NCBI GenBank assembly: GCA_902614655.1 | Contig: CACMLX010000003.1 | Span: 19,554-83,553, forward strand | DNA: 64,000 nt | Reading direction: 5' to 3' | DNA from: an uncultured Pelagibacteraceae bacterium | GTDB lineage: Bacteria; Pseudomonadota; Alphaproteobacteria; Pelagibacterales; AG-422-B15 | Shown here: positions 1 to 64,000 of the stretch, in pieces | How the letters are laid out: each line of letters begins with the position of its first letter | How positions within the stretch are numbered: position 1 is the first letter of the stretch | Position numbers and translations under genes: made by a program | The notes under the pieces: generated by a model | Told to the model about the DNA's origin: nothing | What the model saw: only the letters and a program-made list of their open reading frames with translations | Databases searched by the model: none

Positions 1-366
1 TAGTCCGATTTGGTTATTTGCTAAAAATTCATTCGTAAGTTCAGATGTACTCGAAAGATAATAGAACCCAGGTACATCTCTGAAAGTTACACTTTTAGAA
101 TTTAACCAAAATCCAAAATATGAGTCTTTCTTTCTTAATGCAACATCCTCTAGAGGGCCAACAACTTCGATAAGTATGTCACTTTTACTATCTCTTGACT
201 GAGAGGGATCAGAATAAAATGCTCCAAAAACTAGTAGTTCTTCACCCGAAAAATTTGCATCTATATATATTTCTTCCTGGTCTGAGCCAATAACCAGTGC
301 AATTGATATTGAGGGTGTAAGCGTCCCAATTAAAATATAAAATAAGATAATCAATTGTTTTATCAT
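1..366 (-). CDS. Conserved alphaproteobacterial membrane protein (TIGR02186/Alph_Pro_TM-like); N-terminal 122 codons only, gene runs off window start
   Basis: Absent from the ORF track because it has no stop in the window. Manual minus-strand translation from ATG 366-364 stays open to position 1 (MIKQLIILFYILIGTLTPSISIALVIGSDQEEIYIDANFSGEELLVFGAFYSD...VVGPLEDVALRKKDSYFGFWLNSKSVTFRDVPGFYYLSS). TAATG stop/start overlap with the upstream TauE gene. From memory this family usually follows a DUF81 gene in alphaproteobacteria. Confidence 0.55.
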   Translation of the reverse strand, partial: MIKQLIILFYILIGTLTPSISIALVIGSDQEEIYIDANFSGEELLVFGAFYSDPSQSRDSKSDILIEVVGPLEDVALRKKDSYFGFWLNSKSVTFRDVPGFYYLSSTSELTNEFLANNQIGL

Positions 367-1289
367 TAGAAAACTAATCGTATTACAGATAAATTAAAAA
401 TTTCGTTAGGCTCTACTAACAAATCAAGTGCAATCTTAGTTGCAACACCTAATACGATAATAGCCAATAAAGCTCTTATTTCTTCACCTCTTAATTTATT
501 AGCCGCTAATACCCCGACTTGAGCGCCAATAACAGACGAGAGTACTAAAAAGAAAGCTAGTACCGCATCTAAAGCAAACGTAGTAGTTGCATGAAGAATA
601 GTGACTATTGCAGTTATAAAAATAATTTGAAATAATGATGTACCAATTACTTTTGAGGTAGGCATTCCCAAAAAATAAATCATCGCAGGAATTAATATGA
701 ATGCACCACCAATTCCCATTGTTGCTGATAAGATCCCAATTACAAAACCAATAATAATAGGAGGAATAATACTTATGTATAACTTAGATTTATAAAATCT
801 TACTTTGAAAGGCAGTCTATGCGCCCAGTTATGATAATGAATTTTTCGTTTAACACTTTTTCTTCTTATTCTATCTCTTATTACTTTAGAGCTTTCAATC
901 AGCATGGATAAACCTATGCCTGTTAAAAGAGTAAAATATAAAATTGAGATTACAGTATCAATTTGTCCAATCGCAACAAGCTTACTGAATATCCAAACAC
1001 CCAAGATTGATCCAAAGAAGGCACCAATAAGCAATACCCCTCCCATTTTGAAATCTACAAGACCTTGTCTCCAGTGACCCAATGTTCCGGAAATTGAAGA
1101 TGCAACTATCTGGTTTGCCGATGTTGCAACAGCAACATTAGTAGGTATACCTATGAATATTAGTAACGGTGTCATTAAAAAGCCTCCACCTAAACCAAAC
1201 ATGCCAGATAGAAATCCTACAACTCCACCTAAAGACAATAATAGAAAAATGTTAACTGAGAGCTCTGCAATAGGCAGATAAATACTCAT
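366..1289 (-). CDS. TauE/SafE (DUF81) family anion exporter-type membrane protein
   Basis: 307 aa. Internally duplicated polytopic TM protein with Gly-rich helices (LGGGFLMTPLL / MGIGGAFILIPAMIY) typical of DUF81. Confidence 0.85.
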   Translation of the reverse strand: MSIYLPIAELSVNIFLLLSLGGVVGFLSGMFGLGGGFLMTPLLIFIGIPTNVAVATSANQIVASSISGTLGHWRQGLVDFKMGGVLLIGAFFGSILGVWIFSKLVAIGQIDTVISILYFTLLTGIGLSMLIESSKVIRDRIRRKSVKRKIHYHNWAHRLPFKVRFYKSKLYISIIPPIIIGFVIGILSATMGIGGAFILIPAMIYFLGMPTSKVIGTSLFQIIFITAIVTILHATTTFALDAVLAFFLVLSSVIGAQVGVLAANKLRGEEIRALLAIIVLGVATKIALDLLVEPNEIFNLSVIRLVF

Positions 1290-1401
1290 AATTCTAAACT
1301 TTTCAGACTTTCCCCATCAATATGGTTAACAAAATTAGAAATTTGCAATTTATGAGACAAAGGTTATATATATTAAAACTACAATAATTATTCTTAAACC
1401 T

Positions 1402-3171
1402 ATGTCGTACAAAAGTCCAATAGAAGATTTCAAATACAATCTGGATATGCTTAACTACAATGAGGTCATCGCTGGCATAGAGAAGTTCAAGGAATATGAC
1501 TCCGAAACACTCATGAGCGTTGTGTCTGAAATAGGGCGTCTTAATGAGCAAGAAGTACTAGATAGTAATAAAATTGGTGACAGAGAAGGCTTAAAATATG
1601 TAACTGATGGAGAAGAAGGTCCTGAAGTTCATACCCCTGAAAGATTTAAAAAATTGTATGATGCAGTAAAGTCGTCAGGCTATGTTGGTGCTACTATGCC
1701 CACTCAATACGGTGGCGGTGGAGCACCGTTTACGACTGCCATACTTGCAGGTGAGATTGGTATAGCTGCTAATATGGCATTCTATATGGGTCCAGGATTA
1801 AGTCATGGAGCAATGAAGACCATCTTAAAAAAAGCTACAGAGGAACTTAAAGATAAATATTTACCTAACATGACTTCTGGTGAGTGGATGGGTACTATGT
1901 GCCTGACAGAACCACAATGCGGAACTGATCTTGGCTTAATAAAATCAACTGCAGTTCCTAAAGATGATCACTATGAATTAACAGGACAAAAAATTTGGAT
2001 TTCATTTGGTGAACATGACTTAACAGAAAATATTATTCATCTTGTGCTTGCAAGAACACCAGATGCACCTGAGGGTATTAAAGGAATAAGTTTATTTCTT
2101 GTACCAAAGAGACTGGACGATAACTCTCGAAATACAATTTATTGTGGCGGCTTAGAACATAAGCTTGGAATTAATTCTTCGCCAACTTGCGTTATGAACC
2201 TTGAAAATGCAAAAGGTTGGCTTGTTGGAGAAAAAAACAAAGGTATGGAAGCAATGTTTCTGATGATGAATGATGCACGTTTAAAAGTTGGACTCCAAGG
2301 TATAGCAATGTCTGAGATCTCATATCAAAACGCCCTGGAATTTGCTAAAGAAAGAAAACAAATGAGGTCAGTTGTTAAGGATAAGCAAGACAAAGATAGT
2401 AAAGCTGACAATATAATCGTCCATCCTGATGTAAGAAGAATGTTAATGAATGTTAAAGCAACAACTGAAGCAATGCGTGCATTATGCATTTATACAGCAA
2501 TGAAAATTGATCTTGCAGAAGATCATCCCGATGAAAAAGTAAGGCAGGAAGCTGATGATTTTGCTGCATTGATGACACCAATAATTAAAGCTTACTGCAC
2601 TGATAGAGGTTTTTTAAATTGCTCAGAATCTTTACAAGTCTTAGGAGGTAGTGGTTTTACAAAAGAATATCCTCTCGAGCAGTATATGCGTGATGTAAGA
2701 ATTACAATGATATATGAGGGTACAAATGGCATTCAAGCGTTAGACCTAGTTGGCAGAAAATTAACAATGCACCAGGGACGGTTGTTACAAAATTTCCAAA
2801 AAGAAGTGCAAAAATTTCTTTCTGAAAATAAAGATAATGAGGAAATATCATCATTTATAAAACCGCTCGAGAATGCTCTCAATGAAGTTACTGCATCAAC
2901 AATGTGGTTAATGCAAAACGGTATGCAGGATCCCGAAAATGCTCTTGCTTCTGCTACTGATTACCTAAATTTAGTAGCTCTATCTTCAATGACATATATG
3001 TGGGCACGTATGGCAAAGTTCTCAGTTGGAAAAAATGAACCTATTCATAAAAATAAAATAAAAACTGGAACGTATTTTGTTGAAAAGATTATGCCAGAGC
3101 TAACTATGTACTCAAAAAAAGTGCAAGCAGGCAAGTCATCAATGATGGATATGGAAGTTGCAGAGTTTTAA
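1402..3171 (+). CDS. Long-form acyl-CoA dehydrogenase
   Basis: 589 aa. ACAD motifs CLTEPQCGTDLG and YEGTNGIQALDLVGRK, plus an extra C-terminal helical extension as in long FadE/AcdH-type enzymes. Confidence 0.9.
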   Translation: MSYKSPIEDFKYNLDMLNYNEVIAGIEKFKEYDSETLMSVVSEIGRLNEQEVLDSNKIGDREGLKYVTDGEEGPEVHTPERFKKLYDAVKSSGYVGATMPTQYGGGGAPFTTAILAGEIGIAANMAFYMGPGLSHGAMKTILKKATEELKDKYLPNMTSGEWMGTMCLTEPQCGTDLGLIKSTAVPKDDHYELTGQKIWISFGEHDLTENIIHLVLARTPDAPEGIKGISLFLVPKRLDDNSRNTIYCGGLEHKLGINSSPTCVMNLENAKGWLVGEKNKGMEAMFLMMNDARLKVGLQGIAMSEISYQNALEFAKERKQMRSVVKDKQDKDSKADNIIVHPDVRRMLMNVKATTEAMRALCIYTAMKIDLAEDHPDEKVRQEADDFAALMTPIIKAYCTDRGFLNCSESLQVLGGSGFTKEYPLEQYMRDVRITMIYEGTNGIQALDLVGRKLTMHQGRLLQNFQKEVQKFLSENKDNEEISSFIKPLENALNEVTASTMWLMQNGMQDPENALASATDYLNLVALSSMTYMWARMAKFSVGKNEPIHKNKIKTGTYFVEKIMPELTMYSKKVQAGKSSMMDMEVAEF

Positions 3172-4359
3172 TTAAGATCTATATCCCAATTGTCTTGCAG
3201 CTAGATCGTACATTATTTCTTCTGATCCACCGCCAATAGCATTTACTCTTACTTCTCTATAAATTCTCTCAACTTTTCCAGGCCCGCTATTAGCTCGAAG
3301 GTATCCTGCGCCACCAAGTATTTGCATTGCTTCTCTTGCACATAGTTCCATCGCCTTACTTGCGTGTACTTTCAGCATTGCCAAGTCTGCAATTGGGCTT
3401 TCACCATTCATTACTCTCCAAGATAGCAATTCTGTCCATGCTCTTGATGTTTTAACCGCTCTGTTCATGTCAACGAGTTTATGTTTTATCACTTGATTAT
3501 CAATCAACGGCTTACCAAATGTTTTTCGCTCTTTTGCCCAAGCTACTGCTTCATCAATACAAATTTGAGAGTATGCATTCATACCAGCTGCCATACCAAG
3601 TCTTTCTTGACTGAAGTTACTCATTACGCCGATCCAGCCACTGTTTTCTCCACCAATCAAATTTTCTACAGGTACTTTACAATTATCAAAATAAAGTACA
3701 GCTGTATCAGAGCTTAGCCATCCCATTTTTTTTAGAGGTGTTTGCGTGAAGCCAGGCGTATCCTTTTCAATAACCAGAACTGATATTCCTGTAGCACCTT
3801 CACCACCAGTTCTTACTCCAACTACATATGTATCAGCACGCATTCCACTTGTAATGAACATTTTTGAGCCATTAACAATGAAATGGTCTCCTTTTCTAAC
3901 TGCTTTAGTTTTCAAACTTGCAACATCTGATCCTCCCGAAGGTTCTGTCATTGCAAGAGCTGCTATTTTTTCCCCTCTTACTACTGGGGGAATAAATTTT
4001 TCTTTTTGTTCTTCTGTGCCCAAAGATTGTATCAATGGTATTGCAATGTTATGCGATAAAAGACTTGCTGAAACACCGCCACATCCATGGGCGAATTCCT
4101 CAGCTGTTACGATTCCGTGAAAGATGTCAATGCCTTCTGTAGTACCGCCATACTTTTCATCATAGCCCATTCCCATTAGACCTACATCGGCGGCTTTTTT
4201 ATAGAGTTCTCTTGGGAACTCACCAGCTTCTTCCCATTCTTCAACAAAAGGAGCTATTTCCTTTGAAACAAATTTTCTTACTTCCTCTCTCCATGCATGA
4301 TGAGATTCATTATAAAAAAGAGGTTCTTTACCCTCAGAAATTCCAACTTTTGGTATCAT
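3172..4359 (-). CDS. Acyl-CoA dehydrogenase (short/medium-chain size class)
   Basis: 395 aa. Contains MTEPSGGSDVASL and QILGGAGY, with canonical ACAD length and layout. Confidence 0.9.
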   Translation of the reverse strand: MIPKVGISEGKEPLFYNESHHAWREEVRKFVSKEIAPFVEEWEEAGEFPRELYKKAADVGLMGMGYDEKYGGTTEGIDIFHGIVTAEEFAHGCGGVSASLLSHNIAIPLIQSLGTEEQKEKFIPPVVRGEKIAALAMTEPSGGSDVASLKTKAVRKGDHFIVNGSKMFITSGMRADTYVVGVRTGGEGATGISVLVIEKDTPGFTQTPLKKMGWLSSDTAVLYFDNCKVPVENLIGGENSGWIGVMSNFSQERLGMAAGMNAYSQICIDEAVAWAKERKTFGKPLIDNQVIKHKLVDMNRAVKTSRAWTELLSWRVMNGESPIADLAMLKVHASKAMELCAREAMQILGGAGYLRANSGPGKVERIYREVRVNAIGGGSEEIMYDLAARQLGYRS

Positions 4360-5204
4360 AATATTTCACTCACTCCATTTTTAATTACTATTTTATCACG
4401 TTCTTTTACTTTGCACTGATAATAAACATTATTACCATCTTTCCACATTTCTGTAACTATTGTTTCTCCAGGATATACAGGTGAAGAAAAACGACAATCA
4501 AATCTTTTAAGTTTCTTTACATCTTTATCGCAGACACTTTCAATAATTGATCTGCATGCGATACCGTATGTGCACATGCCATGTAGAATTGGCCGTTCAA
4601 AACCAGCAGACTTTGCAAAATTTGGATCAGAGTGCAATGGGTTGTAATCACCTGAAAGTCTAAAAATTAATGCTTGATCAGTTTTGGTATTTATTTCATG
4701 CACATAATCTGGTTTACCCTCGGGTCTTACTAATTCTTTTTTTGGAGACTCAGGTCCACCAAAGCCCCCATCCCCCCTAGCGAATGTTGTACTAACGAGC
4801 TTACAGATTTCCGTATTATCTTTTTTAAGATTTACAGTTGTTTCAACCTCAATAACTGCACCTTTACCAGGACCTTTATCATAACAACCTATAACTCTAG
4901 CGTTAGTTACAAAATCTCCTGAGACAGGTAAAGGATTGGTTATCGATAATCTCTGTTCACCATGAACAACCATAATGAAATTAATATTTGTCTTCAGCAA
5001 TAATGGTGAGTGATATTGAAAATTAGTAGCCATTGACGGCAATGCAATTTGTGAATTTTCATAGACAAACTTTAATTCATCTACATTCATTGGGTCATTT
5101 CCAAGACCGACGCCTAGACTATAGAGAATTGAGTCTTTATCAGTATAGGAAACTTCAATGTTTTCTGAAGTCATGGACATTATTTCTTCGTAATTAATAG
5201 ACAT
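4356..5204 (-). CDS. MaoC-like (R)-specific enoyl-CoA hydratase/dehydratase, double hot-dog
   Basis: 282 aa. C-terminal MaoC motif YNPLHSDPNFAKSAGFERPILHGM. 4-nt overlap with the downstream ACAD gene. Confidence 0.85.
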   Translation of the reverse strand: MSINYEEIMSMTSENIEVSYTDKDSILYSLGVGLGNDPMNVDELKFVYENSQIALPSMATNFQYHSPLLLKTNINFIMVVHGEQRLSITNPLPVSGDFVTNARVIGCYDKGPGKGAVIEVETTVNLKKDNTEICKLVSTTFARGDGGFGGPESPKKELVRPEGKPDYVHEINTKTDQALIFRLSGDYNPLHSDPNFAKSAGFERPILHGMCTYGIACRSIIESVCDKDVKKLKRFDCRFSSPVYPGETIVTEMWKDGNNVYYQCKVKERDKIVIKNGVSEIL

Positions 5205-5279
5205 TTTTTATGTATTTCTCTAATTTTTAAATGTATATATACTTTATATAGATCACTTATCTAAAGCGAGGAAAAAAAC

Positions 5280-6131
5280 ATGCCAAAACCCTTTGATGTT
5301 GAAATAAATAATTCAATTGCTCATATCAGGTTCAATAGGCCTGAAAAAAGAAATTCAATGAACGAGGATTTTTGGAGATTATTTCCAAAGGAAGTTGAAG
5401 AGCTGGATGATAGTGGTGAGATTAGAGCTTTAATTGTATCTTCCACGGGACCACACTTTTCTGCGGGAATAGATTTAAGCATGTTTAAAGATGATGTTGT
5501 CGAACACGAAACAAATCAGGAGCTTGGCAGAAGTAGGGGGTATTTTATTCAACAGTTAAAGTTTCTGCAACGTGCCGCTTCATGTTTGGAGGATGCGAGA
5601 TTTCCGGTTGTTGCTGCTGTTCAAGGAGGCTGTATTGGTGGAGGTATCGATTTAATCACCGCCGCTGATATAAGACTTTGTACAAAAGATGCATTTTTTT
5701 TAATTGAGGAAATAAATGTAGGTTTAGCAGCAGATATAGGAACGATCCAAAGATTACCAAAAATTATACCTGCTGGTATAGCGCGTGAGTGGACTATGAT
5801 GGGAGAAAAGGTATCTGCTGAAAGAGCCAAAGAGGTTGGTCTTGTAAGCTCTTTACATGAAAGTCATGAAGAAATGATTGATAGTGCTTTTGAAATGGCT
5901 GAAAAATTAGCAACAAAAACACCACTTGCGATGTGGGTTACAAAAGAAGTTCTTAATTATTCAAGAGATCACTCTGTTAAAGAAGGTCTAGATAATGTAG
6001 CGCTTTGGAATGCAGCTACGCTTCATAAAGAAGATGTAATGACTACAATGATGTCAAAAATGCAAAAGAAAAAGCCAGAGTATAGAAATTTAAGAGATAA
6101 AAATTTCTTGAAACATAAATCAAGTAAATAG
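5280..6131 (+). CDS. Enoyl-CoA hydratase/isomerase (crotonase) family protein
   Basis: 283 aa. Crotonase oxyanion-hole regions FSAGIDL and GGCIGGGIDLITAAD. Confidence 0.9.
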   Translation: MPKPFDVEINNSIAHIRFNRPEKRNSMNEDFWRLFPKEVEELDDSGEIRALIVSSTGPHFSAGIDLSMFKDDVVEHETNQELGRSRGYFIQQLKFLQRAASCLEDARFPVVAAVQGGCIGGGIDLITAADIRLCTKDAFFLIEEINVGLAADIGTIQRLPKIIPAGIAREWTMMGEKVSAERAKEVGLVSSLHESHEEMIDSAFEMAEKLATKTPLAMWVTKEVLNYSRDHSVKEGLDNVALWNAATLHKEDVMTTMMSKMQKKKPEYRNLRDKNFLKHKSSK

Positions 6132-6154
6132 TATTTTTAATAAATTAAATTTTA

Positions 6155-7024
6155 ATGAGATTTAAAAAAGGCATTATTCTCGCTGCCGGCAAGGGAACTC
6201 GACTTTCGCCTGCAACAAAAGTAACAGTGAAGCCTCTTCTGCCTTTATATGATAAACCTTTACTTTATTATGCGTTATCAAACTTAATTAAGGCTGGTGT
6301 TCGCGAGGTGCTGTTTATATCTCAAAAGAAAGATATACCAGAATTTAGAAAACTATTTGGCTCGGGAAAACAGCTTGGCATGAAATTCAATTACACATTT
6401 CAAAAAAAACAAGTTGGAATTCCTGATGCTGTTAATATTGCTAAAAAATTTATTAACAAAAAACCATTTGTTTTGGCCTTAGCTGATAATTTATTTGTTG
6501 GTAAGAGCTTCACATCAACTTTAAAAAAAGTTCAGTCGCTCAAGGATGGAGCTGCTGTTTTAGCTGTAAAAACAAAATATCCACACAAATCAGCAGTTAT
6601 TGAATACGATAGAGAAAAAAATATAAAATCAATTATTGAGAAACCAAAAAAACCAAAGAGTAATCTCACAATACCTGGTCTTTATTTTTACGATAAAGAC
6701 TCTATATCAACTGTTAAGAATTTAAAGCCCTCTAAAAGAAAAGAATTAGAAATAGTTGATGTTCATCAATCTTATTTAAGAAAGAATCTCTTAAAAGTTT
6801 TTGCATTAAAAAATGATGTTCAGTGGTTTGATACTGGTGATGCAGAAGAAATGCTTGAAGCCTCAAACTATATTCACAAATATCAAAAAAAGGGAAAAAA
6901 CTTATTTGGATCTATTGAAATGGATTCATATTTAAATGGATGGATTACAAAGAAACAACTTAGAACTCTAATTGATCAGATGCCCAACTCAAAATATAAA
7001 GAGAAATTAAGTTCTCTTGTTTAA
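6155..7024 (+). CDS. Sugar-1-phosphate nucleotidyltransferase (RmlA/RfbA-like)
   Basis: 289 aa. N-terminal GIILAAGKGTRLSPAT nucleotidyltransferase loop. No rmlBCD partners in the window. Confidence 0.7.
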   Translation: MRFKKGIILAAGKGTRLSPATKVTVKPLLPLYDKPLLYYALSNLIKAGVREVLFISQKKDIPEFRKLFGSGKQLGMKFNYTFQKKQVGIPDAVNIAKKFINKKPFVLALADNLFVGKSFTSTLKKVQSLKDGAAVLAVKTKYPHKSAVIEYDREKNIKSIIEKPKKPKSNLTIPGLYFYDKDSISTVKNLKPSKRKELEIVDVHQSYLRKNLLKVFALKNDVQWFDTGDAEEMLEASNYIHKYQKKGKNLFGSIEMDSYLNGWITKKQLRTLIDQMPNSKYKEKLSSLV

Positions 7025-7524
7025 TGTTTGATAAAATTTCATTAATTAATTTATTAGACTCAAAGTCGATTAGTTATAAGATTACTGAACATAAACCGCT
7101 GTTTACAGTCGAAGACTCTAAAAATCTTCGAGGTTCAATTGAAGGAGCACATTCAAAGAATCTTTTTTTGAAAGATAAAAAAAATAATTTTTTTTTAGTA
7201 AGTTTTATTGAGGATATTATTGCTGATTTAAAAAAAGCATCAGTACCTTTAAACTCCAAAAAATTGTCATTTGCAAATGAAGATTATTTAATAAATATTC
7301 TAGGTATCAAACCCGGATCAGTATCTCCATTTGGATTATTGAACGATAAAGAAAAAAAAGTTAAATTTTTCTTTGATCAAGAGTTTATGGAATATGAAAT
7401 TGTGAATTTCCATCCTTTAATTAACACGTCAACAGTGTCAATAGCTCCGAATGACCTGATAAATCTGATTGAACAGCATCATTCAAAAGTCGAATTTATT
7501 AATATGAGAGATTTTCAAAAATGA
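7024..7524 (+). CDS. YbaK/ProX-type aminoacyl-tRNA deacylase domain protein
   Basis: 166 aa. Pattern HSKNLFLKDKK...GSVSPFGL is typical of prolyl-tRNA-synthetase-associated editing domains. Confidence 0.7.
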   Translation: MFDKISLINLLDSKSISYKITEHKPLFTVEDSKNLRGSIEGAHSKNLFLKDKKNNFFLVSFIEDIIADLKKASVPLNSKKLSFANEDYLINILGIKPGSVSPFGLLNDKEKKVKFFFDQEFMEYEIVNFHPLINTSTVSIAPNDLINLIEQHHSKVEFINMRDFQK

Positions 7525-8054
7525 CTCTAAGAAAAGCAAAATTTATTAAAACCAAGAAAAAAATTAAAGCGAATGTTTTTGATTTACATTTTGATGAAGT
7601 TAAATGGGTAAATGGAAATAAAACTGTTAGGGATCTTATAGTACACAATGGCATAACTTGTATTGTTCCAATAATTGATAAGAAATTTATAGTTTTGCTC
7701 AAACAATATCGATACGGATCAGATCAAATTATGCTTGAAGTCCCAGCTGGAACTATTGATCCAGGAGAAAGGCCATTAAGTTGCGCCAAAAGAGAATTAA
7801 TTGAAGAAACTGGTTATCATGGAAAAAATTGGAAAATGATAGGCAAATACTTTTCAACCCCAGCATATAACACTTGCATAGTGCACTGCTATCTAACTCA
7901 TTGCTATAAGAAGAGTGAGACAAATTTTGACGAAGATGAGGTCTTAGAGACAAAAATATATTCAGTCCAAGAAGTGAAAAGACTACTTAAAACAAATAAG
8001 ATTAATGATATGAAAACTTATATCAGCCTTGACCGATTTATGAATTATTATTGA
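7521..8054 (+). CDS. NUDIX hydrolase (ADP-ribose pyrophosphatase-like)
   Basis: 177 aa. Complete Nudix box GTIDPGERPLSCAKRELIEETGY. ATGA overlap with the upstream gene. Confidence 0.9.
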   Translation: MTLRKAKFIKTKKKIKANVFDLHFDEVKWVNGNKTVRDLIVHNGITCIVPIIDKKFIVLLKQYRYGSDQIMLEVPAGTIDPGERPLSCAKRELIEETGYHGKNWKMIGKYFSTPAYNTCIVHCYLTHCYKKSETNFDEDEVLETKIYSVQEVKRLLKTNKINDMKTYISLDRFMNYY

Positions 8055-8485
8055 TTCAATATTTTCCAAATACCTGAGGCAGATAAAATAATTTTATCTT
8101 GTGAGATCAAATTACCCTCAATAAAGACGAGTGATTTCGTAGTTCTTGTAACCTTAGCATCACATTCAACAATATCATCTTGAAGACCTGGACTTACAAA
8201 GTTACAGTTTAGTGAAATAGTACTGCAAGGTTTTTTTCCACATGCAGCGAATACCATAGATCCTAGGAAAATATCTGCTAATGACATAGAGTAGCCACCG
8301 TGTGCAATACCATGAGCATTCAGGTGCTTATCCAAAATTTTAGTAATGAATTTATATTGATTATTTTCTTCTCGTTTAAAATACATTGGTCCAATTAAAA
8401 CATCAAAGCCAGCATGCCATCCAAGTTTTTTGTATCCTTCTGGAACCCAACTTGGAGCTGATATTTCTGTCTTTAACATGACCAT
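8048..8485 (-). CDS. PaaI/hot-dog fold acyl-CoA thioesterase
   Basis: 145 aa. The HLNAHGIAHGGYSMSLADI motif is typical of PaaI-type thioesterases. Confidence 0.8.
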   Translation of the reverse strand: MVMLKTEISAPSWVPEGYKKLGWHAGFDVLIGPMYFKREENNQYKFITKILDKHLNAHGIAHGGYSMSLADIFLGSMVFAACGKKPCSTISLNCNFVSPGLQDDIVECDAKVTRTTKSLVFIEGNLISQDKIILSASGIWKILNQ

Positions 8486-8675
8486 AGAGATTCTCCCTAA
8501 TTCAAAGAATGCGATTTTCTAGACTTCAATTCGGATATGGTCAAGCAGAATAAAGAAAAATATTTGCCAAAATTGAGGGTATTTTTGATGTATTTTTTTA
8601 AATAAAATTAAACTTTTTTTTTTATATAAAAAGTCTATCTTACGGTTTTCTAAATATTTATAAGGGCAATATAGT

Positions 8676-9857
8676 ATGAGAGAAGCTGCAATAATTTCAA
8701 CTGCAAGAACTGGATTAGCAAAAGCTATGAGAGGTGGATTTAACAAAACTCACGGCATTACAATGGGTGGCCATACTGTTAAACATGCTATTGAAAGAGC
8801 AGGAGTTGAAGCTGGCGAAGTAGAAGATGTAATTTTTGGATGCGGACAACCAGAGGGAGCAACGGGTCATAATATTGGAAGAAATGTTGCAATTGCAGGA
8901 GGATGCCCCGTAACTGTGCCAGGTACTACAATAAATCGTTTTTGTTCATCAGGTTTACAATCAATAGCGGTAGCCGCTCAAAGAATTATTGTTGATGGTA
9001 TTAAAGTAGCTATAGGTGGGGGGGTAGAGTCAATCTCAATGACACAGCAAAACATGAACATGAAACACCTTATTGAGCCTGAACTTCAAAAAATTTGTCC
9101 TGCATTATGGATGCCTATGATTAATACTGCTGATGTTGTAGCAGATCGATACAAAGTAAGCAGAGAATACCAAGACGAATATTCACTACAAAGTCAACAA
9201 CGAACAGCTGCAGCTCAAACGGCAGGAAAATTTAAAGACGAGATTGTTCCTTTAACGACAAAAATGGATGTAATGAACAAAGAAACAAAGGAAGTTACAG
9301 AACAAGAAGTAACAGTTGATAAAGATGAGTGTAATCGACCGCAAACAACACTTGAGAGCCTTGCTGGTTTAATGCCAGTTATGGGACCTGATAAATACAT
9401 TACTGCGGGTAATGCTAGTCAGCTGTCAGATGGAGCATCTTCATGTTTGTTAATGGATCTTAAAGAAGCAGAAAAAAGAAATATTGAGCCTATGGGAATT
9501 TTTAGAGGACTTTCTGTTGCAGCTTGTGAGCCCGATGAGATGGGTATAGGACCAGTATTTGCTGTACCAAAACTCCTAGAGCAACACGGCTTAAAGGTAG
9601 ACGATATCGATATATGGGAACTGAACGAAGCATTTGCAGTTCAAGTTTTATACTGTAGAGATAAGCTAGGAATTGATAATGAGAAATTAAATGTTAACGG
9701 AGGATCAATTTCTATTGGACACCCATATGGTATGACCGGCTCTAGAATGACAGGACATATTTTAATTGAAGGTAAGAGACGAAACGCTAAATACGGTGTT
9801 GTAACAATGTGCGTTGGTGGCGGAATGGGAGCAGCAGGTCTTTTTGAGATTTTATGA
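8676..9857 (+). CDS. Acetyl-CoA C-acyltransferase (thiolase)
   Basis: 393 aa. Active-site regions NRFCSSGLQ, GHPYGMTG and CVGGGMGAAG. Confidence 0.95.
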   Translation: MREAAIISTARTGLAKAMRGGFNKTHGITMGGHTVKHAIERAGVEAGEVEDVIFGCGQPEGATGHNIGRNVAIAGGCPVTVPGTTINRFCSSGLQSIAVAAQRIIVDGIKVAIGGGVESISMTQQNMNMKHLIEPELQKICPALWMPMINTADVVADRYKVSREYQDEYSLQSQQRTAAAQTAGKFKDEIVPLTTKMDVMNKETKEVTEQEVTVDKDECNRPQTTLESLAGLMPVMGPDKYITAGNASQLSDGASSCLLMDLKEAEKRNIEPMGIFRGLSVAACEPDEMGIGPVFAVPKLLEQHGLKVDDIDIWELNEAFAVQVLYCRDKLGIDNEKLNVNGGSISIGHPYGMTGSRMTGHILIEGKRRNAKYGVVTMCVGGGMGAAGLFEIL

Positions 9858-10225
9858 TAGATACAATTAAATACATTGAAAAAATAGCACTGGTAATAAT
9901 TATTTTTGCTACAGTTATAGCTATTGGCTATGAAATATATGCAATGTATGAAAAAAACCTCGTTGAACTTGCAGACTTACTTTTATTATTTATTTATCTC
10001 GAAGTTATACAAATGATTAGAGAATATTGGACACTAAATAGAATTAGAATAAGTATACCGCTGTTTATTGCTATTACTGCTGTTGCACGTTTAATAATCT
10101 TACAGGGCAAAACTATGGATCCAAGCATGTTGCTTTACGAGGGTGGTGCTATTTTATTGATTGCCATAGCTGTTCTTATATTAAAAGCAAGAAAGCTTAA
10201 AATATTCACCGATGTTGACGACTAA
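9854..10225 (+). CDS. PsiE-like small integral membrane protein
   Basis: 123 aa, 4 TM. The LLLLFIYLEVIQMIREYW pattern resembles the phosphate-starvation-inducible PsiE family. Confidence 0.5.
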   Translation: MIDTIKYIEKIALVIIIFATVIAIGYEIYAMYEKNLVELADLLLLFIYLEVIQMIREYWTLNRIRISIPLFIAITAVARLIILQGKTMDPSMLLYEGGAILLIAIAVLILKARKLKIFTDVDD

Positions 10226-10646
10226 GATTGTCAAAGGATTAGTACTTCCATTTTTAGTTGTCCTTTTAATAAGTACATCTGCATTTTCACTTACTGATGA
10301 GGACGAACAAGAGATTATTTCTGTTGTAAGTCAGCAGCTGCAAGCATTTCAAAATGATGATTTCGAAAAAGCTTATTCTTTCGCATCGCCAATTATTAAG
10401 AAGATATTCCCAAGTCCAAAAGCGTTTGGTGAAATGGTTGTAGGTCAGTACCAGGCCGTTTATCGTCCCAAAAGTGTGAACTTTGGCAAGATATCACTTA
10501 GAGATGGCGTACCTTCCCTAGAAGTATATTTAGTTGATCCTGAGGGTGAATTCGTAACTGCAATTTACTCAATGCAGCAACAAGAGGACGGTGAATGGCT
10601 GATTAATGGTTGTTTTCTTACTCAGGCAGAGAGTAATGAAATTTAG
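10212..10646 (+). CDS. Secreted DUF4864-like protein
   Basis: 144 aa. Signal peptide followed by the QAFQNDDFEKAYSFASP pattern typical of DUF4864. Confidence 0.5.
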   Translation: MLTTKIVKGLVLPFLVVLLISTSAFSLTDEDEQEIISVVSQQLQAFQNDDFEKAYSFASPIIKKIFPSPKAFGEMVVGQYQAVYRPKSVNFGKISLRDGVPSLEVYLVDPEGEFVTAIYSMQQQEDGEWLINGCFLTQAESNEI

Positions 10647-11887
10647 GATTGAGAGTTTCTGATAATTTGCTCGTAAAATTTTAGGCTTTCTTTACTTTTT
10701 CTCTCTAAAGTATCTCTATTCACCTCGATTAAACCAAAACGCGGTTTGTAGCCATATATCCATTCAAAGTTGTCCAGAAATGACCAATAGTAATAACCTC
10801 GAATATCTAAACCGTCATCTAAACAGCTTTGAAGTCCTTTTAATGCTGTAGTGATATATTTTATTCTTTGATTATCATCATCTGTACCAATCCCATTTTC
10901 AGTCACAATCATTGGGCAATTTATTTTTGGAGCAACATACCTCAATACATTTTCTAATGACTCGGGATAATATTCATATCCCATAACAAGCATATTTTCA
11001 TCATTGACGTTAGGTTTCATGATGCCCTCAGGACCATAGGTGTGACGTGTATACGTTTGAATACCAATGAAATCGTCGTCCTTAGTTTGATCCAAACACA
11101 CATCCACTGTTTCAGCATGAGCAATGTCGCGTGTTTGTTCGCCTCCTTCTGCCGCTTGGTAATCCATAATTGAAAGTGTAATACCAACTGGCTGATTTTT
11201 TGTAAGTAGACCTTTGATAACTGGAAACGCTTTTACGTGCGCCGCCATCATACAGTCACGTATTTTATAGGGATGGCCAAATAGAAAAGGGCCAAAATTA
11301 TCTAGAGTTGACCCGCATGATTTAGCGGCATCTTCAACAAATGGCATGATAGTTTTCATTCCTTGTTCAGGGTAGCTAGGAAATGTGTGCGCAAAACATG
11401 CAGTTAGATTTGCCTCATTTATTGTACAAACCGTATCTATGCGGTTACCCAGCTCTTTTGTTACAAATTCAGCATATTTAACATATAAATCTGTGTTTTC
11501 CTTTTTTTCCCAACCTCCTTTAGCTGTAAACCAAAGTGGGGAAGTGAAGTGTTGGAATGTGACGCACGTTTGAAGATTATTTTCATGACAACAATCCAAA
11601 ACTTTTTTGTAATGATCAATTGCTTCATTTGAAAATTCTCCCTCGGACTCTTCGATACGAGCCCATTCAATAGATAGTCTATAGGACTGTATTGCGTGAG
11701 ATGACATAAGTTTTATATCTTCCTCATATCTATTCAATTGATCACAAGCAATTCCTGACGGTTCAGCAAATGTGGTATTTTTTGTATTTTCAAGCAGCCA
11801 AAAATCTGAGTTTGTATTATTTCCTTCTACTTGATGAGCAGCAGTCGCTGTACCCCATATAAAATCTTTTGGTAAATTAAGTTTCAT
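10643..11887 (-). CDS. Glycoside hydrolase family 1 (beta-glucosidase/galactosidase)
   Basis: 414 aa. N-terminal FIWGTATAAHQVEG, acid/base region TINEAN and nucleophile motif IVTENGIG. Confidence 0.9.
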   Translation of the reverse strand: MKLNLPKDFIWGTATAAHQVEGNNTNSDFWLLENTKNTTFAEPSGIACDQLNRYEEDIKLMSSHAIQSYRLSIEWARIEESEGEFSNEAIDHYKKVLDCCHENNLQTCVTFQHFTSPLWFTAKGGWEKKENTDLYVKYAEFVTKELGNRIDTVCTINEANLTACFAHTFPSYPEQGMKTIMPFVEDAAKSCGSTLDNFGPFLFGHPYKIRDCMMAAHVKAFPVIKGLLTKNQPVGITLSIMDYQAAEGGEQTRDIAHAETVDVCLDQTKDDDFIGIQTYTRHTYGPEGIMKPNVNDENMLVMGYEYYPESLENVLRYVAPKINCPMIVTENGIGTDDDNQRIKYITTALKGLQSCLDDGLDIRGYYYWSFLDNFEWIYGYKPRFGLIEVNRDTLERKSKESLKFYEQIIRNSQS

Positions 11888-11889
11888 AA

Positions 11890-12921
11890 TTATATAAATT
11901 TAGCATTTGGATACCCATCAAGAATATACTTTTTAAGTTCTTCAACCAGCTCTTTTTTTACTAAAGTTACGATTGCCCCACCAAAACCAGCTCCAGTGAG
12001 TTTAGATCCTAAAGCGCCAAAGGAATTAGATAGATGAACTAACTTATTTAAATTATCAGTTGATACTCTATAGTGTCGTGATAAAGAAATATGACTTTCT
12101 GTCATTAATTTTCCAAATTCTTCAGCTTTATTATCTTTTAAAAATTGAGCTGCTTTTACAACTCTCAAATTTTCCTCAATTACATGTCTACTAACATTAA
12201 GCTCTTCATCTGAAAGTAATTGAATATCATTTTCATCAATTTTTGTTTTTGCACAGAGGTTTTGAATTTTCATTTTTTTTGCAGCATTGAGACATAATTC
12301 TTTTTTTTTGTTAAACTCACTATCTGATAAAATCCTTTGTGTGTTGCTGTCAATTATTAGAAATTGATAATCCTGAAAAATTGGTATCAATTCATAATTT
12401 TTATTAAAGGTATCAAGAAAAAGAGCTTCATAATGATTTCCTAAGACCGATACAAATTGATCCATAACTCCACCGCCCACACCAACAAAATCATTTTCAA
12501 CCTCAAATGCTAAATTAATTAAATCTTCATCTGCTAAATTTTTTTGAAAATAGCAACTTAGCGATTTTAAAGTACTTACGGTGATTGCAGCAGAGGAAGA
12601 GAGACCGACTCCCAATGGAAGGCTGCTTTTGATATAAATTGAGATATTGTTAATCTTAACTGAAAACTTCTTCTCAAAATAAAGACATGATCCAATAACG
12701 AAATCTGCCCAATTATTTCTTTTTTCGAGTTTCTTAACAGTTAAATAGTCTTTATATTTATCTGAAACTATTGAAATAGATTCACTATTTTTATTTTCAA
12801 CGATCTCACAGATAATTGAGTTCTTGATTTGTAACGGTAAAACATGTCCACCATTATAGTCTAAATGCTCTCCAATGAGGTTAACTCTGCCAAAGCCCTC
12901 ACCAATCGAGACCGTGTTCAT
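11890..12921 (-). CDS. galK: Galactokinase (GHMP kinase)
   Basis: 343 aa. Galactokinase signature GEHLDYNGG, GHMP motif PLGVGLSSSAA and C-terminal TGAGFGG. Confidence 0.85.
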   Translation of the reverse strand: MNTVSIGEGFGRVNLIGEHLDYNGGHVLPLQIKNSIICEIVENKNSESISIVSDKYKDYLTVKKLEKRNNWADFVIGSCLYFEKKFSVKINNISIYIKSSLPLGVGLSSSAAITVSTLKSLSCYFQKNLADEDLINLAFEVENDFVGVGGGVMDQFVSVLGNHYEALFLDTFNKNYELIPIFQDYQFLIIDSNTQRILSDSEFNKKKELCLNAAKKMKIQNLCAKTKIDENDIQLLSDEELNVSRHVIEENLRVVKAAQFLKDNKAEEFGKLMTESHISLSRHYRVSTDNLNKLVHLSNSFGALGSKLTGAGFGGAIVTLVKKELVEELKKYILDGYPNAKFI

Positions 12922-12924
12922 AAC

Positions 12925-14256
12925 TTAACTTTGTCTTTGTTTTAATTCAGAAAATATTCTTTCATAAAAGTTACTATCGTACTTATTAAAGTACGTAACT
13001 ATTATTGCTATAGTTCCGGCAACAGCTGGAAAAATATATCCCATAATAAATAGACCATTCAATGTTTCTGGGCTTTGATCTATTGCATTTGCCACATAAT
13101 CTGTGCTTTCAAGAATTACTCCAGCAAGCCATGCACTAAAACCAACACTTAATTTAAAAACAAATACGTGAGCTGCGTTTAAGACTCCTTCAGCACGAAA
13201 TCCAGATTTCCATTCACCATACTCGATTGTATCAGCTATCATTGACCAGGCCATGACACCTGCCATACCGAAACCAATGAAGCCAAAGGTTGCAATAAAA
13301 GCTAATAACCAAAAGTTTTCATAACCAGTAATATAATAGATTATTAAATCTGTGATTACGTAAAGAAATGTTCCAATCATGAATAAAGTCTTTTTTTCAA
13401 ACCTATGTTTTATTAAGTTAACTAAATATGCACCAAACATAATTTGTAAAATCACGCCAAGTAAAATTGGACTAAAGTAAGCCTCTAATTGAAGATTATA
13501 TTTTACAAAATAGACAACTGTTAGTTGCTTGATATTATTTGCAACCCAAGTTGTTAAAAGTGCCAATATTACGAAATGTAATGGATAATTGTTAAATACC
13601 ATTTTAGTAACTTTTTTAATACCAATGGTTTCTTCATATGGCTTTGAATAAACTTCTTTAGTATTAAAAAAACACAGAAATGCAAAAATAGCTCCAAGGA
13701 CTGCCAAACAACCCACTACAATTGGAAATCCGAACTGTGGTGAGCTAAAAAGGCCAACTAGAGGCAATGTTAGAACTGCAACAGCAATTGATCCAGAGCT
13801 GGCTCCTAAATATCTAAATGATGCGAGCGATGTTCTTTCATCTCTGTCTTGAGTCATCGCTGGAATGAGCGATCCAACTGGAATAGCAATGATTGTATAT
13901 AAAGTTGTGAATGTAATGTATGTAAATAGTGCCCAGTAAAATTTACCTGTTTGTGACAAATCAGGTGAGGTAAAACATAGAATAATCATTATTAGTGCGG
14001 GGACTGATCCAAACAAGATATAAGGTCTGAATTTCCCCCATCTGGTCGAAGTATTATCTGCAATGTACCCCATAATCGGGTCAGTAAATGCGTCCCAGAT
14101 TTTCGCTAAAAAGAAAACTAAGCCAGCGTTTGCAGGCGATAATCCAAAAATATCTGTATAAAAAAATAGTAAGTAGAAGACAGTCAGTTGCCACATTATA
14201 TTAATGGCAAAATCACCACCACCGTAAAACAATTTTGATCTAAAACTTAGTTTCAT
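12925..14256 (-). CDS. Glycoside-pentoside-hexuronide (GPH):cation symporter, MFS superfamily
   Basis: 443 aa, 12 TM. N-terminal KLFYGGGDFA and DAFTDPIMGYIAD...RWGKFRPY are typical MelB/GPH motifs. Confidence 0.85.
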   Translation of the reverse strand: MKLSFRSKLFYGGGDFAINIMWQLTVFYLLFFYTDIFGLSPANAGLVFFLAKIWDAFTDPIMGYIADNTSTRWGKFRPYILFGSVPALIMIILCFTSPDLSQTGKFYWALFTYITFTTLYTIIAIPVGSLIPAMTQDRDERTSLASFRYLGASSGSIAVAVLTLPLVGLFSSPQFGFPIVVGCLAVLGAIFAFLCFFNTKEVYSKPYEETIGIKKVTKMVFNNYPLHFVILALLTTWVANNIKQLTVVYFVKYNLQLEAYFSPILLGVILQIMFGAYLVNLIKHRFEKKTLFMIGTFLYVITDLIIYYITGYENFWLLAFIATFGFIGFGMAGVMAWSMIADTIEYGEWKSGFRAEGVLNAAHVFVFKLSVGFSAWLAGVILESTDYVANAIDQSPETLNGLFIMGYIFPAVAGTIAIIVTYFNKYDSNFYERIFSELKQRQS

Positions 14257-15395
14257 AGGGCATCATATATTGTTTCAACTAATTTAAGTGCTCTTTGATC
14301 ACCTAGCATGGATCCAGTTAATAAATTCATTGTGTATGCGCAGCTAATTCCATTTTCAGGATCCCCAAATGCCATAGAACCGCCCCATCCAGTATGACCA
14401 AATGCTTTACTGCTTTTACCAAATAATTTTCCACCACCGACACTATAACCTGCATGTGACCACTGCATAGGTGATTTCATTACATGATCGTCTCCACTTA
14501 CAGCAACTGTAGTAAGGGTTTCAAAGGTATTTGATGAAATAAATTTATTTGATAAATGTGATAAGAAAAAATCATAAATTTTTGCAAGTGATTTTGAATT
14601 AGAGTGACAGTTCATAGCTGGAATTTCTGCAAGTCGCCATTCAGCTGTGTTTGCTGTTTTTGTTCTGTTTGCAGGATTAAGAAACGCAGTAATTAGATAC
14701 TCATCTACATTTGTAGGATCACTAAAAGCTTTTCTTAGGCTTTCAGAGCTAATTAGCTCAGCAATATTGTCATGATATGCTGAAGGTGTACCTATAAAAC
14801 ATTTGGTTTCAAGAGGACTATTCAGTAACTCTTCCAAGTTCTTACCGACTGATTTATTGGTCACCCGTTTAATTAATTCACCAACCAAAAAACCGATCGT
14901 TTTTGGATGATAACATATTTTTTCGTCAGCTTTATGATATGGTTCTTGATTTGCCAGCAGATCAACTACATAGTCCCATTTGTAAAAATCGGTTTCATCT
15001 ATAGGTTGTCTCCATCCATACATCCCTGCTTGATGCGAGAGTAATGTCTTTACTTTTATACCTTCTTTTCCACCTTTCGCAAATTCAGGCCAGTAATCAG
15101 CAACATTTTTCTCTAAATCTAGTTTGTTTTCATCAATCAATTTAGCAACAATCATCGCAACAATTCCCTTACTGGTCGAATGGATGTTTACTATTGTATT
15201 TTGGTCCCACTTGTTTTTTTTATCACGATCCCGATAGCCGCCATAAAGGTTTACCAAAACTTCCCCATTTTGATAAACGGCAAATGATGCACCCACCTCC
15301 TCATCATTTTCTAAGTTTTTCTTGAATAATTCGTAAGTGTTTTCGAACTTTTTATTAAACTCACCCAATGCTGTTATCTCATTTTCTGTAGTCAT
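14253..15395 (-). CDS. Beta-lactamase-fold serine hydrolase (class C/esterase family)
   Basis: 380 aa. SxxK nucleophile motif HSTSKG. 4-nt overlap with the transporter gene. Confidence 0.85.
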   Translation of the reverse strand: MTTENEITALGEFNKKFENTYELFKKNLENDEEVGASFAVYQNGEVLVNLYGGYRDRDKKNKWDQNTIVNIHSTSKGIVAMIVAKLIDENKLDLEKNVADYWPEFAKGGKEGIKVKTLLSHQAGMYGWRQPIDETDFYKWDYVVDLLANQEPYHKADEKICYHPKTIGFLVGELIKRVTNKSVGKNLEELLNSPLETKCFIGTPSAYHDNIAELISSESLRKAFSDPTNVDEYLITAFLNPANRTKTANTAEWRLAEIPAMNCHSNSKSLAKIYDFFLSHLSNKFISSNTFETLTTVAVSGDDHVMKSPMQWSHAGYSVGGGKLFGKSSKAFGHTGWGGSMAFGDPENGISCAYTMNLLTGSMLGDQRALKLVETIYDAL

Positions 15396-15441
15396 TTATA
15401 GTGTTATAAGGCTATTATTTATATATTTTGCAGTAGATTAT

Positions 15442-16350
15442 ATGACAGAGCAGAATAACAAAACATATTTAATAGGTTTTATACTGGCACTATCTGCTGG
15501 TTTGATATGGAGTTTTGGAGCTCCTACTGTTAGGTATATGGTAGATGCTCAGGTCTATCAATGGCATTATCTTTTTTATAGAGGTATAGTTGTAGCAACA
15601 ATTTTGTTGATATATTTGATTTATAACGAAGGAATTTCTTTCTATCATAATTTTAATAGAGTTGGATCATCTGGTTTATTGGGTGGCATTGGTCTTGCCG
15701 CAGCTTTTATATTTTTTATTTTTGGAATGACTTATACCTCTGCGGCTACCACATTATTTATGATTGGCACACAACCATTATTTGCCGGGCTCTTTGCATA
15801 TATCTTTTTAAAAGAAAAAATTGGCATCACAACTGCGATAGCGTGTTTTGTATCTTTGTTTGGAATCTTTTTAATGGCTTATAATGACTGGTATGCAGGA
15901 ACCTTTTTAGGTTGGATATTTGGTTTATTCTGTTCTATTGGATTTGCAATATTTGCAACAACGCTCAGATGGCAACCAGACACACCTAAATTTACGACAA
16001 TCATTATTGCTGGAATTGCCTGCTCACTTTTTTCAATGATTATGATTGTTTTATTTGCTGACAGTTACTCAATGCCGTTACAAAATATTTTATTAAGTAT
16101 GCTACATGGAACTTTAGTCGGGATTGGACTTATACTTTTAAGTTTAGGTGCGCGCTATCTGCCTGCAGCAGAATTTATGTTACTTTCTTTGACAGAAGTT
16201 GTGGGAGGAGTAATTTGGTGTTGGATACCTTTATTTGGAGTAAACGAAGTTCCCTCAAACATAACTTTGATGGGTGGCTTGGTAATTATTATTGCTATAA
16301 GTTTTTATGCTTTTGGTACTACAAAAAAAACCACACCGCCAACGCTATAG
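15442..16350 (+). CDS. EamA/DMT family transporter
   Basis: Track ORF 15337-16350. I prefer ATG 15442 (MTEQNNKTYLIGF...) because the longer start overlaps the divergent hydrolase gene. 10-TM duplicated EamA pattern. Confidence 0.8.
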   Translation: MTEQNNKTYLIGFILALSAGLIWSFGAPTVRYMVDAQVYQWHYLFYRGIVVATILLIYLIYNEGISFYHNFNRVGSSGLLGGIGLAAAFIFFIFGMTYTSAATTLFMIGTQPLFAGLFAYIFLKEKIGITTAIACFVSLFGIFLMAYNDWYAGTFLGWIFGLFCSIGFAIFATTLRWQPDTPKFTTIIIAGIACSLFSMIMIVLFADSYSMPLQNILLSMLHGTLVGIGLILLSLGARYLPAAEFMLLSLTEVVGGVIWCWIPLFGVNEVPSNITLMGGLVIIIAISFYAFGTTKKTTPPTL

Positions 16351-16356
16351 AAAAAT

Positions 16357-17520
16357 ATGAGTGATATTGATAATGTTAGCTGGAATTATCCTACCCCAAT
16401 ATGGTTTGGTTTAGGCCGTTCCATAGAGATCCCAAATGCTTTAGAAGCTCAAGGCATGCAAAATCCTTTAGTTGTTACCGATCCAGAATTTACCTCTAAT
16501 AAAAACTTTATAAAAATTATTGAATTATTAAAAAATAATAAAATCAAACACTCAATTTTTTCAAATATAAAAGGAAATCCAACTGGCAAAAACGTAATGG
16601 ACGGTGTCGAACACTTTTTGTCTAACAATAACGATGGTGTAATAGCGATTGGTGGAGGCAGTTCTCTTGATGCTGGTAAAGCAATTGCCTTTATGACAAA
16701 ACAGAGGGAAAACCTGTGGTTTTTCGAAGATATTGGGGATAATTGGACAAGGGCTATTACAGATCAACTTCCAAAAGTAATTGCGATACCAACTACGGCT
16801 GGCACAGGTTCTGAAACAGGCCGCGCATCACTTATTTTGGACGAAAGTGATAAGACAAAAAAAATAATATTTCATCCTTCGTTCTTACCAGACCTTGTAG
16901 TACTTGATCCAAATTTAACTTTATCTCTTCCACCTCATCTCACAGCCGCAACAGGTATGGATGCTTTAGCTCATTGTTTAGAGGCATACTGTGCTAGAGG
17001 TTTTCATCCTATGGCAGATGGTATTGCACTAGAAGGGATAAAGAACGTGAAAGATAGTCTTCTAAATGCCTATAAAAATCCTGATGATATCTTTGCAAGA
17101 TCAAAAATGTTAGTAACATCATCAATGGGATCAACTGCATTTCAAAAAGGACTAGGAGCAATACATTCTCTTTCACATCCTATAAATGCAGTTAATGATA
17201 TTCATCACGGTCTTTCAAATGCAATATTTATGCCATATGTACTTAAGTTTAATGAACCGATTATAAATCAGAGGATACAACTATTAACAAAATACTTAGA
17301 ATTAGAGAATTCTACATTTGATGGATTTCTGTCTTGGATATTGAAGCTTAGAGATGAACTCGCTATCCCTCATACATTGAAGGAGCTTAATCAAGAATTT
17401 GATTTTGAGCTACTTAGTGAAATGGCCCTGAAAGATCCATCCACTGGAACAAATCCACGCGATATAAGCTTTGATGAAATGAAGCAACTTTACATTAACT
17501 CGTATGAGGGTATTCTATAA
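16357..17520 (+). CDS. Iron-containing (group III) alcohol dehydrogenase
   Basis: 387 aa. Contains GGGSSLDAGKA and metal-binding His region AIHSLSHPINAVNDIHHG. Confidence 0.9.
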   Translation: MSDIDNVSWNYPTPIWFGLGRSIEIPNALEAQGMQNPLVVTDPEFTSNKNFIKIIELLKNNKIKHSIFSNIKGNPTGKNVMDGVEHFLSNNNDGVIAIGGGSSLDAGKAIAFMTKQRENLWFFEDIGDNWTRAITDQLPKVIAIPTTAGTGSETGRASLILDESDKTKKIIFHPSFLPDLVVLDPNLTLSLPPHLTAATGMDALAHCLEAYCARGFHPMADGIALEGIKNVKDSLLNAYKNPDDIFARSKMLVTSSMGSTAFQKGLGAIHSLSHPINAVNDIHHGLSNAIFMPYVLKFNEPIINQRIQLLTKYLELENSTFDGFLSWILKLRDELAIPHTLKELNQEFDFELLSEMALKDPSTGTNPRDISFDEMKQLYINSYEGIL

Positions 17521-17522
17521 GC

Positions 17523-18263
17523 ATGATCAAAACTGAAAAACTAGTTTATGGTTCCGCTAATTCTAGTGTGCAATTTGAAGGTTCAATAAGTTATGAAGAT
17601 AGTTTTGATACACCAAGACCAGGGGTGCTTGTATGTCATGCTTATGGAGGCCATTCTGATTTTGATATTAAGAAATCAGAACAACTTGCTGAGCTTGGGT
17701 ACTTTGCATTTGCTATGGATTTATATGGACAGGGAAGAAGAGGTTCAAATCCCCAAGAGTCAATGGAGTTGATGAATGAATTTAATTCTGACCGTGTATT
17801 GCTTCAACAAAGAATGATCGATGCTTTTCAAACCCTCAAGAATTTTGATAAAGTTGATGAAAACAAAACCGGAGCAATTGGATTTTGTTTTGGAGGAAAA
17901 TGTGCACTTGATTTGGCTAGGGCAGGTGAAGATGTAAAAGGGGTTGTTAGTTTTCATGGATTATATGACGCGCCAACGGCAAGTTCAGGAAAGCAATTAA
18001 AAGGAACAATAAAAATTGACTCATCGATTTTAATTCTACATGGATACGATGATCCCATGGCCACTCCACAAAATATGATTGATTTAGCTGATGAATTAAA
18101 TTCAAAAAAAGCAAATTGGCAAATTCATGCTTACGGCAATGTTGGACATGCTTTTACAAATCCTGAAGCTAATGATCGAAACTCAGGATTATTTTATGAT
18201 GCACATGCCGATCAGCATTCATGGCGAGAGATGTCTAATTTCTTTGAAAAAATTTTTTCTTGA
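17523..18263 (+). CDS. Dienelactone hydrolase family protein
   Basis: 246 aa. Nucleophile elbow GFCFGG and C-terminal HGYDD...GHAF triad pattern. Confidence 0.85.
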   Translation: MIKTEKLVYGSANSSVQFEGSISYEDSFDTPRPGVLVCHAYGGHSDFDIKKSEQLAELGYFAFAMDLYGQGRRGSNPQESMELMNEFNSDRVLLQQRMIDAFQTLKNFDKVDENKTGAIGFCFGGKCALDLARAGEDVKGVVSFHGLYDAPTASSGKQLKGTIKIDSSILILHGYDDPMATPQNMIDLADELNSKKANWQIHAYGNVGHAFTNPEANDRNSGLFYDAHADQHSWREMSNFFEKIFS

Positions 18264-18268
18264 AATTA

Positions 18269-18625
18269 TTATTCGGACTTCCAATTGATATTTTTCATTG
18301 AATTAAGATAATTTTTAAATTCTTTGATCAATTCTGAGCTTGGTTTTACTGTTTTTCGTCTTTTATCGTTCTCTGTTTTCTCTAAATGTATGAAACCTCT
18401 GTCACAAGCCTCATTAATCATCATAGATGACTTAGGCCGAGATGTATGAAAGAGCTTTGTCTTTAATTCTTCAACACATAGCTTTTCTTTATTTTGATGG
18501 GCTGACATTACAAGGAGCATCATATGATAATGAGATGGGGTCTTTCTGAAAAAGTGCTTACTTGAGCGGTGTGACGTTCCCATTTGTTCTTCCCAAAATC
18601 GTAGGAGTGAATTTGTTGCGCTCAT
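18269..18625 (-). CDS. Small winged-helix (MarR-like) putative regulator
   Basis: 118 aa. Single wHTH-like stretch LCVEELKTKLFHTSRPKSSMMINEACDRGFIHLEKTENDKRRKTVKPS. Weak assignment. Confidence 0.4.
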   Translation of the reverse strand: MSATNSLLRFWEEQMGTSHRSSKHFFRKTPSHYHMMLLVMSAHQNKEKLCVEELKTKLFHTSRPKSSMMINEACDRGFIHLEKTENDKRRKTVKPSSELIKEFKNYLNSMKNINWKSE

Positions 18626-18686
18626 ATAGAAAAAATTTTACAGCAAATAGAGCGATCGTCTAATTAAATTTTATAAAAATTACTAT

Positions 18687-20360
18687 TTAATTATCCCAAT
18701 AAGTGAACTCATCGCCATCTTGAAATGCATACCCATTGTGTTTATCAATTAATATAGGAGCAGACATTGTGTTATCATATAGTGGAGGAGGTTGAACCTT
18801 TTTATGATCATTTAATAATCTTTTCAGCTCTTCAACTTTCAACGTCATTTCGCTTGCAAGATTAATTCTCTCATAGGGGTCACTCTCAACATTAAACAAC
18901 CAGTCTTTACCAGTTCGGTGATCAGTAATGAGCTTCCAATTTTTGTGCAGAACAGTTTGAAGGCGACCTTGTAGCCAATATAGTGTTTCATGCGGCATGT
19001 CTGAATTGTGATTTTGTAAAAAGGGCAATAAGTTTACTCCGTCAATGATTCTATCATCTGGCAATTCCGCTCCAGCTGCAGCAGCAAATGTTGGTAAAAT
19101 ATCATTTGCGTGAATAGGAGCATTAAATTCTATTCCTGGTCCAATTTTATTTGGCCACTTAGCCATAAAAGGTACATGCAAACCACCTTCGAAATGAGTT
19201 AGTTTCCATCCACGATAAGGTTTATTGATATCAGATAAATGAATGTAGTTAGCTCCACCGTTATCGCTGGTTAATACAATCAATGTATTATCTGTTAGAT
19301 TATTCTTTTCAAGTGTATCTAATATTCTGCCAACACTCCTATCAAGAGCTTTTAACATTGCAGAATATACTTTTAATTCTTCACTGGATTCACCCTCGAT
19401 ATGCTGAAAATGATCGTAGTCGTCTCTAAGAGCTTGAAGTGGATTATGAGGCGCAAAGTGAGATAGGTATAAAAAGAAGGGCCTGTTCTTATTTTTTTCA
19501 ATAACTTTGATTGCTTCATCTGTGTAGTAGTCAGTAATATATCCACGAGGTTCAAATGGTTCACTCTTATTATTTCTTGCAGCGTATTGAGTACTGGCCC
19601 AAACCATCTCGTCAATAATTTCCCCAGTTCTAGCATTTACAACATCTGGATGATTCTCTGGAAGATAAAGTCCGCCCATTAATTGAAGGCTGTCGTCAAA
19701 TCCCTGATCGGTTGGACTATAACTTGGAGCAGTTCCAAGATGCCACTTTCCAATTATTGCACTGTAATATCCTTCATTTTTTAGTACCTCTGGAATAGTT
19801 ATTTCGCTAGATGGCATGCCTGGGTATCCAATATTACCATCATTATCCAAAGCAGTGAGTTCAGCTTCATCATCAAAAATTATAGACAATCCCGTATCGT
19901 TTAATTCTTCACCCCATTTTGCAATAGTAATGAGTGATTTAAATGCAGGGGTAAATTCAAATCCAAATCTTGTTGAATAGCGACCAGTCATAATTGAAGC
20001 ACGTGAAGGAGAGCAGCTTGCACTTGCTGCATAACCATTATTAAATTTTATACCTTCTAAACCAATACGGTCCATGTTTGGTGTCATTAAACCGCCATCC
20101 CCAGCACCGCCATTATAAAGCGATACATCATTGAAGCCCAAATCATCAGCAAGTATTAAAATTATATTTGGTTTATTAGCTAAGGCAGGATCTCTTTCTG
20201 ATGGACCGTCTGGCCAAATGACCTCACGATTTTCAGCAATTGGTCTTGTGAACTCAAATATAGTTGGTAGTGACCAGAGAAATATTTGAAGTTTGTATGT
20301 CCATAGGATTAAAGCAAGAATAAAAATAAAAAAAACTGAAAGAGATATTTTTTTTATCAT
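18687..20360 (-). CDS. Arylsulfatase (Cys-type, formylglycine-dependent)
   Basis: 557 aa. N-terminal anchor, sulfatase signature SASCSPSRASIMTGR and metal site LILADDLGFND. Confidence 0.9.
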   Translation of the reverse strand: MIKKISLSVFFIFILALILWTYKLQIFLWSLPTIFEFTRPIAENREVIWPDGPSERDPALANKPNIILILADDLGFNDVSLYNGGAGDGGLMTPNMDRIGLEGIKFNNGYAASASCSPSRASIMTGRYSTRFGFEFTPAFKSLITIAKWGEELNDTGLSIIFDDEAELTALDNDGNIGYPGMPSSEITIPEVLKNEGYYSAIIGKWHLGTAPSYSPTDQGFDDSLQLMGGLYLPENHPDVVNARTGEIIDEMVWASTQYAARNNKSEPFEPRGYITDYYTDEAIKVIEKNKNRPFFLYLSHFAPHNPLQALRDDYDHFQHIEGESSEELKVYSAMLKALDRSVGRILDTLEKNNLTDNTLIVLTSDNGGANYIHLSDINKPYRGWKLTHFEGGLHVPFMAKWPNKIGPGIEFNAPIHANDILPTFAAAAGAELPDDRIIDGVNLLPFLQNHNSDMPHETLYWLQGRLQTVLHKNWKLITDHRTGKDWLFNVESDPYERINLASEMTLKVEELKRLLNDHKKVQPPPLYDNTMSAPILIDKHNGYAFQDGDEFTYWDN

Positions 20361-21427
20361 TATTCGATATTTGTAATTGTAATATCCTCTGAATTAACTG
20401 GTAAAATTGCTATAGTACCATCATCAGCTAATGTCCAGTTATCAGGTCGAACTTCGCTTACCCCTTTTACGAAAATTATTTTAGCAATAAAACTATCGGG
20501 AGCTGGTATCAGGTGATAAAAAATCAACTCTTTTACATTTGCTTCATTTGCGGCTTGCGCAGCTTCAACAGGTGAGGCGTGATATCCCTGAATATCATAA
20601 AAAACTCTTGAAAGTTGAGGTTGTATAATCTCTGATATATCTTCAGCTCTACCTATCATATTATATGACAATGCATCATGAAAAAGTAAGTCAGCATTTT
20701 TTGATTGTTCAATCAAATTTGTACTGTAATCCGTATCCCCACTAATTACGATTGATCTTCCTTTATAATCAAAGCGAAATCCCATTGAGGGATAAACTGG
20801 CAGATGTTCAACTTCAAATGCCGTTATCTTCAGACTGCCATCATCAAAAATAACTGGATTATTTAAATCTATTATTTTTGTATCAAAGCCAGCAATATCA
20901 GATGGAGCTACTTCCTCTCCATGATGCAGCGTTCTCCATTCATAATCAAGCTCGTAAGCCCTTGTTATCCCTTCAGTAACTAATTGTGTTCCCTCTGGTC
21001 CATAAACAGGAAGTTTTCCCTCTCTATTTTGAGTTACCCATGAATAAAGATGAAAATCAGCCAAATCAGAAATATGGTCTGAATGCAGGTGAGTAAACAA
21101 TACGGCATCTAAATTACCAAGATCTATCTGCCAATTTATTAGATTTTGCCTACTTCCATCTCCAGTATCCACAATAAACATATGGTCTGGAGTTTTGATC
21201 ATGATACATGGCTCAGCTCTTCCTTTACCAGGTAATGGACCTCGTGATCCACAGACAAGTCCAATAATATAATCACCTTCAAAGGTAACTAATTTATCTT
21301 GATTATTTAACTGAGATTCAAAAATTAAGTCGATAAAGAAATTTTGAACTGATGTATTTCTTATTCCAAAGAACCCAACAACAAATATTAAGATTGCAAC
21401 TATTAAGAAATAATAGATTTTCCTCAT
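20360..21427 (-). CDS. Membrane-anchored MBL-fold metallo-hydrolase (RNase Z/AtsA-like)
   Basis: 355 aa. HxHxDH motif THLHSDHISD, N-terminal TM, 1-nt overlap with the sulfatase gene. Confidence 0.8.
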   Translation of the reverse strand: MRKIYYFLIVAILIFVVGFFGIRNTSVQNFFIDLIFESQLNNQDKLVTFEGDYIIGLVCGSRGPLPGKGRAEPCIMIKTPDHMFIVDTGDGSRQNLINWQIDLGNLDAVLFTHLHSDHISDLADFHLYSWVTQNREGKLPVYGPEGTQLVTEGITRAYELDYEWRTLHHGEEVAPSDIAGFDTKIIDLNNPVIFDDGSLKITAFEVEHLPVYPSMGFRFDYKGRSIVISGDTDYSTNLIEQSKNADLLFHDALSYNMIGRAEDISEIIQPQLSRVFYDIQGYHASPVEAAQAANEANVKELIFYHLIPAPDSFIAKIIFVKGVSEVRPDNWTLADDGTIAILPVNSEDITITNIE

Positions 21428-21429
21428 AG

Positions 21430-21807
21430 TTAATTACCAGAAACCTTTCTGGATGTAATAAGCAATATTGCAACAAGAACAATTTCAATAATAATAAATT
21501 GTGTTGCAAAAGTTGCATCATGTGCTGCCCACGATATAATTCTAAATATTGCTGTAACACTTAAAAGCATTGCAGGAGCATAAAACCAAATATTTTTTAG
21601 AGTATAAGCTGCAAGTATCATCATCAAACCAATGCAAAAGAAATAACTTCCAACATCGCCAATCAGACTACTTCGACCTAATCCTTCTGGAATTACTAAT
21701 ATACCAAAATTTGCTCCAGCATCGTAAGGGGATATTATCCAAACAAGACCTAGCACAATAAATATAAATCCATTTATTGTATTTAGAATAATTAAAAATT
21801 TATTCAT
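21430..21807 (-). CDS. Small 4-TM membrane protein (DUF4345-like)
   Basis: 125 aa, hydrophobic. Sits inside a co-directional, overlapping gene string. Confidence 0.5.
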   Translation of the reverse strand: MNKFLIILNTINGFIFIVLGLVWIISPYDAGANFGILVIPEGLGRSSLIGDVGSYFFCIGLMMILAAYTLKNIWFYAPAMLLSVTAIFRIISWAAHDATFATQFIIIEIVLVAILLITSRKVSGN

Positions 21808-22655
21808 GATGACTCCTCTATTATTTCCATAATTCTTTGCGCTGTTTCATGGCCTGAATTTTGATTTTGGCCAGTTACAAATCGTTTTTCATCATCAACA
21901 ACTACGTGATAAGCAAACTGGTCAAGAAATTTGGTTTTAGCTTCAAACAATGCGCCTGCTTTTTTTAATTCTTCTTCTGGATGTAACGGTGTCATTGTTA
22001 TATTAAGTTCTTTAACTTGTTTGTCAGTCACACCAGTCATTTTCCTTCCAGCAATGAGAATGTTGCCGTTTTTATCTTTTGAATTAATCAACCCTAATGG
22101 ACCATGGCAAATTGCACCTATAATACTCCCTGAGTAATATGCTTTAGAAATTCCTGCAGCTAAGGTATCTGAAAAGCCCAAGTCATATGCAGCTCCCCAT
22201 CCACCAGCAAGAAACACAATATCATACACAGAGAAATCTATTTCATTAATATTGATTGAATTGTTCAGTTTGTTTACCGCCTCAGTATCCTTATAAAATC
22301 TTTTATCAGATGAAGACCTCACGAAATATGATGTTGTTTGTGGATCCACTGGAATTTCTCCACCTTTGATACTTGCAATATCAACACTTATGTTAGCATC
22401 CATAAATTCGAAATAGGGAGCAGTTAATTCAGAACTTGCGAGACCCGAGGGTTTACCAGATGACTCTCCTGGATAATTTAAAACCCCATGACTTGTTGCA
22501 ATTATAAGAGCTTTTTTTCCAGATAAATCAAATGTATTTCCCTCATAGTCTGGATGTAAACCCAAGTTTTTAAGAATATATGGCAAAAGAATAATTACTG
22601 TAATGACGATAAAAATTAGAGATAATAAAGTTTTTCTAACTGTTGATTGATACAT
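21804..22655 (-). CDS. Membrane-anchored DJ-1/PfpI (class I glutamine amidotransferase-like) protein
   Basis: 283 aa. N-terminal TM and nucleophile elbow GAICHGPLGL. Confidence 0.8.
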   Translation of the reverse strand: MYQSTVRKTLLSLIFIVITVIILLPYILKNLGLHPDYEGNTFDLSGKKALIIATSHGVLNYPGESSGKPSGLASSELTAPYFEFMDANISVDIASIKGGEIPVDPQTTSYFVRSSSDKRFYKDTEAVNKLNNSININEIDFSVYDIVFLAGGWGAAYDLGFSDTLAAGISKAYYSGSIIGAICHGPLGLINSKDKNGNILIAGRKMTGVTDKQVKELNITMTPLHPEEELKKAGALFEAKTKFLDQFAYHVVVDDEKRFVTGQNQNSGHETAQRIMEIIEESS

Positions 22656-22662
22656 AATTTTC

Positions 22663-23256
22663 TTACTTAAGTTTCATTAAAAATAGTAACTTTAACTCTT
22701 CAATAAGTCTTTCTTCTTTCGTATTATTAAATTTGGTCATACGAAACCATGCTGCGTATGAAATTAGGGTATCGATAAGATTTTGTTTATCTTTATTGAT
22801 CATTTTAATTTCAGGTATTAAATCTTCGAATCTCTTTCTCAAAATGTAATTAAATTTTATAAATCCAGTTCTTATCGCGTTAGAATTATTTAAACTTGTA
22901 ATGGTTAAATTAAATACGTGCTGGTATGTGTTATATAAATAAAAACGCTCTTTAATTACATGTTCAATTCTCTGATCTTTGCTGTTTTGTTTTGGATTAT
23001 TTTTTGCAATATAGTTCTCAAGATCGTTTAGATAACGACGATTTACCTCCTCAATTAATCCTTCCATATCGTCAATGTGCCTAAAAACAGTTCTTATTCC
23101 AACTCCAGATTTTTCAGCAATTTCCTGAGCGGTTGGTATTTGACCGTTGTTATTTTTTCTTAATAAAGAAATAGTGGCTGCAACAATTTTATTTAATGTT
23201 GTTTTACTTCTGTTGATACGTCCATCGTTAACTATTGGAGCAATTACCATAGACAA
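22663..23256 (-). CDS. TetR family transcriptional regulator
   Basis: 197 aa. N-terminal HTH TAQEIAEKSGVGIRTVFRHIDDMEGL. Confidence 0.85.
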   Translation of the reverse strand: MSMVIAPIVNDGRINRSKTTLNKIVAATISLLRKNNNGQIPTAQEIAEKSGVGIRTVFRHIDDMEGLIEEVNRRYLNDLENYIAKNNPKQNSKDQRIEHVIKERFYLYNTYQHVFNLTITSLNNSNAIRTGFIKFNYILRKRFEDLIPEIKMINKDKQNLIDTLISYAAWFRMTKFNNTKEERLIEELKLLFLMKLK

Positions 23257-23274
23257 AAATTATCTATTGACAGT

Positions 23275-23297
23275 GTTTATGTCAATACTTTAGGCTT
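23275..23297. promoter_or_regulatory. Candidate TetR operator: perfect 8-bp inverted repeat TATTGACA-n7-TGTCAATA
   Basis: Read directly in the 60-bp divergent gap between the TetR gene and the NMO gene. The left arm contains a TTGACA -35-like hexamer. Confidence 0.45.
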
Positions 23298-23316
23298 TAT
23301 TCAAAATATAAAATTC

Positions 23317-24246
23317 ATGAATAGAATTACAGAAATACTTGGTTCTAAATATCCAATTATACAGGCCCCAATGGGATGGATTGCAAGAAGTGCATTAGCT
23401 TCAGCGGTTTCTAATGCTGGAGGGTTTGGAATTATTGAAACTTCATCAGGCGAACTTGAGGAGTGTAAGCAGGAAATCAAAAAAATGAGTACACTCACCA
23501 ATCGACCCTTTGGTGTGAATCTTCCAATTCTTTTTTTACGTGATGAAAGTATGATCAATTTAGTCATTGAGGAAAAAGTAAAATTTGTAACTACATCTGC
23601 AGGAGATCCAGCAAAATATATTCACATTTTAAAAGATGCAGGCATTAAAGTCTTTCATGCTGTACCAAGTTTGGCAGGCGCGCTAAAAGCGATAAAAGCT
23701 GGTGTGGATGGCTTAGTAGTTGAAGGGACTGAGGGGGGTGGATTTAAAAATCCTGAAGAAGTTGGACTTTATGTATTATTGCAGTCTATTAGGAAGCATT
23801 CTGATATACCAATGGTTGCGGCTGGAGGTATAGTTGATGGCATAGGAATGGCTGCAGCATTTGCAGCAGGAGCTGAGGGAATACAAATGGGGACTAGGTT
23901 TGTATCTTCTAAAGAGAGTCCGGTTCATCAAAATTACAAGCAAGCAATTTTAGATTCAGACGAACAAGGAACTTATATATTAAATAAAAAATCTAAACCT
24001 TGTGTTCGTGCAATTAAAACTGACTTCACTCACGGTATTTATGAAAAGGGTGAAATGGATATGTCCGCAATGTTTGGTATTAAGAAACTTTATTTTGAGG
24101 GTGACATGAACGCAGCTCCAGCATTGGCAGGGCAATCGATGGGCTTAATTGATGAGATCAAAGGTGTTGAAGAAATTATCAATGAAACCATTTTACAGTT
24201 TAACGAAGTGTGTAAAAAAATGGGAAATCACAATTTTGCTAATTAA
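23317..24246 (+). CDS. Nitronate monooxygenase / FMN-dependent NMO (FabK-like) family oxidoreductase
   Basis: 309 aa. Starts YPIIQAPMGWIA and contains EGTEGGGF...AAGGI...GAEGIQMGTRF, typical of the NMO TIM-barrel. Confidence 0.9.
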   Translation: MNRITEILGSKYPIIQAPMGWIARSALASAVSNAGGFGIIETSSGELEECKQEIKKMSTLTNRPFGVNLPILFLRDESMINLVIEEKVKFVTTSAGDPAKYIHILKDAGIKVFHAVPSLAGALKAIKAGVDGLVVEGTEGGGFKNPEEVGLYVLLQSIRKHSDIPMVAAGGIVDGIGMAAAFAAGAEGIQMGTRFVSSKESPVHQNYKQAILDSDEQGTYILNKKSKPCVRAIKTDFTHGIYEKGEMDMSAMFGIKKLYFEGDMNAAPALAGQSMGLIDEIKGVEEIINETILQFNEVCKKMGNHNFAN

Positions 24247-24720
24247 ATGAAATTTATCAACCTTTTTCCCACGGAAGCAAACAACAATTATCAGGGTTTA
24301 AAATTTGCACTTTGGTTTTTTTATTTGTATCTCGCATTAGTAGCGTTCAGATCGTTTACCCATATGTTTGCTCAAGATGCTGGTTTAAATTCAATTGCTT
24401 CAATCATAATTTTTCCAGAGGTTAATAATTTAAATCCTAATAGTGTAATTTATCTTATAGGTTCTTTATGGGGTGGATCACAGATCGTAGTACTTTTTAT
24501 ATCAATTATAATTCTTATTAAATATAAAAGCCTTTTATCACTAGCCTGGCTAGTTTTCGTATTCGAAAATATATTAAGAATTATTACGATGACGATGCAT
24601 AATTTAGATCAGGATTATCTCACTTCAACTGCCCCAGGAGGTTTAGTTGGGACAAGTGTCATGTTATTTGTTACACTTTTAATGTTTTTTATCTCGACCA
24701 TTGAAAGGAAACAGAAATGA
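24247..24720 (+). CDS. Hypothetical 4-TM membrane protein
   Basis: 157 aa, hydrophobic. Abuts neighbours on both sides (0-nt gap, 4-nt overlap). Confidence 0.45.
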   Translation: MKFINLFPTEANNNYQGLKFALWFFYLYLALVAFRSFTHMFAQDAGLNSIASIIIFPEVNNLNPNSVIYLIGSLWGGSQIVVLFISIIILIKYKSLLSLAWLVFVFENILRIITMTMHNLDQDYLTSTAPGGLVGTSVMLFVTLLMFFISTIERKQK

Positions 24721-25139
24721 AAGTAGAAAATCGTGTTTTTCCTAACAGAGAACAAATGAAAGGTTTTTTTGAGAATACGGATGACAATGAGCCAATATTC
24801 ATGCTCAATCTTCTCAAGTTTAAAGAGAAAGCGGAATATAAAGATGGAAGAGAAACCAACCTAACCGGAAGAGAGGCTTACACAATTTATGCTGAGTTTA
24901 TGGATAAACATCTAAAGGAAATTGGTGGAGAATTAGTTTTGCATACAGATGTAAAACGTTTAGCGGTCGGTAAAGTTGAGGAATTATGGGACGTTGTTGC
25001 TATTGCAAAATGGCCTTCAAGAAAAATTATGGGTGAAAATATGATGCCCAGTGACCCAGAATATCTTGAAGCTTATCAGCACCGCGAAGCAGGATTAGCA
25101 GGCCAATTAAATATTGAAACAAAAGAAATTAATGATTGA
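24717..25139 (+). CDS. DUF1330 domain protein
   Basis: 140 aa. The [15 protein letters not shown]...VAIAKWPS pattern matches the dimeric alpha-beta-barrel DUF1330 family. Confidence 0.7.
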
Positions 25140-25818
25140 ATTATATACTTCACCTACACCAAATGGATATAAGATTTCAGTAGCTCTTGAAGAGTTGGAA
25201 ATACCTTACAATGTTCATGTTGTGAATTTACAAGCTGGTGATCAAAAGAAGCCAGAATTTTTAGCAATGAATCCTAATGGGCGTATCCCTGTCATAGTTG
25301 ATACTGAAAATGATAACCTTTCAATAATGGAAAGTGGCGCACAACTAATTTATTTAGCTGAGAAAGCAGGCAAACTTCTGCCTACAGAATCAATTGCACG
25401 TTCAAAAGTTATTCAGTGGTTAATGTTTCAAATGGGAGGAATTGGTCCGATGATGGGGCAGGCCAATGTTTTCTTTCGTTATTGGCCTGGTGAAAAATTA
25501 CAGCCAGCAATTGATCGTTATCAAAACGAAGGAAGACGCTTGTTTGAAGTTATGGAGACACGTTTAAAAGATAATGAGTTTCTCGCTGATGATTTTAGTA
25601 TAGCTGATATTGCAAATTGGTGTTGGGTAAGAACATATAAATGGTCAGGTGTCAATATCGAGGGTCTTGAAGGTGTAAAAAGATGGATGCAGATGATGGA
25701 AGATAGACCGGCTTGCAAAAAAGGTGTTGCAGTACCAATTGATATTATGGAGTTGATGAGAAATATGAAACAGTCAAAAGATCTAACCGATACCGGTTCA
25801 AAAATAATTCAGAAGTAG
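25132..25818 (+). CDS. Glutathione S-transferase
   Basis: Track ORF begins at a TTG (25114). ATG 25132 ([21 protein letters not shown]) gives a canonical GST N-terminus. Contains [11 protein letters not shown] and [12 protein letters not shown]. Confidence 0.85.
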
Positions 25819-25825
25819 GAGAATA

Positions 25826-26866
25826 ATGATGAGCTTACCAAATCCATTAGTTGTTCTCGGCGGCGTTGGCTCACCCTATACACGTAAGATGCTCTCATAT
25901 CTTAGGTATAAACGTATTCCTCATAAAATGATTTGGGGAGACCCCTCAAAATATCTTGATCAAGAGGGCATTGAAAAGCCCAAGCCTGGATTACTGCCAA
26001 CATTTATTTTACCTGATGAAAATGGAAATTTAAAAGCTGTAACAGATTCGACTCCTTTAATAAGAAGGATTGATAAAGAGGTTAGAGAGCGAAGCACTAT
26101 TCCATCAGATCCTGCACTTGCATTTATAAATTATCTAATCGAAGATTTTGCTGACGAGTGGGGAACGAAATACATGTTTCATTATAGATGGCATGATCAA
26201 AAAGATGCTGAAAATGCTGGAACCATATTGCCTCTTCAAACCATAGGCACGATGCCAAATGAAATGTTAGATAATTTAAAGGGAATGATAAGCAAAAGGC
26301 AAATAGAGAGGTTATGGGTAGTGGGTTCAAACAACGATACAGCGCCTATTATTGACGCAAGTTTCAGACGTTTATTGGGTATACTTGAGAAACATCTCAC
26401 ATCAACACCCTATTTGATAAGCAATAGACCCGCATCAAGTGATTTTGCGATGTATGGCCAACTTTCTCAACTTGTAAACTTTGATCCAACGCCAAGAGAA
26501 ATTTGTCATGAAGTATCTCTCAGGACAGTTGCGTGGGTTGGTTTAATTGAAGATCAGTCTGGTATTGAGGTAGATGATGAACAATGGGGGTCAATTGATA
26601 CTTTGCCATCAACAGTAAAAGATTTACTGATAGAAATTGGAAAGGGGTATGTTCCTGCGCAGTTATCAAATGCTAAAGCAATAGAAAATGGTGATAAAGA
26701 ATGGCAAACAGAGATTGATGGATGTCTTTGGAAACAAAAATCATTTCCTTACCAGGCAAAGTGTTTAAAGTGGCTTAACGAAGAATATAAAATGCTTGAA
26801 GATAATGATCAGATAAAAGTGAATGATCTTCTTAAAGATACTGGATGTGAAAGGTTAATATTTTAG
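25826..26866 (+). CDS. GST-like protein (thioredoxin-like N domain plus GST C domain), long form
   Basis: 346 aa. N-terminal GSPYTRKMLSYLRYKRIPH and a helical C-terminal domain. Confidence 0.6.
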   Translation: MMSLPNPLVVLGGVGSPYTRKMLSYLRYKRIPHKMIWGDPSKYLDQEGIEKPKPGLLPTFILPDENGNLKAVTDSTPLIRRIDKEVRERSTIPSDPALAFINYLIEDFADEWGTKYMFHYRWHDQKDAENAGTILPLQTIGTMPNEMLDNLKGMISKRQIERLWVVGSNNDTAPIIDASFRRLLGILEKHLTSTPYLISNRPASSDFAMYGQLSQLVNFDPTPREICHEVSLRTVAWVGLIEDQSGIEVDDEQWGSIDTLPSTVKDLLIEIGKGYVPAQLSNAKAIENGDKEWQTEIDGCLWKQKSFPYQAKCLKWLNEEYKMLEDNDQIKVNDLLKDTGCERLIF

Positions 26867-26868
26867 AT

Positions 26869-27507
26869 ATGAAAGTAGATTTATATTTCTCTTTTAGAAG
26901 CCCATACTCTTATTTAATCTTACCACGTATTGTTTTGTTAAGAGATAAGTACGGTGTTGATATAAATTTTAAACAAGTCTATCCGTTAGCAATAAGAGAA
27001 CCAGAATTCTTCAAAGGTAAGAACCTATTTACATATTTTCTTCTAAAACGATTTGATTATTTTTTACAGGCAAAAAAACTAGGCATGGTATTTAAAAAAC
27101 CAAATCCAGATCCAATAAAACAAAATATGCTAACCGGTAAAATTTCTGATGATCAGCCACGTATATTTAAATTATGTCATTACTGTCAGGCAATAGAAAA
27201 AGATAGACAACTTGATTTTGCTGTAGAAGTTTCAAGTAAGATTTGGAGTGGCATGAAGAATTGGAATTCTGATGAGTCAATTTCTGAGTCATCATCAAAA
27301 TTAGGCTTAAATCATAATGATATTGAAAAAAAACGAACAGAAGCTGAGCAAAGCTTGATTGATGAAATAAAATCAAACCAAAAGGAACAGTTAGAAGCAG
27401 GTCATCATGGAGTTCCATTGACAGTATATAAAGACAAGTTCTTCTTTGGGCAAGATCGATTTAACGATCTTTTAAGAGCATTAAAAAAAGATGGGCTTCA
27501 ACTTTAG
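26869..27507 (+). CDS. DsbA-fold 2-hydroxychromene-2-carboxylate isomerase-like protein
   Basis: 212 aa. VDLYFSFRSPYSYL N-terminus and C-terminal GVPLTVYKDKFFFGQDRF are typical of the HCCA isomerase/DsbA-like family. Confidence 0.75.
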   Translation: MKVDLYFSFRSPYSYLILPRIVLLRDKYGVDINFKQVYPLAIREPEFFKGKNLFTYFLLKRFDYFLQAKKLGMVFKKPNPDPIKQNMLTGKISDDQPRIFKLCHYCQAIEKDRQLDFAVEVSSKIWSGMKNWNSDESISESSSKLGLNHNDIEKKRTEAEQSLIDEIKSNQKEQLEAGHHGVPLTVYKDKFFFGQDRFNDLLRALKKDGLQL

Positions 27508-27535
27508 TATTTTGAACTAATAGTCATAACTGTTA

Positions 27536-28384
27536 CTAAGCTGAAATTCCTCTTATCCTCTCAGATCTTCTTCGTAATAATTCAACAACAGTAAGTAACA
27601 ATATTGATAAAATAACTAAAATTGTTGCAACAGCTAAAATTGTGGGACTAATTTGTTCCCTTAGTCCTGTGAACATCTGCCAGGGAAGAGTTTTCTGGCT
27701 TGCTGAGCCAACAAATAGAACTACAACGACTTCATCAAATGATGTTATAAATGCAAATAAGCCACCAGAAATAACACCTGGCAAAATTAAAGGCATCTGT
27801 ACCCTAAAAAAAGTTCGCATTGGGCCAGCTCCTAAATTAGCAGAAGCTCTTGTTAAACTCTTATCAAATCCAACTAAAGTCGCTGTTACAGTAATAATTA
27901 CAAATGGTATTCCAAGTGCAGCATGTGCCAATACAATTCCAATATATGTACCCTGTAAACCTATACGTGAATAAAAAAAATACATTCCAGCTGCAGAAAT
28001 AATTAGAGGAACTATCATGGGCGATATCAAAATAGCCATTATCAATTTTTTGAAAGGTACATCTGACTGACTTAAACCAACTGCAGCAACGGTACCAAGA
28101 GCAACTGATATCAGAGTTGCTAGTGGGGCAATTCGAAATGAGTTTGTGAGTGCTGTTTGCCAGTCAACATTAGTAAAAAAATCGTTATAATGTTTTAAGG
28201 AATAACCCTCACTTTGAAAATTTAACATTTCAGGAGTGAAAGTAAAAAAATCTTGAGCATTAAATGAAAGAGGAATTATTACTATTATTGGAGCAATTAA
28301 AAAGAAAAATACAAAAGTGCAGATACATTTAAATATTATATCCCATGCTCTGAATAATCTTGATGTATAAACTGGAAGCGCCAT
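27536..28384 (-). CDS. ABC importer permease (PotC-like)
   Basis: 282 aa. 6 TM with EAA-type loop SLTRASANLGAGPMRTFFRVQMPL. Confidence 0.9.
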   Translation of the reverse strand: MALPVYTSRLFRAWDIIFKCICTFVFFFLIAPIIVIIPLSFNAQDFFTFTPEMLNFQSEGYSLKHYNDFFTNVDWQTALTNSFRIAPLATLISVALGTVAAVGLSQSDVPFKKLIMAILISPMIVPLIISAAGMYFFYSRIGLQGTYIGIVLAHAALGIPFVIITVTATLVGFDKSLTRASANLGAGPMRTFFRVQMPLILPGVISGGLFAFITSFDEVVVVLFVGSASQKTLPWQMFTGLREQISPTILAVATILVILSILLLTVVELLRRRSERIRGISA

Positions 28385-28389
28385 ATCTC

Positions 28390-29553
28390 TTAACCTAATT
28401 TAACATTGTCTATGCCAATAATTTTATCGTATACATAATAGAGTATTAGTACAGCTACCAAAAGAATGCTTGCTAAAGCAGCTCCAAGACCCCAATTGAG
28501 AGAATAGGAAATATGGTATGCAATTCTATTAGAAATGAATGTTCCAGATGTTCCACCAACAATTTCAGGAGTAATGTAATAACCTATTGAAAGTATAAAA
28601 ACTAGAATACAACCAGCTCCGACTCCCGGTATTGATTGTGGGAAATATACACGTCTAAATGATGTCCACTCATTTGCACCCAGTGATTTTGCAGCTTTAA
28701 CATAACTTTCAGGTATTGTTTTCATAACTGAGTACAAAGGCAGTATCATAAATGGCAGCAATATATGTGTCATAGCAACGATTGTTCCAAATTGATTGTT
28801 TATTAATTGCAAACGGTCAAGATCCCCAACAAGGCCAACAAATACCAGTATATCATTTATAACGCCTTCTTGCTGCAAAAGAACTTTCCATGCCGATGTT
28901 CTTACAAGTAGAGAAGTCCAAAAAGGTAATAGAACAAATATTAGTAATAGGTTAGCTGATTTCATGGGAAGCCTCGATATCAAATATGCAACTGGATATC
29001 CCATCAGTAAACATAATAGTGTAATTAGAACACTCATATAGATTGTTCTTTGAAATAAAAATAAATAAATTCTTTCAGTCTCATCACGCTGAGAAATGCC
29101 CTCTGTTGTTTTTATCAAATCAACTGCGTTTAAAAAATAACCACTGGTAACTTTTGGTGAATAAAGTTTAAGCAATCTCCAAAATTCTATGTTTCCCCAT
29201 TTTTTATCAATATTTAAAAACTTTTCTTTATAATTAATTTGCTGATCAATATCCCATTTTTTAACACTTCTTCCAGTCTTTCTAAACGTTGACGCGATCC
29301 CACTCATTTCGTAATTGAGCCTGGAGCCTAATCGTGTGTGAGTTTTATTTTCAACGGCAATTTTGAGATCTTTAGCTAATTGATAGTATACTTGTTCGCT
29401 GGGTAAAACACTATCATCATCCCACTTTGAAAGTTCCTCAATCGTCCCAGGCAGTGTCCTGCTTACTATTTGATTTTCAACTGATCTGAATAGCATGTCA
29501 GCTATTGGAAATACGAATGTTATTAAAATGAATAGCAGTAATGGTGAGATCAA
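28390..29553 (-). CDS. ABC importer permease (PotB-like) with a large periplasmic insert after TM1
   Basis: 387 aa. EAA loop YVKAAKSLGANEWTSFRRVYFP. The start is a TTG and no in-frame ATG lies upstream before a stop. Confidence 0.85.
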   Translation of the reverse strand: MISPLLLFILITFVFPIADMLFRSVENQIVSRTLPGTIEELSKWDDDSVLPSEQVYYQLAKDLKIAVENKTHTRLGSRLNYEMSGIASTFRKTGRSVKKWDIDQQINYKEKFLNIDKKWGNIEFWRLLKLYSPKVTSGYFLNAVDLIKTTEGISQRDETERIYLFLFQRTIYMSVLITLLCLLMGYPVAYLISRLPMKSANLLLIFVLLPFWTSLLVRTSAWKVLLQQEGVINDILVFVGLVGDLDRLQLINNQFGTIVAMTHILLPFMILPLYSVMKTIPESYVKAAKSLGANEWTSFRRVYFPQSIPGVGAGCILVFILSIGYYITPEIVGGTSGTFISNRIAYHISYSLNWGLGAALASILLVAVLILYYVYDKIIGIDNVKLG

Positions 29554-29657
29554 TAAAAGCGCATTAACTTTTTGTCTTACCTGAGACCTTTTTAGTGACT
29601 TTTGTAAATCATGTTGATTAACTATTTGTTTTGATTCAGTCAGTATATTTTCCTTTA

Positions 29658-29685
29658 GAAAAAAAAAGGGGGCAAATAAGCCCCC
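29658..29685 (-). terminator. Rho-independent terminator/attenuator after the binding-protein gene
   Basis: Minus strand reads GGGGGC-TTATTT-GCCCCC followed by a run of 10 T. It lies 40 nt after the SBP stop and upstream of the permease genes, the usual arrangement for over-expressing the SBP. Confidence 0.7.
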
Positions 29686-29724
29686 TTAATTTTTATGTGT
29701 TATAATTTTTTACAAAGTAAAAGA

Positions 29725-30819
29725 TTATTTTGCTAGCCATGCATTCCATTTTGCATCGAGATCGTCCCTATAATCTGCCCACCATGTGAAGTTATATACA
29801 AAAATATTTTTTGCATTATCAGGTGCAGTTGGCATATGTGGACCCATTTCAATTCCAAGCTCAGCATGCTTACCTACTAAAGGAGCAGAAGAAGCTCTTG
29901 CTGGTCCGTAAGATATGTACTTAGCTTGATCAGCAAGTCTTTGAGTATCAGTTGCGAAGTATAGATAATCCAATGCAGCTTGTTGTCTTTCAGGTGATAG
30001 CCCAGTTGGAATAATCCATCCATCCAAGTCGTAAACTTGTGCATCCCACATCATTTTTACAGGCTGATTTTGCTCTACGATTAAAGAGAACAGTCTTCCA
30101 TTGTAAGTTGATCCCATAACAACTTCGCCATCAGCAAGTAGTTGAGGTGTATCGGCTCCCGCTGACCACCATATGACACTGTCTTTGATCTCATCAAGTT
30201 TAGCAAAAGCCATACTTTGACCTTCTTCAGTTTCAAGTACATCATAAACATCTGCTTTAGCTACTCCAGAACATAACAATGCCCACTCCATATTGTTAAT
30301 AGGTCTTTTTTCTAGCGACCTTTTTCCAGGAAAGGCATTTAGATCAAATACATCACAAATATCATCAGGTTCTTTTCCACCCCATTGGTCAACATCAGTT
30401 CTGAAGCCAAAGGTAGTTGAATAAACAATTTGTGGTACGAAGCAATCCGCGACAATTAAATCACCAAAGTCCTCAGAAGCTGGGGTACCGTCTGGTGCAG
30501 CTGCTAACTGATTATCATGGTCTATTTCTAAAGCAAGACCTTCATCACAGAGTCTTATGGCATCAGATCCAACAACGTCAACAACATCCCATGTCACATT
30601 ACCAGCTTCATTCATAGCTCTTAACTTTGCAACTGCTTCAGCAGCACTGTCGTCATTGATTATTTTTATACCGGTTTTTGCAGTATAAGGTTCATGATAG
30701 GCAAGTGTTTGCGATTTCGTATATGCACCACCCCATGAAACAATTGTCATATCAGCTTTTGCTATAGTTACTGAAAAAACCATAGACACAAGAGCTAATA
30801 AAATTGTATTAGTTTTCAT
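29725..30819 (-). CDS. ABC importer periplasmic substrate-binding protein (PotD/PotF-like, family 1)
   Basis: Track ORF extends to 30864. ATG 30819 is preceded by GGAGG and yields signal peptide MKTNTILLALVSMVFSVTIAKA. Confidence 0.85.
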   Translation of the reverse strand: MKTNTILLALVSMVFSVTIAKADMTIVSWGGAYTKSQTLAYHEPYTAKTGIKIINDDSAAEAVAKLRAMNEAGNVTWDVVDVVGSDAIRLCDEGLALEIDHDNQLAAAPDGTPASEDFGDLIVADCFVPQIVYSTTFGFRTDVDQWGGKEPDDICDVFDLNAFPGKRSLEKRPINNMEWALLCSGVAKADVYDVLETEEGQSMAFAKLDEIKDSVIWWSAGADTPQLLADGEVVMGSTYNGRLFSLIVEQNQPVKMMWDAQVYDLDGWIIPTGLSPERQQAALDYLYFATDTQRLADQAKYISYGPARASSAPLVGKHAELGIEMGPHMPTAPDNAKNIFVYNFTWWADYRDDLDAKWNAWLAK

Positions 30820-30860
30820 TTTATTTATTCCTCCATAAAAATTAGAGCTAAAAAGTAATT

Positions 30861-31946
30861 TCAAAGCTCATAGTCTAGAGCACGACAATCTGCAGCATTC
30901 CAGCTAATTTTCTTTTTATCGCCTCTTTTAAGGATATAATTATTGATCGAATTAGGTATTTTTACAATAAATTTCGAGTTTTTTTCAACTGATAACCTGC
31001 ATCTAATGTGATCCCCCAAATATATAAGTTCAACAACCTCAGCGTCTGCAACATTCTCTAATGAGTCGTCAATTCTTACCCTTTCAGGTCTAATTGAAAT
31101 TGTGGTTTTTTCACCAATATCACCTGAATTTACAGCTAGTGCTTTGAACTCATTACCATTTACTTCAACAGTCACTATTTCTCCGTCAATGGATATAACC
31201 TTGCCATCAAATTTATTATTTTCACCTATAAATTGGGCTACAAAGGAATTTGTTGGTTTCTCATACAACTCATTTGGGCTTGCAAGTTGTTGAATTACAC
31301 CATCATTAAAAACAGCAACCCGATCTGACATCGTGAGCGCTTCTGATTGGTCGTGAGTTACGTAAACAACCGTGATTTCTAGCTCCTCATGTAGGTGCTT
31401 GATCTCATACTGCATTTGTTCTCTAAGTTGTTTGTCAAGCGCACCCAACGGTTCGTCCATTAGAACAAGATCAGGCTCAAAAACTAGGCTACGAGCAAGC
31501 GCAACTCTTTGCTGTTGACCTCCTGATAACTGTGCGGGCATCCGATTTTTAAATTGTTCCATTTTTACCATCTCAAGAGCTCTTGTTATCTTTTTATCCC
31601 TATCAGCTTTTTCTATTTTTCTCACTTCTAACGGAAATGCTAAATTCTCAGCGACAGACATATGTGGAAATAGAGCATAATTTTGAAAAACCATACCAAT
31701 ATTTCTTTTATATGGTGGAATATTATTTATTAAGTTTCCATTAAGTTTAATTTCCCCATTTGTTGAATTCTCAAAACCTGCTAGCATCATCAAACAGGTT
31801 GTTTTACCAGATCCTGAAGGACCGAGCATTGTAAGAAATTCACCACGATAGATATTTAAATTAAGATTTTTAACAACAAGTTCTTTGCCATCGTATGTTT
31901 TCTGAACATTTTCGAATGTTACGAAATCTTGATTTTTTATACTCAT
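30861..31946 (-). CDS. ABC importer ATPase (PotA-like)
   Basis: 361 aa. Walker A GPSGSGKTT, signature LSGGQQQRVALAR, Walker B LVLMDEPL, plus a C-terminal TOBE-like domain. Confidence 0.95.
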   Translation of the reverse strand: MSIKNQDFVTFENVQKTYDGKELVVKNLNLNIYRGEFLTMLGPSGSGKTTCLMMLAGFENSTNGEIKLNGNLINNIPPYKRNIGMVFQNYALFPHMSVAENLAFPLEVRKIEKADRDKKITRALEMVKMEQFKNRMPAQLSGGQQQRVALARSLVFEPDLVLMDEPLGALDKQLREQMQYEIKHLHEELEITVVYVTHDQSEALTMSDRVAVFNDGVIQQLASPNELYEKPTNSFVAQFIGENNKFDGKVISIDGEIVTVEVNGNEFKALAVNSGDIGEKTTISIRPERVRIDDSLENVADAEVVELIYLGDHIRCRLSVEKNSKFIVKIPNSINNYILKRGDKKKISWNAADCRALDYEL

Positions 31947-32067
31947 TTAAATTTTTAATTAATTTAAGTAAATACTCGTACCATCTATATATCATTTATG
32001 CAATTTAATCGTAATTCAAATTTAATTGAGTTATAATAAGGCATAAATTAAGTTATATTTAAAATTA

Positions 32068-33504
32068 ATGAAACAATATAAACATTATATCAATGGTGAG
32101 TGGGTAGATAGTTGTAAAAAAAATAAAAAAATTTCAGTTTTAAATCCAGCTAATGAAGAAGTTATTGGCGAAATTACAGCTGGTATAGATGAAGATATAA
32201 ATAGAGCAGTTGAGGCAGCAAAAAAGGCATACCTTTCAAGAGTTTTGGTTGACATGAATCCTATGGAGCGTGCAAAACTCATGAGGCGTATCGCAGATGA
32301 AATTAGAAAAATTAGTAAAGAAGGCGGGGCATTATTATGCGCTGAAAACGGAAAACTTTTATCAGCATCAGAAAATGAATTTCATGAGGCGGCAAATTAT
32401 TTTGATTATTACAGCGGCCTGACAGACAAGATTGAAGGCCAAACAATACCAGTTAACAGTCAGGTAATGGATTATACTGTTTATGAGCCTTATGGAGTTT
32501 CAGGTCACATTGTTCCTTGGAACTTTCCCATTTCAATGATAGCTCGTTCATTAGCTTGTTCTTTTGCTGCTGGAAACTCAACTGTAATAAAGCCAGCAGA
32601 GCTAACTCCTCTTGCCACAAGCTCATTTTTTGCCCAAGCAGTTCATAATGCAGGAGTTCCCAAGGGTTTAATAAATATCGTAACAGGTTATGGAAATGAA
32701 GCAGGCGAAGCTCTGATTAATCATCAAGATGTTGCGCAAATTACTTTCACGGGGTCTGTGAAAACTGGAAAAGTTATACTTCATGCTGCTGCAGAACGTG
32801 CCGTTCCTGCGGTCGTTGAACTCGGTGGAAAGTCGGCAGCAGTAGTATTGCCAGACGCCGATATTAACAAAGTAGTCAATGCCACAAAAATTGGCATCTT
32901 TAGCCAAGCTGGACAAATTTGTTCAGCAATGTCACGTATGATTGTACACAAGTCAATTAAAGATGAAGTATTGGATCAATTGTATAAATTAGCTGGCTCT
33001 CTAAAAATTGGAGCGGGTAACGAAGAGGGTGTAGACTTAACTCCTATAATATCAGAAGATCAATTACAAAAAGTTGAAAACTACGCACGCTCAGGTTTAC
33101 AATCTGGGGCAAATGCAGTTTTTGGAGGGAAAAGGGTTGATCGAAAAGGATACTTCTTTGAACCGACTATCTATTCTGATGTCAAATCTGACATGACAAT
33201 AGCTCAAGAAGAGATATTTGGTCCATTTTTATCAGTACTAGAATATGACGACTATGATGAAGCAGTTGAAATTGCAAATGATACAAAATATGGTCTTGCT
33301 GCTGGGGTATTCACAAATGACATTGATATGGCTACAAAAACAGCTTCTGACTTAAACGGAGGACAAGTGTATGTAAATAGCTGGTTTACCGGAAGCATTG
33401 CAACACCATTCGGAGGCTACAAACAATCAGGCTATAGTAGGGAAAAAGGTCAACAAGCAATCAAAAGCTATTTGCAGTTAAAAAACGTAGGTATTCAACT
33501 GTAA
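32068..33504 (+). CDS. NAD(P)+-dependent aldehyde dehydrogenase
   Basis: 478 aa. Contains VELGGKSA, catalytic Cys region GQICSAMSR and EEIFGPF. Confidence 0.95.
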   Translation: MKQYKHYINGEWVDSCKKNKKISVLNPANEEVIGEITAGIDEDINRAVEAAKKAYLSRVLVDMNPMERAKLMRRIADEIRKISKEGGALLCAENGKLLSASENEFHEAANYFDYYSGLTDKIEGQTIPVNSQVMDYTVYEPYGVSGHIVPWNFPISMIARSLACSFAAGNSTVIKPAELTPLATSSFFAQAVHNAGVPKGLINIVTGYGNEAGEALINHQDVAQITFTGSVKTGKVILHAAAERAVPAVVELGGKSAAVVLPDADINKVVNATKIGIFSQAGQICSAMSRMIVHKSIKDEVLDQLYKLAGSLKIGAGNEEGVDLTPIISEDQLQKVENYARSGLQSGANAVFGGKRVDRKGYFFEPTIYSDVKSDMTIAQEEIFGPFLSVLEYDDYDEAVEIANDTKYGLAAGVFTNDIDMATKTASDLNGGQVYVNSWFTGSIATPFGGYKQSGYSREKGQQAIKSYLQLKNVGIQL

Positions 33505-33605
33505 AAAGCCATAAACTGCGACAATTAAGCTTTAATGTTAGCTTTTAAAGATCTTTTATTTATTTGATTAAACATTATATCTTTTGGAGATACTAATAGA
33601 TAAAA

Positions 33606-34205
33606 ATGTACACACCAATAAATCAATACATTGAAAGACTGGAAAATATTTCATTTGATGTTGATCAATTGAATGAAGCAGTCAGTGAGCTAGTTAAAAT
33701 CAGACCTTTTGAACATTCGGAACAGCAGCCAGGTATGCTAAAATCTAATGCTATTTGCCTTAACTATGATGAAAAAGAGTTAGATGAATGGTTTGGAGGA
33801 AATATAAGAGGCAAATACTGGACTAAACCTGACTCTTCATTTGAAGAAATGGAGAGAGAGCCATACATTGATGAAACGCAATACACTCTATTTAACCCAA
33901 AATTAAACAATACATACTTTAAGTATGTATACGAAAAAATAAATGAGTTTTTTGAAATAGGTAGATGCCGTGTTATTAAAATGCCACCGCGTACAACCTT
34001 GAGTTGGCATAGAGACCCTGAGAGAAGATTACACATTGCAATAAAAACTAATTATGGCGCTCGAATGTTTATTGAACATACTGGCTACCACATACCTGCA
34101 GATGGAAACATTTATTTAACTGATAACACTAAATATCACACAGCTATTAATGGTGGAGAAGAAGATAGAATTCACTTGGTAGCTACTGTTCTAGGCACAA
34201 AATAA
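33606..34205 (+). CDS. Aspartyl/asparaginyl beta-hydroxylase-like cupin (putative 2OG/Fe(II) oxygenase)
   Basis: 199 aa. SWHRDPERRLHIAIKTN...TKYHTAINGGEEDRIHLV fits the HxD...H facial triad and the R-x-H-L pattern of that family. Recognised by eye only. Confidence 0.5.
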   Translation: MYTPINQYIERLENISFDVDQLNEAVSELVKIRPFEHSEQQPGMLKSNAICLNYDEKELDEWFGGNIRGKYWTKPDSSFEEMEREPYIDETQYTLFNPKLNNTYFKYVYEKINEFFEIGRCRVIKMPPRTTLSWHRDPERRLHIAIKTNYGARMFIEHTGYHIPADGNIYLTDNTKYHTAINGGEEDRIHLVATVLGTK

Positions 34206-34207
34206 TT

Positions 34208-35548
34208 TTAACAATCAATTATATTTTTACGCATCCAGCTCGCTTTATTTGCTTCACGTACCTGACTAAATTCTTTTAACTCACGTTTCTTCAATTTTAC
34301 ATACTTCGAAACTACTTTTGCGCCGATTGACTTTTTAACAATTGTGTCATTGCTAAATTTTTTTATAGCTTGCTCTAGGCTGTTAGGTAGTTTTTTTATC
34401 CTTTTTAGTTTGTGACCCTCTGTATACATATTTATATCAAGGCGTTTTCCAGGGCTGCGTTTGTTTTTCATTCCATCGAGACCCATTGCTATAATTCCTG
34501 ATTGAAGTAGGTAAGGGTTAACAGCGCCATCTGCAGCTCTAAATTCAAATCGTCCTTCATCTGGAATTCGTATCATATGTGTGCGGTTATTTCCTGAGTA
34601 CGTCACAGCAGTTGGAGAATAAGTTGATCCAGAGTTTGTTGTTTTCGCATTTAATCGCTCATAACTGTTCAGACATGGATTTAGCCATGCAGCAAAAGAG
34701 TCTACTGATTTCATTATACCACCAATGAATTGATAACCCATTTTTGATAGACCTAGTTGATCAGAAGAATCCTGAAATAAGTTTTTTTTCTTTTTTTTAT
34801 CCCATACTGACACATGTGCATGACAACCATTACCTGTCAGTTGAGTAAATGGCTTAGGCATGAATGTCGCTCTCAATCCGTGCTTTTCAGCAATCGATTT
34901 TACCATAAATTTGAAAAACACGTGGCGATCTGCAGTTGTGAGACAATCTGTAAAATCCCAATTCATTTCAAACTGACCATTAGCATCTTCGTGGTCATTT
35001 TGATAAGGGTTCCAGTCCAGTTTAATCATAGAGTCACAAATTTCACTTAAGACGTCAAAGCGTCTCATTAAAGCGGCCACATCATAGCAAGGCTTTAGAG
35101 CATCATCACGATAGTCAGCGACTTCACTGCCATCTTCATTTAAAATAAAAAATTCACATTCAACCCCAGTCATCATCTTAATGTTTAACTTATCTAAATT
35201 ATTAATTTGGTTTTTTAAAATTACACGCGGACATTGGTCCATAAATTTATTATTCATAACCAGGTCACTTGCCAACCAACCAACGTCAGGTTGCCAGGGT
35301 AATTGAATGAGGCTATCTGGATCAGGTAAAGCAAACATATCAGGTTCAGAAAATGAAAGATCTAAGTGTGTTGCAAATCCTCCAAAGCCCGCACCAGTTT
35401 TCTGCATTTCTCCAATAGCTCGAGTTGGCACGAGTTTTGCCCTTTGCACCCCAAAAAGGTCAACAAATGTGACAAGGAAGTATTTGATTTTCTTTTGCTT
35501 TGCGATTTTTTCTAAGCTTTTTACCATTGAAAGAATTATGCTCAGCAT
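34208..35548 (-). CDS. Glutamine synthetase family gamma-glutamyl-amine ligase (PuuA/GmaS-like)
   Basis: 446 aa. GS catalytic-domain motifs GVECEFF, HEDANGQFE, NGCHAHVSVW and NRTHMIRIP. Confidence 0.85.
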   Translation of the reverse strand: MLSIILSMVKSLEKIAKQKKIKYFLVTFVDLFGVQRAKLVPTRAIGEMQKTGAGFGGFATHLDLSFSEPDMFALPDPDSLIQLPWQPDVGWLASDLVMNNKFMDQCPRVILKNQINNLDKLNIKMMTGVECEFFILNEDGSEVADYRDDALKPCYDVAALMRRFDVLSEICDSMIKLDWNPYQNDHEDANGQFEMNWDFTDCLTTADRHVFFKFMVKSIAEKHGLRATFMPKPFTQLTGNGCHAHVSVWDKKKKKNLFQDSSDQLGLSKMGYQFIGGIMKSVDSFAAWLNPCLNSYERLNAKTTNSGSTYSPTAVTYSGNNRTHMIRIPDEGRFEFRAADGAVNPYLLQSGIIAMGLDGMKNKRSPGKRLDINMYTEGHKLKRIKKLPNSLEQAIKKFSNDTIVKKSIGAKVVSKYVKLKKRELKEFSQVREANKASWMRKNIIDC

Positions 35549-35617
35549 TGATGATTATTCAATAGGTAAATGTTTATTGATATTTGAGCAAAAAACCCAT
35601 ATTGGGTATAACTAAAA

Positions 35618-36679
35618 ATGGATCATAATTTAAAAAAAATCCGAGACTCTGTCATTGAGCACACTTTAAAGTTGGACAACGACCAACTTGCACTTTTATT
35701 ATTAATTCAACTTTCTCGTCATCAAAATCTATTTATTCACGAACCGTCAGATTGGGAAGATAGTCCAACAGGTTGGATTACAAAAGATCAAAGACTGCAA
35801 GATGAAGTAATTGCTATTTTGTCTTTTATAATACTTTTTTCATTTACGAATGCATATCATGATGAAAATTTATTTAAAGATCATAGAGCCGAAATTTTAG
35901 CAATGCATCCAGAAGACTTTCTTAATAATTCAATTTATCAGTCACCGTTTGGTCAATTTATTGGCAAAAAAATTACCATTGGTTCACTTTCAACTTATTT
36001 CAATATTCCAAAAGAAAGTATGAGAAGATATTTAAATTCAGTTTTAGAGAGTAATTTAATTAAAAAGGATTCAAAATATGGATATCTTGTGAATTTTGAA
36101 GCATATCAAGCATATATATTCACCAATTCATTAAGTAATATTTATAAATCAGTCATGCGCTCATTAAATGATTTTATAGTGAATTTAGAAGATTATTTTA
36201 AAATTAATTTTAATTTAAAACCTCTATCTTCAATCAATACAAAAAAATTTTCTCAGCCTAAATGGAACAGAGTACGATTACATCTATATCACTTCTGGGT
36301 AAGAATTCTTACTTTAGAAGGAAGCGATCAATCACTTTTACCAGCTGATCGCATAATACTCTCAGCTGCAGTATATTTTAAAAACAGACACGGTATATTA
36401 AAATATAATACCATTGAAGATCTATATGAAAGCGGACATCTTCTTCCAACAAATCTATCTTCAATTTCTGAGGCAGCAAAAATGCCACGTGAAACTGTAA
36501 GACGATCTAGTAAGAAATTAATTGAATTGAAACATCTTGAAAAAAAAGGGAGAAATATTTACCGAGTTAATTACCCAAAACTCAATGGAGAGGTGGATAT
36601 TTTTTTAAAATTTAAAGAATTAACTTTTACAGAAATGATGAACTTTTACTTTAATATTTACGAGGATTTAACGAGTTAA
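35618..36679 (+). CDS. Hypothetical protein with two winged-helix-like segments (possible regulator)
   Basis: 353 aa. Two HTH-like stretches: LSTYFNIPKESMRRYLNSVLESNLIKK and ISEAAKMPRETVRRSSKKLIELKHLEKKG. I recognise no family. The 3' end overlaps the 3' end of the TolC-like gene by 4 nt (convergent). Confidence 0.35.
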   Translation: MDHNLKKIRDSVIEHTLKLDNDQLALLLLIQLSRHQNLFIHEPSDWEDSPTGWITKDQRLQDEVIAILSFIILFSFTNAYHDENLFKDHRAEILAMHPEDFLNNSIYQSPFGQFIGKKITIGSLSTYFNIPKESMRRYLNSVLESNLIKKDSKYGYLVNFEAYQAYIFTNSLSNIYKSVMRSLNDFIVNLEDYFKINFNLKPLSSINTKKFSQPKWNRVRLHLYHFWVRILTLEGSDQSLLPADRIILSAAVYFKNRHGILKYNTIEDLYESGHLLPTNLSSISEAAKMPRETVRRSSKKLIELKHLEKKGRNIYRVNYPKLNGEVDIFLKFKELTFTEMMNFYFNIYEDLTS

Positions 36680-39498
36680 ATTGAGCACATCAGAATGACT
36701 TCTTCATTACAAGTTAGTTCAGCGTCAACAATTGAGCTATTCTCTGAACTTAATTTAGTATCAAGTTCTTCTAACATCGATTTAGCCTCAACCATAGGAA
36801 CTGGGCCGATTACTACTGAGAAGTCGTTTTTATCAAATTTTTCCACATTTATATCATATTTAAGGAAACGAGTATCAAAGCCCATTAAATCGTATATGTA
36901 ATTCATTAAGCTATTCGCCGAGTTCCCTCGTTTATATGACCCGATCTTAATATAAGCATACTCTGCATTTGATGAATCCTCTGAAATATTGTCATCTGAT
37001 GCAGTTGTTGCCTCGCTTGCTTGAGCGCTGAAAGAGCTAGTTTCAGCATCAACACTTGTATCCATAAGTTCATTTAAGTTTGCTAAAGCCTCTTCAGTCT
37101 CTTTAGCTAACTTTTCTTCAAGCTCTTGTTGAGCTTTTTTTTCTTCTAATTCTTTTTGTTTATTTTCTTCAATTAATTGAGCCAGTTCTTCTTTTGCATC
37201 AGTTGCTTCTGTTAATAGTTTTTCATTATCCATGAGTAATTGTTCATTATTAGCGATCAGCTGTTCGTTTTCTTGAATTAATTTTTTTGTTGGTAAAATA
37301 TTATTTTCTTCGACTGTATTAGTAGTAGTATCATTTTTAATTAAAGCTTTCTCTTCAGTATTTGCTTCAGCACCCTCACTAAAGATTTGATTATTGAATT
37401 CTAATGAACTCTGTTCTTCAGTTGATTGGTCAAAAGTACCGTAAAGCAATTGATCAACAGAATCCAAGAGATTGTTAAGATCGTCGGTAGATACATTACT
37501 AAATTCATATTCTGCTTCAATTGGCTCTGGTGGCGTTTCTTCAACTTCCATTCCTTCATCAACCTCGGTAGTTTCGATCGTAGTTTCTACAACTTGCTCT
37601 ATAGGTAAAGTTTCATTTTCATTACTTAAGCTTGACATACGTGCAAGCTCTTCTCTTGCTTTTTGACTTTCATTTGCAAGGAATGTTTCTTCATCAACAA
37701 ATTTCAAAATGAATTGGTCTTCGACTGAAACTAAAGCATTAGCAACAGAGATTTTTAGTTTAATACCTGATACACCTTCTGGAGGATTGCCGACTATAGA
37801 CAAATCAGAAGTAAGGAATGCAAGCCATCGAGGTAGATCACTTCCATCTTGTTGCGTAACCGAATATCTTAATTTGCCTGGACCAGTGATATTAAATGTA
37901 TCTTTAGATATATTAAATTTATTACTTGTTTGCGTTGTATTAATCGGGTCTGTGATCACTAGAAGTTGTGGGTTTTGATTATTAAGAGGAATATTAACTG
38001 CTGCTTGATAATTTACTCCCCACTCTGCTAAATTAGCTTTTATTTCAGTACTTAAATCCTCGATAGATAGGTTTTGATGATCAGTTGGTAAAATGTCTTT
38101 ACCAATTGATGCGTAAATCTGGCCAATACTGTGCTGCATTTCAGAGAAGGCTAAATCTTTTCTTAACTCTGCAACAAGAAGACTTGCCTCTTCTCGAATA
38201 ACCTCAAGTTCACCAAATCTTGAGACTTTTTGTGCATTTTGAACCTGCTTACTTATTCTTTGAGCTACATCTAAATACCTTTGTGCCGTATCATATTCTT
38301 CAATGGCTAGGTCATAATTAATGTTTGATAAATGGACTTGTGAAAGCACCGTCATTGCTATTGCTAAGTGTCTCTCGTTTATCAATTCTTGATTTGCTTT
38401 AGATGCTTTCCTTGATGCCCCTATTGAAAATATATCAAAAAGATTACCTCCAATCGACGCGCCGTATTCGGTAGTATCTTGGTTCATTAAAAATTGATTA
38501 TTCGTATATCCATAGGCTACATTAAACTTTAGACTCGGTATAAGGGCCAGCATAGCCGCACGAGTATCTTTACTAGAAATTCTTTTTTGATATCGACTTT
38601 CCATTAATTCTGGTCTTGAAATAAGTGCTATTTCTTCCATGGATTGAATATCCATATTTAAATTAGTTAAAAATGTATCATTTTTTGCAAGTGTAAACTT
38701 TTGGCTTGGTAACAAGCCCATCAAAGAAGCTAATTCATTTTTTGAATTAATTAATGCTCTTTGTTGTGTTTGCAATGTTCTTTGAACATCAAGCAATTCT
38801 TTTTGATAAAGTAAAGAGTCCATAGGAGCTGAAATTAAAAGTTCTTCAATATATTGAGAGTCTGATAAAGCATCTTCGACTTTTTCCAACAACGGTCTTA
38901 ACTTTCGAAGAAGCTTCTCAGATGCTTGTGCTTTCCAGTAAGAGCGAATTATGTCCCGTGTGATATTCTGTGTAGCTTTTCTCTCGAGCTCTTTCGCAAT
39001 TAAAAAACGATCAGCTTGTTGACCTGCTCTAATATAAGAAAGACCGAAGTCTAATGCATTCCATGTGAATTCAATATTTCTTGTACTTTGAGACCTGTCT
39101 CTTGATATTGTATATGACTGAGTGCCATCTAAGTCTGGAGCAGGTTCAGAGTCGCTTGTTACACCAACACTAGTCGAGGGTTGAATTTCCATAAATTTTG
39201 AGTAGCCAGCACTAAGAGCTATATCAGGCAGCATATCGAATTTTTGTAAGTCTCTTTGTCTTTGTGAGAGCGCAGACTCCATCACGCTTATCCTTAAGTC
39301 ACGATTATTTCTAACTGCAATTGCAATTGCAGTATGCAAATCAATATTTTGTAAAGATGTGTCAACTTCAAGATTTAACATATCTTCCGCAATTGAAAAA
39401 TTAAGAGACTCTTCATCAATTACTTTTGGAGATCTCGCACAAGCAACGAGCGCCAAGCATATGAAAAATAAAAATAATTTTTTTATTGAATTGACCAT
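36676..39498 (-). CDS. TolC/OEP-family outer-membrane lipoprotein with a C-terminal cadherin-like (Cadg) domain, acidic coiled coil and SPOR-like domain
   Basis: 940 aa. Lipobox LALVAC (Cys20). OEP-type repeats occupy about aa 45-475 (HTAIAIAVRNNRDLR...). Cadg-like LPRWLAFLTSDLSIVGNPPEG lies at aa 555-575 (nt about 37699-37971). A Glu/Gln-rich coiled coil spans aa 600-845. The SPOR-like C-terminus YIKIGSYKRGNSANSL...FSVVIGPVPMVEAKSMLEEL maps to nt about 36754-36963. Confidence 0.8.
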   Translation of the reverse strand: MVNSIKKLFLFFICLALVACARSPKVIDEESLNFSIAEDMLNLEVDTSLQNIDLHTAIAIAVRNNRDLRISVMESALSQRQRDLQKFDMLPDIALSAGYSKFMEIQPSTSVGVTSDSEPAPDLDGTQSYTISRDRSQSTRNIEFTWNALDFGLSYIRAGQQADRFLIAKELERKATQNITRDIIRSYWKAQASEKLLRKLRPLLEKVEDALSDSQYIEELLISAPMDSLLYQKELLDVQRTLQTQQRALINSKNELASLMGLLPSQKFTLAKNDTFLTNLNMDIQSMEEIALISRPELMESRYQKRISSKDTRAAMLALIPSLKFNVAYGYTNNQFLMNQDTTEYGASIGGNLFDIFSIGASRKASKANQELINERHLAIAMTVLSQVHLSNINYDLAIEEYDTAQRYLDVAQRISKQVQNAQKVSRFGELEVIREEASLLVAELRKDLAFSEMQHSIGQIYASIGKDILPTDHQNLSIEDLSTEIKANLAEWGVNYQAAVNIPLNNQNPQLLVITDPINTTQTSNKFNISKDTFNITGPGKLRYSVTQQDGSDLPRWLAFLTSDLSIVGNPPEGVSGIKLKISVANALVSVEDQFILKFVDEETFLANESQKAREELARMSSLSNENETLPIEQVVETTIETTEVDEGMEVEETPPEPIEAEYEFSNVSTDDLNNLLDSVDQLLYGTFDQSTEEQSSLEFNNQIFSEGAEANTEEKALIKNDTTTNTVEENNILPTKKLIQENEQLIANNEQLLMDNEKLLTEATDAKEELAQLIEENKQKELEEKKAQQELEEKLAKETEEALANLNELMDTSVDAETSSFSAQASEATTASDDNISEDSSNAEYAYIKIGSYKRGNSANSLMNYIYDLMGFDTRFLKYDINVEKFDKNDFSVVIGPVPMVEAKSMLEELDTKLSSENSSIVDAELTCNEEVILMCSI

Positions 39499-39705
39499 GT
39501 ATTTGTTTTTATAAAAACCAAGTTACTGTCATAACGGGTAACTTTATCCCGCGCAAGTAATACCAAACTTTAGTAATTTCAGAGTACACATAACCGCCCA
39601 TTTTGGGTTTTTTCTGCGATCTTGCTACATTTAGCAGCATTACTGCTGTATATAGAAAAGGTATATTTATCAATAAATTACTAAATTTTATTTATAAAAA
39701 ATATC

Positions 39706-42700
39706 ATGACCAAAAAACTAATTCAGGCACTCGAACCCCGTATGATGCTCGATGGAGCTGCTGTTGCTACTGCAATTGATACGATCGATGATTTAGCAAA
39801 TTTGAATAAGACCGATTTAGATAAAAAAACAAAAGAAAATAATTTTAAAACCGATCAAGATACAAAACTTCCATTTGTAAATCGTGAGAGTATTAATCAA
39901 AATACACGAACAAAACAATTCGTGTTTATTGACAGCGCAGTGGATGATATTGAAGTCTTAATTGATAGTTTTGATTACAACACTGAAGTACACATCATAC
40001 AAAGTGAACAAGACGGGTTTGCTGAAATTGAAAATATTTTATCTAACGAATCTAATATTGATGCGTTGCACATCATCGGCCACGGTAGTGTTGGGCAAAT
40101 AGCATTTGGAACAGCTGTTTTAAACATTGATACACTTGATACTTACAGAGATACGTTAAAAACTATTGGTTTAAGTTTAACTGAGCAAGGTGATATCTTG
40201 TTTTATGGTTGTAACGTTGCGGCTGATCAAAATGGAGAAGTTTTCATTAAACAACTTGCAGATATAACCCAAGCGGATATTGCTGCATCTGATGATATTA
40301 CTGGTCATGGAGGTGATTGGGATTTAGAGAAACATGTCGGCATTATTGAAACTCAAAATGTAAGCGTTATAAATTATAATCACTCTCTTAGTAATGATGT
40401 TACTGCTATTCAAAACGCTTTTGAAAAACATGATGCAACCAATTTAAAAGCAGGTGGTGGAAATTTCTCAGGTAATAAAAATGGACAACAGGATCCAGAC
40501 GGTCAAAAAAGGTGGCTCATCACACAAGAAAAAGCAAATGTGACTACAGGTAGCACACTGAACTTTGATGTTGGTGTGACCGCAAACAGTTGGGATCCAG
40601 ATACAGATGGACCGGTAAACGTTTATATGGTCTATCTGAATGACGAAATCAATCGACGAGGATCGAGTGACCGAGGTATAGTTGATTTTACTTATGAAAT
40701 TTTAGGTGTTTTCACGACACCTGATAATACTAGATACATGAACGGTTATGTGACTTTAGGAAATAACGCTTACCCTGATAGTGGTGCTACGAAACTTGGT
40801 AAAAGGGATTTTGAGTACTCTGGTGGTGCACCTGGAAGTTTAACGTCAGGCAGTGATGGGTGGCAGGTCTCGAATGGTAATAAAAGAATAACACTTTCAG
40901 CTGATAACGGTGAAAAAGGTGACTTTATTCGTGTGGTCACAAAAGCCGCAACAACAAATAACGAGCCCGTAGGTAATAATGATGCCGGTTATATCAATGA
41001 AGACGCCGAGTTGAATGTTGGTAATGATGATGTCGCAAATGATGCTACACCTGATGCATCGGGTGAACATACTGGTGATGTTTTATTAAATGATACTGAT
41101 CTTGATAACGACCCACTGACTGTTAAGTCCATTAATGGAGGATCTCTTGGATCGCCAGTTGATGGCACTTATGGTACATTAACGCTCTATTCAACTGGTC
41201 GTTACACATACTCAGCTAATAAAGATGCTGCAGACACTCTGGATTCTGGGGATACAGTCACTGATACCTTTACTTATACCGTTACTGATCAAACTGATGA
41301 TGCTACCGCAACAATCACTATTACTATTGCAGGTTTAAATGATCCAATAACAGCTATAAACGATACAGATACTGTCCTTGAGGATGGAAGCATTTCAAGA
41401 AACACTTCTAGTACGTTTGAATTAGATCACGACGATACTGATCCTGATGGTGATGATACATCTGGTAACTTTACCATCTCAGCCATACGATTAGGGCGAT
41501 TGACAGGAGCACTAGGCGCATCAAAAACTGTAGGAGCCGAATTTACAACAACATACGGTACTGTAACCATTAATGCTGATGGGTCATACTCTTATGCAGC
41601 TGATCAAGCCGCAACAGACAATTTAGCAGCTGGCGCTACGCAGACTGACTATTTTGTTTACACAGTTACAGACGGCAATGGAAGTTCAGACTCAGCTGAA
41701 TTAGCAATTACCATTACAGGTGTAGGACCCGGAGCTGTAAATGATACTGACACCGTTGCTGAAAATGGTTCCCTCAATCGTAATGCAGCTGCCGGAGTGC
41801 TCGATAATGATAATGATGATGCAACAAAAGACTCAGAAAATTTAATTGTCACAGAGATCTCCTCCAACAGCACAGGTAATAGTGGCAATGCTACTCAAGG
41901 CGTACTTGGAACCTATGGTACCTTAACGGTTGCAGCTGATGGAAGTTACACATACACCGCAAATACTGCAGCAGCAGAGGCTTTAGCCGCAGGTGATAAC
42001 AGTCAAACTGATGTATTCACTTATAAAATGAAAGATGATAATGGCGTTAATGAAGCTCAAGCAACTTTGACTATTACAATACAAGGTCAAGATGATGATC
42101 CCGTTGCATCAGCAGACACAGGTGCAGCTAACGAAGATGGCCCGCAAGTTTCAGTCAATGCTGCAAGCGGTGTTTTAGCCAATGATACTGATGTAGATGC
42201 TGGAGAAACGCTAGAAGTTTCTGCTGTCGGAGGTAATGGATCAGCCGTTGGACAAGATGTTACAGGATCTCTCGGTACCTTGAATTTAGATGCAGATGGA
42301 TCTTATACATATATTGCTGACCAAGCTGGTGCAGATGCAATCACTGCAGGACAAACTGCAACAGATACATTTAATTACACCTTAACCGATGGCGAAGGAA
42401 CAACAAGCACTGTTAACTTAGTCATTACAGTTACTGGTAAAGGACCTGAAGGTGTTGCTGACACGGCATCTGTTGCTGAAAATGCAACGGTAGCTAAGAA
42501 TAATGCTTCCACAGATGGAGTACTTTCTAATGACGATGATAACGCTTCATTTGACCAAGAAAGTCTTGCTGTAACTGCAATTGTTGGAGCATCATCTGGA
42601 ACGGTTGGAGGTGAAACTACTGGTACTCACGGTACACTTACAATGAACGAAAATGGTACTTATTCTTACGAAGCAACCAACGATGCACTTGATGATGGAG

Positions 42701-45700
42701 AAACTGTTAATGATGTATTTACGTATACAGTTAAAGACGATGACAACAAAAACTCTAGCACCGCAACATTAACCATTGCTGTAACTGGAGCAAATGACCC
42801 AATTACTGCGACCGCTGACACGGATAATGTAAATGCAGGATCTACAATTACTCGAAGTGAAAGTGATGATGAAGAACTTGATCACGACGATACTGACCCT
42901 GATGGTGATGATATATCAGGTAGCTTTACTATTACTAATATCAGACATGGTTCTGATGATTATAACCCTGGTCAAGAAATTACGACATCAAAAGGTAGAT
43001 TAACAGTCAATGCCAATGGTTCTTATACTTACGTCGCTGATCAAAGCGGTTCAACAGGCTTATCAAATGGTGCTCAAGTAAATGATGTCTTTACATATAC
43101 AGTAAGAGATCACAGTGGAGGTGATACAGATACTGCGACACTTACAATTACAATTACAGGTTCAAATAACACCCCTCCAGTAGCGGATGACGTAGCAGTG
43201 GATGGTAATCCTGCAACAGGATACATAACAGAAGACCAAACATTAACAGTTGGTGATGGCTCAACCGGGGTTTCGGGAACCGATGGTAATAAAAATAATG
43301 AAAGTGGAGATAATACAGGGGACGTTTTAAATAATGATACAGATGTAGATGGACACACACTTACAGTTTCAGCTATTTCAGGAGGATCTGTCGGTGGCGC
43401 TGCGACAGGAACTTACGGAACGTTAACAATTCAAAGCACCGGTAATTACACCTACAATGCAAACAACGCAAACTCGATAGCAAAAGATGCAACAGCAACT
43501 GATGTATTTACTTATACAGTCAGTGATGGCAATGGTGGAACGGATACTGCGACCATAACCATCACTATTTTAGGAGTAAATGATGCTCCAAGCGCAAGCA
43601 ATGATATAAATGCAGTTGATGAAGATGCTACAGCAACAAAAAATGCTGGAGCAGGAGTACTTTCAAACGATAGTGATGTTGACACGGGTTCAAGTATGAC
43701 GGTGACAGGAATTACTGGAGCATCAGCAGGTTCAGTTGGTGGATCAACTGATGGCACTTATGGTACTCTGACCCTCAATTCTGATGGCAGTTATTCGTAT
43801 ACTGCTGATAAAGCAGCTGCTGATGCACTGGCACATAACGCAACGGCAAATGATGTATTCACTTATACAGTCACAGATAATGAGGGGGCTACTGCTACGG
43901 CAACTCTGACTATCACGGTAACCGGTAAGGGACCTGTTGGTTCAGCAGATACAGCTACAGCAACTGAAAGTCAGACATTAACAGTCAATGAGGCAGGTGG
44001 AGTATTAACAAATGACTCTGGTGGAGATACGGAAAGTCTCGCCGTTACAAATATTGAGTCAGGTGGTACGGGTAATACAGGCACTGCTGGTCAAGGTGTT
44101 TTAGGGACGTATGGTACTTTGACTATTGCAGCTGATGGAAGTTACACATACACACCAAACACAGCCGCTGCAGAAGCATTAGATGGTGGTGATACTGTTA
44201 CCGAAGTATTTACTTATACTGTAAAGGATGATGATGACAAAAACTCATCTACCGCAACGCTTACATTTACAATAAATGGAGCTAACGATGCAATCGTTGC
44301 TGTTGATGATACAGATAGCGTTAACGAGGATGCAACGGTTACAAGATTAATCAGTGACGACCAAGAACTCGATCACGATGATACTGATGTTGATGGTGAT
44401 GATACAAGCGGAAACTTTACAATTACTGATATCAGAACTGGTCCAAAGGATGGAACTGGAACTGACGGTACAGTTGGTGTTGCACTTACGGGTGAATTTG
44501 GAACTCTTACTGTTAATGCAGATGGTTCCTATACCTACGTTGCGGATCAAGATAAATCAGATCAATTGGTAACAAATCAAACAGGAACAGATATATTTAC
44601 ATACACAGTAAGTGATGGCACTGAAACGTCAACCGGACAACTAACGTTCACTGTGACAGGTATCAATGATAATGATCCAGTTGCTGTAGATGATACAGAC
44701 ACAGTCAAACGTGATGCAACAGTTTCTCGTGCTACTGGCACAGATTTAGCTATTAATGCCGATGATACAGATGCAGATGGTGAAACCTTAACTATTTCTG
44801 AAGTGCGTGTAGGCCAAACTGAGGGTGGAGGTAAAGGAGGTGCCGCTTCTGTTGGAAATGCTCTTGTGGGTACCTTCGGTACTTTGACTTTAAATGCTGA
44901 TGGTAGTTATACGTATGTTGCGGATCAGGACGCAGCCAACTCACTTAAACGAGGAGATAGTGCAGTAGATCATTTCAATTATACAGTTACTGATGGAACC
45001 AGGACAGATATTGGTGTTATTTCAATAACTGTTGAGGGTATCAGTGATCCACCTATTCCAATAGATGATACATTAGAAATTGATGCAGGGGCGCAAACTG
45101 AGAAAGATGCAACGCAAGGCGTGTTAATTAATGATACGGATCCTGATGGTGATACCTTATCAGTTAGTTCGTTCAGAACTGGGAAAGAGGGCAAAGGCAA
45201 CACAGGTACAAGCGGCACAATTGGAGAACCTCTATCTGGAATTTATGGTGATTTAACCATGAATTCTGATGGTAGTTACACGTATAAAGCAAATAATGCT
45301 GGGCCACTTAATCCTGGTGAAACAGCTACAGAGTTTTTTACATATCAAGCTTCTGATGGGGAGTCTTCTGTTGAAGCACAAATTGCAATTACTGTAACAG
45401 GTAAGAATGACCCTCCTGAAGTTGTGTACCCCTTAGATCTCTCACCAATATTTACTGGTCAAAAGATTAACATCAAATACAGACAAATATTTGATGATCC
45501 AGACACAGGTATATTTGATATTTCTGAATATAAAATAATTGATACAGAAACTGACGAAGAAACAAGTCTACCCGATGGTTTAAGACTAAAACAAAACAAG
45601 TTGACGGGAAGTCTTAGTGAACCTGGATTATATACTATTACTATCAGAGCAATAGATGGAGCTGGACTATCTACAGATTATACTTTCACAATTGATGTCC

Positions 45701-46791
45701 GAACCGCTCCTGGTTATACGGCCGAAAAAGAGACTTCTGATGAACAGAGACCTGCTTTTGATCCAGTTGTCGTCAAACCAAAGAAAGAGTTTTTGGCGGC
45801 CATCAATGATGTAATTAATGATGGAGCATCACTACCTGGCGATGATGGTTTCAATCTTGATACAGTTTCAATTGCTGACACCGCGTCTCTATCAAAACCG
45901 TTAAAATTTAATGGTGGTTTGAGATTGATGGATGCTGTTGTGAATGAAGTTTCGGGGGACTCAGAGTCAGATTTAAAAGTTGGTTTGAAATTAAATGATG
46001 ATAATCAAAAAAATGTGGAGTTATATTCAGGTCAGCTCTCTAATGGTGAAGCTTTACCAGAATGGATCAGAGTCAATCCTGAAACAGGAGAAACAACAGC
46101 CGACATGCCTGAAGGTGTTGAAGCAGTTGAGGTTCAGTTGGTAGCACTTGATAAGGATGGAAATACAAGAGATATAAATATTGTACTAGACAAAGCAAAA
46201 ATTAAAGGAGACCAAGACTTCGCACGTGGAGCCATTGATCAGGCAAGGGTAGTTGTTGATAATGATGCAAATGTAAACCTGATTAGGGAGAACAACAATT
46301 CATCTAATAACGCAGCAAATAATAATTTGAATGCTCAAACAGATTTTGAAGGCACTATGAAGCTAAGCAGTCTTCAAATGGATGCAGGTCAATTTACAGT
46401 TGATGTAATTGACGATAAACAGTCAGATGTGAAAATGTATAAAGCAGAACTCAAAGGTGGCGGCGCACTTCCAGACTGGATTACAATTGATCCTGAAACA
46501 GGAAAAATTGCAGCTGACCCCTCAAAAGGTAGAACAGGCTCAGCAGCTCCAGCATTCTTAACTGAAAGCCTTCAAGTTCTTGAATTAAAAATTATTGCTG
46601 AAGACGAAGATGGAAAAGAAAGAGTAATTGAAGTTGAGATTGATCTTAATGAAGTAACTGAAACTGAGACAGATGGTGAAAATTCTGCAACAAACGATGA
46701 AATCTCTTTCATTCCACTTGATGAACAATTAAAGCTTCATGCTAAAGCAGCAGATAGCTATGGCGAAAAGATTGTATCTCTAGTAAGTTAA
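39706..46791 (+). CDS. Giant (2361 aa) surface/secreted repeat protein: N-terminal LEPR-DGAA motif, DUF4347, unknown beta-rich module, 12 VCBS/cadherin-like repeats and C-terminal Cadg-like domains
   Basis: N-terminus MTKKLIQALEPRMMLDGAAVA has no Sec-type hydrophobic core. DUF4347 pattern FVFIDSAV...ALHIIGHGSVGQIAFG...ILFYGCNVAA...GGDWDLE covers aa 70-210. There are twelve repeats of about 100-130 aa ending ...FTYTVxDxxG...ATLTITVTGxNDxP. C-terminal LPDGLRL/LPEWIRVNPETGET/LPDWITIDPETGKI motifs are present. I found no GGxGxD RTX nonapeptides. Confidence 0.9.
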   Translation: MTKKLIQALEPRMMLDGAAVATAIDTIDDLANLNKTDLDKKTKENNFKTDQDTKLPFVNRESINQNTRTKQFVFIDSAVDDIEVLIDSFDYNTEVHIIQSEQDGFAEIENILSNESNIDALHIIGHGSVGQIAFGTAVLNIDTLDTYRDTLKTIGLSLTEQGDILFYGCNVAADQNGEVFIKQLADITQADIAASDDITGHGGDWDLEKHVGIIETQNVSVINYNHSLSNDVTAIQNAFEKHDATNLKAGGGNFSGNKNGQQDPDGQKRWLITQEKANVTTGSTLNFDVGVTANSWDPDTDGPVNVYMVYLNDEINRRGSSDRGIVDFTYEILGVFTTPDNTRYMNGYVTLGNNAYPDSGATKLGKRDFEYSGGAPGSLTSGSDGWQVSNGNKRITLSADNGEKGDFIRVVTKAATTNNEPVGNNDAGYINEDAELNVGNDDVANDATPDASGEHTGDVLLNDTDLDNDPLTVKSINGGSLGSPVDGTYGTLTLYSTGRYTYSANKDAADTLDSGDTVTDTFTYTVTDQTDDATATITITIAGLNDPITAINDTDTVLEDGSISRNTSSTFELDHDDTDPDGDDTSGNFTISAIRLGRLTGALGASKTVGAEFTTTYGTVTINADGSYSYAADQAATDNLAAGATQTDYFVYTVTDGNGSSDSAELAITITGVGPGAVNDTDTVAENGSLNRNAAAGVLDNDNDDATKDSENLIVTEISSNSTGNSGNATQGVLGTYGTLTVAADGSYTYTANTAAAEALAAGDNSQTDVFTYKMKDDNGVNEAQATLTITIQGQDDDPVASADTGAANEDGPQVSVNAASGVLANDTDVDAGETLEVSAVGGNGSAVGQDVTGSLGTLNLDADGSYTYIADQAGADAITAGQTATDTFNYTLTDGEGTTSTVNLVITVTGKGPEGVADTASVAENATVAKNNASTDGVLSNDDDNASFDQESLAVTAIVGASSGTVGGETTGTHGTLTMNENGTYSYEATNDALDDGETVNDVFTYTVKDDDNKNSSTATLTIAVTGANDPITATADTDNVNAGSTITRSESDDEELDHDDTDPDGDDISGSFTITNIRHGSDDYNPGQEITTSKGRLTVNANGSYTYVADQSGSTGLSNGAQVNDVFTYTVRDHSGGDTDTATLTITITGSNNTPPVADDVAVDGNPATGYITEDQTLTVGDGSTGVSGTDGNKNNESGDNTGDVLNNDTDVDGHTLTVSAISGGSVGGAATGTYGTLTIQSTGNYTYNANNANSIAKDATATDVFTYTVSDGNGGTDTATITITILGVNDAPSASNDINAVDEDATATKNAGAGVLSNDSDVDTGSSMTVTGITGASAGSVGGSTDGTYGTLTLNSDGSYSYTADKAAADALAHNATANDVFTYTVTDNEGATATATLTITVTGKGPVGSADTATATESQTLTVNEAGGVLTNDSGGDTESLAVTNIESGGTGNTGTAGQGVLGTYGTLTIAADGSYTYTPNTAAAEALDGGDTVTEVFTYTVKDDDDKNSSTATLTFTINGANDAIVAVDDTDSVNEDATVTRLISDDQELDHDDTDVDGDDTSGNFTITDIRTGPKDGTGTDGTVGVALTGEFGTLTVNADGSYTYVADQDKSDQLVTNQTGTDIFTYTVSDGTETSTGQLTFTVTGINDNDPVAVDDTDTVKRDATVSRATGTDLAINADDTDADGETLTISEVRVGQTEGGGKGGAASVGNALVGTFGTLTLNADGSYTYVADQDAANSLKRGDSAVDHFNYTVTDGTRTDIGVISITVEGISDPPIPIDDTLEIDAGAQTEKDATQGVLINDTDPDGDTLSVSSFRTGKEGKGNTGTSGTIGEPLSGIYGDLTMNSDGSYTYKANNAGPLNPGETATEFFTYQASDGESSVEAQIAITVTGKNDPPEVVYPLDLSPIFTGQKINIKYRQIFDDPDTGIFDISEYKIIDTETDEETSLPDGLRLKQNKLTGSLSEPGLYTITIRAIDGAGLSTDYTFTIDVRTAPGYTAEKETSDEQRPAFDPVVVKPKKEFLAAINDVINDGASLPGDDGFNLDTVSIADTASLSKPLKFNGGLRLMDAVVNEVSGDSESDLKVGLKLNDDNQKNVELYSGQLSNGEALPEWIRVNPETGETTADMPEGVEAVEVQLVALDKDGNTRDINIVLDKAKIKGDQDFARGAIDQARVVVDNDANVNLIRENNNSSNNAANNNLNAQTDFEGTMKLSSLQMDAGQFTVDVIDDKQSDVKMYKAELKGGGALPDWITIDPETGKIAADPSKGRTGSAAPAFLTESLQVLELKIIAEDEDGKERVIEVEIDLNEVTETETDGENSATNDEISFIPLDEQLKLHAKAADSYGEKIVSLVS
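40960..45420 (+). repeat. Array of 12 VCBS/cadherin-like coding repeats with higher-order duplication
   Basis: Repeat classes recur in order: R1 resembles R7, R2 resembles R6 and R10 (all carry ELDHDDTD(P/V)DGDD), and R3 resembles R9. Exact DNA identity occurs, e.g. the 26-mer gcagctgatggaagttacacatacac at 41933-41958 and 44128-44153. Confidence 0.85.
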
Positions 46792-46802
46792 TAATTACCT
46801 TT

Positions 46803-47522
46803 ATGAACAAAATTGTAACATTTGCGGTAATAGCGTGCTGCATATTATTTCCTTATAATTTGTCAGCAGAAGAATATTCCACCCGTGTCTTAGTAACTGC
46901 AACCCAAGAGGCAACACTCTCAAGTGAACTTGCTGCAAAAGTTGACTCAATTCCAATTGATGAAGGATCTGAATTTAAAGAGTCTGATATTTTAATTAAG
47001 TTTGACTGTTCATTTTTTGAAGAACAAAGAAAAGTTGTTGAAGCACAATTAGAGAGTGCGAGAGTAACTCTAAAGAGCAATCAAGACTTAGCATTAATGA
47101 GATCCATTGGTGAGTATGAAGTTCAGTTATCAGAAATCGATGTAAAGCGTGCAGAAGCTGAATTTCAGATTGCTAAACTCAATACAGATCGATGCATAAT
47201 TAAAGCCCCTTACGATGGCAAAGTATCCAAAGTGTTTGTAAATGAGTTTGAGAGTATTGAAAGGCAGCAGCCATTAGTTGAAATCATTGGTTCAGGCATT
47301 CTTGAGGCAAAATTGATTGTTTCAAGCAAGTGGTTGGCTTGGATCGATGAGGGATATCCCATGAAAATCAGCATTGATGAAAACGGTCTAACATATAGTG
47401 CCAAAATTTATACTATTGGCGTTGATATTGATCCTGTTAGTCAAACAATCGACATAACTGCAAAATTTGATGAAAATTATGATACATTACTGCCAGGTAT
47501 GAGTGGGACAGCAACGTTTTGA
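46803..47522 (+). CDS. Short periplasmic membrane-fusion (HlyD/RND-adaptor-like) protein
   Basis: 239 aa. Signal peptide, lipoyl-like hairpin halves (ATLSSELAAKVDSIPIDEGSEFKESDILIKFD ... IIKAPYDGKVSKVFVNEFESIERQQPLVEI) separated by a coiled coil. Lies 11 nt after the giant gene. Confidence 0.8.
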   Translation: MNKIVTFAVIACCILFPYNLSAEEYSTRVLVTATQEATLSSELAAKVDSIPIDEGSEFKESDILIKFDCSFFEEQRKVVEAQLESARVTLKSNQDLALMRSIGEYEVQLSEIDVKRAEAEFQIAKLNTDRCIIKAPYDGKVSKVFVNEFESIERQQPLVEIIGSGILEAKLIVSSKWLAWIDEGYPMKISIDENGLTYSAKIYTIGVDIDPVSQTIDITAKFDENYDTLLPGMSGTATF

Positions 47523-48856
47523 ATGACAATACTTCAATAAAAATAGCAAGATTAATTACTCTTGAGAAAAAATTTCGGACTGCAGAAAACATATCCGAAC
47601 TCGGATTCGTTTGTGCAAATGAGTTAAGAAGTGTTGTGGATTACAATTTTTTATTTTTTCTTACTAAATCTGCAACAGGTCGACAGAAAGTCCAAACAAT
47701 TTCAGATATTTCAGTTGTTGATAGAACTGCGCCGACAGTAAATTTTGTAGAAAGATTAATAAATAAAAAGAAGGTTGAAACGGGATTCTTTTCAGAAGTT
47801 TCAATTAGTGATTTAAGAGAAGATGATACAAATTTAGACTTACCTGAAAATTTTCCAAATGAGTTAATGGTTGTTCCATTAATTTCAAGAACAAAGGGTG
47901 ATTTAGGTTCTCTAGTTGTTGTACGATCTGTCAAAGTTTCAAATACAGAAAAAGAGCTTCTGCAACACATTGCTGAAACATTCAGTCATGCATTGGATTT
48001 ATTTTTATCTCAAGGATCGATTTTATCCTTTTTTGGTAGAATTTTTTCAGGTTGGCTAAAGTGGTTAATATTATCAGCAATCGCACTTGCAATGTTTATA
48101 CCAATTAATATATCCGCAGTAGCTCCAGTTGAGGTTATTGCTAAAAATCCATCAGTAGTTACATCACCAGTTAATGGTGTAGTGAAAAAAGTATTAGTTA
48201 ACACAAATGAAGCCGTTGATGTTGGCATGGAGCTCATTAAATTAGATGATCTCAATTTTAAATCTCAATACGAAATAAACTTACAAGAATTAGAAGTCGC
48301 TGAAGCAGAATTACTCAGGGCTAAACAATCCTCATTTACAAACGATGAGGCAAAAGCAAAGCTCGTTGAGCTATCAACTGAAGTTGCATTGAAGAAAAAG
48401 CAAGTTGCTTATGCCGAGGAACAATTAAAATATTCTGTCATAAAAGCGGAGGTTTCGGGAGTTGCTGTTGTTGAAGATTTTATTGATTGGCAAGGTCGTC
48501 CTGTAAATATAGGTGAAAAGATATTAACAATTGCCAATTCAAATGATATTGAGTTCTTAATCTACCTACCGACAAAAGACTCACTTTTTATTGAAAAATC
48601 AGCAAGAGTGAAGGTGTTTTTGGACAGCAGCCCACTCAACTCAATTGAAGGAAAAATAATAAGAACATCTTACAAACCTGAATTAACAGCTGAAAATATT
48701 CTTGCTTATAAAATACACGCTAGCCTCGAGGATAATATTGAGCCGCCGCGTATTGGATTACGAGGATCAGCAAAAATTTACGGAGATCGGACATCTCTTT
48801 TTTACTATATCTTCAGAGTTCCAATTAATATCAGCAGACAGTTTATAGGAATATAA
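47519..48856 (+). CDS. Membrane-fusion (HlyD-family) protein with an N-terminal cytoplasmic GAF-like domain
   Basis: 445 aa. About 165 aa cytoplasmic with a GAF-like core LMVVPLISRTKGDLGSLVVVRSVKVSNTEKELLQHIAETFSHAL. One TM (WLKWLILSAIALAMFIPI), then lipoyl (VTSPVNGVVKKVLVNTNEAVDVGMELIKLDD), coiled coil and beta-barrel. The TTG start overlaps the upstream TGA. Confidence 0.75.
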   Translation: MNDNTSIKIARLITLEKKFRTAENISELGFVCANELRSVVDYNFLFFLTKSATGRQKVQTISDISVVDRTAPTVNFVERLINKKKVETGFFSEVSISDLREDDTNLDLPENFPNELMVVPLISRTKGDLGSLVVVRSVKVSNTEKELLQHIAETFSHALDLFLSQGSILSFFGRIFSGWLKWLILSAIALAMFIPINISAVAPVEVIAKNPSVVTSPVNGVVKKVLVNTNEAVDVGMELIKLDDLNFKSQYEINLQELEVAEAELLRAKQSSFTNDEAKAKLVELSTEVALKKKQVAYAEEQLKYSVIKAEVSGVAVVEDFIDWQGRPVNIGEKILTIANSNDIEFLIYLPTKDSLFIEKSARVKVFLDSSPLNSIEGKIIRTSYKPELTAENILAYKIHASLEDNIEPPRIGLRGSAKIYGDRTSLFYYIFRVPINISRQFIGI

Positions 48857-50965
48857 ATGATTGTACCGTCTATCCGACAAGATCTGAAACTCAGTGAGGG
48901 ACCAAAGAAAGAGGACGGTTCAGCGTCGTGGCTTCTTTATGACTCACTAAGAAATAAATACTTTTCAATAAACAAAAAAGCATTTGATCTTCTTAAAAAT
49001 TGGTCAAGTGGAATTGAGACAACAGAATTTATTGAAAAAATTAAAAAAAGCAATCTGTCTATTACACAAGAAGAAATTGAAGAATTTATCAATTTTCTAA
49101 ATCTCAATAATTTAAGTATTAAAAAAACAGGTGATGAAGTTAAATCTTTAGTTGTTCAAAAAGAGAAACTTAATAAGCATTGGCTGTTAAAAATTATTCA
49201 TAATTATTTGTTCTTTAAAATCCCATTATTCAAACCAGGAAATGGTCTTGAAAACAGTTTACCTTTTGCATTGTTTCTTGGATCGCAAACCAGCAGACTC
49301 ATAATCTATACTCTGGGGATCATTGGTATTTTTTTAACAATCCAAAACTATGAAACATTTTTAACAACATTTTCTTATTTCTTTAATGTTAATGGATTGA
49401 TTTTGTTTGGTATAACGATTGTTTTTGTAAAGGCCTTGCACGAACTTGGGCACGCATATGTTGCCACTTATTATAAATGCAAAGTTTCTTCAATTGGTCT
49501 TGCAATGCTGGTTTTTTTCCCCTTCTTGTACACAGATACAACCGATGCTTATAAATTAACTGATCATAGAAAACGCTTACTGATTAATTTTGCAGGCATG
49601 CTGACTGAATTGCATCTTGCCCTGCTTGCTACATTTGTTTGGGCTGTAAGCCCTGAAGGTGTTATAAAAAGTGCCTCATTTTTTATTGCAACTTCAAGCT
49701 GGATATCATCACTTCTTATTAATATTAGTCCGTTTATGAGATTTGACGGATACTATGTGCTCTCAGATTTTCTTAAAGCGGAAAATCTTCAACCGCGCTC
49801 ATTTGCTCTAGGTCGATGGCAGATTAGAGAATGGATCTTTGGATTCAAATTCCAACCACCAGAACAACTCATGAGTCAAAGACGGTGGACTTTTATCATT
49901 TACGCATGGATGACATGGATATATCGCTTCTTCATATTTATTGGAATTGCCTTATTGGTCTATTATTTAACATTTAAAATTCTTGGCATCATTCTGTTCA
50001 TTATTGAGATTGTCTGGTTCATTTTACTACCAATTTGGAGAGAAATTAAACAGTGGTGGGGACTCAGAAGGTACATGCGTTTTAATTGGACTTCTTTGAG
50101 ATCAATTTTCATTTTTTCAGTTTTTTTGGCTGCAATGTTAGTACCATGGCGAAGTTCACTCAGTCTTCCTGCAGTGATTGATCGAGGTGAAGTGGTCGAT
50201 ATATATCCTACAGAAGCCTCTGAGATAAAAGAGATTTTTGTTATCTCAGATCAACAAGTCGAAAAGGGTGACTTATTAATCACAATGATGAGTCCGTCTT
50301 TATCAAATAAAGTTGATAAAGCAATTGAGCGCGTAAAGATGATACAACTAAAACTAGATCGTCGAATTGGATCAGAGGTTGATATGAGTAACCTCATGGT
50401 ATTAGAAAACCAATTAAAAGTAGAATTTGAAATTCTTAAAAGTCTTAAAGAAGAAAATAAAAATCTATCAATTTATGCACCAATGAGTGGGGTAATAAAA
50501 GACCTTAAGTATTTAAATAATGGACAATGGGTGAATATAAAAGAAAAATTATTTTCTATTGTTCAATTCAATGACACTAAAGTTGTTGCATTTATAAGTG
50601 AGAATGACTTGGACAAACTTGAAGGTAATACAAGCGGTTATTTTGTACCAAAAAATAATGAGTTTGATGAATCAGAAGTTGTCTTGGTTTCACAAAATAA
50701 TACATCGACAGAAGAACTTCCTTACTTATCATTAGTATCTACTTTTGGTGGATCAATTGCATCACGCGAAGTTAAGAGAGATGGAAAAGTTGTTTATCGA
50801 CCAGAAGAAGCTTTATACCAATTGAATTTTTCTACAAGTACAGAAGTTGAGACTGTTCAATGGCAAACAGCAGGTAAAGTAAAAATTCAAACTGAAAACT
50901 ATAATATTTTTCAAAATCTATTTAATTTGGTTTCATCAACATTAATTAGAGAAAGTGGATTTTAG
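48857..50965 (+). CDS. Site-2 protease (peptidase M50) fused to a C-terminal HlyD-like periplasmic domain, with an N-terminal PqqD/RRE-like cytoplasmic domain
   Basis: 702 aa. HELGH at nt 49439-49453 and second S2P motif NISPFMRFDG at 49721-49750, both in TM helices. The C-terminal approx 260 aa have lipoyl-like (IYPTEASEIKEIFVISDQQVEKGDLLITM / IYAPMSGVIKDL) and coiled-coil segments. N-terminal WLLYDSLRNKYFSINKKAFDLLKNW...TQEEIEEFINFLNLNNL resembles PqqD/RRE. ATG immediately follows the upstream TAA. Confidence 0.8.
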   Translation: MIVPSIRQDLKLSEGPKKEDGSASWLLYDSLRNKYFSINKKAFDLLKNWSSGIETTEFIEKIKKSNLSITQEEIEEFINFLNLNNLSIKKTGDEVKSLVVQKEKLNKHWLLKIIHNYLFFKIPLFKPGNGLENSLPFALFLGSQTSRLIIYTLGIIGIFLTIQNYETFLTTFSYFFNVNGLILFGITIVFVKALHELGHAYVATYYKCKVSSIGLAMLVFFPFLYTDTTDAYKLTDHRKRLLINFAGMLTELHLALLATFVWAVSPEGVIKSASFFIATSSWISSLLINISPFMRFDGYYVLSDFLKAENLQPRSFALGRWQIREWIFGFKFQPPEQLMSQRRWTFIIYAWMTWIYRFFIFIGIALLVYYLTFKILGIILFIIEIVWFILLPIWREIKQWWGLRRYMRFNWTSLRSIFIFSVFLAAMLVPWRSSLSLPAVIDRGEVVDIYPTEASEIKEIFVISDQQVEKGDLLITMMSPSLSNKVDKAIERVKMIQLKLDRRIGSEVDMSNLMVLENQLKVEFEILKSLKEENKNLSIYAPMSGVIKDLKYLNNGQWVNIKEKLFSIVQFNDTKVVAFISENDLDKLEGNTSGYFVPKNNEFDESEVVLVSQNNTSTEELPYLSLVSTFGGSIASREVKRDGKVVYRPEEALYQLNFSTSTEVETVQWQTAGKVKIQTENYNIFQNLFNLVSSTLIRESGF

Positions 50966-51039
50966 TGGTGCCCCTAGCTGGTTACGCTCCAGCGGCTGAT
51001 CATTACCAATGACCTGCTTTACTATTAAGCGATAGGGGC
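50966..51039 (-). tRNA. tRNA-Thr(GGU)-like gene with a non-canonical elbow (atypical D- and T-loops), encoded CCA
   Basis: Minus strand: GCCCCTA TC GCTT AATAGTA AAGC A GGTCA TTGGTAA TGATC AGCC GCTGG AGCGTAA CCAGC TAGGGGC ACCA. All four stems pair fully (7/4/5/5 bp, one G-U). U8, A14, A21, U33 and G53-C61 are present. The T-loop is AGCGTAA instead of TTCRANY and the D-loop has one G instead of GG. The anticodon is at 51005-51007. Confidence 0.6.
51020..51039. repeat. 20-nt direct repeat copy 1 (5' end of the tRNA-like gene)
   Basis: tactattaagcgataggggc is identical to 56376-56395. Confidence 0.9.
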
Positions 51040-51214
51040 AAAGCATTGATAACAAATAGTAATATCGTTTATACAATGTTGAATTATTTTCTGTGTAGCA
51101 ATAATGTAGCAGTTACACAGACTGCAATTCCTAGCTTTTCTGCAGTATAACACAGTTTTTTCATGATTGGATATGATTTAAGCCATTGATATACATACAT
51201 ACATGAACACCTTA

Positions 51215-51270
51215 CAAAACATATTTAATGCTACTACCTCAAATACTCATTCAGGAAAGTGGATTTTAGT
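51215..51270 (+). pseudogene. Degenerate relic of the 3' end of an M50-HlyD gene (duplicate of 50912-50966)
   Basis: Exact 16-mer gaaagtggattttagt at 50951-50966 and 51255-51270. Upstream, caaaacatatttaat (51215-51229) matches caaaatctatttaat (50912-50926). In the homologous frame the relic reads ...LIQESGF* against ...LIRESGF* in the intact gene. Confidence 0.6.
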
Positions 51271-51886
51271 TTATTTCAAGGCCGCCCTCAGTTTTGAGAA
51301 ACTCAGCAACATTTTCTATACCTTTATTATTCTTCATTTCACAAAAAATATAAGGCATGCCTGATCGGGCAGTTTCAACATCTAATTTCATTTGATCCAA
51401 ATCAACATTTACGTGATTTGCTAAATCGGTTTTATTGATGATTAGTAAATCAGATTTTCTTATTGCTGGCCCACCTTTGCGAGGAATATCACCTCCCATT
51501 CCAACATCAATTACATAGATTGATAAATCTACTAACTCTGGACTAAACGTTGCGGCCAAATTATCTCCACCTGACTCAATTAATAGCAATTGTAAATCAG
51601 GAAATTTTTGTTTCATTTCTTCTACAGCTAAGAGGTTGATCGAAGCATCCTCCCGAATAGCGGTATGAGGGCAACCACCTGTTTCAACGCCTTTAATTCT
51701 CTCAATTGGTAAAACTTGAGCTCTCATTAAATACTCGGCATCTTCTATTGTATAAATATCATTTGATATAACTGCCATTGAAATATTTTTAGATAAATTT
51801 TTGCACAAAGCCTCAGTAAGACTTGTTTTACCTGCACCAACTGGGCCGCCAATACCAATCTTTAAAGGACCTCGAAAATTATTCAC
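51266..51886 (-). CDS. ureG: Urease accessory GTPase UreG
   Basis: 206 aa. P-loop [20 protein letters not shown] and ESGGDNL motifs. Confidence 0.97.
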
Positions 51887-52542
51887 GTGACGTAAATTCT
51901 AGATTTAAGATTTTCGTGTTTCATACTGTAAATATCCGCATAAAACGTAGAACTGCGTAAATCGTCTAAGTTATAGTCTCTCATCGTATTATGAAAACTT
52001 TTCATCATTCCAAGAAATGAAACCATACAATCTTGACCATCTTTCTGACTTAAAGGTATATGTTTAACGCACATATTAATTAAGTTTGAGATGAATGATT
52101 GAATATAAAAATCAACCAAATCATCAAAGGCAATATGAAATTTAATACCTGCTTGAGCAATACAGACTGGGAAAGTGGTCTCATTATCTATTGTATAGCC
52201 CCAACTTTCTGACATAATTTTTCTGAATGCATCTCCCATTTTAAGTGTTTCAAGTTGACGTTCCTTGGATGCGCAGTTTGCAAGTACTAAATCATTTATA
52301 TCAATTCCGCCATAGACAGCCTTGATAAAGATATACTCATTTCTGCATGTTCCTTCATAGAGAATACTCTTGATAAATTCTAATACGTCATTTTTATTTT
52401 TGATAAGCTTATCATCAATTATACCCTCAAGACCATGCGAATATGCGTATGAACCAATAGGAAATGAAGACGAAAACCAAAGATGTAAAATTTGATGAGA
52501 TTTTAAATCTAATAAGTTTTTACTTTTAATGTTTGTGACCAT
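51883..52542 (-). CDS. ureF: Urease accessory protein UreF
   Basis: Track ORF reaches 52590, but ATG 52542 (MVTNIKS...) limits the overlap with ureE to 17 nt. The [21 protein letters not shown] motif is typical of UreF. Confidence 0.85.
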
Positions 52543-52969
52543 GCGTTCTTCCCATACCGTAAGCCCCTCCTTCAGGATTAAATTGTTCAATCACAGATTT
52601 TGTCTGCCCCCCAAGTCTTCTCACCATATTCTCAATTATATGGTCACTTTGTATTAGAATTCTTGTAGCCTCAATCTGACAGGGGATATGTCTATTCCCA
52701 ATATGCCATATTAATTTATTTAAATCTTCTGACTTGATCTCAATTAAGTTTTCTTTTTTTGATTTTATAGTAATTAATTTTCCACTCTCAAGTTTGAACG
52801 CTTGATTACTCACGACTGATCTCATCTCTTCAAGATCAACAAGAAATTCATGACCTTTGTCAGAAACTAATTTTTTGCGTCGCATGAATCTCTCCTCATA
52901 AGATAGCGAAATTGTATCAACCTCTTCAGAGGAATCACAGTTACTTAATATTGAATTACAAATTTCCAT
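52526..52969 (-). CDS. ureE: Urease accessory metallochaperone UreE
   Basis: 147 aa. WHIGNRHIP motif and His-containing tail GRTHGHKH. Position between ureC and ureF. Confidence 0.85.
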   Translation of the reverse strand: MEICNSILSNCDSSEEVDTISLSYEERFMRRKKLVSDKGHEFLVDLEEMRSVVSNQAFKLESGKLITIKSKKENLIEIKSEDLNKLIWHIGNRHIPCQIEATRILIQSDHIIENMVRRLGGQTKSVIEQFNPEGGAYGMGRTHGHKH

Positions 52970-52972
52970 AAG

Positions 52973-54679
52973 TCAGTACATAAAATATCTTTGTGCCATC
53001 GGCAGTTCTTCCGCTGGTTCACATGTTATAATTTCACCATTTGCTCTAACCTCATATGTTTCAGGATTTACATCTATAGTTGGACAAACATCATTTAAAA
53101 CCATATCTTTTTTTGAAATTGACCTTGTATTACTTACCGGCAGCATACTTTTTTGTATATTGAGATGATTAAGGCTGCCTGCCTCCAGAGAACTCTTGCT
53201 GACAAAAGTTACCGATGAGTTTTCAAGCGATCTTCCATAACTTCCAAACATTGGGCGGGTATATACAGGTTGGGGAGTTGGAATCGATGCGTTTGGATCG
53301 CCCATTTGAGCGCAGGCAATACTCCCACCCATTATTACAATCTCAGGCTTAACACCAAAGAAAGCTGGATCCCAGATAACGATATCGGCTCTTTTATTTT
53401 TTTCGAGACTGCCAACATAAGAAGAGATTCCATGAGCAATTGATGGGTTTATTGTATATTTTGCAAGGTAACGTTTAACTCTTAAATTATCATTATCACC
53501 TTGCTCTTCAGATAGTCTTCCTCGTTGCACTTTCATTTTATGAGCTGTTTGCCATGTTCTAATAATAACCTCACCAACGCGTCCCATAGCTTGACTATCA
53601 GATGCGATGATTGAGAAAGCACCCATATCGTGCAGTATGTCCTCAGCAGCCATTGTCTCTCTGCGTATTCTACTCTCAGCAAATGCTACGTCTTCAGGTA
53701 TTGATTTATCAAGGTGATGGCAAACCATCAGCATATCTAAGTGCTCTTCAACAGTGTTAACAGTAAATGGTCGTGTTGGATTAGTTGAGGATGGCAAAAC
53801 ATACGGTTCACCACAAATTTTTATTATATCAGGCGCGTGTCCACCACCAGCACCTTCAGTATGAAATGTATGAATGGTTCTTTTATTAATTGCATTGATT
53901 GTATTTTCCACAAAGCCACTTTCATTGAGTGTATCAGTATGTATCATGACCTGAACGTCGAATTTATCAGCAACATTTAAACAATTATCAATTGCACCAG
54001 GAGTAGAGCCCCAGTCCTCGTGAAGTTTGAGAGCAGCTGCTCCACCAAGAACTTGTTCCTCTAAACCAGAAGGCATCGAAGAATTTCCTTTGCCTGCATA
54101 AGCTAAATTCATCGAGAAAGCATCAGATGATTGAAGCATCCTGCCTATGTGCCATGGCCCAGGTGTGCAAGTAGTTGCTAATGTTCCATGTGCTGGTCCA
54201 GTACCTCCACCCAGCATCGTCGTAATGCCAGAATGTAAGGCGTCATCAATTTGCTGAGGACATATGAAATGTATATGACTATCAAAGCCGCCCGCCGTTA
54301 CAATTTTACCTTCACCTGCAATAACTTCAGTACCTGGACCAATTATAATATCCACACCAGGCTGTGTATCAGGGTTACCAGCTTTTCCAATATGGTCAAT
54401 ATTTCCGTTCTTTAGTCCAATATCTGCTTTAAATATCCCTGTGACATCTAGTATTAGAGCATTAGTAATAACTGTATCTACTGCGCCATCACTTCTTGAA
54501 ACCTGAGATTGTCCCATGCCATCGCGAATAACTTTGCCACCACCAAACTTGACTTCCTCACCATAGACTGTGAGGTCTTTTTCAACCTCTATGAAAAGTT
54601 CAGTATCAGCTAACCTTACTTTATCCCCTGTTGTGGGGCCATACATAGCTGCATAAGATTCTCTTGGAATTTTTTTCAT
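52973..54679 (-). CDS. ureC: Urease alpha subunit
   Basis: 568 aa. Contains [27 protein letters not shown] and GRVGEVI. Confidence 0.97.
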
Positions 54680-54984
54680 TTAATTTTTCCCATGACTTTT
54701 TTATTAAATCCAAATAACTTTTTTAGTCCCTGTATTTCAATAAGTTCAACATCTCTTGTTTGCCCTGGTTCAAACCTTACTGCGGTTCCAGATGAAATGT
54801 TTAGTCTCATACCTATGGCTTTTTTTCTATCGAATTCAAGACTTTCATTTGCTTCGCCAAAGTGATAGTGGCTGCCGACTTGAATTGGCCGATCACCAGT
54901 ATTGGAGACTTTCATTGTCAAACTCACTAAATCTTTATTTAAAATTATATCACTGTCACTTGTAATTATTTCTCCTGGAATCAT
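54676..54984 (-). CDS. ureB: Urease beta subunit
   Basis: 102 aa. Contains MIPGEI...[19 protein letters not shown]. Confidence 0.95.
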
Positions 54985-54991
54985 ATAATTC

Positions 54992-55294
54992 TTACCTTAT
55001 GGGTTTATGCACCGTGACTAACTTTGTTCCATCCGGAAAAGTTGCTTCTGTCTGCACTTCGGCAATCATTTCAGCAACTCCGTCCATACAGTCATCCTTT
55101 TTTAATACATGTGCTGCACTTTCCATTAGTTCAGCTACAGATTTGCCGTCCCTTGCACCTTCAACAACATAATCAGAAATAATTGATACGGCTTCAGGGT
55201 AATTTAGTTTTATACCACGATCTAACCTCTTTCGAGCGACTATTGCAGCTATGCTGACCATCATTTTATCAATTTCTCTTGGAGAAAGCTTCAT
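54992..55294 (-). CDS. ureA: Urease gamma subunit
   Basis: ATG 55294 ([17 protein letters not shown]...) gives the canonical 100 aa. It overlaps the ureD stop as ATGA. The track's longer start at 55306 is unlikely. Confidence 0.95.
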
Positions 55295-56088
55295 GCAGCA
55301 CCCCACATGTAAGGAATTTTATCATTCATCATGATTGATACGATATTTTTTGTAAATTTTTTTAAATAATAGTTATTGGATGAAATACTCCTTATTACTA
55401 TCTTACCATCCCATTCTGAAATACCAGTAGTTACACTTTTTTCATCATGTATATTATCCTTCAATACAGTATAAAATTTATTCATCTCTGAACCGAGTAT
55501 TATTATTGTGTTAACTGCAATATTATCATTAAGCATAAATTTATTTTCCCGCATTCTTTTTATATTATCTTCAAAGCCATTGATTTCAAGGTGAGCAATT
55601 TTATTATCATTAAATATTTTCCATCGATCATAGTAGTAACCTTTTTCAATCGTTTCATTCATTGCTGATCTTCCATAAACAACTGTTTCACAAAAAAATA
55701 AATTTGAATTATTTAAAAGATGGATATCAATTTGACGTCTTAGGTTACAATTATCAAAGAGGATTGTTTCATTTGGTATCCAAAAAAGAGCACTGTTATC
55801 AATGTTGATGGTATATTTAAGTTCAGCCGCGTCTCCATATCCACTATATACCTTCTCAGCAGCCTGACTTGTAGTGAGCATATGTGTATTGTGTAAGTCT
55901 ATATTGGTATTAAACTTATCTCCACTCGTTACACCTCCAGAAGTATTGATTAATACAAGTTGAGACAAATTAGAGTAGGATTGGGGCAGTAAGGCTTTAA
56001 GACACCCTTGCTGATACAATTTTTTAATATCATTATTTATAAACTCTACATCAATTGTACCTAAAGATTTCTGAAGATTTACTTTCAT
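55291..56088 (-). CDS. ureD: Urease accessory protein UreD
   Basis: Position and size fit UreD. The track start at 56115 is a TTG, and the first ATG is 56088 ([16 protein letters not shown]...). The start is uncertain between the two. Confidence 0.8.
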
Positions 56089-56288
56089 GAAATTATCATA
56101 GTGTTTTAATTTCAAGTTGACAAATAATTGTCATTTATTTTTATCATTAAAATTAAAGATACTATTTTGTAATATAAAAATTATATTTAAATTTTTTTTT
56201 GAGGATGTCATTTTGGCAAGTGTAAAGATTTGTATCCTTAATTTTTTTAAGAAAATATTTAGCAGTTAAAAAAATGAAAGGACGAATA

Positions 56289-56384
56289 ATGATCAAGAAA
56301 ATTTTAGTTGTTATGTCATTTTTCTTTTTTAGTATTACTGCGTATGCAGATACTATAAAAGTTGGCATATTACACTACTATTAA
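56289..56384 (+). pseudogene. urtA: 5' remnant of a urea ABC transporter binding-protein gene (urtA-like), truncated after 29 codons
   Basis: Manual translation gives MIKKILVVMSFFFFSITAYADTIKVGILHYY*. A signal peptide is followed by DTIKVGILH, matching my recollection of the conserved UrtA mature N-terminus (IKVGILHSLSGTM). The match ends exactly where the 20-nt repeat begins (56376). Divergent from ureD. Confidence 0.5.
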
Positions 56385-56395
56385 GCGATAGGGGC
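56376..56395. repeat. 20-nt direct repeat copy 2 (isolated copy of the tRNA-like 5' end)
   Basis: tactattaagcgataggggc. Flanks on both sides are unrelated to those of copy 1. Confidence 0.9.
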
Positions 56396-56414
56396 TAAAT
56401 GTGTTTTAGTTTAG

Positions 56415-58208
56415 CTATAGGTCACCTAATGCTATTCCCTCGCGACGTGGATCAGATCCACCCTCCAAATTATCTCCAATATAAATTGTATTTAATCCTG
56501 AAAAATATCTTTTTATTGTTGTATCATATCCCATAGCTGACAAACTTTCTTCAAGTCTTAAAGCATCCTGTGACTCTTCAATTTCGTATTTACCCCATCG
56601 ATTAATGGCATGTGGGAAAGAAACTGACTGTTGTACATTCATATCCCACTCTATAAGAGAAATTAAGGAGTTTGTTACAAACCCAATAATGTTACTACCT
56701 CCTGGGGATCCGGTTATGTATATTGGCTTTCCATTCTGAAGTACGATGGTAGGCGACATTGAGGACCTAGGACGCTTGCCTGGCTCTAATCTGTTTGAAA
56801 CTAATTTTCCATCAATTTTGTGCTTAAATGAAAAATCAGTAAGTTGATTGTTTAGCAAGAAACCACTTTTAGTGAATAGTCTGGAACCAAACGCGTTTTC
56901 AATTGAAGACGTCATCGATAGAGCATTTCCATATTTATCATATATTGAAATATGTGTTGTTGAATTTAGTTCTAGAGAATTATCATCACTGTAATCATGT
57001 GCAACACTGTCTGACGGATTACCAGGCTCAATTTTTTCTGTTCTTGAGCCCACTTTAATTTTATTTGATCTTAATCTTAAGTATTCATCATCAAGTAAGC
57101 CTGCAACTGGTACATTAACAAAATCACTATCAGCAAGGTATCTATCTCGATCAGCAAAAGCTAGACGACTTGCATCTCCGATCAATTGCCATGATAATGG
57201 GTTTTCATATCCAAGAGATTTTAAATCAAATTGCTCAACCAATTTTAAAGTCTGACCAACAGCTACTCCACCCGAGGATGGAGGCCCCATGCCACAAACT
57301 TCGTAATTTTTATACATTACACATGCAGGCTTTCTCTCGATAACTCTATAGTTTTTAAGATCAGTTTTACTTAGAAATCCAGGATTAATCTTATAATCTT
57401 GAACTGTACTAATAATATCATTTGCAATATTTCCGACATAGAAATCGTCAAGACCTTCATGCGCAATAGTTTGTAGTGTTTGAGCATAACTATTGTTTAC
57501 AACGATCTGTTTATGCAAGAGACCTTGATCGTTTGGAAAAAAATAATTTTTAGTCATTTCTACTTTTTTAAGTCTATCTTCATCACGTTTGATTGATGCC
57601 TCTAATTTTTTTGAAACAGAAAAACCATTTTTTGCAAGTTCGATAGCATCATTAAACAAAATTGACCAATCCATTTGTCCCCACTTATTATGTGCCTCTT
57701 TCATTAACGCAGGTGTTCCAGGTGTCCCAACTGATAGGCCCCCAATTACTGCATCAAAGAACTTCTTAGGATCACCACCAGTATTTTGAAATTGTGTTGT
57801 TTTTGACTTTTGTGGAGCTGTTTCTCTTCCATCTAAAGTGGTTACCATTTTAGTTTTGTTATCAAACCAAACTAGAAAACTGCCACCACCAAGACCAGAT
57901 GACTCGGGTTCAACGAGTCCCAAAACTGCTTGAGCTGCAATCATAGCATCTGCTGCCGTACCACCTAAACTTAAAATCTCAGCTCCTGCTTTTGATGCAT
58001 ATGCATTTGCTGTCACAATCATCCATTCCTTGCCAATAACAGGTTTACCATTTTTTTTAGCCTCAAGTGATTTAGTTATAAATTTAGAATCAAGTTCTAT
58101 TGAAGTGTCATCAAAAATTTCAGGATCAATTAATTCTGAGGAATCTTGAGAATATATATTTTGAGTAAGTAAAATTAGTAAAAAAAATGCAGAGAAAATA
58201 TTCTTCAT
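56415..58208 (-). CDS. ggt: Gamma-glutamyltranspeptidase
   Basis: 597 aa. Signal peptide, autoprocessing/nucleophile site NSTTHISI and C-terminal GGSDPRREG. Confidence 0.95.
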   Translation of the reverse strand: MKNIFSAFFLLILLTQNIYSQDSSELIDPEIFDDTSIELDSKFITKSLEAKKNGKPVIGKEWMIVTANAYASKAGAEILSLGGTAADAMIAAQAVLGLVEPESSGLGGGSFLVWFDNKTKMVTTLDGRETAPQKSKTTQFQNTGGDPKKFFDAVIGGLSVGTPGTPALMKEAHNKWGQMDWSILFNDAIELAKNGFSVSKKLEASIKRDEDRLKKVEMTKNYFFPNDQGLLHKQIVVNNSYAQTLQTIAHEGLDDFYVGNIANDIISTVQDYKINPGFLSKTDLKNYRVIERKPACVMYKNYEVCGMGPPSSGGVAVGQTLKLVEQFDLKSLGYENPLSWQLIGDASRLAFADRDRYLADSDFVNVPVAGLLDDEYLRLRSNKIKVGSRTEKIEPGNPSDSVAHDYSDDNSLELNSTTHISIYDKYGNALSMTSSIENAFGSRLFTKSGFLLNNQLTDFSFKHKIDGKLVSNRLEPGKRPRSSMSPTIVLQNGKPIYITGSPGGSNIIGFVTNSLISLIEWDMNVQQSVSFPHAINRWGKYEIEESQDALRLEESLSAMGYDTTIKRYFSGLNTIYIGDNLEGGSDPRREGIALGDL

Positions 58209-58227
58209 TTTATTATATTTTTCAAAA

Positions 58228-58989
58228 TTAATTTTTTACTCCATAGCCTTTTGAAATCACTATTGCTACGCCAATAATACAGGTTAGTAAAAAAGCAACA
58301 AGTGATATGACACTTATTAAAATACTTATATCCGATGAACCATAAAACGACCAACGCATGCCATTGATAAGATAAACAACTGGATTAAAATATGAAACTT
58401 TTTGCCAAAACTCAGGCAGCATTTCAATCGTGTAAAGACTTCCGCCTAAAAATACTAATGGGGTAATAATTATCAAAGGTACAACTTGAAGTTGTTCAAA
58501 ATTATTACTCAACAATCCAATAAGAAAGCCAAATAAACTAAATGTGAGGCACGTCAGAACAAGTAAGAAGAACATTAAAAAAGGATATTGAATTTTTAGT
58601 TCAACGAAGAAACTAGCAGTGAGCAAAATGATTATACCAACAATAAGTGATTTAGATGCACTGGCCCCAACAAATCCAATAATGATTTCAAGTGAAGAAA
58701 TTGGTGCAGCTAATACCTCATAGATTGAACCTGTAAACTTTGGGAAAAATATTCCAAAAGCTGAGTTTGATATACTTTGTGTTAAAAGCGTTAGCATTAG
58801 CAAGCCAGGTACAATAAAGGAACCATAGCTCACCCCGTCTAATTCTGGAATCATGCCCCCAATAACAGACCCAAAAACAATAAAATATAAAGACGTTGAG
58901 ATAACGGGCGAGAGAATACTTTGACCAATTGTCCTTCGCATTCTATCCATTTCGTGAAGATAGATAGCTCTGATAGCATAAAAATTCAT
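58228..58989 (-). CDS. ABC-2 type exporter permease
   Basis: 253 aa. 6 TM ABC-2 pattern. 1-nt overlap with the ATPase gene. Confidence 0.85.
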   Translation of the reverse strand: MNFYAIRAIYLHEMDRMRRTIGQSILSPVISTSLYFIVFGSVIGGMIPELDGVSYGSFIVPGLLMLTLLTQSISNSAFGIFFPKFTGSIYEVLAAPISSLEIIIGFVGASASKSLIVGIIILLTASFFVELKIQYPFLMFFLLVLTCLTFSLFGFLIGLLSNNFEQLQVVPLIIITPLVFLGGSLYTIEMLPEFWQKVSYFNPVVYLINGMRWSFYGSSDISILISVISLVAFLLTCIIGVAIVISKGYGVKN

Positions 58990-59912
58990 TAATTTTCCCT
59001 CACTAATTCGACAAAAATATTTTCTAATGAGCTTTGTTCTGTTTTTATATCCTTCAATCTCAATCCAGTTTCTTTCATATCTTGTAAAAGTGATGTAATT
59101 CCAGTTTGTTTACTTTTTGAGTCATAATTATAACTAAGAGATAATCCATCGTTCAAAATAGTAAGATTATAATTTTTCAAATTTAAAGGCAGCGACTCAA
59201 CAGCATCATGTAAATCAATTAAAAGTGTTTTTTGTCCCATGCTTTGTACTAGGTCTGAGGTATTATCAACAACCAAAAGTTCACCTTTGTTTACAACAGC
59301 AACTCGGTCAGCAATCGCTTCAGCTTCTTCTATGTAGTGGGTAGTGAGAATGACGGTAACACCGCTTTTTCTTAAGTCTTTAATCGTTTCCCACATTTCT
59401 TGTCTTAATTCAACATCCACACCTGCGCTTGGTTCATCTAGAAATAAAACCGAGGGCTCATGAGAAAGCGCTTTAGCAATTAACACTCTCCTTTTCATAC
59501 CTCCAGATAACTCATTAATTCTTGAGTTTCTTTTATCCCACAAACTTAAATCTTTTAAAATTTTTTCAATTAGAGACGGGTTTGGAGCCTTGCCATATAA
59601 CCCACGAGTATAAGAAACATTATTAAAGACATATTCAAACTGCTCCAAAGATAATTCTTGCGGAACTAAACCTATTTGTGATCTAGTTTTTCGGTAATCT
59701 TTTATTATATCAAAATCATCTACAGTTACTGAACCTGATGTTGGAATAACGATTCCACAAATAATACTAATCAACGTTGTTTTTCCAGCGCCATTTGGTC
59801 CAAGTAATGCAATAATTTCATTTTTTTTTATGTCCAGGCTAATATTCTTAAGTGCCTGAAAATCATTGTCATAAATTTTTGTTAAGTTTTTTATCGAGAC
59901 AATATTTTGCAT
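58989..59912 (-). CDS. ABC-2 type exporter ATPase
   Basis: 307 aa. Walker A GPNGAGKTT, signature LSGGMKRRVLIA, Walker B LFLDEPSAG. Confidence 0.95.
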   Translation of the reverse strand: MQNIVSIKNLTKIYDNDFQALKNISLDIKKNEIIALLGPNGAGKTTLISIICGIVIPTSGSVTVDDFDIIKDYRKTRSQIGLVPQELSLEQFEYVFNNVSYTRGLYGKAPNPSLIEKILKDLSLWDKRNSRINELSGGMKRRVLIAKALSHEPSVLFLDEPSAGVDVELRQEMWETIKDLRKSGVTVILTTHYIEEAEAIADRVAVVNKGELLVVDNTSDLVQSMGQKTLLIDLHDAVESLPLNLKNYNLTILNDGLSLSYNYDSKSKQTGITSLLQDMKETGLRLKDIKTEQSSLENIFVELVREN

Positions 59913-60202
59913 CGTTTCCTTATATCAGTAAAATTACATTTAAATAGTTTTTTATCTTTTTTTGAACATATTTCCATCCAATTAAGGCCTTGCTTTTTTC
60001 CTATTATTTATTCGAACATGAAGCAGTCCAAGATGAAACCTCAGTACATAAGAAGACAATCCTACAACGGTGAGTCAACTCTCGTGATTATACCTTCAAC
60101 CACAAAGCTTAAACTTTCTAGAACCCCTAAACTTTTATCAAGCTTTGTGATCGCGACAAGTTTTCTTGGCTTGATGTTTTTCTCCATTAGTGGCTAAAAT
60201 CC

Positions 60203-60230
60203 TTTCGGTACGGTTGTACTGGTACCGAAA
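60203..60230 (+). terminator. Stable hairpin (TTTCGGTAC-n10-GTACCGAAA), possible terminator of a small upstream ORF
   Basis: Read directly. 9-bp perfect stem 6 nt after the stop at 60197. The downstream T-run is displaced (attaaaaattttt), so terminator function is uncertain. Confidence 0.35.
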
Positions 60231-60332
60231 AGATTAAAAATTTTTCAGATCAATCCCTGAAGATGAAATATACAAGAAATAAATCCTTGTTGAAATTTTA
60301 AAAAAAACTTTTAATTTTTCAAATAGATTTTT

Positions 60333-60773
60333 ATGCGGACAGTTGTGCTTATAATAGTTACATTAATTATTGCTTTTTTTCTATATCAGGCTTTTAGCAA
60401 TCAATTGAGAAAAGAAGAAGTTGCTCAAGCTCAAAAGCCAATTCATCCTGAAACTATGGCCGCTTATCAAAATAATTGTGCTTCTTGTCACGGGGTTAAT
60501 TTACAAGGTCAAGAAGGTTGGCAAAATACTCTAGATGAAGATGGACATCGGCTAGCCCCACCATTAAATGGCACAGGCCACACGTGGCATCATTCCCCAG
60601 ATTACTTGTTTCAAGTTATTAAATATGGCTTTCCAAGTTTTGATCCTAATTATGAGGGAAAAATGCTTGGCAATGACAGCTTAAGTGAAGAAGAGGTTTG
60701 GCAGCTGATCACTTACATAAGACAAGAATGGCCAGCGCAAATACAAGATGTATATAACAGTAGATATGAGTAA
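60333..60773 (+). CDS. Membrane-anchored mono-haem c-type cytochrome
   Basis: 146 aa. N-terminal TM and haem-binding CASCHG. Confidence 0.8.
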   Translation: MRTVVLIIVTLIIAFFLYQAFSNQLRKEEVAQAQKPIHPETMAAYQNNCASCHGVNLQGQEGWQNTLDEDGHRLAPPLNGTGHTWHHSPDYLFQVIKYGFPSFDPNYEGKMLGNDSLSEEEVWQLITYIRQEWPAQIQDVYNSRYE

Positions 60774-60842
60774 TTGCTGTTAGCAGTCAAATTAGGATGT
60801 CGAAACGAATAAAAAGCAGAATTCACTTATATTAAATAATAT

Positions 60843-61106
60843 TTAATTTTTTTCATGTCTTAGTGTCTTAACGTCTTCCCTCTGTATCTGATCCAAAGCT
60901 TTGTGAATTCGTAAGTTGGAAGTGCTTCCATCAGCTTTACGGATTGTAATAATTGTTTCTTTTGGTGGGCAATTTGGTTCATGACAGCTTAGTTCAGCAA
61001 TGCTTACAGTAGTATCTTCGTTTAATCTAAATTTCTCTATGATTAGATTTTTTAAATTTTGAGTAGCACTTTTATTTGATTTTTTTTTCTGAAACATACC
61101 CTGCAT
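60843..61106 (-). CDS. Small conserved hypothetical protein
   Basis: 87 aa. Abuts the WD40 gene (1-nt gap). Contains a Cys pair in LSCHEPNCPP. I recognise no family. Confidence 0.4.
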   Translation of the reverse strand: MQGMFQKKKSNKSATQNLKNLIIEKFRLNEDTTVSIAELSCHEPNCPPKETIITIRKADGSTSNLRIHKALDQIQREDVKTLRHEKN

Positions 61107-61107
61107 T

Positions 61108-62127
61108 TTACTGCTCCCAAAGAGGTGACCATAAAATTTGGCCTTTTGAGTCTCCGACTAATATATGTGATCGATCGGGTGAAATACTAATATTTGATAC
61201 TTCTGATCCTGTAGGATTTTGAATGAGGACGTCATTTGGATGTTCTGATAATTCTGAGAGAAGAACCATGCCATTTCGAAATCCAGCAAAAACTGCTTTC
61301 TCCCCAGGCAATGACTCAACAAAAGTTGCATTTTGTTGACCACCACTTGCAATGCAAAGGGGCTTACGTCCTTTTGGACCTTCCTTACCATCGAATGGCC
61401 AGCATATAGCTTCTTTTGCACCCGCTGTTACTAGATAAGGGTTGTCTCCAGCCCATGTAAAACTTTTTACTTTTGACGGGTAACCTGACATTGCAAAACT
61501 TGCTTTATCTCGAATTCGCCAAGCATGAAGCTCATTTTCTTGCATTGTTGTCACTAGATACTTACCATCTGGACTAAACCCAACTTTGCCATGTGAACCT
61601 TTCCAAGCAAATTTTGATGATTTCCATTTGTTTTTTTCTAATCTCCACAAAGTTACTCCTCCATAACATGAGACAGCAATTCTCCTTCCATTTTGATCAA
61701 TTGCGATACCACCTATCGTACTTTGATGCTCTAGTATTTTTGGCTTATCATTTTCATCTGACCAGATGTAGACATTTTTTCCAGATGAACATAAAACCAT
61801 ACTTTCATATGCTGCTACATTATCTACCCAACGCGTTCCAAAATTGTAAATTTCCTCGACCTCAGCATTTGTCGATATTTTTAAAAAACGACCATCTTGC
61901 CCGCCTGTTATGACCCCATCATTACTTGAAGCTATGCTTAGTATTGCGCCAGAGTGAGCTTGAACTTCTAAGGGATCATTGTCTGGCCAAAAAAACCTAA
62001 TTGATCCGTCTCCAAATCCAACTGCAACAGCATTCTCTATTGAAACTGCACCTGTAACAGGAGCGCCTGTTTCAAAGACCTTTCCATTTTCTTCAAAGCG
62101 GGATTTTATTACAGATTCGTTATTCAT
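61108..62127 (-). CDS. WD40/beta-propeller repeat protein
   Basis: 339 aa. Repeated units such as GAILSIASS..DG, GGIAIDQNGRRIA, GFSPDGKYLVT and ISISPDRSHILVGDSKG. Confidence 0.7.
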   Translation of the reverse strand: MNNESVIKSRFEENGKVFETGAPVTGAVSIENAVAVGFGDGSIRFFWPDNDPLEVQAHSGAILSIASSNDGVITGGQDGRFLKISTNAEVEEIYNFGTRWVDNVAAYESMVLCSSGKNVYIWSDENDKPKILEHQSTIGGIAIDQNGRRIAVSCYGGVTLWRLEKNKWKSSKFAWKGSHGKVGFSPDGKYLVTTMQENELHAWRIRDKASFAMSGYPSKVKSFTWAGDNPYLVTAGAKEAICWPFDGKEGPKGRKPLCIASGGQQNATFVESLPGEKAVFAGFRNGMVLLSELSEHPNDVLIQNPTGSEVSNISISPDRSHILVGDSKGQILWSPLWEQ

Positions 62128-62138
62128 CTAAAGTAGAA

Positions 62139-63113
62139 CTAATCTGATTTACAACTTTCGAAGCCCTCTTTCAAATTCATTGTCTCTAATTTGCGACCAA
62201 TAAATACAACCCGGGAATTTCGAATACTTTTCTCAGGCCATGGACCCATAGGAGATGCATCCATGAGCATATGAACTCCTTGAAATACGTAGCGATCTTT
62301 TTCATTCTTAAAATCAAGAATGCCCTTTGACCTAAGAATATTTTGACCATGCGTCTGTAATAGGTTTCCAAACCACTTCTCAAATTTTTCTAAGTCAAGC
62401 GGAGTGTCAGAAACAAAAGAAACACTGGTTACATCGTCATCATGTTCATGATCATGATCAGAGTCCAAAAAATCAGGTTCAACCTCTAAGACGCGATCAA
62501 GACTAAAAGCATTAAGACCAAGAATTTCTTCAAGAGGTGCAGCGCATCTATTTGTTTCAATAATTTTTGTATAAGGATTAATTTTTCTAATACGATCCTT
62601 AACGCCGGTAATCTGACTTTGATCAACTAAATCAATCTTATTGAGCAGTACTACATCTGCAAAAGCGATCTGCTCTTCTGCCTCATGATGTTCTCCAAGT
62701 TGAGTGCTAAGGTGGACAGCATCTGCGACAGTGACAATAGCGTCTAATTTAGTTCGGTCTGCAACATCTTGATCGACAAAAAATGTTTGAGCTACAGGTG
62801 CAGGGTCAGCAAGTCCAGTTGTCTCTACAATTATTGCATCCAGCTGATCTGCACGCTTCATCAGACCTCCAAGTATACGTATTAAATCACCCCTAACTGT
62901 GCAACAAATACATCCATTGTTCATTTCAAAAACTTCTTCATCAGCATCAACTACGAGATCATTGTCTATTCCTTGCTCACCAAACTCATTAACAATTACA
63001 GCATAACGACGACCGTGTTGCTCAGTTAAAATACGATTTAATAAAGTAGTTTTACCTGCTCCTAAAAAACCTGTTAATACAGTGACTGGTACTTGCGATG
63101 AACTATTTTCCAT
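62139..63113 (-). CDS. COG0523 (CobW/ZigA/YeiR-type) metallochaperone GTPase
   Basis: 324 aa. Walker A GFLGAGKTT, metal-binding GCICCTVRGDL, His/Asp-rich linker DSDHDHEHDDD and a CobW C-terminal domain. Confidence 0.9.
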   Translation of the reverse strand: MENSSSQVPVTVLTGFLGAGKTTLLNRILTEQHGRRYAVIVNEFGEQGIDNDLVVDADEEVFEMNNGCICCTVRGDLIRILGGLMKRADQLDAIIVETTGLADPAPVAQTFFVDQDVADRTKLDAIVTVADAVHLSTQLGEHHEAEEQIAFADVVLLNKIDLVDQSQITGVKDRIRKINPYTKIIETNRCAAPLEEILGLNAFSLDRVLEVEPDFLDSDHDHEHDDDVTSVSFVSDTPLDLEKFEKWFGNLLQTHGQNILRSKGILDFKNEKDRYVFQGVHMLMDASPMGPWPEKSIRNSRVVFIGRKLETMNLKEGFESCKSD

Positions 63114-63175
63114 ATTTTACAAAATTAGTTTTTTTTAAACATACCTTGTAATTAAAAAAAAAGCATTATACAAGT

Positions 63176-63190
63176 TGTTATATTATAACA
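63176..63190. promoter_or_regulatory. Zur box: perfect palindrome TGTTATA-T-TATAACA
   Basis: Read directly in the 93-bp divergent gap between the COG0523 gene and the DUF1636 gene. It matches the core of the enterobacterial Zur consensus (TGTTATAwTATAACA). Confidence 0.7.
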
Positions 63191-63206
63191 TTAAATTTAG
63201 CAATTT

Positions 63207-63614
63207 ATGAGCAACACTAAACCTGTTTTATCGATCTGTTTAACTTGTAGAGATGGACGAGAAGAAAAATATAATTCTCGAGGAGGCGAGCGCTTTGCAA
63301 AAAAAATTGTGAACAGTTTCAAAAGACAAGATGACGTTATCATCAGAGGTGTAAATTGTATGAGTTGCTGCAAGCGGTCTTGTGCAATCTCTCTGTCTGC
63401 CGATAAGCGTTTTACTTACGTTTTTGGAGATATAGACCCAAAAAAACCATTATATATTTCATCTCTAAAAAAGTTAGTATCATCGTATACAAAAGCTAAA
63501 GATGGGTTTCTCAGAAGAAGAGATAGGCCAAGGAACTATCAATCAAATATTATTGGAAGGTTCCCACCTCTTGATTATAAATCAGATATAATTGAGTACT
63601 TTAAGGATAAGTAA
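63207..63614 (+). CDS. DUF1636-like Cys-rich metal-binding protein
   Basis: 135 aa. Contains CLTCRDG and CMSCCKRSCA. From memory this family is commonly adjacent to cobW-like genes in alphaproteobacteria. Confidence 0.65.
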   Translation: MSNTKPVLSICLTCRDGREEKYNSRGGERFAKKIVNSFKRQDDVIIRGVNCMSCCKRSCAISLSADKRFTYVFGDIDPKKPLYISSLKKLVSSYTKAKDGFLRRRDRPRNYQSNIIGRFPPLDYKSDIIEYFKDK

Positions 63615-63630
63615 ATAGACTCGTAAAATC

Positions 63631-64000
63631 CTACCAATCAAAGAATCCGTGAACCCCTGTTTCACCACGATAATATTCGATATTGTTCGCAGCTAATTCA
63701 TAGCCTACGATTGCAAGGTCTTCAATATTTTGATTTTCAATTTTAATTTTTCCAGTTACGTAAACAGGTTCCCACCAGGCTAGACCTTCCCAAGGATTCT
63801 CCGCTTCCACATAAACGATTTGATTAGGCGCTGGTGGAGGGACATGAATGCATGCTCCAATGTATGGAACTAACAAAAAGGTGTTAATACCTCGGCCGTA
63901 CATATCCAATGGCAAAACATATCCAGGGATCTTAACTTCCTTATCTTCGAGATTTTTATTAAACTTTACCTCGCCGGGGCTAAAAACAGATGTCCATGGT
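63631..64000 (-). CDS. DUF3299-like protein, C-terminal part (gene runs off window end)
   Basis: The track starts it at a TTG (63915), but the frame stays open to 64000 (..PWTSVFSPGEVKFNKNLEDKEVKIPGYVLPLDMYGRGINTFLLVPYIGACIHVPPPAPNQ), typical of DUF3299. Confidence 0.65.
   Translation of the reverse strand, partial: PWTSVFSPGEVKFNKNLEDKEVKIPGYVLPLDMYGRGINTFLLVPYIGACIHVPPPAPNQIVYVEAENPWEGLAWWEPVYVTGKIKIENQNIEDLAIVGYELAANNIEYYRGETGVHGFFDW

Follow-up and report, generated by a model that had tools for sequence, protein, structure and literature searches.

A conserved adaptor, outer-membrane factor and M50 protease module with no linked ABC transporter accompanies LEPR-XLL giant proteins in SAR11 and distant phyla

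Introduction

In the LapA (LapBCE, LapG/LapD) and SiiE (SiiCDF) systems, the gene for a giant adhesin with repeats adjoins those for a TolC-like outer-membrane factor (OMF) and HlyD-type adaptors. Known tripartite systems (T1SS, RND and MacAB operons) as a rule keep the genes for the adaptor and the inner-membrane transporter together; in MacAB-TolC and EmrAB-TolC the latter is an ABC or MFS transporter. PCATs, which export colicin V and other bacteriocins with a CvaA-type adaptor and TolC, carry a leader-cleaving peptidase fused to the inner-membrane component. Here we describe a locus in which a giant repeat protein likewise adjoins a TolC-like OMF and adaptors. It lies in a 64,000-nucleotide stretch of DNA (the window; contig CACMLX010000003.1, positions 19,554 to 83,553) from a SAR11 (Pelagibacteraceae) bacterium, and we found no paper in the literature that describes this system.

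Results

The preliminary description of this DNA had placed a TolC-family lipoprotein gene divergent from a tight four-gene string, and the ORF map agrees with that layout exactly, including the spacing within the string (an 11-nt gap, a 4-nt overlap and 0 nt). The lipoprotein, hereafter OMP, is an OMF of 940 aa (36676-39498, minus strand; ORF map, Pfam OEP). It is separated by a 207-nt divergent intergenic region (39499-39705), for which an Rfam search gave zero matches at E≤1, from four genes on the plus strand. These encode, in order, a LEPR-XLL/DUF4347 repeat protein of 2361 aa, the presumed substrate (the giant; 39706-46791; Pfam, NCBIfam); a short periplasmic adaptor of 239 aa (MFP1; 46803-47522; HlyD_3, TIGR01730); a GAF-like adaptor of 445 aa with a TTG start (MFP2; 47519-48856; HlyD_3, weak type_I_hlyD); and an RRE-like/M50 site-2-protease/MFP fusion of 702 aa (48857-50965; Pfam, NCBIfam, AF2).

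The giant begins with the NCBIfam LEPR-XLL motif (LEPRxxFDGA; aa 6-24, IQALEPRMMLDGAAVATAI, 39721-39777, plus strand), which had been overlooked and which scores 20 bits with NF012209 against a cutoff of 17. Residues L9, E10, R12 and D16 are invariant in an alignment of 46 giants from several phyla, and LExR..FD[GA]A stands at the N-terminus of every module-adjacent giant whose N-terminus is in view. Behind the motif come an Ala-rich stretch and a low-complexity linker (aa 25-70, 39778-39915, plus strand) that is variable in length among the aligned giants and predicted to be disordered (AF2 pLDDT 30-37 over residues 1-66).

The linker leads into a DUF4347 domain (aa 71-218, 39916-40359, plus strand; Pfam 167 bits, AF2 core pLDDT >90), whose nature was missed in the preliminary description. 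Its modelled alpha/beta fold is CPD/caspase-like: the best Foldseek match is Tce1 (9qpe_G, E 1.6e-5), with caspases next, and a sequence-profile search of the PDB matched the same chain (E 4e-5). Tce1 and Tce2 have been described as TcdB-CPD-like putative cysteine proteases, with a His/Cys dyad aligned with that of the TcdB CPD (PMC13323088). His126 and Cys169 of DUF4347 are invariant in one alignment, the His being replaced in some Nitrospira copies, and Cys169 is the sole Cys of the giant. We regard this region as a putative cysteine-protease domain of the CPD/caspase-like kind.

The repeat body (40993-46701, plus strand) comprises 12 VCBS/bacterial-cadherin/Big_9 units (Pfam Cadherin_4, Big_9 and VCBS) together with Ig-like domains (He_PIG, RibLong) in the Pfam and NCBIfam calls, and is acidic and rich in Thr, Asp and Gly. 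A GGxGxD search over all 2361 aa returned 0 matches, bearing out the claim that RTX nonapeptides are absent; related module-adjacent giants contain the motif 0-1 times, the exception being one locus (L115) with 5. Neither RTX repeats nor an NCBIfam T1SS C-terminal target domain was found in the giant's final 361 aa. The preliminary picture of the substrate holds for a Sec-type signal, of which none was found, but needs to be extended: the giant is not devoid of candidate signals, having the LEPR-XLL motif and the CPD-like domain in its N-terminal part and a motif at its C-terminus.

This C-terminal motif, likewise overlooked, is conserved among SAR11 giants at their very end (aa 2333-2361, ISFIPLDEQLKLHAKAADSYGEKIVSLVS, 46702-46788, plus strand). 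A regex for it matches 18 of 19 unique SAR11 C-termini as compared with 2.2% of internal 60-aa windows, and a profile gave 82 matches, all within 12 aa of the C-terminal end and including giants of Colwellia and Celerinatantimonas. Outside SAR11 it is clear in no more than a few marine Gammaproteobacteria, the giants of Nitrospira having other ends. The motif is a candidate signal or anchor. One paper reports a LEPR-XLL giant of Vibrio that has RTX/serralysin domains in its C-terminal part, which suggests that some members use classical T1SS signals.

The TolC-like channel domain of OMP (aa 1-490, 38029-39498, minus strand) matches Pfam OEP with 106 bits in two stretches within aa 53-466, NCBIfam NodT/TolC matches are weak, and the N-terminus (MVNSIKKLFLFFICLALVAC) has the lipobox LVAC. 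Its C-terminal extension contains, on the same strand, an Ig-like He_PIG domain (aa 512-593, 37720-37965; Pfam 24.3 bits, cutoff 24) and, after an acidic coiled-coil linker, a weakly supported FtsN/SPOR-like end (about aa 845-940, 36679-36966; pattern YAYIKIGSY...VVIGPV) that matches NCBIfam TIGR02223 ftsN below cutoff (E 3.5e-4).

MFP1 matches HlyD_3 (60 bits) and TIGR01730 RND_mfp (101.8 bits, cutoff 94.9), and its hydrophobic N-terminus is a signal peptide or lipobox. In MFP2, HlyD_3 lies in residues 197-405 and there is a weak match to type_I_hlyD (TIGR01843). The Pfam and NCBIfam family calls assign no domain to its N-terminal 170 residues; a cytoplasmic GAF-like domain there (aa 1-172, 47519-48034, plus strand) comes from weak Pfam GAF matches (E 0.03 for the window protein; 7 of 23 family members match, best E 2e-5), and a sequence-profile search of the PDB with this region found no match. 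A predicted TM helix follows (aa 175-201, 48041-48121, plus strand), with the periplasmic adaptor after it. A regex for the canonical RLS hairpin-tip motif found no instance in the three adaptors.

In the AF2 model (mean pLDDT 86.3) the fusion protein has an RRE-like domain, then a TM core and then an MFP domain, all encoded on the plus strand. The cytoplasmic RRE/PqqD-like domain (aa 1-90, 48857-49126) has the AF2 topology of three strands (E11-14, E25-29, E34-38) followed by helices (H40-47, H55-64, H71-83); its match to NCBIfam PqqD_rel_WgkC is sub-threshold (E 0.0023, 17.9 bits, cutoff 110), and a profile search of PDB sequences gave no match. The RRE-like and GAF-like calls of the preliminary description hold to differing degrees, the one through this topology and weak PqqD match and the other through the 7 of 23 GAF matches.

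The polytopic M50 membrane domain (aa 128-430, 49238-50146; predicted TM helices) matches Peptidase_M50 (PF02163) with 38 bits, above the cutoff of 27.2. As had been claimed, both M50 motifs are intact, HELGH at residues 195-199 (49439-49453) and NxxPxxxxDG at residues 289-298 (49721-49750), so that the fusion has all the marks of an M50 member: both motifs, a polytopic membrane domain and a family match above cutoff. A point overlooked before is that the M50 catalytic residues do not vary: H195, E196, H199, N289, P292, D297 and G298 are the same throughout 46 sequences of 31-73% identity. The periplasmic MFP domain (aa 431-702, 50147-50962; alpha-hairpin 480-535) has HlyD_D23/HlyD_3 matches in residues 431-603, and Foldseek relates it to MacA (3fpp, E 1.6e-12), MacAB-TolC, EmrA, AcrA and MexA. 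The NCBIfam daptide_HExxH family (NF041824) matches residues 23-391 (E 6e-32). Homologues of the fusion fall into 2443 clusters at 50% identity (E≤1e-30), the best 150 of which are all about 700 aa.

In about 240 loci, spread over Alpha-, Beta-, Gamma- and Zetaproteobacteria and Nitrospirota, the module components occur together. Because the string is intact in all 85 SAR11-type loci examined (45-98% identity) and its members co-occur in distant phyla, the arrangement is not due to chance. In the SAR11 loci the homologous giants beside the module range from 1684 to at least 9101 aa. MFP1 was found in 78 of the 85 and, among diverse loci that extend far enough upstream, in 66 of 69. More distantly, 596 loci were confirmed and 80 of them sampled (from Hyphomicrobium, Rhizobium, Methylobacterium, Sphingomonas and Nitrospira, as well as Pseudomonas, Achromobacter, Nitrosomonas, Desulfonema and Zetaproteobacteria); most of the 80 have the order OMP-MFP1-MFP2-M50MFP with a giant alongside. 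Gene orders differ, and in some loci, such as L197 and L233, the giant lies inside the module, as OMP-MFP1-giant-MFP2-M50MFP.

The linkage is systematic and runs in both directions. Among 42 diverse loci that reach at least 6 kb beyond the module in both directions, a giant is present in 40 and an OMP adjoins the module in 29. Conversely, loci seeded with DUF4347 giants contain the M50 fusion in 46 of 78 cases and part of the module in 4 more; of the 28 left over, 24 have a giant that extends past the locus end. The unit is also found on plasmids, among them E. coli IncF plasmids, where it forms cassettes flanked by insertion sequences. The E. coli IncFIA/FIB plasmid NZ_CP081687.1 carries ISKpn26, giant, TolC, MFP, MFP, M50-MFP and IS1B in succession, and an 80-kb plasmid of Kosakonia carries the giant/TolC/MFP/MFP/M50-MFP unit as well; the module occurs in 24 of 5426 complete E. 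coli genomes. These E. coli plasmid cassettes make the system directly testable.

Neither Pfam nor NCBIfam detects ABC_tran or any other nucleotide-binding domain (NBD) family in the five operon proteins, which answers the concern that one of the ORFs might contain a cryptic NBD. C39 and ABC_membrane are absent from them too, so that the defining domains of a PCAT are lacking. The preliminary description had seen no ABC ATPase adjoining the locus, and the only NBDs among the scanned ORFs of the window (most of those of at least 120 aa, apart from several short ones at 4-27 kb) belong to a Pot-like importer ATPase (30861-31946) and an ABC-2 pair (58228-59912). No ABC protein of at least 480 aa lies within 10 kb of the module in about 240 loci from several phyla, and none is present in the 42 diverse loci surveyed above for linkage. 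The PLSDB gene table for NZ_CP081687.1, itself incomplete, lists no ABC transporter on that plasmid. As compared with a T1SS, the locus has HlyD-type MFPs (three proteins) and a TolC-family OMF but not the linked ABC transporter. ABC-independence of the module is a candidate property. LapG/LapD-type domains were found neither in the five operon genes nor in the scanned flanking genes.

Discussion

The best explanation of these findings is that the five genes form one conserved functional unit for giants that have LEPR-XLL followed by DUF4347. We lean towards the reading that the module spans the envelope as a T1SS-like machine dedicated to the export or tethering of these giants, with the RRE-M50 protein recognising and probably cleaving the leader, and without an ABC partner nearby; export by the module we infer from the linkage. 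The proposal of a tripartite machine in the preliminary description is partly supported: it is upheld in its linkage to giant and OMF and in the lack of a cryptic NBD by Pfam and NCBIfam, and its picture of the substrate is amended. A conserved unit with no ATPase may be an undescribed route for the export or tethering of giant proteins.

In such a machine, the three adaptor domains would form a periplasmic duct onto the OMF, and the polytopic M50 domain would take the place that the ABC transmembrane domain has in a T1SS or PCAT. RRE domains bind RiPP leaders, and the cytoplasmic RRE-like domain of the fusion would bind the N-terminal LEPR leader; the LEPR-XLL motif is a candidate for the leader that this protein recognises. 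The M50 site would then cut in or near the Ala-rich stretch. Cleavage might license export, in the manner of a PCAT, or it might free a protein still tethered by its N-terminus after C-terminus-first export, as with LapA and LapG. Substrate engagement may involve the C-terminal motif of the giant and, on MFP2, the GAF-like domain as candidate partners, the CPD-like DUF4347 domain may serve as a plug, an autoprocessing site or both, and energy may derive, speculatively, from folding of the cadherin/VCBS repeats driven by extracellular Ca2+ or from the proton-motive force. A stronger version, that the RRE-like/S2P/adaptor fusion together with MFP1, MFP2 and the TolC-like channel constitutes an undescribed class of secretion system that exports and tethers LEPR-XLL giants with zero ABC ATPase, recognition of the leader and its intramembrane cleavage replacing the ABC and C39 modules and extracellular Ca2+-dependent folding of the repeats or proton-motive force providing the drive, is a tentative proposal to which we give a little less than even weight.

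The alternative that survives best is a classical T1SS in which an unlinked HlyB/LapB-type ABC transporter moves the giant out C-terminus first, the module supplying adaptors, OMF and N-terminal processing or retention. In its favour, MFP2 resembles HlyD in layout, one TM helix joining a cytoplasmic domain to an adaptor, and has the weak TIGR01843 match; the giant has the conserved extreme C-terminal motif; a LEPR-XLL giant with C-terminal RTX domains is reported from Vibrio; and we know of no M50 protease with transport activity. We nevertheless consider it unlikely, since about 240 loci from several phyla show no ABC exporter within 10 kb, E. coli plasmids carry the five genes as a mobile cassette flanked by insertion sequences while the gene table of NZ_CP081687.1 lists no ABC transporter, and neither RTX repeats nor a T1SS target domain occur in the last 361 aa of the window giant.

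Less probable still, and in our view rather doubtful, is that the module is mainly a device for proteolytic release or quality control, the giant crossing the inner membrane by other means and the M50 and CPD-like domains trimming or releasing it as LapG/LapD do LapA. Two conserved protease-type elements (the M50 motifs and the His/Cys pair of DUF4347), the Ala-rich stretch after the N-terminal motif and a GAF-like sensor domain on MFP2 would suit this role. However, three adaptor domains and an OMF dedicated to the module typify a trans-envelope duct rather than a lone protease, the giant has no Sec-type signal, and no other translocon is linked. That the adjacency is incidental, with the OMP, MFP and M50 genes forming an efflux pump or small-peptide (RiPP-like) exporter unrelated to the giant, is very improbable: the RRE-M50 part does resemble RiPP leader peptidases and MFP1 does score as an RND-type adaptor, but the linkage is two-way across phyla and gene orders, including the loci with the giant inside the module, and no RND, MFS or ABC pump gene or small precursor gene is conserved with it.

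Among known systems, the module resembles the LapA and SiiE systems also in having a substrate with conserved elements at both ends, the N-terminal one plausibly for retention and proteolytic release. Unlike those systems, it has no linked ABC transporter, its polytopic inner-membrane protein is an M50 metalloprotease, and it has three adaptor-type proteins in place of one. Its giant lacks RTX repeats and has LEPR-XLL plus a CPD-like domain where LapA-type proteins have their retention module, and its operon lacks lapG and lapD genes. The proposed logic, in which a peptidase fused to the inner-membrane component recognises and cuts an N-terminal leader, is similar to that of PCATs. Those, however, have an NBD and a C39 cysteine peptidase in the cytoplasm, whereas the module lacks an NBD, its peptidase is an intramembrane M50 enzyme with an RRE-like domain, and the substrates are thousands of residues long instead of tens. 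The daptide biosynthesis intramembrane metalloproteases of NF041824 are homologous to the fusion in its N-terminal domain as well as in its HExxH membrane core; the fusion at 111 bits is far under the cutoff of 300 and so not a member of that family. The RRE-associated M50 RiPP leader peptidases partner a short precursor, whereas the fusion carries an MFP domain and partners an OMF and a giant. DUF4347 resembles Tce1 in sequence profile, fold and conserved His and Cys, but it stands at the N-terminus of an adhesin-like giant linked to adaptors and an OMF rather than in a toxin (MARTX, TcdA/TcdB) or T6SS cargo (Tce1/Tce2). Finally, MacAB-TolC and EmrAB-TolC share with the module a dedicated OMF and the adaptor fold of the fusion's C-terminal domain (Foldseek E about 1e-12), but where they have a transporter as inner-membrane partner the module has none, its adaptor being fused to a protease.

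Results

Gene string and its products

The ORF map of the window agreed to the base with the five-gene layout of the preliminary description. On the minus strand lies the OMP gene (36676-39498), whose product is indeed a TolC-family lipoprotein (Pfam OEP, 106 bits, with a lipobox), and divergent from it runs a plus-strand string encoding a 2361-aa giant with DUF4347 and twelve VCBS/bacterial-cadherin repeats (39706-46791), the 239-aa short adaptor MFP1 (46803-47522; TIGR01730 above cutoff), the 445-aa MFP2 (47519-48856), in which 170 unassigned N-terminal residues and one TM helix precede the adaptor domain, and a 702-aa M50-MFP fusion (48857-50965) with Peptidase_M50 above cutoff and a C-terminal adaptor domain. 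The string is as tightly coupled as had been claimed (an 11-nt gap, a 4-nt overlap, and no gap), and both M50 catalytic motifs described as intact, HELGH and NxxPxxxxDG, are present in the fusion. The giant gene (window 40000-46000) has a G+C content of 40-42% vs ∼35% in the remaining window, and its product abounds in Thr, Asp, Gly, and Ala. Scanning for promoters and terminators gave fewer promoter-like sites than shuffled sequence and about as many terminator-like ones, and no riboswitch or other Rfam family was found in the divergent OMP/giant intergenic region.

The SAR11 OMP carries a C-terminal extension of 450 residues (window 36679-38028, minus strand) that comprises an Ig-like domain, then an acidic coiled coil, and finally a weakly supported FtsN/SPOR-like end, and that may anchor the channel to peptidoglycan; most module OMPs of other taxa are 490-620 aa and have no extension of this type.

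Conservation and spread of the module

The M50-MFP fusion shares 97-98% identity with proteins from single-cell genomes of Pelagibacteraceae and 45-75% with those of other Pelagibacterales, which places the window in SAR11. The string giant-MFP1-MFP2-M50-MFP was found in all 85 SAR11-type loci, with the OMP gene divergent upstream wherever the locus extends that far. The shortest giants of these loci have about 1700 residues and the longest at least 9101, the gene sometimes exceeding 27 kb in a genome of 1.2-1.4 Mb. In the complete isolate genome of Pelagibacter sp. Uisw_114 (locus L046, CP159818.1), the giant and MFP2 appear broken into several ORFs, which could reflect system decay or sequencing errors.

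When 1.84 billion representative proteins were searched exhaustively, 2443 clusters of fusion relatives were retrieved at E≤1e-30, and the best 150 of these all have ∼700 residues and align end to end. With an alignment of 20 distant members, we retrieved 596 confirmed genomic loci. Hosts of the best 80 include Hyphomicrobium, Rhizobium, Methylobacterium, Sphingomonas, Nitrospira, Pseudomonas, Achromobacter, Nitrosomonas, Desulfonema, Zetaproteobacteria, and Micavibrio, and in nearly all of these 80 loci the genes for OMP, MFP1, MFP2, and the fusion lie on a single strand beside a giant ORF. The adjacency of module and giant in the window is thus no accident of one genome: of the 42 loci whose sequence extends 6 kb or more beyond the module in each direction, 40 have a giant and 29 an OMP. 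The reverse search, which started from the DUF4347 N-terminus of giants outside SAR11, gave 597 confirmed loci, of which 78 new ones were inspected; 46 of these contain the M50 fusion and 4 more a part of the module. The other 28 include 24 in which the giant runs past the locus end, beyond which a downstream module of the SAR11 style may lie. Gene order varies, with the giant placed between MFP1 and MFP2 in Celerinatantimonas and Colwellia, and the constancy of the component set under this variation argues strongly that the module is a functional unit.

Some loci have additional genes. Between module and giant, Pseudomonas loci (as in L146, 12117-16471) encode a GNAT acetyltransferase, a PMT_2-type glycosyltransferase, and a sulfotransferase, gene content that hints at modification of the giant. 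In a Micavibrio locus (L129, 249-6043), two ∼965-aa proteins that start LEKRLMLD and have no clear similarity to DUF4347 precede the module, which may therefore also have smaller substrates.

Absence of a linked ABC transporter

No ABC ATPase had been seen beside the locus in the preliminary description, and our domain scans bear this out: Pfam and NCBIfam models detected no NBD, cryptic or otherwise, in any of the five products, and the only NBDs among the window ORFs scanned belong to the Pot-like importer and the ABC-2 exporter, both in unrelated operons. An ABC protein of at least 480 residues occurs in none of the 42 well-flanked loci; any NBD at all was found in five, always importer-sized and far from the module. 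Several candidate partners were considered and rejected: ABC ATPases within 10 kb of the module in SAR11-type loci belong to unrelated operons, a 254-260-aa ATPase in one group of loci (L068-L085) adjoins folD and yggT, the ABC-2 pair is adjacent in the closest relatives alone and is not kept in other clades, and the MFS-MFP-OEP genes of two Pseudomonas loci form a separate pump.

The module is also carried by 55 plasmids, including those of E. coli and Citrobacter. An 80-kb Kosakonia plasmid has the order giant, TolC, MFP, MFP, M50-MFP, and on the E. coli IncFIA/FIB plasmid NZ_CP081687.1 (69 kb) the five genes are flanked by ISKpn26 and IS1B; no ABC transporter is annotated across the latter plasmid in the PLSDB gene table, which is incomplete. 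At ≥99% identity, the four-gene module occurs in 24 of 5426 complete E. coli genomes, where it is mostly plasmid-borne. The main rival explanation for the missing transporter is that an ABC transporter encoded elsewhere in the genome serves the module. The cassettes on plasmids count against it, as does the consistent absence of a linked ABC exporter, but it keeps an appreciable probability. Other genes on such plasmids include a tandem array of three genes with the annotation tail fiber protein after the M50-MFP gene in Kosakonia (L244, 22077-24184) and a diguanylate cyclase gene on the cassette-bearing E. coli plasmid (L246, 8006-9388).

Termini of the giants

The giant had been described as having neither RTX repeats nor a Sec signal. 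Both statements hold, in that no GGxGxD motif occurs in its 2361 residues and a Sec or Tat signal was rejected because the N-terminus has no hydrophobic segment; what had been overlooked is that both termini carry conserved candidate signals. Residues 6-24 (IQALEPRMMLDGAAVATAI) are the LEPR-XLL domain, NCBIfam NF012209, above cutoff. Within it, L9, E10, R12, and D16 are invariant across 46 giants from several phyla, and LExR..FD[GA]A is found in every module-adjacent giant with its N-terminus in view, including those of E. coli (LESRQLFDGA) and Kosakonia. A mention in passing of a Vibrio LEPR-XLL giant is to be found in the literature.

The motif is followed by a variable linker, predicted to be disordered, and then by DUF4347, whose core was modeled by AlphaFold as a confident alpha/beta fold, with an alignment of database fragments supplying the homologues for the N-terminus. 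In structure, DUF4347 best matches the P. aeruginosa T6SS effector Tce1 (9qpe_G, E 1.6e-5), with caspases next, and a sequence profile of the domain also retrieves 9qpe_G. Tce1 and Tce2 have been described as putative cysteine proteases that share their fold and His/Cys dyad with the TcdB autoprocessing domain, and Tce2 is no longer toxic once its Cys is mutated (PMC13323088). Residues H126 and C169 of the giants correspond to this dyad and are conserved, the His being replaced by Asp or Glu in several Nitrospira giants. C169 (window 40210-40212), in the YGC of DUF4347, is the sole cysteine of the SAR11 giant, and the YGC cysteine is likewise the only one in the E. coli plasmid (4459 aa) and Kosakonia (2347 aa) giants.

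At the extreme C-terminus of SAR11 giants we found the motif F-x-[SP]-L-x-[DE]-Q-[LI], followed after 8-10 residues by [DN]-Y-G. As a regular expression it matched 18 of 19 unique SAR11 C-termini vs 2.2% of internal windows, and as a profile it gave 82 matches, all ≤12 residues from the end and including two marine gammaproteobacterial giants. Nitrospira giants (L112, L171, L184, L217, and others) end otherwise, in a hydrophobic/TM helix followed by PAWRHFDPLPV and a basic tail.

The M50 fusion and the adaptors

The AlphaFold model of the M50-MFP fusion (mean pLDDT 86.3) has three parts: an N-terminal domain predicted to have the RRE/PqqD leader-binding topology of three strands and then three helices, a helical membrane core, and a C-terminal adaptor with an alpha-hairpin whose modeled fold matches MacA, EmrA, AcrA, and MexA. 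Homology to the daptide family of intramembrane leader peptidases extends over residues 23-391 (E 6e-32, with a score under the cutoff of that family). The RRE-like and GAF-like assignments of the preliminary description were upheld in part. The former agrees with the predicted topology and a weak PqqD-family match, and the latter with the GAF-like N-terminus that 7 of 23 members of the MFP2 family show; when the N-terminal domain of the fusion and that of MFP2 were used for sequence-profile searches of the PDB, neither had a significant match. The RLS hairpin-tip motif, sought by regular expression, had no match in the three adaptors. Every catalytic residue of M50 is invariant across 46 sequences with identities as low as 31%, and the protease is thus very probably active.

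Flanking region

A tRNA-like gene (50969-51039, minus strand; Rfam tRNA, 50.9 bits) lies 3 nt past the M50-MFP stop codon; ARAGORN reported nothing there. It has the anticodon loop TTGGTAA (GGT, perhaps Thr), a non-canonical T-loop, and a 3' end CCA, and its 49-nt 3' part is identical and in the same position in 19 relatives and lies ∼2-3 kb downstream in two more. Between it and the ABC-2 exporter are a urease cluster and a gamma-glutamyltranspeptidase gene (51266-58208), with a 5' ureB sRNA (RF02514, 102 bits, Rfam; 54241-54526, plus strand) in antisense orientation inside the region of the urease alpha-subunit gene. The distance from the module to the ABC-2 pair is no more than 0.85 kb in the closest relatives, and inserts of 2.7-6 kb occupy this place in other SAGs; the region after the module is a variable island adjoining the tRNA-like gene. 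On the other side, a 353-aa ORF (35618-36679, plus strand) with weak winged-helix matches overlaps the end of the OMP gene convergently by 4 nt. A homologue directly follows the M50-MFP end of the module in two collected loci (L038 and L041), and a weaker 171-aa match lies ∼1.2 kb past that end in a third (L150); this ORF may be a linked regulator.

Discussion

Our results show that the five components form a conserved unit, dedicated to LEPR-XLL/DUF4347 giants, to which no ABC exporter is linked at any of the loci examined. No description of the system as such was found in the searchable full-text literature, and no NCBIfam or Pfam model represents it, NCBI models covering the LEPR-XLL motif and generic domains. 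By analogy with RRE-dependent leader peptidases and PCAT exporters, we infer that the RRE-M50 part would recognize, and probably cleave, the N-terminal leader of the giant, and the three adaptor domains and the OMF may together form the duct, as in tripartite pumps. Since conserved elements are found at both termini of the giants, a LapA-like scheme, in which the C-terminus would exit first, the N-terminus would remain tethered, and proteolysis would release the giant, is attractive but unproven. That the module represents a new secretion mechanism is a tentative proposal, to which we give somewhat less than even chances.

If the proposal is true, a widespread module with an intramembrane metalloprotease in the transporter position would change the view of how very large proteins are exported across the envelope, and two orphan signatures of giant proteins, the LEPR-XLL motif and DUF4347, would gain a function. 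It would also explain the route to the surface of cell-surface giants that are likely relevant to interactions with phage, grazers, and particles. The hosts include SAR11, the most abundant marine heterotrophs, as well as nitrifiers (Nitrospira and Nitrosomonas), plant-associated Alphaproteobacteria, and Pseudomonas, and the module is mobile on plasmids; with the cassettes that occur naturally in E. coli, the question can be addressed directly by ordinary genetics. Among known systems, we liken the module to tripartite and type I secretion systems, of which it would be a variant; to our knowledge, every characterized tripartite adaptor/TolC system has an energized inner-membrane transporter of the ABC, RND, or MFS type.

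Follow-up and report, generated by a model that had tools for sequence, protein, structure and literature searches.

How does a giant repeat protein reach the cell surface when the genes beside it encode adaptors, an outer-membrane channel and a membrane protease fused to an adaptor of its own? The question is raised by a contig of an uncultured Pelagibacteraceae bacterium, of which we analysed a stretch of 64,000 nucleotides (here called the window), where the gene for a three-part protein of 702 residues has as neighbours those for a giant protein, two further adaptors and an outer-membrane factor, together with a urease operon (Table 1). Giant repeat proteins are among the products of the largest genes of many Gram-negative genomes, including those of SAR11, the most abundant marine bacteria.

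Table 1. Features of the fusion gene and its neighbours, in positions of the window.
Feature	Positions	Strand	Basis
TolC-like outer-membrane factor, 940 aa, with C-terminal Ig-like (He_PIG) extension	36676..39498	-	PF02321 OEP twice
Giant repeat protein, 2361 aa, proposed substrate	39706..46791	+	Domain matches; orthologous giants adjoin module in many phyla
LEPR-XLL motif of giant, aa 6-24, IQALEPRMMLDGAAVATAI, proposed RRE ligand/leader	39721..39777	+	NF012209, conservation
DUF4347 domain, aa 73-218 of giant	39922..40359	+	PF14252, E 3.5e-49
Conserved C-terminal motif of giant, ISFIPLDEQLKLHAKAADSYGEKIVSLVS	46702..46788	+	C-termini compared across lineages
Small adaptor, 239 aa, lipobox-like signal peptide (VIAC)	46803..47522	+	TIGR01730; orthologue in 53/58 loci
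Second adaptor, 445 aa	47519..48856	+	Domain matches; orthologue upstream of fusion in 57/58 loci
RRE-M50-MFP fusion gene, 702 aa (ATG start, stop included)	48857..50965	+	ORF translation, Pfam, AF2 model, collinear homologues
RRE/PqqD-like winged-helix domain, aa 1-90, predicted cytoplasmic	48857..49126	+	AF2, Foldseek, weak HMM matches
M50 (site-2 protease) membrane core, aa ~128-428, 7 predicted TM helices	49238..50140	+	PF02163, MjS2P 3b4r, AF2
HELGH zinc-binding/catalytic motif, residues 195-199 (H195, E196, H199)	49439..49453	+	Sequence, alignments
NISPFMRFDG, residues 289-298, likely third zinc ligand	49721..49750	+	Sequence, alignments
Periplasmic membrane-fusion (HlyD/PAP) domain, aa 431-702	50147..50962	+	Pfam, PDB sequence, Foldseek

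The fusion gene is no chance reading frame, since thousands of full-length collinear homologues exist: one search returned 3945 such matches and a second one 10584 clusters (50% identity) at E<=1e-3. The triple fusion is itself very common, with 2443 clusters at the same identity and E<=1e-30, and its homologues carry in IMG the label "putative peptide zinc metalloprotease", a YydH-type name. The protein, for which the full-length AF2 model has a pLDDT of 87.3, consists of an RRE/PqqD-like winged helix, a 7-TM M50 core and a periplasmic HlyD/MFP adaptor. The core matches Peptidase_M50 in Pfam (PF02163; 38 bits, cutoff 27.2), and MjS2P (3b4r) is found among PDB sequences around the HExxH region. 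In the AF2 model HELGH lies within the helix 178-205, and the residues N289..D297 G298 come after the helix 269-289. H195, E196, H199, N289, D297 and G298 are invariant in two alignments (47 and 129 homologues), P292 is invariant in one and nearly so in the other, and further conserved TM helices carry the invariant charged residues R357, K374, E384 and E396. Judged from these alignments, the M50 catalytic motifs are intact and the protein is a putative protease.

The C-terminal part matches HlyD_D23 (35 bits, cutoff 30) and HlyD_3 (35.8 bits, cutoff 22.2) in Pfam, in addition to Biotin_lipoyl_2. Among PDB sequences it finds HlyD (8dck, the closest), ZneB and MacA, and a Foldseek search returns MacA, EmrA, AcrA and MexA with E values between 1e-13 and 1e-9, the first three near 1e-13; the T1SS-specific model TIGR01843 scores 31, below its cutoff of 208. 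A first-pass annotation of the same DNA, made from the letters and reading frames, had placed an M50 core and a HlyD-like adaptor in one polypeptide, and Pfam, PDB sequence matches and Foldseek all agree; its coordinates for the reading frame, HELGH and NISPFMRFDG were exact when the sequence was read again. From the AF2 helices and K/R-rich loops an N-in/C-out topology is predicted, which puts both RRE and zinc site towards the cytoplasm and leaves the adaptor periplasmic, in agreement with the cytoplasmic docking domain and periplasmic adaptor that had been envisaged.

The N-terminal domain is a harder case. In Pfam the isolated domain has no match to PF05402, which appears below threshold in just 2 of 36 homologues, and the PqqD-family model PqqD_rel_WgkC is also sub-threshold (E 0.002, 17.9 bits, cutoff 110), with PqqD-family HMM matches of this kind in 8 of the 36 homologues; a profile of the domain found no match among PDB sequences. 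Sequence divergence of such a degree is usual among RREs. Because the PqqD matches are sub-threshold or absent, an RRE cannot be established here by sequence alone, and both structure and homology to the daptide protease MpaP are required. The AF2 model of the domain (pLDDT ~90) has strands at residues 11-14, 25-29 and 34-38 and helices at 40-47, 55-64 and 71-83, giving the order b1-b2-b3-a1-a2-a3 that is canonical for RREs, and residues 92-125 form linker helices and a strand leading into the protease core. When this model is compared to the PDB with Foldseek, each of the nine best matches is an RRE that binds a leader (TbiB1, CteB, lasso B1), with probabilities of 0.92-1.0 at modest E values (8e-3 to 0.1) and target-normalised TM-scores of 0.56-0.65 to stand-alone RRE proteins; nothing credible lies below these nine in the search, the rest being noise. 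The conserved residues W25, D29, R32, F36, F80, L81, N84 and L86 map to beta2/beta3 and alpha3, which in RRE-leader complexes usually form the leader groove. As modelled, the N-terminal domain has an RRE/PqqD-like fold. The first-pass annotation had read some 110 residues as an RRE of the PqqD family (PF05402): the fold and the credible structural neighbours, exclusively RREs, bear this out, the named family finds no match in the fusion protein, and the RRE proper covers only about residues 1-90.

The coupling of such a domain to an M50 core has a precedent in MpaP, described as an RRE fused N-terminally to a site-2 protease that removes the leader. The MpaP model NF041824 aligns to residues 23-391 of the fusion at E 6e-32. 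Its score of 111.2 bits falls short of the cutoff (300), and daptide genes are absent, so the fusion is, by its profile match, a homologue of MpaP and not a member of the equivalog. The two share an N-terminal RRE followed by an M50 core, and RRE-dependent leader removal is proposed for both. MpaP, however, has no fused adaptor, belongs to Gram-positive Actinomycetota and Bacillota and acts on a short RiPP precursor; it also sits with the tailoring enzymes MpaB/C/D/M, which are lacking at the fusion locus, as is the rest of a daptide cluster (precursor peptides, DUF-RRE, oxidative decarboxylase, aminotransferase and methyltransferase). Since MpaP has this architecture, RRE-M50 fusions were already known, and the earlier remark that the coupled protease has no characterised example holds only in part: its RRE-M50 half is known, and our literature search found no paper describing an M50-HlyD/LEPR system or a surface route for DUF4347/LEPR giants, so that the triple-fusion machine for giants looks undescribed. 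The lone "M50" match in the text of a review on tripartite pumps was to a residue, M507.

The giant next to the module is built from a putative LEPR-XLL leader, DUF4347 and 12 VCBS/cadherin-like repeats. It starts with MTKKLIQALEPRMMLDGAAVA, and its motif has the form LEPRxxFDGAAxAT. The NCBIfam model NF012209 (LEPR-XLL, cutoff 17) scores 15.0 bits when the whole protein is queried and 17.7 bits with a 256-aa N-terminal fragment, and matches 20 of 29 N-termini of module-adjoining giants. The conserved N-terminal segment and the DUF4347 domain reported for this protein are both present; the LEPR motif, taken at the time to be without an assigned function, already has a database name in that model. 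There is also a weak Peptidase_C80 match at the DUF4347 domain. Sec-dependent export of the giant is considered unlikely because, as far as can be judged from its N-terminus, charged residues occur throughout the would-be h-region. At the other end of the protein, a pattern PLxEQL...YG..L is common to giants from several lineages and differs in the Nitrospira type; by analogy with classical T1SS this motif could be the real export signal. A domain search of the giant found neither RTX/HemolysinCabind repeats nor any C-terminal domain known from T1SS substrates.

The genes between the giant and the fusion are tightly packed, that of the 239-aa adaptor overlapping that of the 445-aa adaptor by 4 bp and the stop of the latter abutting the fusion start. 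The smaller adaptor matches TIGR01730 (RND_mfp) at 101.8 bits (cutoff 94.9). The larger has a cytoplasmic N-domain of ~170 residues with sub-threshold GAF matches, one TM and then a HlyD-type periplasmic part. The gene for the TolC-like partner also lies within the window and is transcribed divergently, and its 940-aa product matches PF02321 OEP twice at E 2e-30, He_PIG as well and TIGR01845 weakly. Together with the fusion they make up a module whose conserved members are the TolC-like outer-membrane factor, a lipoprotein adaptor of ~250 aa and an adaptor of ~450 aa.

We followed the module in two directions. Starting from the fusion, 80 genome loci were collected, of which 58 had enough flank for scoring module genes: an orthologue of the 445-aa adaptor lies directly upstream of the fusion in 57/58, the small adaptor is found in 53/58 and the outer-membrane factor in 42/58. 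A giant is near the fusion in 56 of the 80 (35 bearing the motif and 21 with their N-terminus off the locus), and just 2 of the 80 are full-flank loci without one, loci with short flanks being unscorable. Starting from the motif in metagenomes, module genes accompany the giant in 54 of 80 loci, and each of the remaining loci (26/26) has its giant cut short by the end of the contig; an orthologue of the outer-membrane factor occurs in many of these motif-seeded loci too. LEPR-motif matches in reading frames of at least 150 aa all fall within the first ~100 residues of a frame beside the module, and the N-terminus of the giant itself is the one leader-like motif conserved in this neighbourhood. 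The same gene set is found in Pelagibacteraceae, Rhodospirillales, Nitrospira, Scalindua, Pseudomonas, Marinomonas and others; its culturable carriers include Pseudomonas stutzeri, P. nitroreducens and P. congelans. Fusion, LEPR giant, the two adaptors and the outer-membrane factor are tightly syntenic in both directions and across phyla, which bears out the suggested co-occurrence of LEPR/DUF4347 giants with the fusion (80 loci each way).

The recurrence of this gene set across many phyla makes it look like a machine, so far undescribed, for recognising, trimming and exporting giants in the absence of the usual ABC pump. With moderate confidence, we favour a model in which the neighbouring LEPR-XLL/DUF4347 surface protein has an envelope-spanning apparatus of its own, similar to a T1SS, with the fusion as its inner-membrane core. 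The cytoplasmic RRE would capture the N-terminal leader of the giant, with LEPRxxFD probably bound as an added beta-strand, and with the leader held in this way the small-residue tract after it, GAAxAT, would come to lie at the zinc site of the protease, close to the cytoplasmic membrane face, for removal of the leader. All three adaptors (that of the fusion, the lipoprotein of 239 aa and the 445-aa protein with its cytoplasmic N-domain) would together build a periplasmic duct. This duct would dock on the TolC-like factor dedicated to the module and let the repeat protein out to the surface. Four points of the model are inferred: binding of the RRE to the LEPR motif, cleavage of the leader and where it takes place, exit of the giant by way of the outer-membrane factor, and the source of energy. 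No ATPase or other known energiser is encoded in the module, and we know of no M50 protease that translocates a folded substrate or one of 2000-9000 aa. The first-pass interpretation, in which a substrate is recognised in the cytoplasm, cleaved in the plane of the membrane and handed to a TolC channel, is partly supported: architecture, fold, topology and co-occurrence speak for it, whereas an RRE-M50 fusion is not unprecedented and the LEPR motif had already been named.

The same architecture and synteny would also fit if the module held the giant back instead of maturing it during export. The giant would thread out through the outer-membrane factor with its leader clamped by the RRE at the inner membrane, tethered much as LapA is plugged in LapE, and M50 cleavage would be a regulated release. 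The folded DUF4347 directly after the leader could serve as the plug, the sensor-like cytoplasmic domain of the 445-aa adaptor could gate activity, and the separate conserved C-terminal motif could lead an export that proceeds C-terminus first. However, no observation shows tethering, the GAF match behind the putative sensor is sub-threshold, c-di-GMP or LapD/LapG-like genes were not seen in the module, and an energising component is missing here too, so we regard retention and release as unlikely. We consider it more doubtful still that the module is accessory to a classical T1SS, in which an unlinked ABC exporter would read the C-terminal signal of the giant and power its transport while the fusion and the two adaptor paralogues supply the duct and trim the N-terminus. 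Such an arrangement would account for the missing ABC gene, for the conserved C-terminal motif in many giants and for the finding that, among solved proteins, the adaptor part is closest in sequence to the T1SS HlyD (8dck). In the giant, though, neither RTX repeats nor a known T1SS C-terminal domain were found, the C-terminus of Nitrospira-type giants is different, and a dedicated outer-membrane factor and three adaptors accompany the giant across phyla while an ABC gene never does. ABC and MFP genes are normally adjacent in T1SS operons, so the pattern of the module is an unusual one for T1SS. A classical T1SS or PCAT identity for the module itself was rejected because neither an ABC nor a C39 domain is found in any module protein with Pfam or NCBIfam.

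The fusion might also have nothing to do with the giant and stand beside a large gene by chance, either as a RIP signalling protease or as a pump that processes and exports small (RiPP) peptides. MpaP and other M50 RiPP proteases do act on short peptides, and the IMG name of the homologues points the same way. Against this, among the longer flanking reading frames, which the annotation covered, nothing resembles RiPP tailoring enzymes or a sigma/anti-sigma pair, the synteny with LEPR giants holds both ways across phyla, and no leader-like motif other than the giant's is conserved nearby. An unrelated fusion is in our judgement very improbable, and RIP signalling in particular was rejected since a sigma or anti-sigma partner is absent.

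Several known systems resemble parts of the proposed export apparatus. In PCATs such as CvaB and ComA, which work with a HlyD-type adaptor and TolC, a leader-recognising protease is built into the inner-membrane exporter. The module would be similar in having the protease in an inner-membrane component coupled via a membrane-fusion protein to a TolC-like channel, but the protease of PCATs is a C39 cysteine protease and their core an ABC driven by ATP, where the module has an RRE and an M50 core with fused adaptor and no ABC. A similar picture emerges for T1SS giant adhesins (LapA-LapBCE, SiiE-SiiCDF), which share with the proposed apparatus a giant, repeat-rich surface protein as substrate, probably without a Sec signal in the case of the module, dedicated MFP and TolC-like parts, and an N-terminal region that probably has a special role. 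Unlike these systems, the module has no ABC, no RTX repeats found in its giant, a conserved N-terminal LEPR motif as putative leader and three different adaptors, and the LapG protease is periplasmic whereas that of the fusion is intramembrane and predicted to face the cytoplasm. Other membrane M50 enzymes process ribosomal peptides, for instance EpeP/YydH, thought to cleave and export its peptide and in this a precedent for export by an M50 protein, and TglG/TmoG; these differ in their small substrates and in having neither a fused adaptor nor a module of outer-membrane factor and adaptors. RseP and SpoIVFB share the M50 fold, with HExxH in a TM helix and xDG as third ligand, but have PDZ or CBS domains and serve sigma-factor signalling, partners for which were not found here.

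Taken together, the evidence ties the orphan motif LEPR-XLL and the orphan domain DUF4347 to a specific and widespread machine, with the RRE as a concrete proposed receptor for the motif. Until now RREs have counted as a signature of natural-product pathways for small peptides; if the preferred reading is true, RRE-leader recognition would reach from RiPPs to megadalton proteins, and tripartite TolC-type systems would have an intramembrane protease among their partners in the inner membrane. Culturable Pseudomonas or Marinomonas would in that case give simple access to a question that bears on the cell surface of SAR11 and Nitrospira. We put forward only tentatively, as a possibility, the broader view that the five genes (giant, outer-membrane factor, two adaptors and fusion) define an unrecognised class of envelope-spanning secretion system without an ABC transporter, with an M50 protein, including its extra charged TM helices, as inner-membrane component and an RRE-bound leader as secretion signal, serving giant surface proteins in SAR11, Nitrospira, Pseudomonas and many other Gram-negative lineages.

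The surroundings of the module were also searched for ABC genes. There is no ABC exporter in the operon, and among the 58 related loci an ABC ATPase lies within ~5-7 kb in 4, none of them syntenic. An ABC-2 pair at 58228-59912 of the window, 7 kb off and behind the urease operon, was considered as a module member and left out because it is absent beside the module in other taxa; it recurs solely in the two closest Pelagibacteraceae loci (L007 and L008).

The proposed fusion of a peptide-binding domain, a site-2 protease and an adaptor is, judged by its sequence, a real gene. The ORF, which has an ATG start, and its two protease motifs lie exactly where the first-pass annotation placed them, and Pfam matches Peptidase_M50 (38 bits, cutoff 27.2) together with HlyD_D23, HlyD_3 and a lipoyl-like motif. 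A word-indexed search returned 3945 homologues, the closest named being from Candidatus Pelagibacter (~50% identity), and in an exhaustive HMMER search of 50%-identity representatives 10584 clusters reached E<=1e-3, of which 2443 also passed E<=1e-30; among the top 150, almost every one has a length of ~700 aa and aligns collinearly, starting at residue 1-5 and running through to the C-terminus. The protein is 97% identical to that of a Pelagibacteraceae single-cell genome (L008). Public annotations call the homologues only 'site-2 protease family protein' or 'HlyD family efflux transporter periplasmic adaptor subunit'.

The N-terminal domain (aa 1-125) was modelled with AlphaFold2 from an alignment of 129 sequences, giving a pLDDT of ~90 across aa 1-90 and the order b(11-14), b(25-29), b(34-38), a(40-47), a(55-64), a(71-83), then a long helix. 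The nine best PDB matches found by Foldseek are all leader-peptide-binding RREs, namely TbiB1 with leader (5v1u, 5v1v), the sactipeptide enzyme CteB (5wgg, 5why) and a lasso B1 protein with leader (6jx3), below which there is only noise. Probabilities are 0.92-1.0 with modest E-values (8e-3 to 0.1), and target-normalised TM-scores against stand-alone RRE proteins are 0.56-0.65. Weak sequence-model matches are usual for RREs: PF05402 does not match the window's domain and matches 2 of 36 homologues below threshold, and the NCBIfam model of the PqqD-family chaperone WgkC matches the isolated domain (E 0.002) and 8 of the 36, lasso PqqD models also matching the isolated domain. Residues invariant or nearly so across the family (W25, D29, R32, F36, F80, L81, N84, L86) map onto beta2/beta3 and alpha3, the leader-holding surface in RRE complexes.

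The full-length model (pLDDT 87.3) has seven hydrophobic helices, with HELGH near the cytoplasmic end of the second and N289..D297G298 just after the fourth, and K/R-rich loops alternate on one side; the topology predicted from this model is N-in/C-out and puts the zinc site close to the cytoplasmic surface. The invariance of H195, E196, H199, N289, D297 and G298 in both alignments (47 and 129 homologues) suggests that the protease is probably active. The remainder (aa 431-702) is a lipoyl/alpha-hairpin/beta-barrel adaptor, matching HlyD (8dck), ZneB and MacA in sequence and MacA, EmrA, AcrA and MexA in fold (E about 1e-13). The protein is thus a member of both the M50 and MFP superfamilies.

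Within the window, the fusion closes a plus-strand operon, in which it follows a giant LEPR-XLL/DUF4347 repeat protein and two further adaptors, with a TolC-like outer-membrane factor (OMF) divergently encoded. The two adaptor genes overlap by 4 bp and the stop of the second abuts the fusion start, which suggests translational coupling. The window cluster contains no transporter of the ABC, RND or MFS type.

Features of the fusion locus and its surroundings
Feature	Window position	Strand	Position in protein (aa)	Basis or remark
Small Asp/Arg beta-hydroxylase-like ORF	33606-34205	+		upstream of module
Type III glutamine synthetase	34208-35548	-		upstream of module
TolC-like OMF, 940 aa, Ig-like C-terminal extension	36676-39498	-		divergent, upstream of giant
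OMF C-terminal half	36676-37995	-		He_PIG Ig-like domain
Giant, 2361 aa: N-terminal LEPR motif, DUF4347, 12 VCBS/cadherin-like repeats	39706-46791	+		domain matches
DUF4347 of giant	39922-40359		73-218	conserved pattern
C-terminal motif of giant	46702-46788			
Small adaptor, 239 aa, lipobox-like signal peptide	46803-47522	+		above TIGR01730 cutoff
445-aa adaptor: ~170-aa cytoplasmic N-domain, one TM, HlyD part	47519-48856	+		domain matches, GAF sub-threshold
N-domain of 445-aa adaptor	47519-48040	+		precedes single TM
Fusion, 702 aa, ATG start	48857-50965	+		ORF and translation
HELGH	49439-49453		195-199	
NISPFMRFDG	49721-49750		289-298	
Hydrophobic helices of fusion			144-163, 178-205, 237-264, 269-289, 340-371, 374-402, 411-428	full-length model
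Six urease-like ORFs	51266-56115	-		3' of fusion
ureD-like ORF	55291-56115	-		reading of translations
Gamma-glutamyltransferase and ABC-2 exporter pair	56415-59912			beyond urease-like ORFs

The association extends well beyond this genome. We collected 80 species-representative loci from at least 570 matches to the fusion, from sources including Pelagibacteraceae, Rhodospirillales, Hyphomicrobium, Methylobacterium, Nitrospira (including N. defluvii), Scalindua, Desulfobacterota, Colwellia, Marinomonas, Methylococcaceae and many Pseudomonas species. When considering the 58 with at least 5 kb upstream, the 445-aa adaptor directly precedes the fusion in 57, the small adaptor occurs in 53 and an OMF in 42, and only 4 have an ABC ATPase within about 5-7 kb. 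A large neighbouring ORF carries L-E-[PSQ]-R-x-x-F-D-[GA]-A near its N-terminus in 35 of the 80 loci; a further 21 have an ORF of at least 1000 aa in which the motif is not visible, mostly because the N-terminus lies off the locus, and only 2 loci with full flanks lack a giant. The same five genes (giant, OMF, two adaptors, fusion) occur on Rhodovibrio, Nitrospira and Caenispirillum contigs, and SAR11 contigs encode giants of 6339-9101 aa, then small adaptor, 445-aa adaptor and fusion. The giant follows the module in Nitrospira and Pseudomonas and precedes it in SAR11, and a Colwellia-like group (among metagenome loci L093-L097, L102, L106 and L164) has the order OMF, small adaptor, giant, 445-aa adaptor, fusion; the set therefore stays together despite rearrangement.

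The reverse search, seeded on LE[PSQ]Rx[MLV]FD[GA]A, gave 80 metagenome loci, 54 of which carry one or more module genes, the fusion itself being present in 26 of the 54; in the 26 loci that have no module gene the giant ORF runs off the contig or locus end, leaving the downstream side out of view. NCBIfam lists this motif as the LEPR-XLL domain, whose model is matched by the 256-aa N-terminal fragment of the window's giant (17.7 bits, cutoff 17) and by 20 of 29 neighbouring giants. Giants and fusion thus co-occur, and these samples give no sign that most LEPR genomes lack the fusion, an outcome that would have told against the first-pass proposal.

A conserved 'aiHiisHG...GDILlYGCn' pattern runs through DUF4347, which also gives a weak match (E 0.088) to Peptidase_C80, the cysteine protease domain by which MARTX/TcdA-B toxins cleave themselves. 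The Cys is kept in at least 90% of homologues, and the His is E or D in several from Nitrospira; DUF4347 might serve for clan-CD-like self-processing or as a plug. Many LEPR giants (L007-L165) carry, ~30 aa before the C-terminus, the motif PLxEQL...YG..L / LTxQLQ...L..L, perhaps a second signal, for targeting or anchoring; Nitrospira-type giants end in a hydrophobic segment (..LPAW.SFDPLPVV..). The G+C of the giant gene (0.40-0.42 over 40001-46000, vs ~0.34 elsewhere in the window) is probably raised by Asp/Thr/Gly-rich repeats, and nothing in it points to foreign origin.

The best-supported reading, drawing on architecture, fold, motifs, topology and synteny, is a dedicated T1SS-like apparatus for the giant. 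The cytoplasmic RRE would capture the giant's N-terminal leader, which would be removed at the M50 site, the putative place of cleavage, and the fused adaptor with the two others would bridge to the dedicated OMF for surface delivery. The main weakness concerns the presumed energy source, as no module part has a known role in driving the translocation of a 2000-9000-aa protein. The giant's N-terminus might instead be tethered at the inner membrane for retention and release, or its export might rely on an unlinked ABC exporter; both alternatives stay alive because giants of many lineages share the C-terminal motif (PLxEQL...YG..L), which is absent from Nitrospira-type giants. A role of the fusion unrelated to the giant is unlikely, since the synteny is bidirectional. 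That the module is a distinct, ABC-independent secretion system is less likely than not, yet a serious possibility.

Returning to the T1SS-like reading, peptidase-containing ABC exporters acting with HlyD and TolC follow a parallel logic, though the module, having neither ABC nor C39 domain, falls outside T1SS and PCAT by definition. Independently of the N-domain searches, the NCBIfam model that the complete fusion matches best is NF041824, daptide intramembrane metalloprotease (aa 23 to 391, E 6e-32, 111 bits, cutoff 300). Membership of this MpaP equivalog was rejected, the score being under the cutoff and the gene context wrong, so that the fusion is a homologue only. Leader removal by MpaP is described as RRE-dependent, and EpeP, another M50 protease, has been suggested both to cleave its own peptide and to export it. 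The observation in the first-pass annotation is therefore confirmed, and its interpretation of docking, intramembrane cleavage and hand-off to a TolC channel is supported wherever computation could address it, the mechanism being a proposal; the arrangement is less unprecedented than it claimed, as RRE-M50 fusions are already known. In the literature we found no account of an RRE-M50-MFP fusion, of a module of three adaptors and an OMF, or of a link between such a module and LEPR-XLL/DUF4347 giants.

The N-terminal ~170 aa of the 445-aa adaptor give sub-threshold GAF matches (E 0.036 and 0.073) and, by analogy with the HlyD cytoplasmic N-terminus, may act as a sensor or make contact with the substrate. 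The ~440-aa extension of the OMF is unusual for such a protein, and its length differs among orthologues, whose total size spans ~500 to 940 aa. Judged from their translations, the six ORFs 3' of the fusion fit ureG, ureF, ureE, ureC, ureB and ureA in size and order; in other taxa, neither they nor the gamma-glutamyltransferase and ABC-2 pair stay next to the module. Like the window with its type III glutamine synthetase, SAR11 loci L001-L003 have nitrogen-assimilation genes (Gln synthetase, Glu synthase, Amt) adjoining the module.

Follow-up and report, generated by a model that had tools for sequence, protein, structure and literature searches.

At positions 50966-51039 on the minus strand of the window (the whole 64,000-nt stretch of DNA analysed here, from an uncultured Pelagibacteraceae bacterium) lies a 74-nt tRNA-Thr(GGU) gene with an encoded CCA, recognised from Rfam family RF00005, its cloverleaf fold, its identity in congeners and the covariation of its stems. 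On its right-hand side the backbone continues with a convergent gene for a 702-aa M50 peptidase/HlyD fusion (48857-50965, plus strand; Pfam), which is syntenic in most type-1 loci. The two genes touch, with the terminal A of the CCA (50966) next to the G of the TAG stop codon (50963-50965), as an earlier, sequence-only reading of this DNA had pointed out. On the other side, a 226-nt spacer (51040-51265, minus strand) separates nt 1 of the tRNA from the ureG stop codon, which closes a ureD-A-B-C-E-F-G operon on the same strand (51266-56115; Pfam UreD, Urease_gamma, Urease_beta, Urease_alpha, UreE, UreF and cobW/UreG). The distal border of the urease insertion is marked by an exact direct repeat of tRNA nt 1-20 (56376-56395, minus strand), after which the left-hand backbone resumes with genes for a gamma-glutamyltranspeptidase (56415-58208) and an ABC-2 permease (58228-58989), both on the minus strand and assigned by Pfam and synteny. 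Antisense to the ureB/ureC junction there is an Rfam match to the "5' ureB sRNA" (RF02514, 102 bits; 54241-54526, plus strand), which may simply reflect the conservation of the urease coding sequence and not an antisense RNA.

Neither a consensus promoter for the tRNA strand nor a terminator for either strand is seen in the spacer, and a search of this genome found no sigma-70-like promoter on the tRNA strand within about 310 nt upstream of the gene. The tRNA and the spacer are covered by contigs from four seawater metatranscriptome runs, for which DNA carry-over is possible and which do not show ends, strand or level. One metatranscriptome contig joins the tRNA to the type of flank found in an island-free relative.

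The cloverleaf has an acceptor stem of 7 bp, a D-stem of 4 bp, and anticodon and T-stems of 5 bp each. All 21 pairs form, one of them as a G28-U42 wobble, and the single-sequence fold is the cloverleaf itself (-27.8 kcal/mol, z = -3.07, equalled by none of 200 shuffles). The anticodon GGU (51005-51007) sits within a 7-nt loop, UUGGUAA (51009-51003), which is invariant among 15 aligned variants. As in other elongator tRNAs of RF00005, U33 and a purine at position 37 (A37) are present, together with U8, A14, A21, the G53-C61 pair, the discriminator A (50969) and the encoded CCA (50968-50966). Full pairing of the stems and retention of the core nucleotides U8, A14, A21, U33, G53-C61 and ACCA had both been read correctly from the letters. 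Scoring with a covariance model, a check that had been proposed at the same time, gives 50.9 bits with RF00005 (gathering score 29, E = 5.7e-08, model positions 1-71). It ranks last among the 27 Rfam tRNA matches in the genome, and ARAGORN, run over the window, reports no tRNA at all. Since ARAGORN does find a Pelagibacter tRNA-Val with the same T-loop, the miss is read as a limitation of the tool.

It is in the elbow that the molecule is unusual. On the minus strand the T-loop (50982-50988) reads A54 G55 C56 G57 U58 A59 A60, exactly as first described, and the D-loop (51020-51026), when aligned to the Rfam model, reads A14 A15 U16 A18 G19 U20 A21. Thus the near-universal G18, T54, Psi55 and A58 are replaced by A18, A54, G55 and U58. 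The D-loop had been said to lack both G18 and G19, and only half of this holds: G18 is lost, while the Rfam alignment puts the lone G at position 19, so that G19 can still pair with C56. The D-loop has 7 nt, the variable loop is AGCC (4 nt), and the Levitt pair is a non-standard A15:C48. In the host genome (1.08 Mb in 26 contigs, 33% G+C, 83% complete), all 26 remaining tRNAs have GG D-loops and UUCRA T-loops, which leaves Thr-GGU as the sole deviant.

Conservation and probable threonine decoding

Among other species of the genus, 24 match the whole 74 nt at 100% identity, one matches at 95% and another at 86%, while the DNA flanking the gene on either side differs among those same genomes. 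A database-wide pattern scan combined with model searches yields 15 distinct variants, in which 99.7% of the cells of the alignment are paired and 14 of the 21 pairs are altered on both sides. Compensatory changes occur in all four stems, and both the D-loop and the T-loop are invariant within the family. None of 500 shuffles attains the paired percentage, the count of doubly changed cells or the covariation score of the real alignment. In a control with slid partners, pairing falls to 31-44%. Covariation in relatives, which had been named as a check, is thus found in the stems, with the loops fixed. Selection spans the entire cloverleaf and is not confined to nt 1-38; it is seen in the 3' half and in the anticodon loop, in the Thr identity pairs and at the ACCA end. 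Matches to the Thr-specific pattern outside SAR11 (in Flavobacterium, Pseudolabrys, Alistipes and others) were rejected as chance hits that are not tRNA-shaped.

A second Thr-GGU variant combines the same two loops with different stems. It occurs at three loci (L283-L285, in G178, G362 and G492) and about 25 more, is 100% identical over many genomes of "uncultured Alphaproteobacteria" that belong to a different order (1.4-1.6 Mb, about 30% G+C), and stands in a non-syntenic context. Its loops, and its identity across another order, point to shared ancestry or transfer with SAR11.

The rest of the tRNA set bears on what this tRNA would do. The 27 Rfam matches include a canonical Thr-UGU, and the Rfam tRNA search finds no second Thr-GGU gene in this 83% complete genome. 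In two members of the same genus, G061 (100% complete) and G023 (99%), a model built from the variant sequences of the Thr-GGU family finds only this Thr-GGU and a canonical Thr-UGU. The same model gives 55-61 bits to canonical Thr-GGU genes (76 nt) from other genera of SAR11, and therefore one in G061 or G023 would have been detected. The canonical Thr-GGU tRNA that it had been suggested to look for is found in none of these three genomes. Neither is the arrangement typical of cell-wall tRNAs, an extra isoacceptor beside the canonical one, seen in G000, G061 or G023.

The identity set of Escherichia coli ThrRS consists of G1-C72, C2-G71, G35 and U36. This set is present here, with G1, G35 and U36 invariant and C2-G71 found in 14 of the 15 variants. 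The codons ACU (37.3%) and ACC (9.5%) together make up 46.8% of Thr codons in 596 ORFs of at least 250 codons, and it is these two that the Thr-GGU tRNA would decode. The four ACN codons might in principle all be read by a single tRNA-Thr(UGU), which leaves strict essentiality of the Thr-GGU tRNA unproven. The genome also encodes a two-piece (permuted) tmRNA (contig C11:12164-12471), whose tag, ANDELALAA, is presumably the one to be expected for Alphaproteobacteria.

The elbow in SAR11 and viral tRNAs

Several elbow alleles of Thr-GGU exist within SAR11. Other SAR11 genera have the canonical 76-nt gene, and in many Pelagibacter-type species the gene has 74 nt and a canonical T-loop. The form with A18 and AGCGUAA is found in most of this genus and in its two sister genera. 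Many other Pelagibacter-type species, and at least five of this genus, have the T-loop GUCAGUA (G54:G58, with G18:U55), accompanied by the D-loop AAUGGUA or, in one case, AAUGGAA, and one species has the T-loop AUCAUUA (A54:U58 with U55). Matches of 84.8 bits in some congeners were considered as a "type 2" variant and rejected, as they are this third allele with T-loop GUCAGUA. In three genomes (G064, G070 and G016) the GUCAGUA allele has a gamma-glutamyltranspeptidase gene upstream and a prolyl oligopeptidase gene downstream, and these are also the neighbours of the AGCGUAA allele in other species. It follows that entire alleles were exchanged at one locus.

The loop pair is not restricted to threonine. 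In a Pelagibacter-type genus, tRNA-Val(GAC) has a D-loop and a T-loop identical to those of Thr-GGU. Among 401 alphaproteobacterial genomes, the loop-pair pattern matches in SAR11-type genomes only, and the matches are this Thr-GGU, tRNA-Val(GAC), tRNA-His(GUG) and the Thr-GGU of a family in another order. All 32 tRNAs were read in G039, a 99% complete Pelagibacter-type genome. Its sole tRNA-His(GUG) has the full AAUAGUA/AGCGUAA module and is missed by ARAGORN, its tRNA-Val(GAC) carries the module as well, and its sole tRNA-Phe(GAA) shows the A18:G55 swap together with U54:A58 (D-loop AGGAGUA, T-loop UGCGAAU). These alternative-elbow genes lie at loci L297, L290 and L295 of G039, and further ones at L155 and L156 in G058 and G054. 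His and Phe codons must be decoded, and hence the elbow has to be compatible with charging, EF-Tu and the ribosome. To judge from these sequences, the alternative elbow is recurrent and works in ordinary translation.

TruB is the Psi55 synthase. Its domain (PF01509) is found in this genus and in one other SAR11 genus (G061, G023 and G037), as well as in 14 of 14 control genomes, and has no match in the two complete Pelagibacter-type genomes, G039 and G058. A TrmA-type enzyme (PF05958) has no match in any of these five genomes.

The same module is present in at least 120 IMG/VR viral contigs, with 20 anticodons and a contig G+C content of 27-61%. A cloverleaf scan of 120 viral loci (1.12 Mb) gives 714 distinct tRNAs, with about one false positive expected, and 639 of them remain for covariation after removal of those that match the selecting pattern. 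In this set, positions 18:55 are G:U in 376 tRNAs and A:G in 142, and mixed in only 14 (A:U 9, G:G 5). Positions 54:58 are U:A in 506, A:U in 68, G:G in 35 and A:A in 15, and never U:U. The Fisher p values of about 1e-110 (18:55) and 1e-74 (54:58) are inflated by the relatedness of the tRNAs, and the covariation pattern of both pairs across phage tRNAs is unambiguous. The 19:56 pair is G:C in 622 of the 714 distinct tRNAs. The G55 class is of compact build: most of its members combine a D-loop of 7 nt with a variable loop of 4 nt, and A15:C48 and A60 are often present.

Some of the viral contigs with the module encode phage RNA or DNA ligases. In one of them a T4-type RNA ligase is encoded near an alternative-elbow tRNA-Lys (L182:6569-7729), which hints at tRNA repair or at a conflict with host tRNA nucleases. 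A blastn search of GenBank phages with this tRNA and three viral alternative-elbow tRNAs gives no match, so that no cultured phage could be named. Literature searches on the loop strings, on A18/G55 and A54/U58, on the Pelagibacter T-loop and on phage tRNA elbows retrieve no description of this elbow, which is not proof of novelty.

Insertions at the tRNA gene

Comparison with relatives reveals a second role for the gene, as a hot spot of insertion. The simplest form of the locus, in G018 and G015, consists of an ABC ATPase, an ABC-2 permease, 10 nt, the tRNA and the convergent M50/HlyD gene; these are empty sites. At six places in relatives (G003, G013 with two, G032, G036 and L093), an exact direct copy of tRNA nt 1-38 lies upstream of the tRNA, and the order is always the nt 1-38 copy, then 2.6-11.5 kb of cargo, then the full tRNA. 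This segment, the putative attachment core (51002-51039, minus strand, in the window), reaches 1 nt beyond the anticodon loop. It is the only part of the tRNA to be duplicated in this way, the remaining exact fragments being just 11-12 nt long. The cargo varies from locus to locus: the urea-transporter genes urtABCDE together with ureDABCEFG, a PLD/SNF2 helicase together with an Eco57I/MmeI-type restriction-modification enzyme, a CHAT protease together with a ResIII helicase, and T5orf172 and DUF4116 proteins.

From one cargo to another, two arms are kept, a left one of about 120 nt that follows the remnant and a right one of about 110 nt that precedes the tRNA. The left arm is common to G003, G013, G032, G036 and L093, and the right arm to G013, G032, G036, L093 and G028. 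In G013 there are two tandem cassettes, and each has both arms. In left and right arms alike (L112, L114, L115 and L093), there is a motif that resembles ATGTCCCGTGA, at a distance of about 60-115 nt from the attachment core, and such motifs may be protein-binding arm sites. Two small proteins of about 232 and 196 aa are common to two cassettes with otherwise different cargo, where they are encoded beside the attachment end (L115:6220-7555 and L112:11916-13225). Neither has a Pfam match and the 232-aa one has no PHROG match; they are candidates for cassette-specific functions.

Pfam scans of the cassette cargo find no integrase or recombinase. In five genomes, tyrosine recombinases (PF00589) are represented by only two Xer-like (XerC/XerD-like) genes on other contigs, with nothing near the tRNA, and serine recombinases (PF00239) have no match. 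Since no recombinase was found in the cassettes, it is from the scars that we infer site-specific integration. A search of IMG/VR with the 34-nt 5' half of the tRNA has no match either, and thus no phage with the attachment core was found.

The urease operon of the window sits between the 20-nt repeat and the tRNA, and is absent from this site in G018, G015 and G030. The repeat adjoins the gamma-glutamyltranspeptidase gene at its end, in the very position that the full tRNA has in G030 and G009. Directly next to the ureG stop codon lies a 29-nt relic of the M50/HlyD gene that corresponds to its 3' end with the TAG (51242-51270, plus strand, 79% identical to 50938-50966). The tRNA and about 200 nt are therefore bracketed by two copies of that gene end. 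The spacer upstream of the tRNA is also found in G002 and G003. The borders of the urease island are thus atypical here, with a 20-nt repeat, the conserved arms absent and the M50/HlyD relic, and the history of the island probably includes further recombination. A long-read study describes a deletion variant in a Pelagibacterales MAG that includes a urease-associated RNA (PMC12379486), which fits a presence/absence polymorphism of the urease cluster.

A probable decoding tRNA and attachment site, and its known relatives

Very probably, the gene encodes a working tRNA-Thr(GGU) with an alternative elbow in a SAR11 bacterium of the AG-422-B15 type (Pelagibacterales), and doubles as an attachment site. 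In such a tRNA, presumed to be expressed and aminoacylated, A18:G55 would take the place of the G18:Psi55 contact, and A54:U58 that of the T54:A58 reverse-Hoogsteen pair. The outer G19-C56 pair would be kept as the face on which the ribosomal L1 stalk and RNase P stack, and the new contacts would sit in a compact frame made of the 7-nt D-loop and the 4-nt variable loop. We infer this three-dimensional geometry from covariation only. As for the second role, nt 1-38 (through the anticodon loop) would be the attachment core, at which cargo cassettes that have conserved arms but lack a recombinase gene enter upstream of the tRNA, at times in tandem; here the site would be occupied by the urease operon. 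Because the duplicated part is the 5' portion, the incoming DNA would supply the first 38 nt of the tRNA together with its upstream region.

The sequence-only reading had proposed a functional RNA with a jointly altered core, and this is now borne out by the conservation and stem covariation, by the status of the tRNA as sole isoacceptor and by the covariation of 18:55 and 54:58 in phage tRNAs. The latter also agrees with its view that T54-A58 had been swapped to A54-U58. Among the roles that it had offered, that of a tRNA-like recombination target gains support as a second role, from the nt 1-38 copies, the empty sites, the arms and the tandem array. A specialised tRNA is not needed to explain the elbow, as the module is found in the sole tRNA-His of a Pelagibacter genome and A18:G55 in its sole tRNA-Phe.

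Could the element be kept mainly as a recombination target, or for some other non-ribosomal role, with tRNA-Thr(UGU) alone reading ACN codons? The 5' 38 nt do act as an attachment core, ARAGORN rejects the gene and no promoter is detected. Moreover, the elbow lacks T54 and Psi55, as does that of the cell-wall tRNA-Gly of staphylococci. However, selection acts on the whole cloverleaf and not just on nt 1-38, near-complete congeners have no second GGU tRNA, and the Pelagibacter tRNAs for His and Phe, each the only one of its kind, must serve the ribosome with this elbow or with its A18:G55. Such a limited role is accordingly improbable. It is more improbable still that the element is the 3' tRNA-like end of a urease transcript, a processing or stabilising element and not a decoder. 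It does share its strand with ureG, which ends 226 nt upstream, neither terminator nor promoter is detected between the two, and contigs from RNA libraries tile the spacer, but in most relatives the gene upstream encodes an ABC-2 permease or a gamma-glutamyltranspeptidase, with no urease nearby, and the tRNA sequence is independent of the upstream cargo. The suggestion of a 3' structure on a longer transcript is thus abandoned. A tRNA pseudogene decaying beside the island would explain the lowest tRNA score in the genome, the change of four near-universal elbow bases and the adjacent mobile DNA. Yet identity is complete in 24 species while the neighbouring intergenic DNA varies, compensatory changes occur in all four stems, and the identical loop pair is found in unrelated SAR11 and phage tRNAs. 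The decay that would have undone the functional reading is contradicted by a model score above threshold, by the lack of another Thr-GGU and by the strong conservation; identity, compensated stems and sole GGU status exclude it, and we give it next to no credence.

Around the working tRNA-Thr(GGU) with its double role, a broader proposal can be made, although we consider it rather unlikely. A18:G55/A54:U58 would define a distinct, undescribed structural class of tRNA that circulates between uncultivated phages and streamlined marine bacteria, with SAR11 having repeatedly swapped canonical alleles for it at recombination hot spots, and with the Thr-GGU gene as both a product and a vehicle of this exchange. 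Such a class may persist by escaping nucleases, toxins or modification-dependent quality control directed at T54 and Psi55, and the apparent absence of TruB from two Pelagibacter-type genomes would fit an escape from the canonical readers of the T-loop.

One of the ocean's most abundant groups of bacteria replaces all four "universal" elbow bases in a coordinated manner, even in the only tRNA-His of Pelagibacter, and the same solution is common in phage tRNAs. This provides a natural alternative elbow, defined by covariation, which matters for the way in which RNase P, the L1 stalk, TruB and the CCA-adding enzyme recognise this part of the molecule. ARAGORN misses Thr here and His in a Pelagibacter genome, which can distort the tRNA counts used to grade genome quality. 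Finally, the hot spot shows a route by which genes for urea utilisation and defence are gained and lost in SAR11 without obvious mobile-element machinery.

Canonical tRNA-Thr(GGU), exemplified by the 76-nt genes found in other genera of SAR11 and by the thrV-type genes of E. coli, has the same cloverleaf, anticodon loop (UUGGUAA), G1-C72 and C2-G71 pairs, discriminator A and encoded CCA, and the same U8, A14, A21, G19, C56 and G53-C61. What differs here is A18 in place of G18, A54, G55 and U58 in place of T54, Psi55 and A58, A60 in place of a pyrimidine, the 7-nt D-loop, the 4-nt variable loop and A15:C48. G18, U54, U55 and A58 are presented as conserved in reviews of the elbow (PMC4810234) and of the T-loop (PMC7912444), and the loops are not mentioned in a study of SAR11 tRNAs (PMC3937112). 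For cytoplasmic tRNAs, the sole exception to U54 that is named is the A54:A58 of eukaryotic initiator tRNA-Met, a purine-purine Hoogsteen pair showing that 54:58 can be rebuilt (PMC7912444). However, that initiator is specialised and keeps Psi55, A58 and G18, whereas the tRNA described here is an elongator with G55, U58 and A18. Metazoan mitochondrial tRNAs also depart from the universal contacts between D-loop and T-loop, but they lose the elbow, and their partners (the L1 region and RNase P) have co-evolved (PMC4810234, PMC7912444). The tRNA described here, in contrast, retains the G19-C56 platform and its two 7-nt loops, and belongs to a free-living bacterium in which the 26 other tRNAs detected are all canonical.

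The insertions resemble the tycheposons and islands of Prochlorococcus, which are seeded at tRNA genes including tRNA-Thr(GGU) (bioRxiv 10.1101/2020.12.28.424599). Both have a streamlined marine host, nutrient-acquisition cargo, partial tRNA copies between elements, tandem accretion beside a full tRNA and empty sites in relatives. A tycheposon encodes a tyrosine (or small serine) recombinase of its own, whereas the SAR11 cassettes examined have no recombinase gene; these cassettes also duplicate the 5' portion of the tRNA and hence lie upstream of the gene. They come close to the anticodon-loop class of tRNA integration sites reportedly distinguished by Williams in 2002, since the segment of identity ends at the anticodon loop, a loop flanked by the symmetric anticodon stem. 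In the usual case of that class, the 3' portion of the tRNA comes from the element and the promoter stays in place, whereas here nt 1-38 and the upstream DNA would come from it.

What the first reader, a model, noticed from the sequence alone, without database searches (positions are those of the whole stretch)
51020..56395. Exact 20-nt direct repeat of the tRNA-like 5' end brackets the entire urease cluster
tactattaagcgataggggc occurs at 51020-51039, where it forms nt 1-20 of the tRNA-like gene. It occurs again at 56376-56395, where both flanks are unrelated. An exact 20-mer with a G/C-rich core in this AT-rich sequence is unlikely to arise by chance. The 5.3 kb between the copies holds ureG-F-E-C-B-A-D and the urtA stub. 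Direct repeats derived from a tRNA gene are the classic attL/attR footprint of site-specific integration. Two features are unusual here. The duplicated part is the 5' end of the tRNA rather than the 3' end, and no integrase lies in the bracketed segment. So the urease cluster may be a decayed integrative island, or it may be mobilisable or deletable by recombination between these repeats. I scanned by eye and may have missed further copies.
Basis: seen in the sequence. Interest (0 to 1): 0.65.

Follow-up and report, generated by a model that had tools for sequence, protein, structure and literature searches.

The report
Urease island scar at SAR11 tRNA-Thr
The 20-base repeat is real: it is the cut-down left scar of a mobile-element insertion into a threonine tRNA gene of the ocean bacterium SAR11, an insertion that delivered the urease genes and later lost its urea transporter; this is a clear example of a kind of island already described.

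Summary
Confirmed. TACTATTAAGCGATAGGGGC occurs exactly twice, at 51020-51039 and 56376-56395, and never in shuffled sequence. It is the reverse complement of nt 1-20 of a real minus-strand tRNA-Thr(GGU) at 51039..50969. This tRNA is identical in about 30 SAR11 genomes.

Relatives carry empty sites: ABC2-permease-tRNA or ggt-tRNA, followed by the M50/HlyD gene. One relative (AG-918-D16) holds an intact 11.6-kb island: a 38-nt tRNA 5' half, an arm, urtEDCBA, ureDABCEFG, an arm, then the tRNA.

The same 38 nt is the attP core of free, roughly 7-kb circular elements that encode an arm-binding tyrosine integrase and a primase. Window 51040-51222 is 92% identical to the P arm of one such element.

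So the urease cluster is cargo of a tycheposon-like or satellite-derived island inserted upstream of the tRNA. The 20-mer is a 38-nt attL scar truncated by a 6.2-kb illegitimate join between tRNA nt 20 and urtA codon 29. That join removed urtA-E and the integrase-side arm. The join also appears in independent metagenomes.

The island carries no integrase and now lacks the probable crossover region, so it is most likely immobile. It is a new member of a known kind, of moderate interest.

The parts
50966..51039 (-). tRNA-Thr(GGU), 71 nt plus encoded CCA. This is the integration target (attB) and is now part of attR.
   Evidence: Rfam tRNA at 50.9 bits. Cloverleaf minimum-free-energy fold. Identical in about 30 SAR11 genomes, with compensatory changes in L012 and L031.
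51002..51039 (-). tRNA nt 1-38. This is the block shared by attB, attP, attL and attR, and it ends just after the anticodon loop.
   Evidence: Six genome loci and five metagenome loci carry exactly nt 1-38 as a detached fragment. The attP of L060, L074-76 and L078-79 holds the same 38 nt.
51020..51039 (+).
51040..51222 (-). P arm of attR. This element-derived DNA lies directly upstream of the tRNA and presumably supplies its promoter.
   Evidence: Window 50999-51222 (tRNA nt 1-41 plus this arm) aligns over 224 nt at 92% identity (E 3e-91) to the attP region of free element L078. It is 75-78% identical to L074 and L060.
51094..51111 (-). Tandem arm-type repeat, TGCTACA-N4-TGCTACA on the tRNA strand. 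Putative binding site for the integrase's Arm-DNA-binding domain.
   Evidence: Read. The same paired repeat sits at the same distance in the P and P' arms of the elements and of other islands, and its sequence differs between arm types (TGTGTCCTA, TGCTACA, TGTTACA).
51255..51270 (+). Exact 16-nt copy of the end of the M50/HlyD gene (50951-50966). It is the core of a diverged relic of about 55 nt lying between ureG and the P arm.
   Evidence: family D2; alignment score 56 against a maximum of 37 in 200 shuffles. The relic is absent from element L078. Its origin is unexplained.
51266..52969 (-). ureG (51266-51886), ureF (51883-52590) and ureE (52526-52969).
   Evidence: Pfam cobW/UreG, UreF, and UreE_N/UreE_C.
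52973..55306 (-). ureC (52973-54679), ureB (54676-54984) and ureA (54992-55306).
   Evidence: Pfam Urease_alpha plus Amidohydro_1, Urease_beta, and Urease_gamma.
55291..56115 (-). ureD.
   Evidence: Pfam UreD, 1.8e-33.
56116..56288 (.). Divergent ureD/urtA intergenic region. It is retained intact.
   Evidence: Colinear with AG-918-D16.
56289..56375 (+). urtA stub: the first 29 codons (signal peptide through ...VGILH). It then runs into the 20-mer and a stop codon.
   Evidence: The intact homologue in AG-918-D16 is UrtA at 531 bits. The N-terminus matches Peripla_BP_5.
56376..56395 (+). Right copy of the 20-mer: a truncated attL, the displaced original tRNA 5' end (nt 1-20 of what is a 38-nt scar in relatives).
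   Evidence: The junction analysis shows tRNA nt 20 joined to urtA codon 29, with only 1 nt (the A at 56376) shared for certain and weak ATAG..A similarity. Independent metagenome unitigs cross the join.
56396..58208 (-). Native upstream flank: a 19-nt spacer (56396-56414) and ggt (gamma-glutamyltranspeptidase, 56415-58208).
   Evidence: Pfam G_glu_transpept. The same 30 nt precede an intact tRNA in L039, and L037 differs from it at a single position. This flank is 99.4-100% identical in nucleotides to L039.
48857..50965 (+). Native downstream flank: a peptidase M50/HlyD-like gene convergent on the tRNA.
   Evidence: It lies next to the tRNA in both empty and occupied sites.

Best explanation
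The window comes from a SAR11 (Pelagibacteraceae) genome. Its tRNA-Thr(GGU) gene is an integration hot spot for a family of roughly 7-kb circular elements. These elements encode a P4-type tyrosine integrase with an arm-binding domain and an AEP/DUF5906 primase-helicase. Their attP has three parts: a P arm, an exact copy of tRNA nt 1-38, and a P' arm that lies directly upstream of int.

Recombination within this 38-nt block places incoming DNA upstream of the tRNA. The crossover is inferred to lie in or near the anticodon loop. The element supplies a new 5' half and upstream region to the tRNA, and the old 5' half is pushed to the far end as a 38-nt scar (attL). Repeated integration followed by loss of int and rep genes leaves cargo-only islands at this site.

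One such island carries urtEDCBA-ureDABCEFG. It is 11.6 kb and intact in SAG AG-918-D16.

In this window's lineage, a single illegitimate join connected tRNA nt 20 of the scar to urtA codon 29. The join was either an internal 6.2-kb deletion or an import anchored by homology on the tRNA/M50 side. It removed scar nt 21-38, the P' arm and urtA-E. What remains is ggt, the 20-nt scar, urtA', ureDABCEFG, the P arm and the tRNA.

Shown here: the repeat, the tRNA, empty sites, the intact island, attP identity, arm homology, and the presence of the junction in nature. Inferred: the position of the crossover, integrase action in trans, the order of events, and the present immobility of the island.
For: - Repeat and tRNA.
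- The 20-mer occurs only at tRNA-Thr or island borders in 40 SAR11 genome loci.
- Empty sites: 13 loci have ABC2perm-tRNA-M50HlyD. L037 and L039 have ggt-tRNA-M50HlyD. L006 has ggt-tRNA with different downstream genes. L039's ggt flank is 99.4-100% identical to the window.
- Intact island: in L001+L023, frag38 lies at 485 and the tRNA at 12066. The window is colinear with it at 95% from 56376 to 49317. UrtA-E were confirmed.
- A 38-nt scar in the ggt context exists in L054.
- Other cargo sits between the same 38-nt scar and the tRNA. Examples are a T5orf172/DUF4116 cassette, an Eco57I-type R-M enzyme, and a ResIII helicase with a CHAT protein.
- Tandem arrays occur: in L038 a scar lies directly after ureG.
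- Integrase next to the 38-mer: L055/P0001 matches Phage_integrase at 8.9e-21 and Arm-DNA-bind_3 at 2.2e-13, and its neighbour is a DUF5906/VapE-like primase.
- The elements appear as self-repeating contigs with periods of 6,943 and 7,575 bp and no host flanks.
- Exact nt 1-38 lie 171-215 nt upstream of int in three integrase subtypes.
- Window 50999-51222 (tRNA nt 1-41 plus the P arm 51040-51222) is 92% identical to the attP region of L078.
- The junction shows only 1-nt microhomology, and unitigs from independent runs cross it.
- Precedent: pelagiphage integrases that use and restore the 5' end of SAR11 tRNAs (bioRxiv 10.1101/410191); partial tRNA repeats inside SAR11 islands (PMC11796062).
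Against: - No integrase was found in the window or in any of the 40 genome loci. That screen used only three seed sequences, so it is not exhaustive.
- No element was found that carries both int and the ure/urt genes, so mobilisation of the urease cargo by this integrase is inferred, not shown.
- All integrase-bearing elements were found as free forms. None was seen integrated with SAR11 flanks in the data I could reach.
- The two arms of the AG-918-D16 urease island are of different subtypes: TGTGTCCTA on the left and TGCTRCA on the right. The island is therefore composite, and its history involves at least two integrations plus deletions.
- The relic of the M50/HlyD 3' end beside ureG is not explained by the model.
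- IMG/VR and INPHARED hold no copy of the 38-mer.
Confidence: 0.85

Rival explanations
1. One-step import rather than in-situ deletion. A ggt-tRNA empty-site genome (L039-like) took up linear DNA from a urease-island donor. The DNA recombined homologously on the tRNA/M50HlyD side and illegitimately at tRNA nt 20 and urtA codon 29 (homology-facilitated illegitimate recombination). On this reading the 20-mer is the recipient's own tRNA 5' end, and no integrase ever acted in this lineage. This is a variant of the main explanation: the island still originated by integration elsewhere.
For: The ggt flank is 99.4-100% identical to the empty-site genome L039, whereas the M50HlyD flank is only about 94% identical to every relative. 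The junction has only 1-nt microhomology, which is typical of illegitimate joins.
Against: A full 38-nt scar in the ggt context exists in nature (L054), so the precursor needed for an in-situ deletion is available. The two routes leave identical products, and the flank identities are also explained by ordinary homologous recombination, which is frequent in SAR11.
Confidence: 0.35
2. The two 20-mers are still an active recombination pair. Under this reading the urease cluster can be excised, mobilised or deleted by recombination between them.
For: Empty-site alleles with exactly the predicted single-copy join (ggt-tRNA-M50HlyD) exist (L037, L039). They co-occur with the occupied allele in one metagenome: a branch at 56376 in run X6 continues into the full tRNA.
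Against: The left copy lacks nt 21-38 and the whole P' arm with its arm-type repeats, so the integrase would have no complete attL. Twenty base pairs is at or below the usual minimum for RecA-dependent recombination. L039 resembles the window closely on only one flank, so it is not a recent deletion derivative. The empty alleles are equally well explained as ancestral.
Confidence: 0.07
3. The repeat is a chance match, a dispersed repeat, or an assembly or MDA chimera.
For: Many SAR11 references are single-cell (MDA) assemblies. MDA chimeras join at short microhomology, and this junction has such microhomology.
Against: None of 100 shuffles gave a match. All 40 genome hits are the tRNA or island borders. 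Unitigs from three runs in two independent studies cross both sides of the 20-mer with 0-2 differences.
Confidence: 0.01
4. The island is a decayed pelagiphage prophage (HTVC019P type) rather than a small integrative element or satellite.
For: HTVC019P-type pelagiphages integrate at the 5' end of SAR11 tRNA genes and carry partial 5' tRNA copies (bioRxiv 10.1101/410191).
Against: No phage record or IMG/VR contig holds the 38-mer, the 20-mer or nt 19-38. The reported pelagiphage targets are tRNA-Cys, tRNA-Leu and tRNA-Arg, not tRNA-Thr. The attP found here sits on roughly 7-kb int-primase elements with no structural genes. The closest phage integrases are at most 29% identical.
Confidence: 0.03

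Closest known systems
Tycheposons of Prochlorococcus (Hackl et al., bioRxiv 10.1101/2020.12.28.424599; later published in Cell 2023, from my own knowledge)
   Same: Both involve tyrosine-recombinase elements with primase or helicase genes that insert at tRNA genes bordering genomic islands of a streamlined ocean bacterium. Both are flanked by a full and a partial tRNA, form tandem arrays, leave degraded remnants, and carry nutrient-acquisition or defence cargo.
   Different: The host is SAR11, not Prochlorococcus. The target is tRNA-Thr(GGU), and the duplicated part is the 5' half. In the window no hallmark gene (int or rep) remains. No element was found with both hallmark genes and the urease cargo. 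The relationship of these integrases to tycheposon integrases was not tested.
HTVC019P-type pelagiphage integration (Zhao et al., bioRxiv 10.1101/410191)
   Same: The host clade is the same. Tyrosine integrases have attP cores that overlap the 5' end or middle of a tRNA, and the incoming DNA supplies the 5' part of the tRNA.
   Different: Those are 35-40-kb podoviruses that target tRNA-Cys, tRNA-Leu or tRNA-Arg. Here the elements are about 7 kb, have no structural genes, and target tRNA-Thr.
VEIME marine phage satellites and Pelagibacter integrase-primase elements (PMC9618062; PMC11876622)
   Same: These are small (about 7 kb) tyrosine-integrase plus primase elements. They are recovered as concatemers or circles from marine samples, are associated with Pelagibacter, and lie near tRNAs.
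   Different: I could not test whether the P0001-P0016 elements are packaged in capsids or belong to the published VEIME modules. Those papers do not report the tRNA-Thr 5'-half attP or the urease island, as far as my full-text searches of them show.
SAR11 flexible genomic islands with partial tRNA repeats (PMC11796062)
   Same: That study found that seven islands of one SAR11 genomospecies abut a tRNA, four contain a partial repeat of that tRNA, and canonical mobile elements are almost absent (one integrase).
   Different: That paper's text names no urease cargo (0 mentions of 'urease'), and its supplements could not be read here. The donor element and attP identified here supply the mechanism that it left open.
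CIMEs (cis-mobilisable elements) and accretion-mobilisation in the Streptococcus ICESt family (from my own knowledge)
   Same: Cargo segments are flanked by att sites but lack their own recombinase. They arise by decay of integrated elements and accumulate in tandem at one tRNA-type site.
   Different: No conjugation is involved. In the window the left att site is truncated, so it does not qualify even as a CIME. AG-918-D16 does qualify by sequence.

Membership tests
tRNA-anchored integrative genomic island (attL/attR) | Direct repeats derived from the target tRNA flank the segment. | tested here: met
   20 nt in the window, 38 nt in relatives.
tRNA-anchored integrative genomic island (attL/attR) | Relatives have unoccupied sites with a single intact tRNA joining the same flanks. 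| tested here: met
   L037 and L039 have ggt-tRNA-M50HlyD, and 13 loci have ABC2perm-tRNA-M50HlyD. In one search L039's 30-nt upstream context matches the window exactly, and L037 differs at one position.
tRNA-anchored integrative genomic island (attL/attR) | A site-specific recombinase is encoded within the island. | tested here: not met
   no tyrosine or serine recombinase was found in the window or the 40 genome loci (three-seed phmmer screen). Pfam assignments for the seven ure ORFs between the repeats are all urease functions.
tRNA-anchored integrative genomic island (attL/attR) | The island ends are homologous to the attP of a free element whose core equals the repeat. | tested here: met
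   attP holds exact nt 1-38. Window 50999-51222 (core plus P arm) is 92% identical to the L078 attP region. The P' arm has been deleted from the window but is present in relatives.
Tycheposon | Hallmark tyrosine or large serine recombinase plus replication genes, on the same element as the cargo. | tested here: not met
   The window and all urease-bearing loci lack int and rep genes. The hallmark genes occur only on separate roughly 7-kb elements.
Tycheposon | Integration at a tRNA bordering a variable island, with partial-tRNA flanks and tandem arrays. | tested here: met
Tycheposon | The integrase belongs to the published tycheposon recombinase clades. | not tested
CIME (cis-mobilisable element) | Both flanking att sites are complete, so a cognate integrase supplied in trans can excise the segment. 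| tested here: not met
   The left site keeps only nt 1-20 and has no P' arm. The condition is met by sequence in AG-918-D16.
Phage satellite / VEIME (applies to the roughly 7-kb donor elements only) | A small integrase plus primase element found as a circle or concatemer. | tested here: met
   L060 repeats itself with a period of 6,943 bp and L066 with 7,575 bp. Genes are int plus AEP-TOTE/DUF5906.
Phage satellite / VEIME (applies to the roughly 7-kb donor elements only) | Packaged in helper-phage capsids. | not testable with these tools
   This needs virion-fraction long reads or experiments.
Prophage (pelagiphage) | Phage structural or replication genes in the island, or an attP match in a phage genome. 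| tested here: not met
   urease genes only; no phage or IMG/VR hit.

The most novel reading that the evidence does not exclude
In SAR11, urea-nitrogen acquisition genes (urt and ure) travel as integrase-less cargo cassettes bounded by complete att arms. These cassettes would be moved in trans by abundant roughly 7-kb integrase-primase satellites that recognise the 5' half of tRNA-Thr(GGU). If so, an accretion-mobilisation system would be a main route of flexible-gene exchange in the ocean's most abundant heterotroph, whose islands contain almost no mobility genes. The window would then record the moment at which such a cassette became fixed through loss of one att site.
Probability: 0.3. Interest if true: 0.65.

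Novelty: new member of a known kind. Interest (0 to 1): 0.45.

Why it matters
SAR11 has a very large flexible gene pool but almost no recognisable mobile elements in its islands, so how genes enter those islands is an open question. This locus gives a concrete, sequence-level case with four components:
- a defined attB, tRNA-Thr nt 1-38;
- the matching attP on abundant free integrase-primase elements;
- intact, tandem and decayed islands at the same site;
- an ecologically important cargo, urease and the urea transporter.

It extends the tycheposon logic from Prochlorococcus to SAR11 nitrogen acquisition. It also shows how a mobile cassette becomes a fixed chromosomal trait.

The loss of urtA-E with retention of ureDABCEFG suggests that this lineage uses urease on urea made inside the cell. 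Purine or xanthine breakdown, as proposed for urease-bearing SAR11 in PMC12636525, is a candidate source. This last point is inference and was not tested here.

Tried and rejected
- ARAGORN on the window found no tRNA. Rfam and comparative data overrule it.
- The 38-mer, the 20-mer and nt 19-38 were scanned against IMG/VR, and the whole tRNA against INPHARED. None gave a hit, so no phage source was found.
- The arm-repeat pattern TGTGTCCTANNNGTGTCCTA gave 12 hits in IMG/VR. These are unrelated phages with different GC content and no extended motif. The count is close to my rough chance estimate, so I dropped them.
- A phmmer screen with XerD, gamma-delta resolvase and lambda Int seeds found no recombinase in the 40 genome loci or the window. 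The integrase appeared only after the metagenome scan for the scar/P' junction.
- The look-up of encoding contigs on the window's ggt protein found nothing on record.
- Look-ups for five integrase variants returned only free elements, none integrated next to SAR11 genes.
- I looked for a 3'-half tRNA repeat, and for nt 21-38, elsewhere in the window. There are none.
- NCBIfam scans of 20 other window genes for purine- or urea-related functions found ordinary metabolic genes and nothing bearing on the island.
- The supplements of PMC11796062 are not held, so I could not check whether its GI list includes tRNA-Thr.

Full report
**1. The observation**

The 20-mer TACTATTAAGCGATAGGGGC occurs exactly at 51020-51039 and 56376-56395. 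No further copy exists at up to three mismatches, and no match appeared in 100 shuffles.

ARAGORN finds no tRNA in the window. Rfam, however, scores 51039..50969 on the minus strand as a tRNA at 50.9 bits. The RNA folds as a cloverleaf with z = -3.07. It has anticodon GGU (Thr), and CCA is encoded.

The 20-mer is the reverse complement of tRNA nt 1-20. Between the copies lie ureG, F, E, C, B, A and D, all on the minus strand. Next comes the divergent intergenic region, then the first 29 codons of urtA on the plus strand.

**2. Organism and status of the tRNA**

An exact scan of 185,579 species genomes returned 40 loci, all from Pelagibacteraceae or Pelagibacterales. In about 30 of them the 71 nt plus CCA are identical to the window. 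L012 and L031 carry compensatory double changes in the T stem and the anticodon stem.

This is therefore the genuine SAR11 tRNA-Thr(GGU). It has an unusual T-loop (AGCGUAA) and D-loop (AAUAGUA).

**3. Site states in relatives**

- Thirteen loci have ABC-ATPase, then ABC2-permease, then the tRNA, then M50/HlyD. The permease stop codon abuts the tRNA.
- L037 and L039 have ABC2-permease, ggt, tRNA and M50/HlyD. L039 has exactly the same 30 nt upstream of the tRNA that precede the right-hand 20-mer in the window, and L037 differs at one position. L006 also has ggt-tRNA, followed by different downstream genes. These are empty sites.
- L039's ggt flank is 99.4-100% identical to the window in nucleotides. 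The M50/HlyD flank is about 94% identical to all relatives.
- L008, L023 and L035 have ureG followed by the tRNA, with the same intergenic sequence as the window.
- Six loci hold a detached tRNA fragment. In every case it is nt 1-38, ending just after the anticodon loop.

**4. The intact island**

L001 and L023 are consecutive blocks of one contig from SAG AG-918-D16. Their order is: ABC2-permease; the 38-nt fragment at 485; a conserved arm; urtE, D, C, B and A; ureDABCEFG; an arm; the full tRNA at 12066; and M50/HlyD.

NCBIfam identifies the transporter genes. UrtA, B, D and E score above the curated cut-offs, and UrtC scores just below. The island spans 11,581 bp.

The window is colinear with this contig from 56376 to 49317 at 95% identity. 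Relative to it, the window lacks 6,222 bp. The missing segment comprises fragment nt 21-38, the arm, urtE-B and urtA beyond codon 29.

At the join, only one base is shared for certain, and there is weak ATAG..A similarity. This is an illegitimate join, not a site-specific one. The repeat is 20 nt long only because of this event.

A 38-nt scar in the ggt context exists in metagenome contig L054.

**5. The junction is real**

Unitigs from metagenome runs X1, X2 and X4 cross urtA'|20-mer|ggt flank with 0-2 differences. These runs come from two different studies. In run X6 the same position branches into the full tRNA.

**6. What makes the scars**

Downstream of every 38-nt fragment lies an arm, conserved over about 160-200 nt in most loci and truncated in L018. 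It contains a motif of the form TCCCGTGAATAATTGG followed by a tandem 7-9-mer. The same motif recurs about 55 nt upstream of the full tRNA. The 7-9-mer sequence differs between arm types (TGTGTCCTA, TGCTACA, TGTTACA). This is the pattern expected of arm-type integrase sites.

A metagenome scan for the fragment/arm junction found contig L055. There the 38-mer is flanked by both arms. A DUF5906/VapE-like primase-helicase lies upstream. A 400-aa tyrosine integrase begins 171 nt downstream. The integrase matches Phage_integrase at 8.9e-21 and Arm-DNA-bind_3 at 2.2e-13.

This integrase belongs to a family, P0001-P0016, with 44-100% identity. The family is found on contigs of about 7 kb that repeat themselves and carry no host genes. 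L060 has a period of 6,943 bp and L066 a period of 7,575 bp. These contigs are free circular or concatemeric elements.

In three integrase subtypes (L060, L074-76, L078-79), exact tRNA nt 1-38 lie 171-215 nt upstream of int. A more distant member, L072, carries a whole tRNA-Thr(GGT) gene at that position instead.

Window 50999-51222, comprising the tRNA core and the P arm at 51040-51222, aligns over 224 nt at 92% identity (E 3e-91) with the attP region of L078. The window therefore retains a bona fide attR.

**7. Other cargo and tandem arrays**

Several kinds of cargo lie between a 38-nt scar and the tRNA in other genomes:
- a T5orf172 plus DUF4116 cassette (L025, L030);
- an Eco57I/MmeI-type restriction-modification enzyme (L013);
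- a 9-10-kb block with a ResIII helicase, a CHAT protein and a sigma-like protein (L038/L036, L053, L056, L057).

In AG-337-G05 a scar lies directly after ureG (L038), and another island follows it. Islands therefore accumulate in tandem at this site.

None of these islands encodes a recombinase.

**8. Mechanism**

Integration within the 38-nt block puts incoming DNA upstream of the tRNA. The incoming DNA provides a new 5' half and upstream region for the tRNA, and the old 5' half is displaced.

I infer that strand exchange occurs in or near the anticodon loop. The reasons are that the identity block ends there, and that elements normally carry the tRNA segment running from the crossover to the gene end.

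The window's left scar lacks that region and lacks the P' arm. The urease segment is therefore most likely fixed in place. Twenty base pairs of homology make RecA-mediated deletion unlikely, though not impossible.

Two routes to the present structure cannot be separated with these data. One is an in-situ 6.2-kb deletion. The other is a one-step import anchored by homology on the tRNA/M50HlyD side.

**9. Comparison with what is known**

- Pelagiphages of the HTVC019P type integrate at the 5' end of SAR11 tRNA-Cys and tRNA-Leu genes and carry partial 5' tRNA copies (bioRxiv 10.1101/410191).
- SAR11 islands abutting tRNAs, with internal partial tRNA repeats and almost no integrases, have been reported (PMC11796062).
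- Tycheposons of Prochlorococcus show the same logic, with nutrient cargo and tandem arrays.
- Integrase-primase satellites and tycheposon-like regions have been reported in Pelagibacter (PMC9618062 and PMC11876622).
- Urease in some SAR11 genera has been tied to xanthine degradation (PMC12636525). That link would explain why urease can be kept without the urea transporter. This is inference.

None of the papers I could search names the tRNA-Thr 5'-half attP or the urease island at it.

**10. Verdict**

The feature is a new, well-resolved member of a known kind of system. Three questions remain open: whether the urease cassette itself was ever moved by these integrases, where the crossover lies, and where the M50/HlyD-end relic beside ureG came from.

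Noticed in passing
window 50969-51039 (-): The SAR11 tRNA-Thr(GGU) has a non-canonical T-loop (AGCGUAA in place of UUCGAAU: A54, G55, U58) and a D-loop with a single G (AAUAGUA). ARAGORN therefore misses it. The sequence is nevertheless identical across about 30 SAR11 genomes and shows compensatory stem changes in two others. The elbow contacts (G18-psi55 and T54-A58) would have to be formed differently.
   Followed up: partly
window 51210-51270 and 50910-50966: A diverged copy of about 55 nt of the 3' end of the M50/HlyD gene lies between the ureG stop and the P arm. Its core is an exact 16-mer, GAAAGTGGATTTTAGT, at 51255-51270 and 50951-50966. It is conserved in the other ureG-tRNA loci, weaker in L038, and absent from the free element L078. 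No model I considered explains its origin.
   Followed up: partly
window 54241-54526 (+): There is an Rfam hit to 5_ureB_sRNA (102 bits), the Helicobacter antisense RNA. It lies antisense to the 5' part of ureC. It most likely reflects conservation of the urease alpha-subunit coding sequence rather than a SAR11 sRNA.
   Followed up: no
window 56415-59912; L004, L015, L039 and others: The ABC-ATPase/ABC2-permease pair upstream of the tRNA exists as two alleles only about 75% identical in nucleotides. One allele has ggt and one does not. The window's block is 99-100% identical to L039, while the other side of the tRNA is about 94% identical to every relative. This suggests a replacement-type flexible region and a recombination mosaic.
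   Followed up: partly
L006, L019, L036 (downstream of the tRNA); window 36676-50965: In some SAR11 genomes the tRNA is followed not by the M50/HlyD, HlyD, HlyD and 2,361-aa giant-protein cluster but by unrelated genes of 439 aa and 199 aa. The 3' side of this tRNA is therefore also variable. In the window, a 940-aa TolC-like protein precedes the giant protein.
   Followed up: no
L072 5116-5187 and 12389-12460: A more distant member of the integrase-primase element family (integrase 44% identical) carries a complete, canonical tRNA-Thr(GGT) gene directly upstream of int, instead of a 38-nt half.
   Followed up: partly
L066-L071 (integrase P0009, 60% identical): These roughly 7.6-kb elements have no match to the tRNA-Thr 38-mer. 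Upstream of int they carry the sequence ...CCCATTGGTAAT..., which resembles an anticodon loop with GGT. Their target is undetermined.
   Followed up: no
L025 and L030 (islands of 3.6 and 2.7 kb): These small cargo-only cassettes at the same att site encode a T5orf172/MUG113 (GIY-YIG-like) domain protein and a DUF4116 protein. Other islands at the site hold a type IIG R-M enzyme, or a ResIII helicase with a CHAT-domain protein. The site appears to act as a defence-island hot spot as well.
   Followed up: partly
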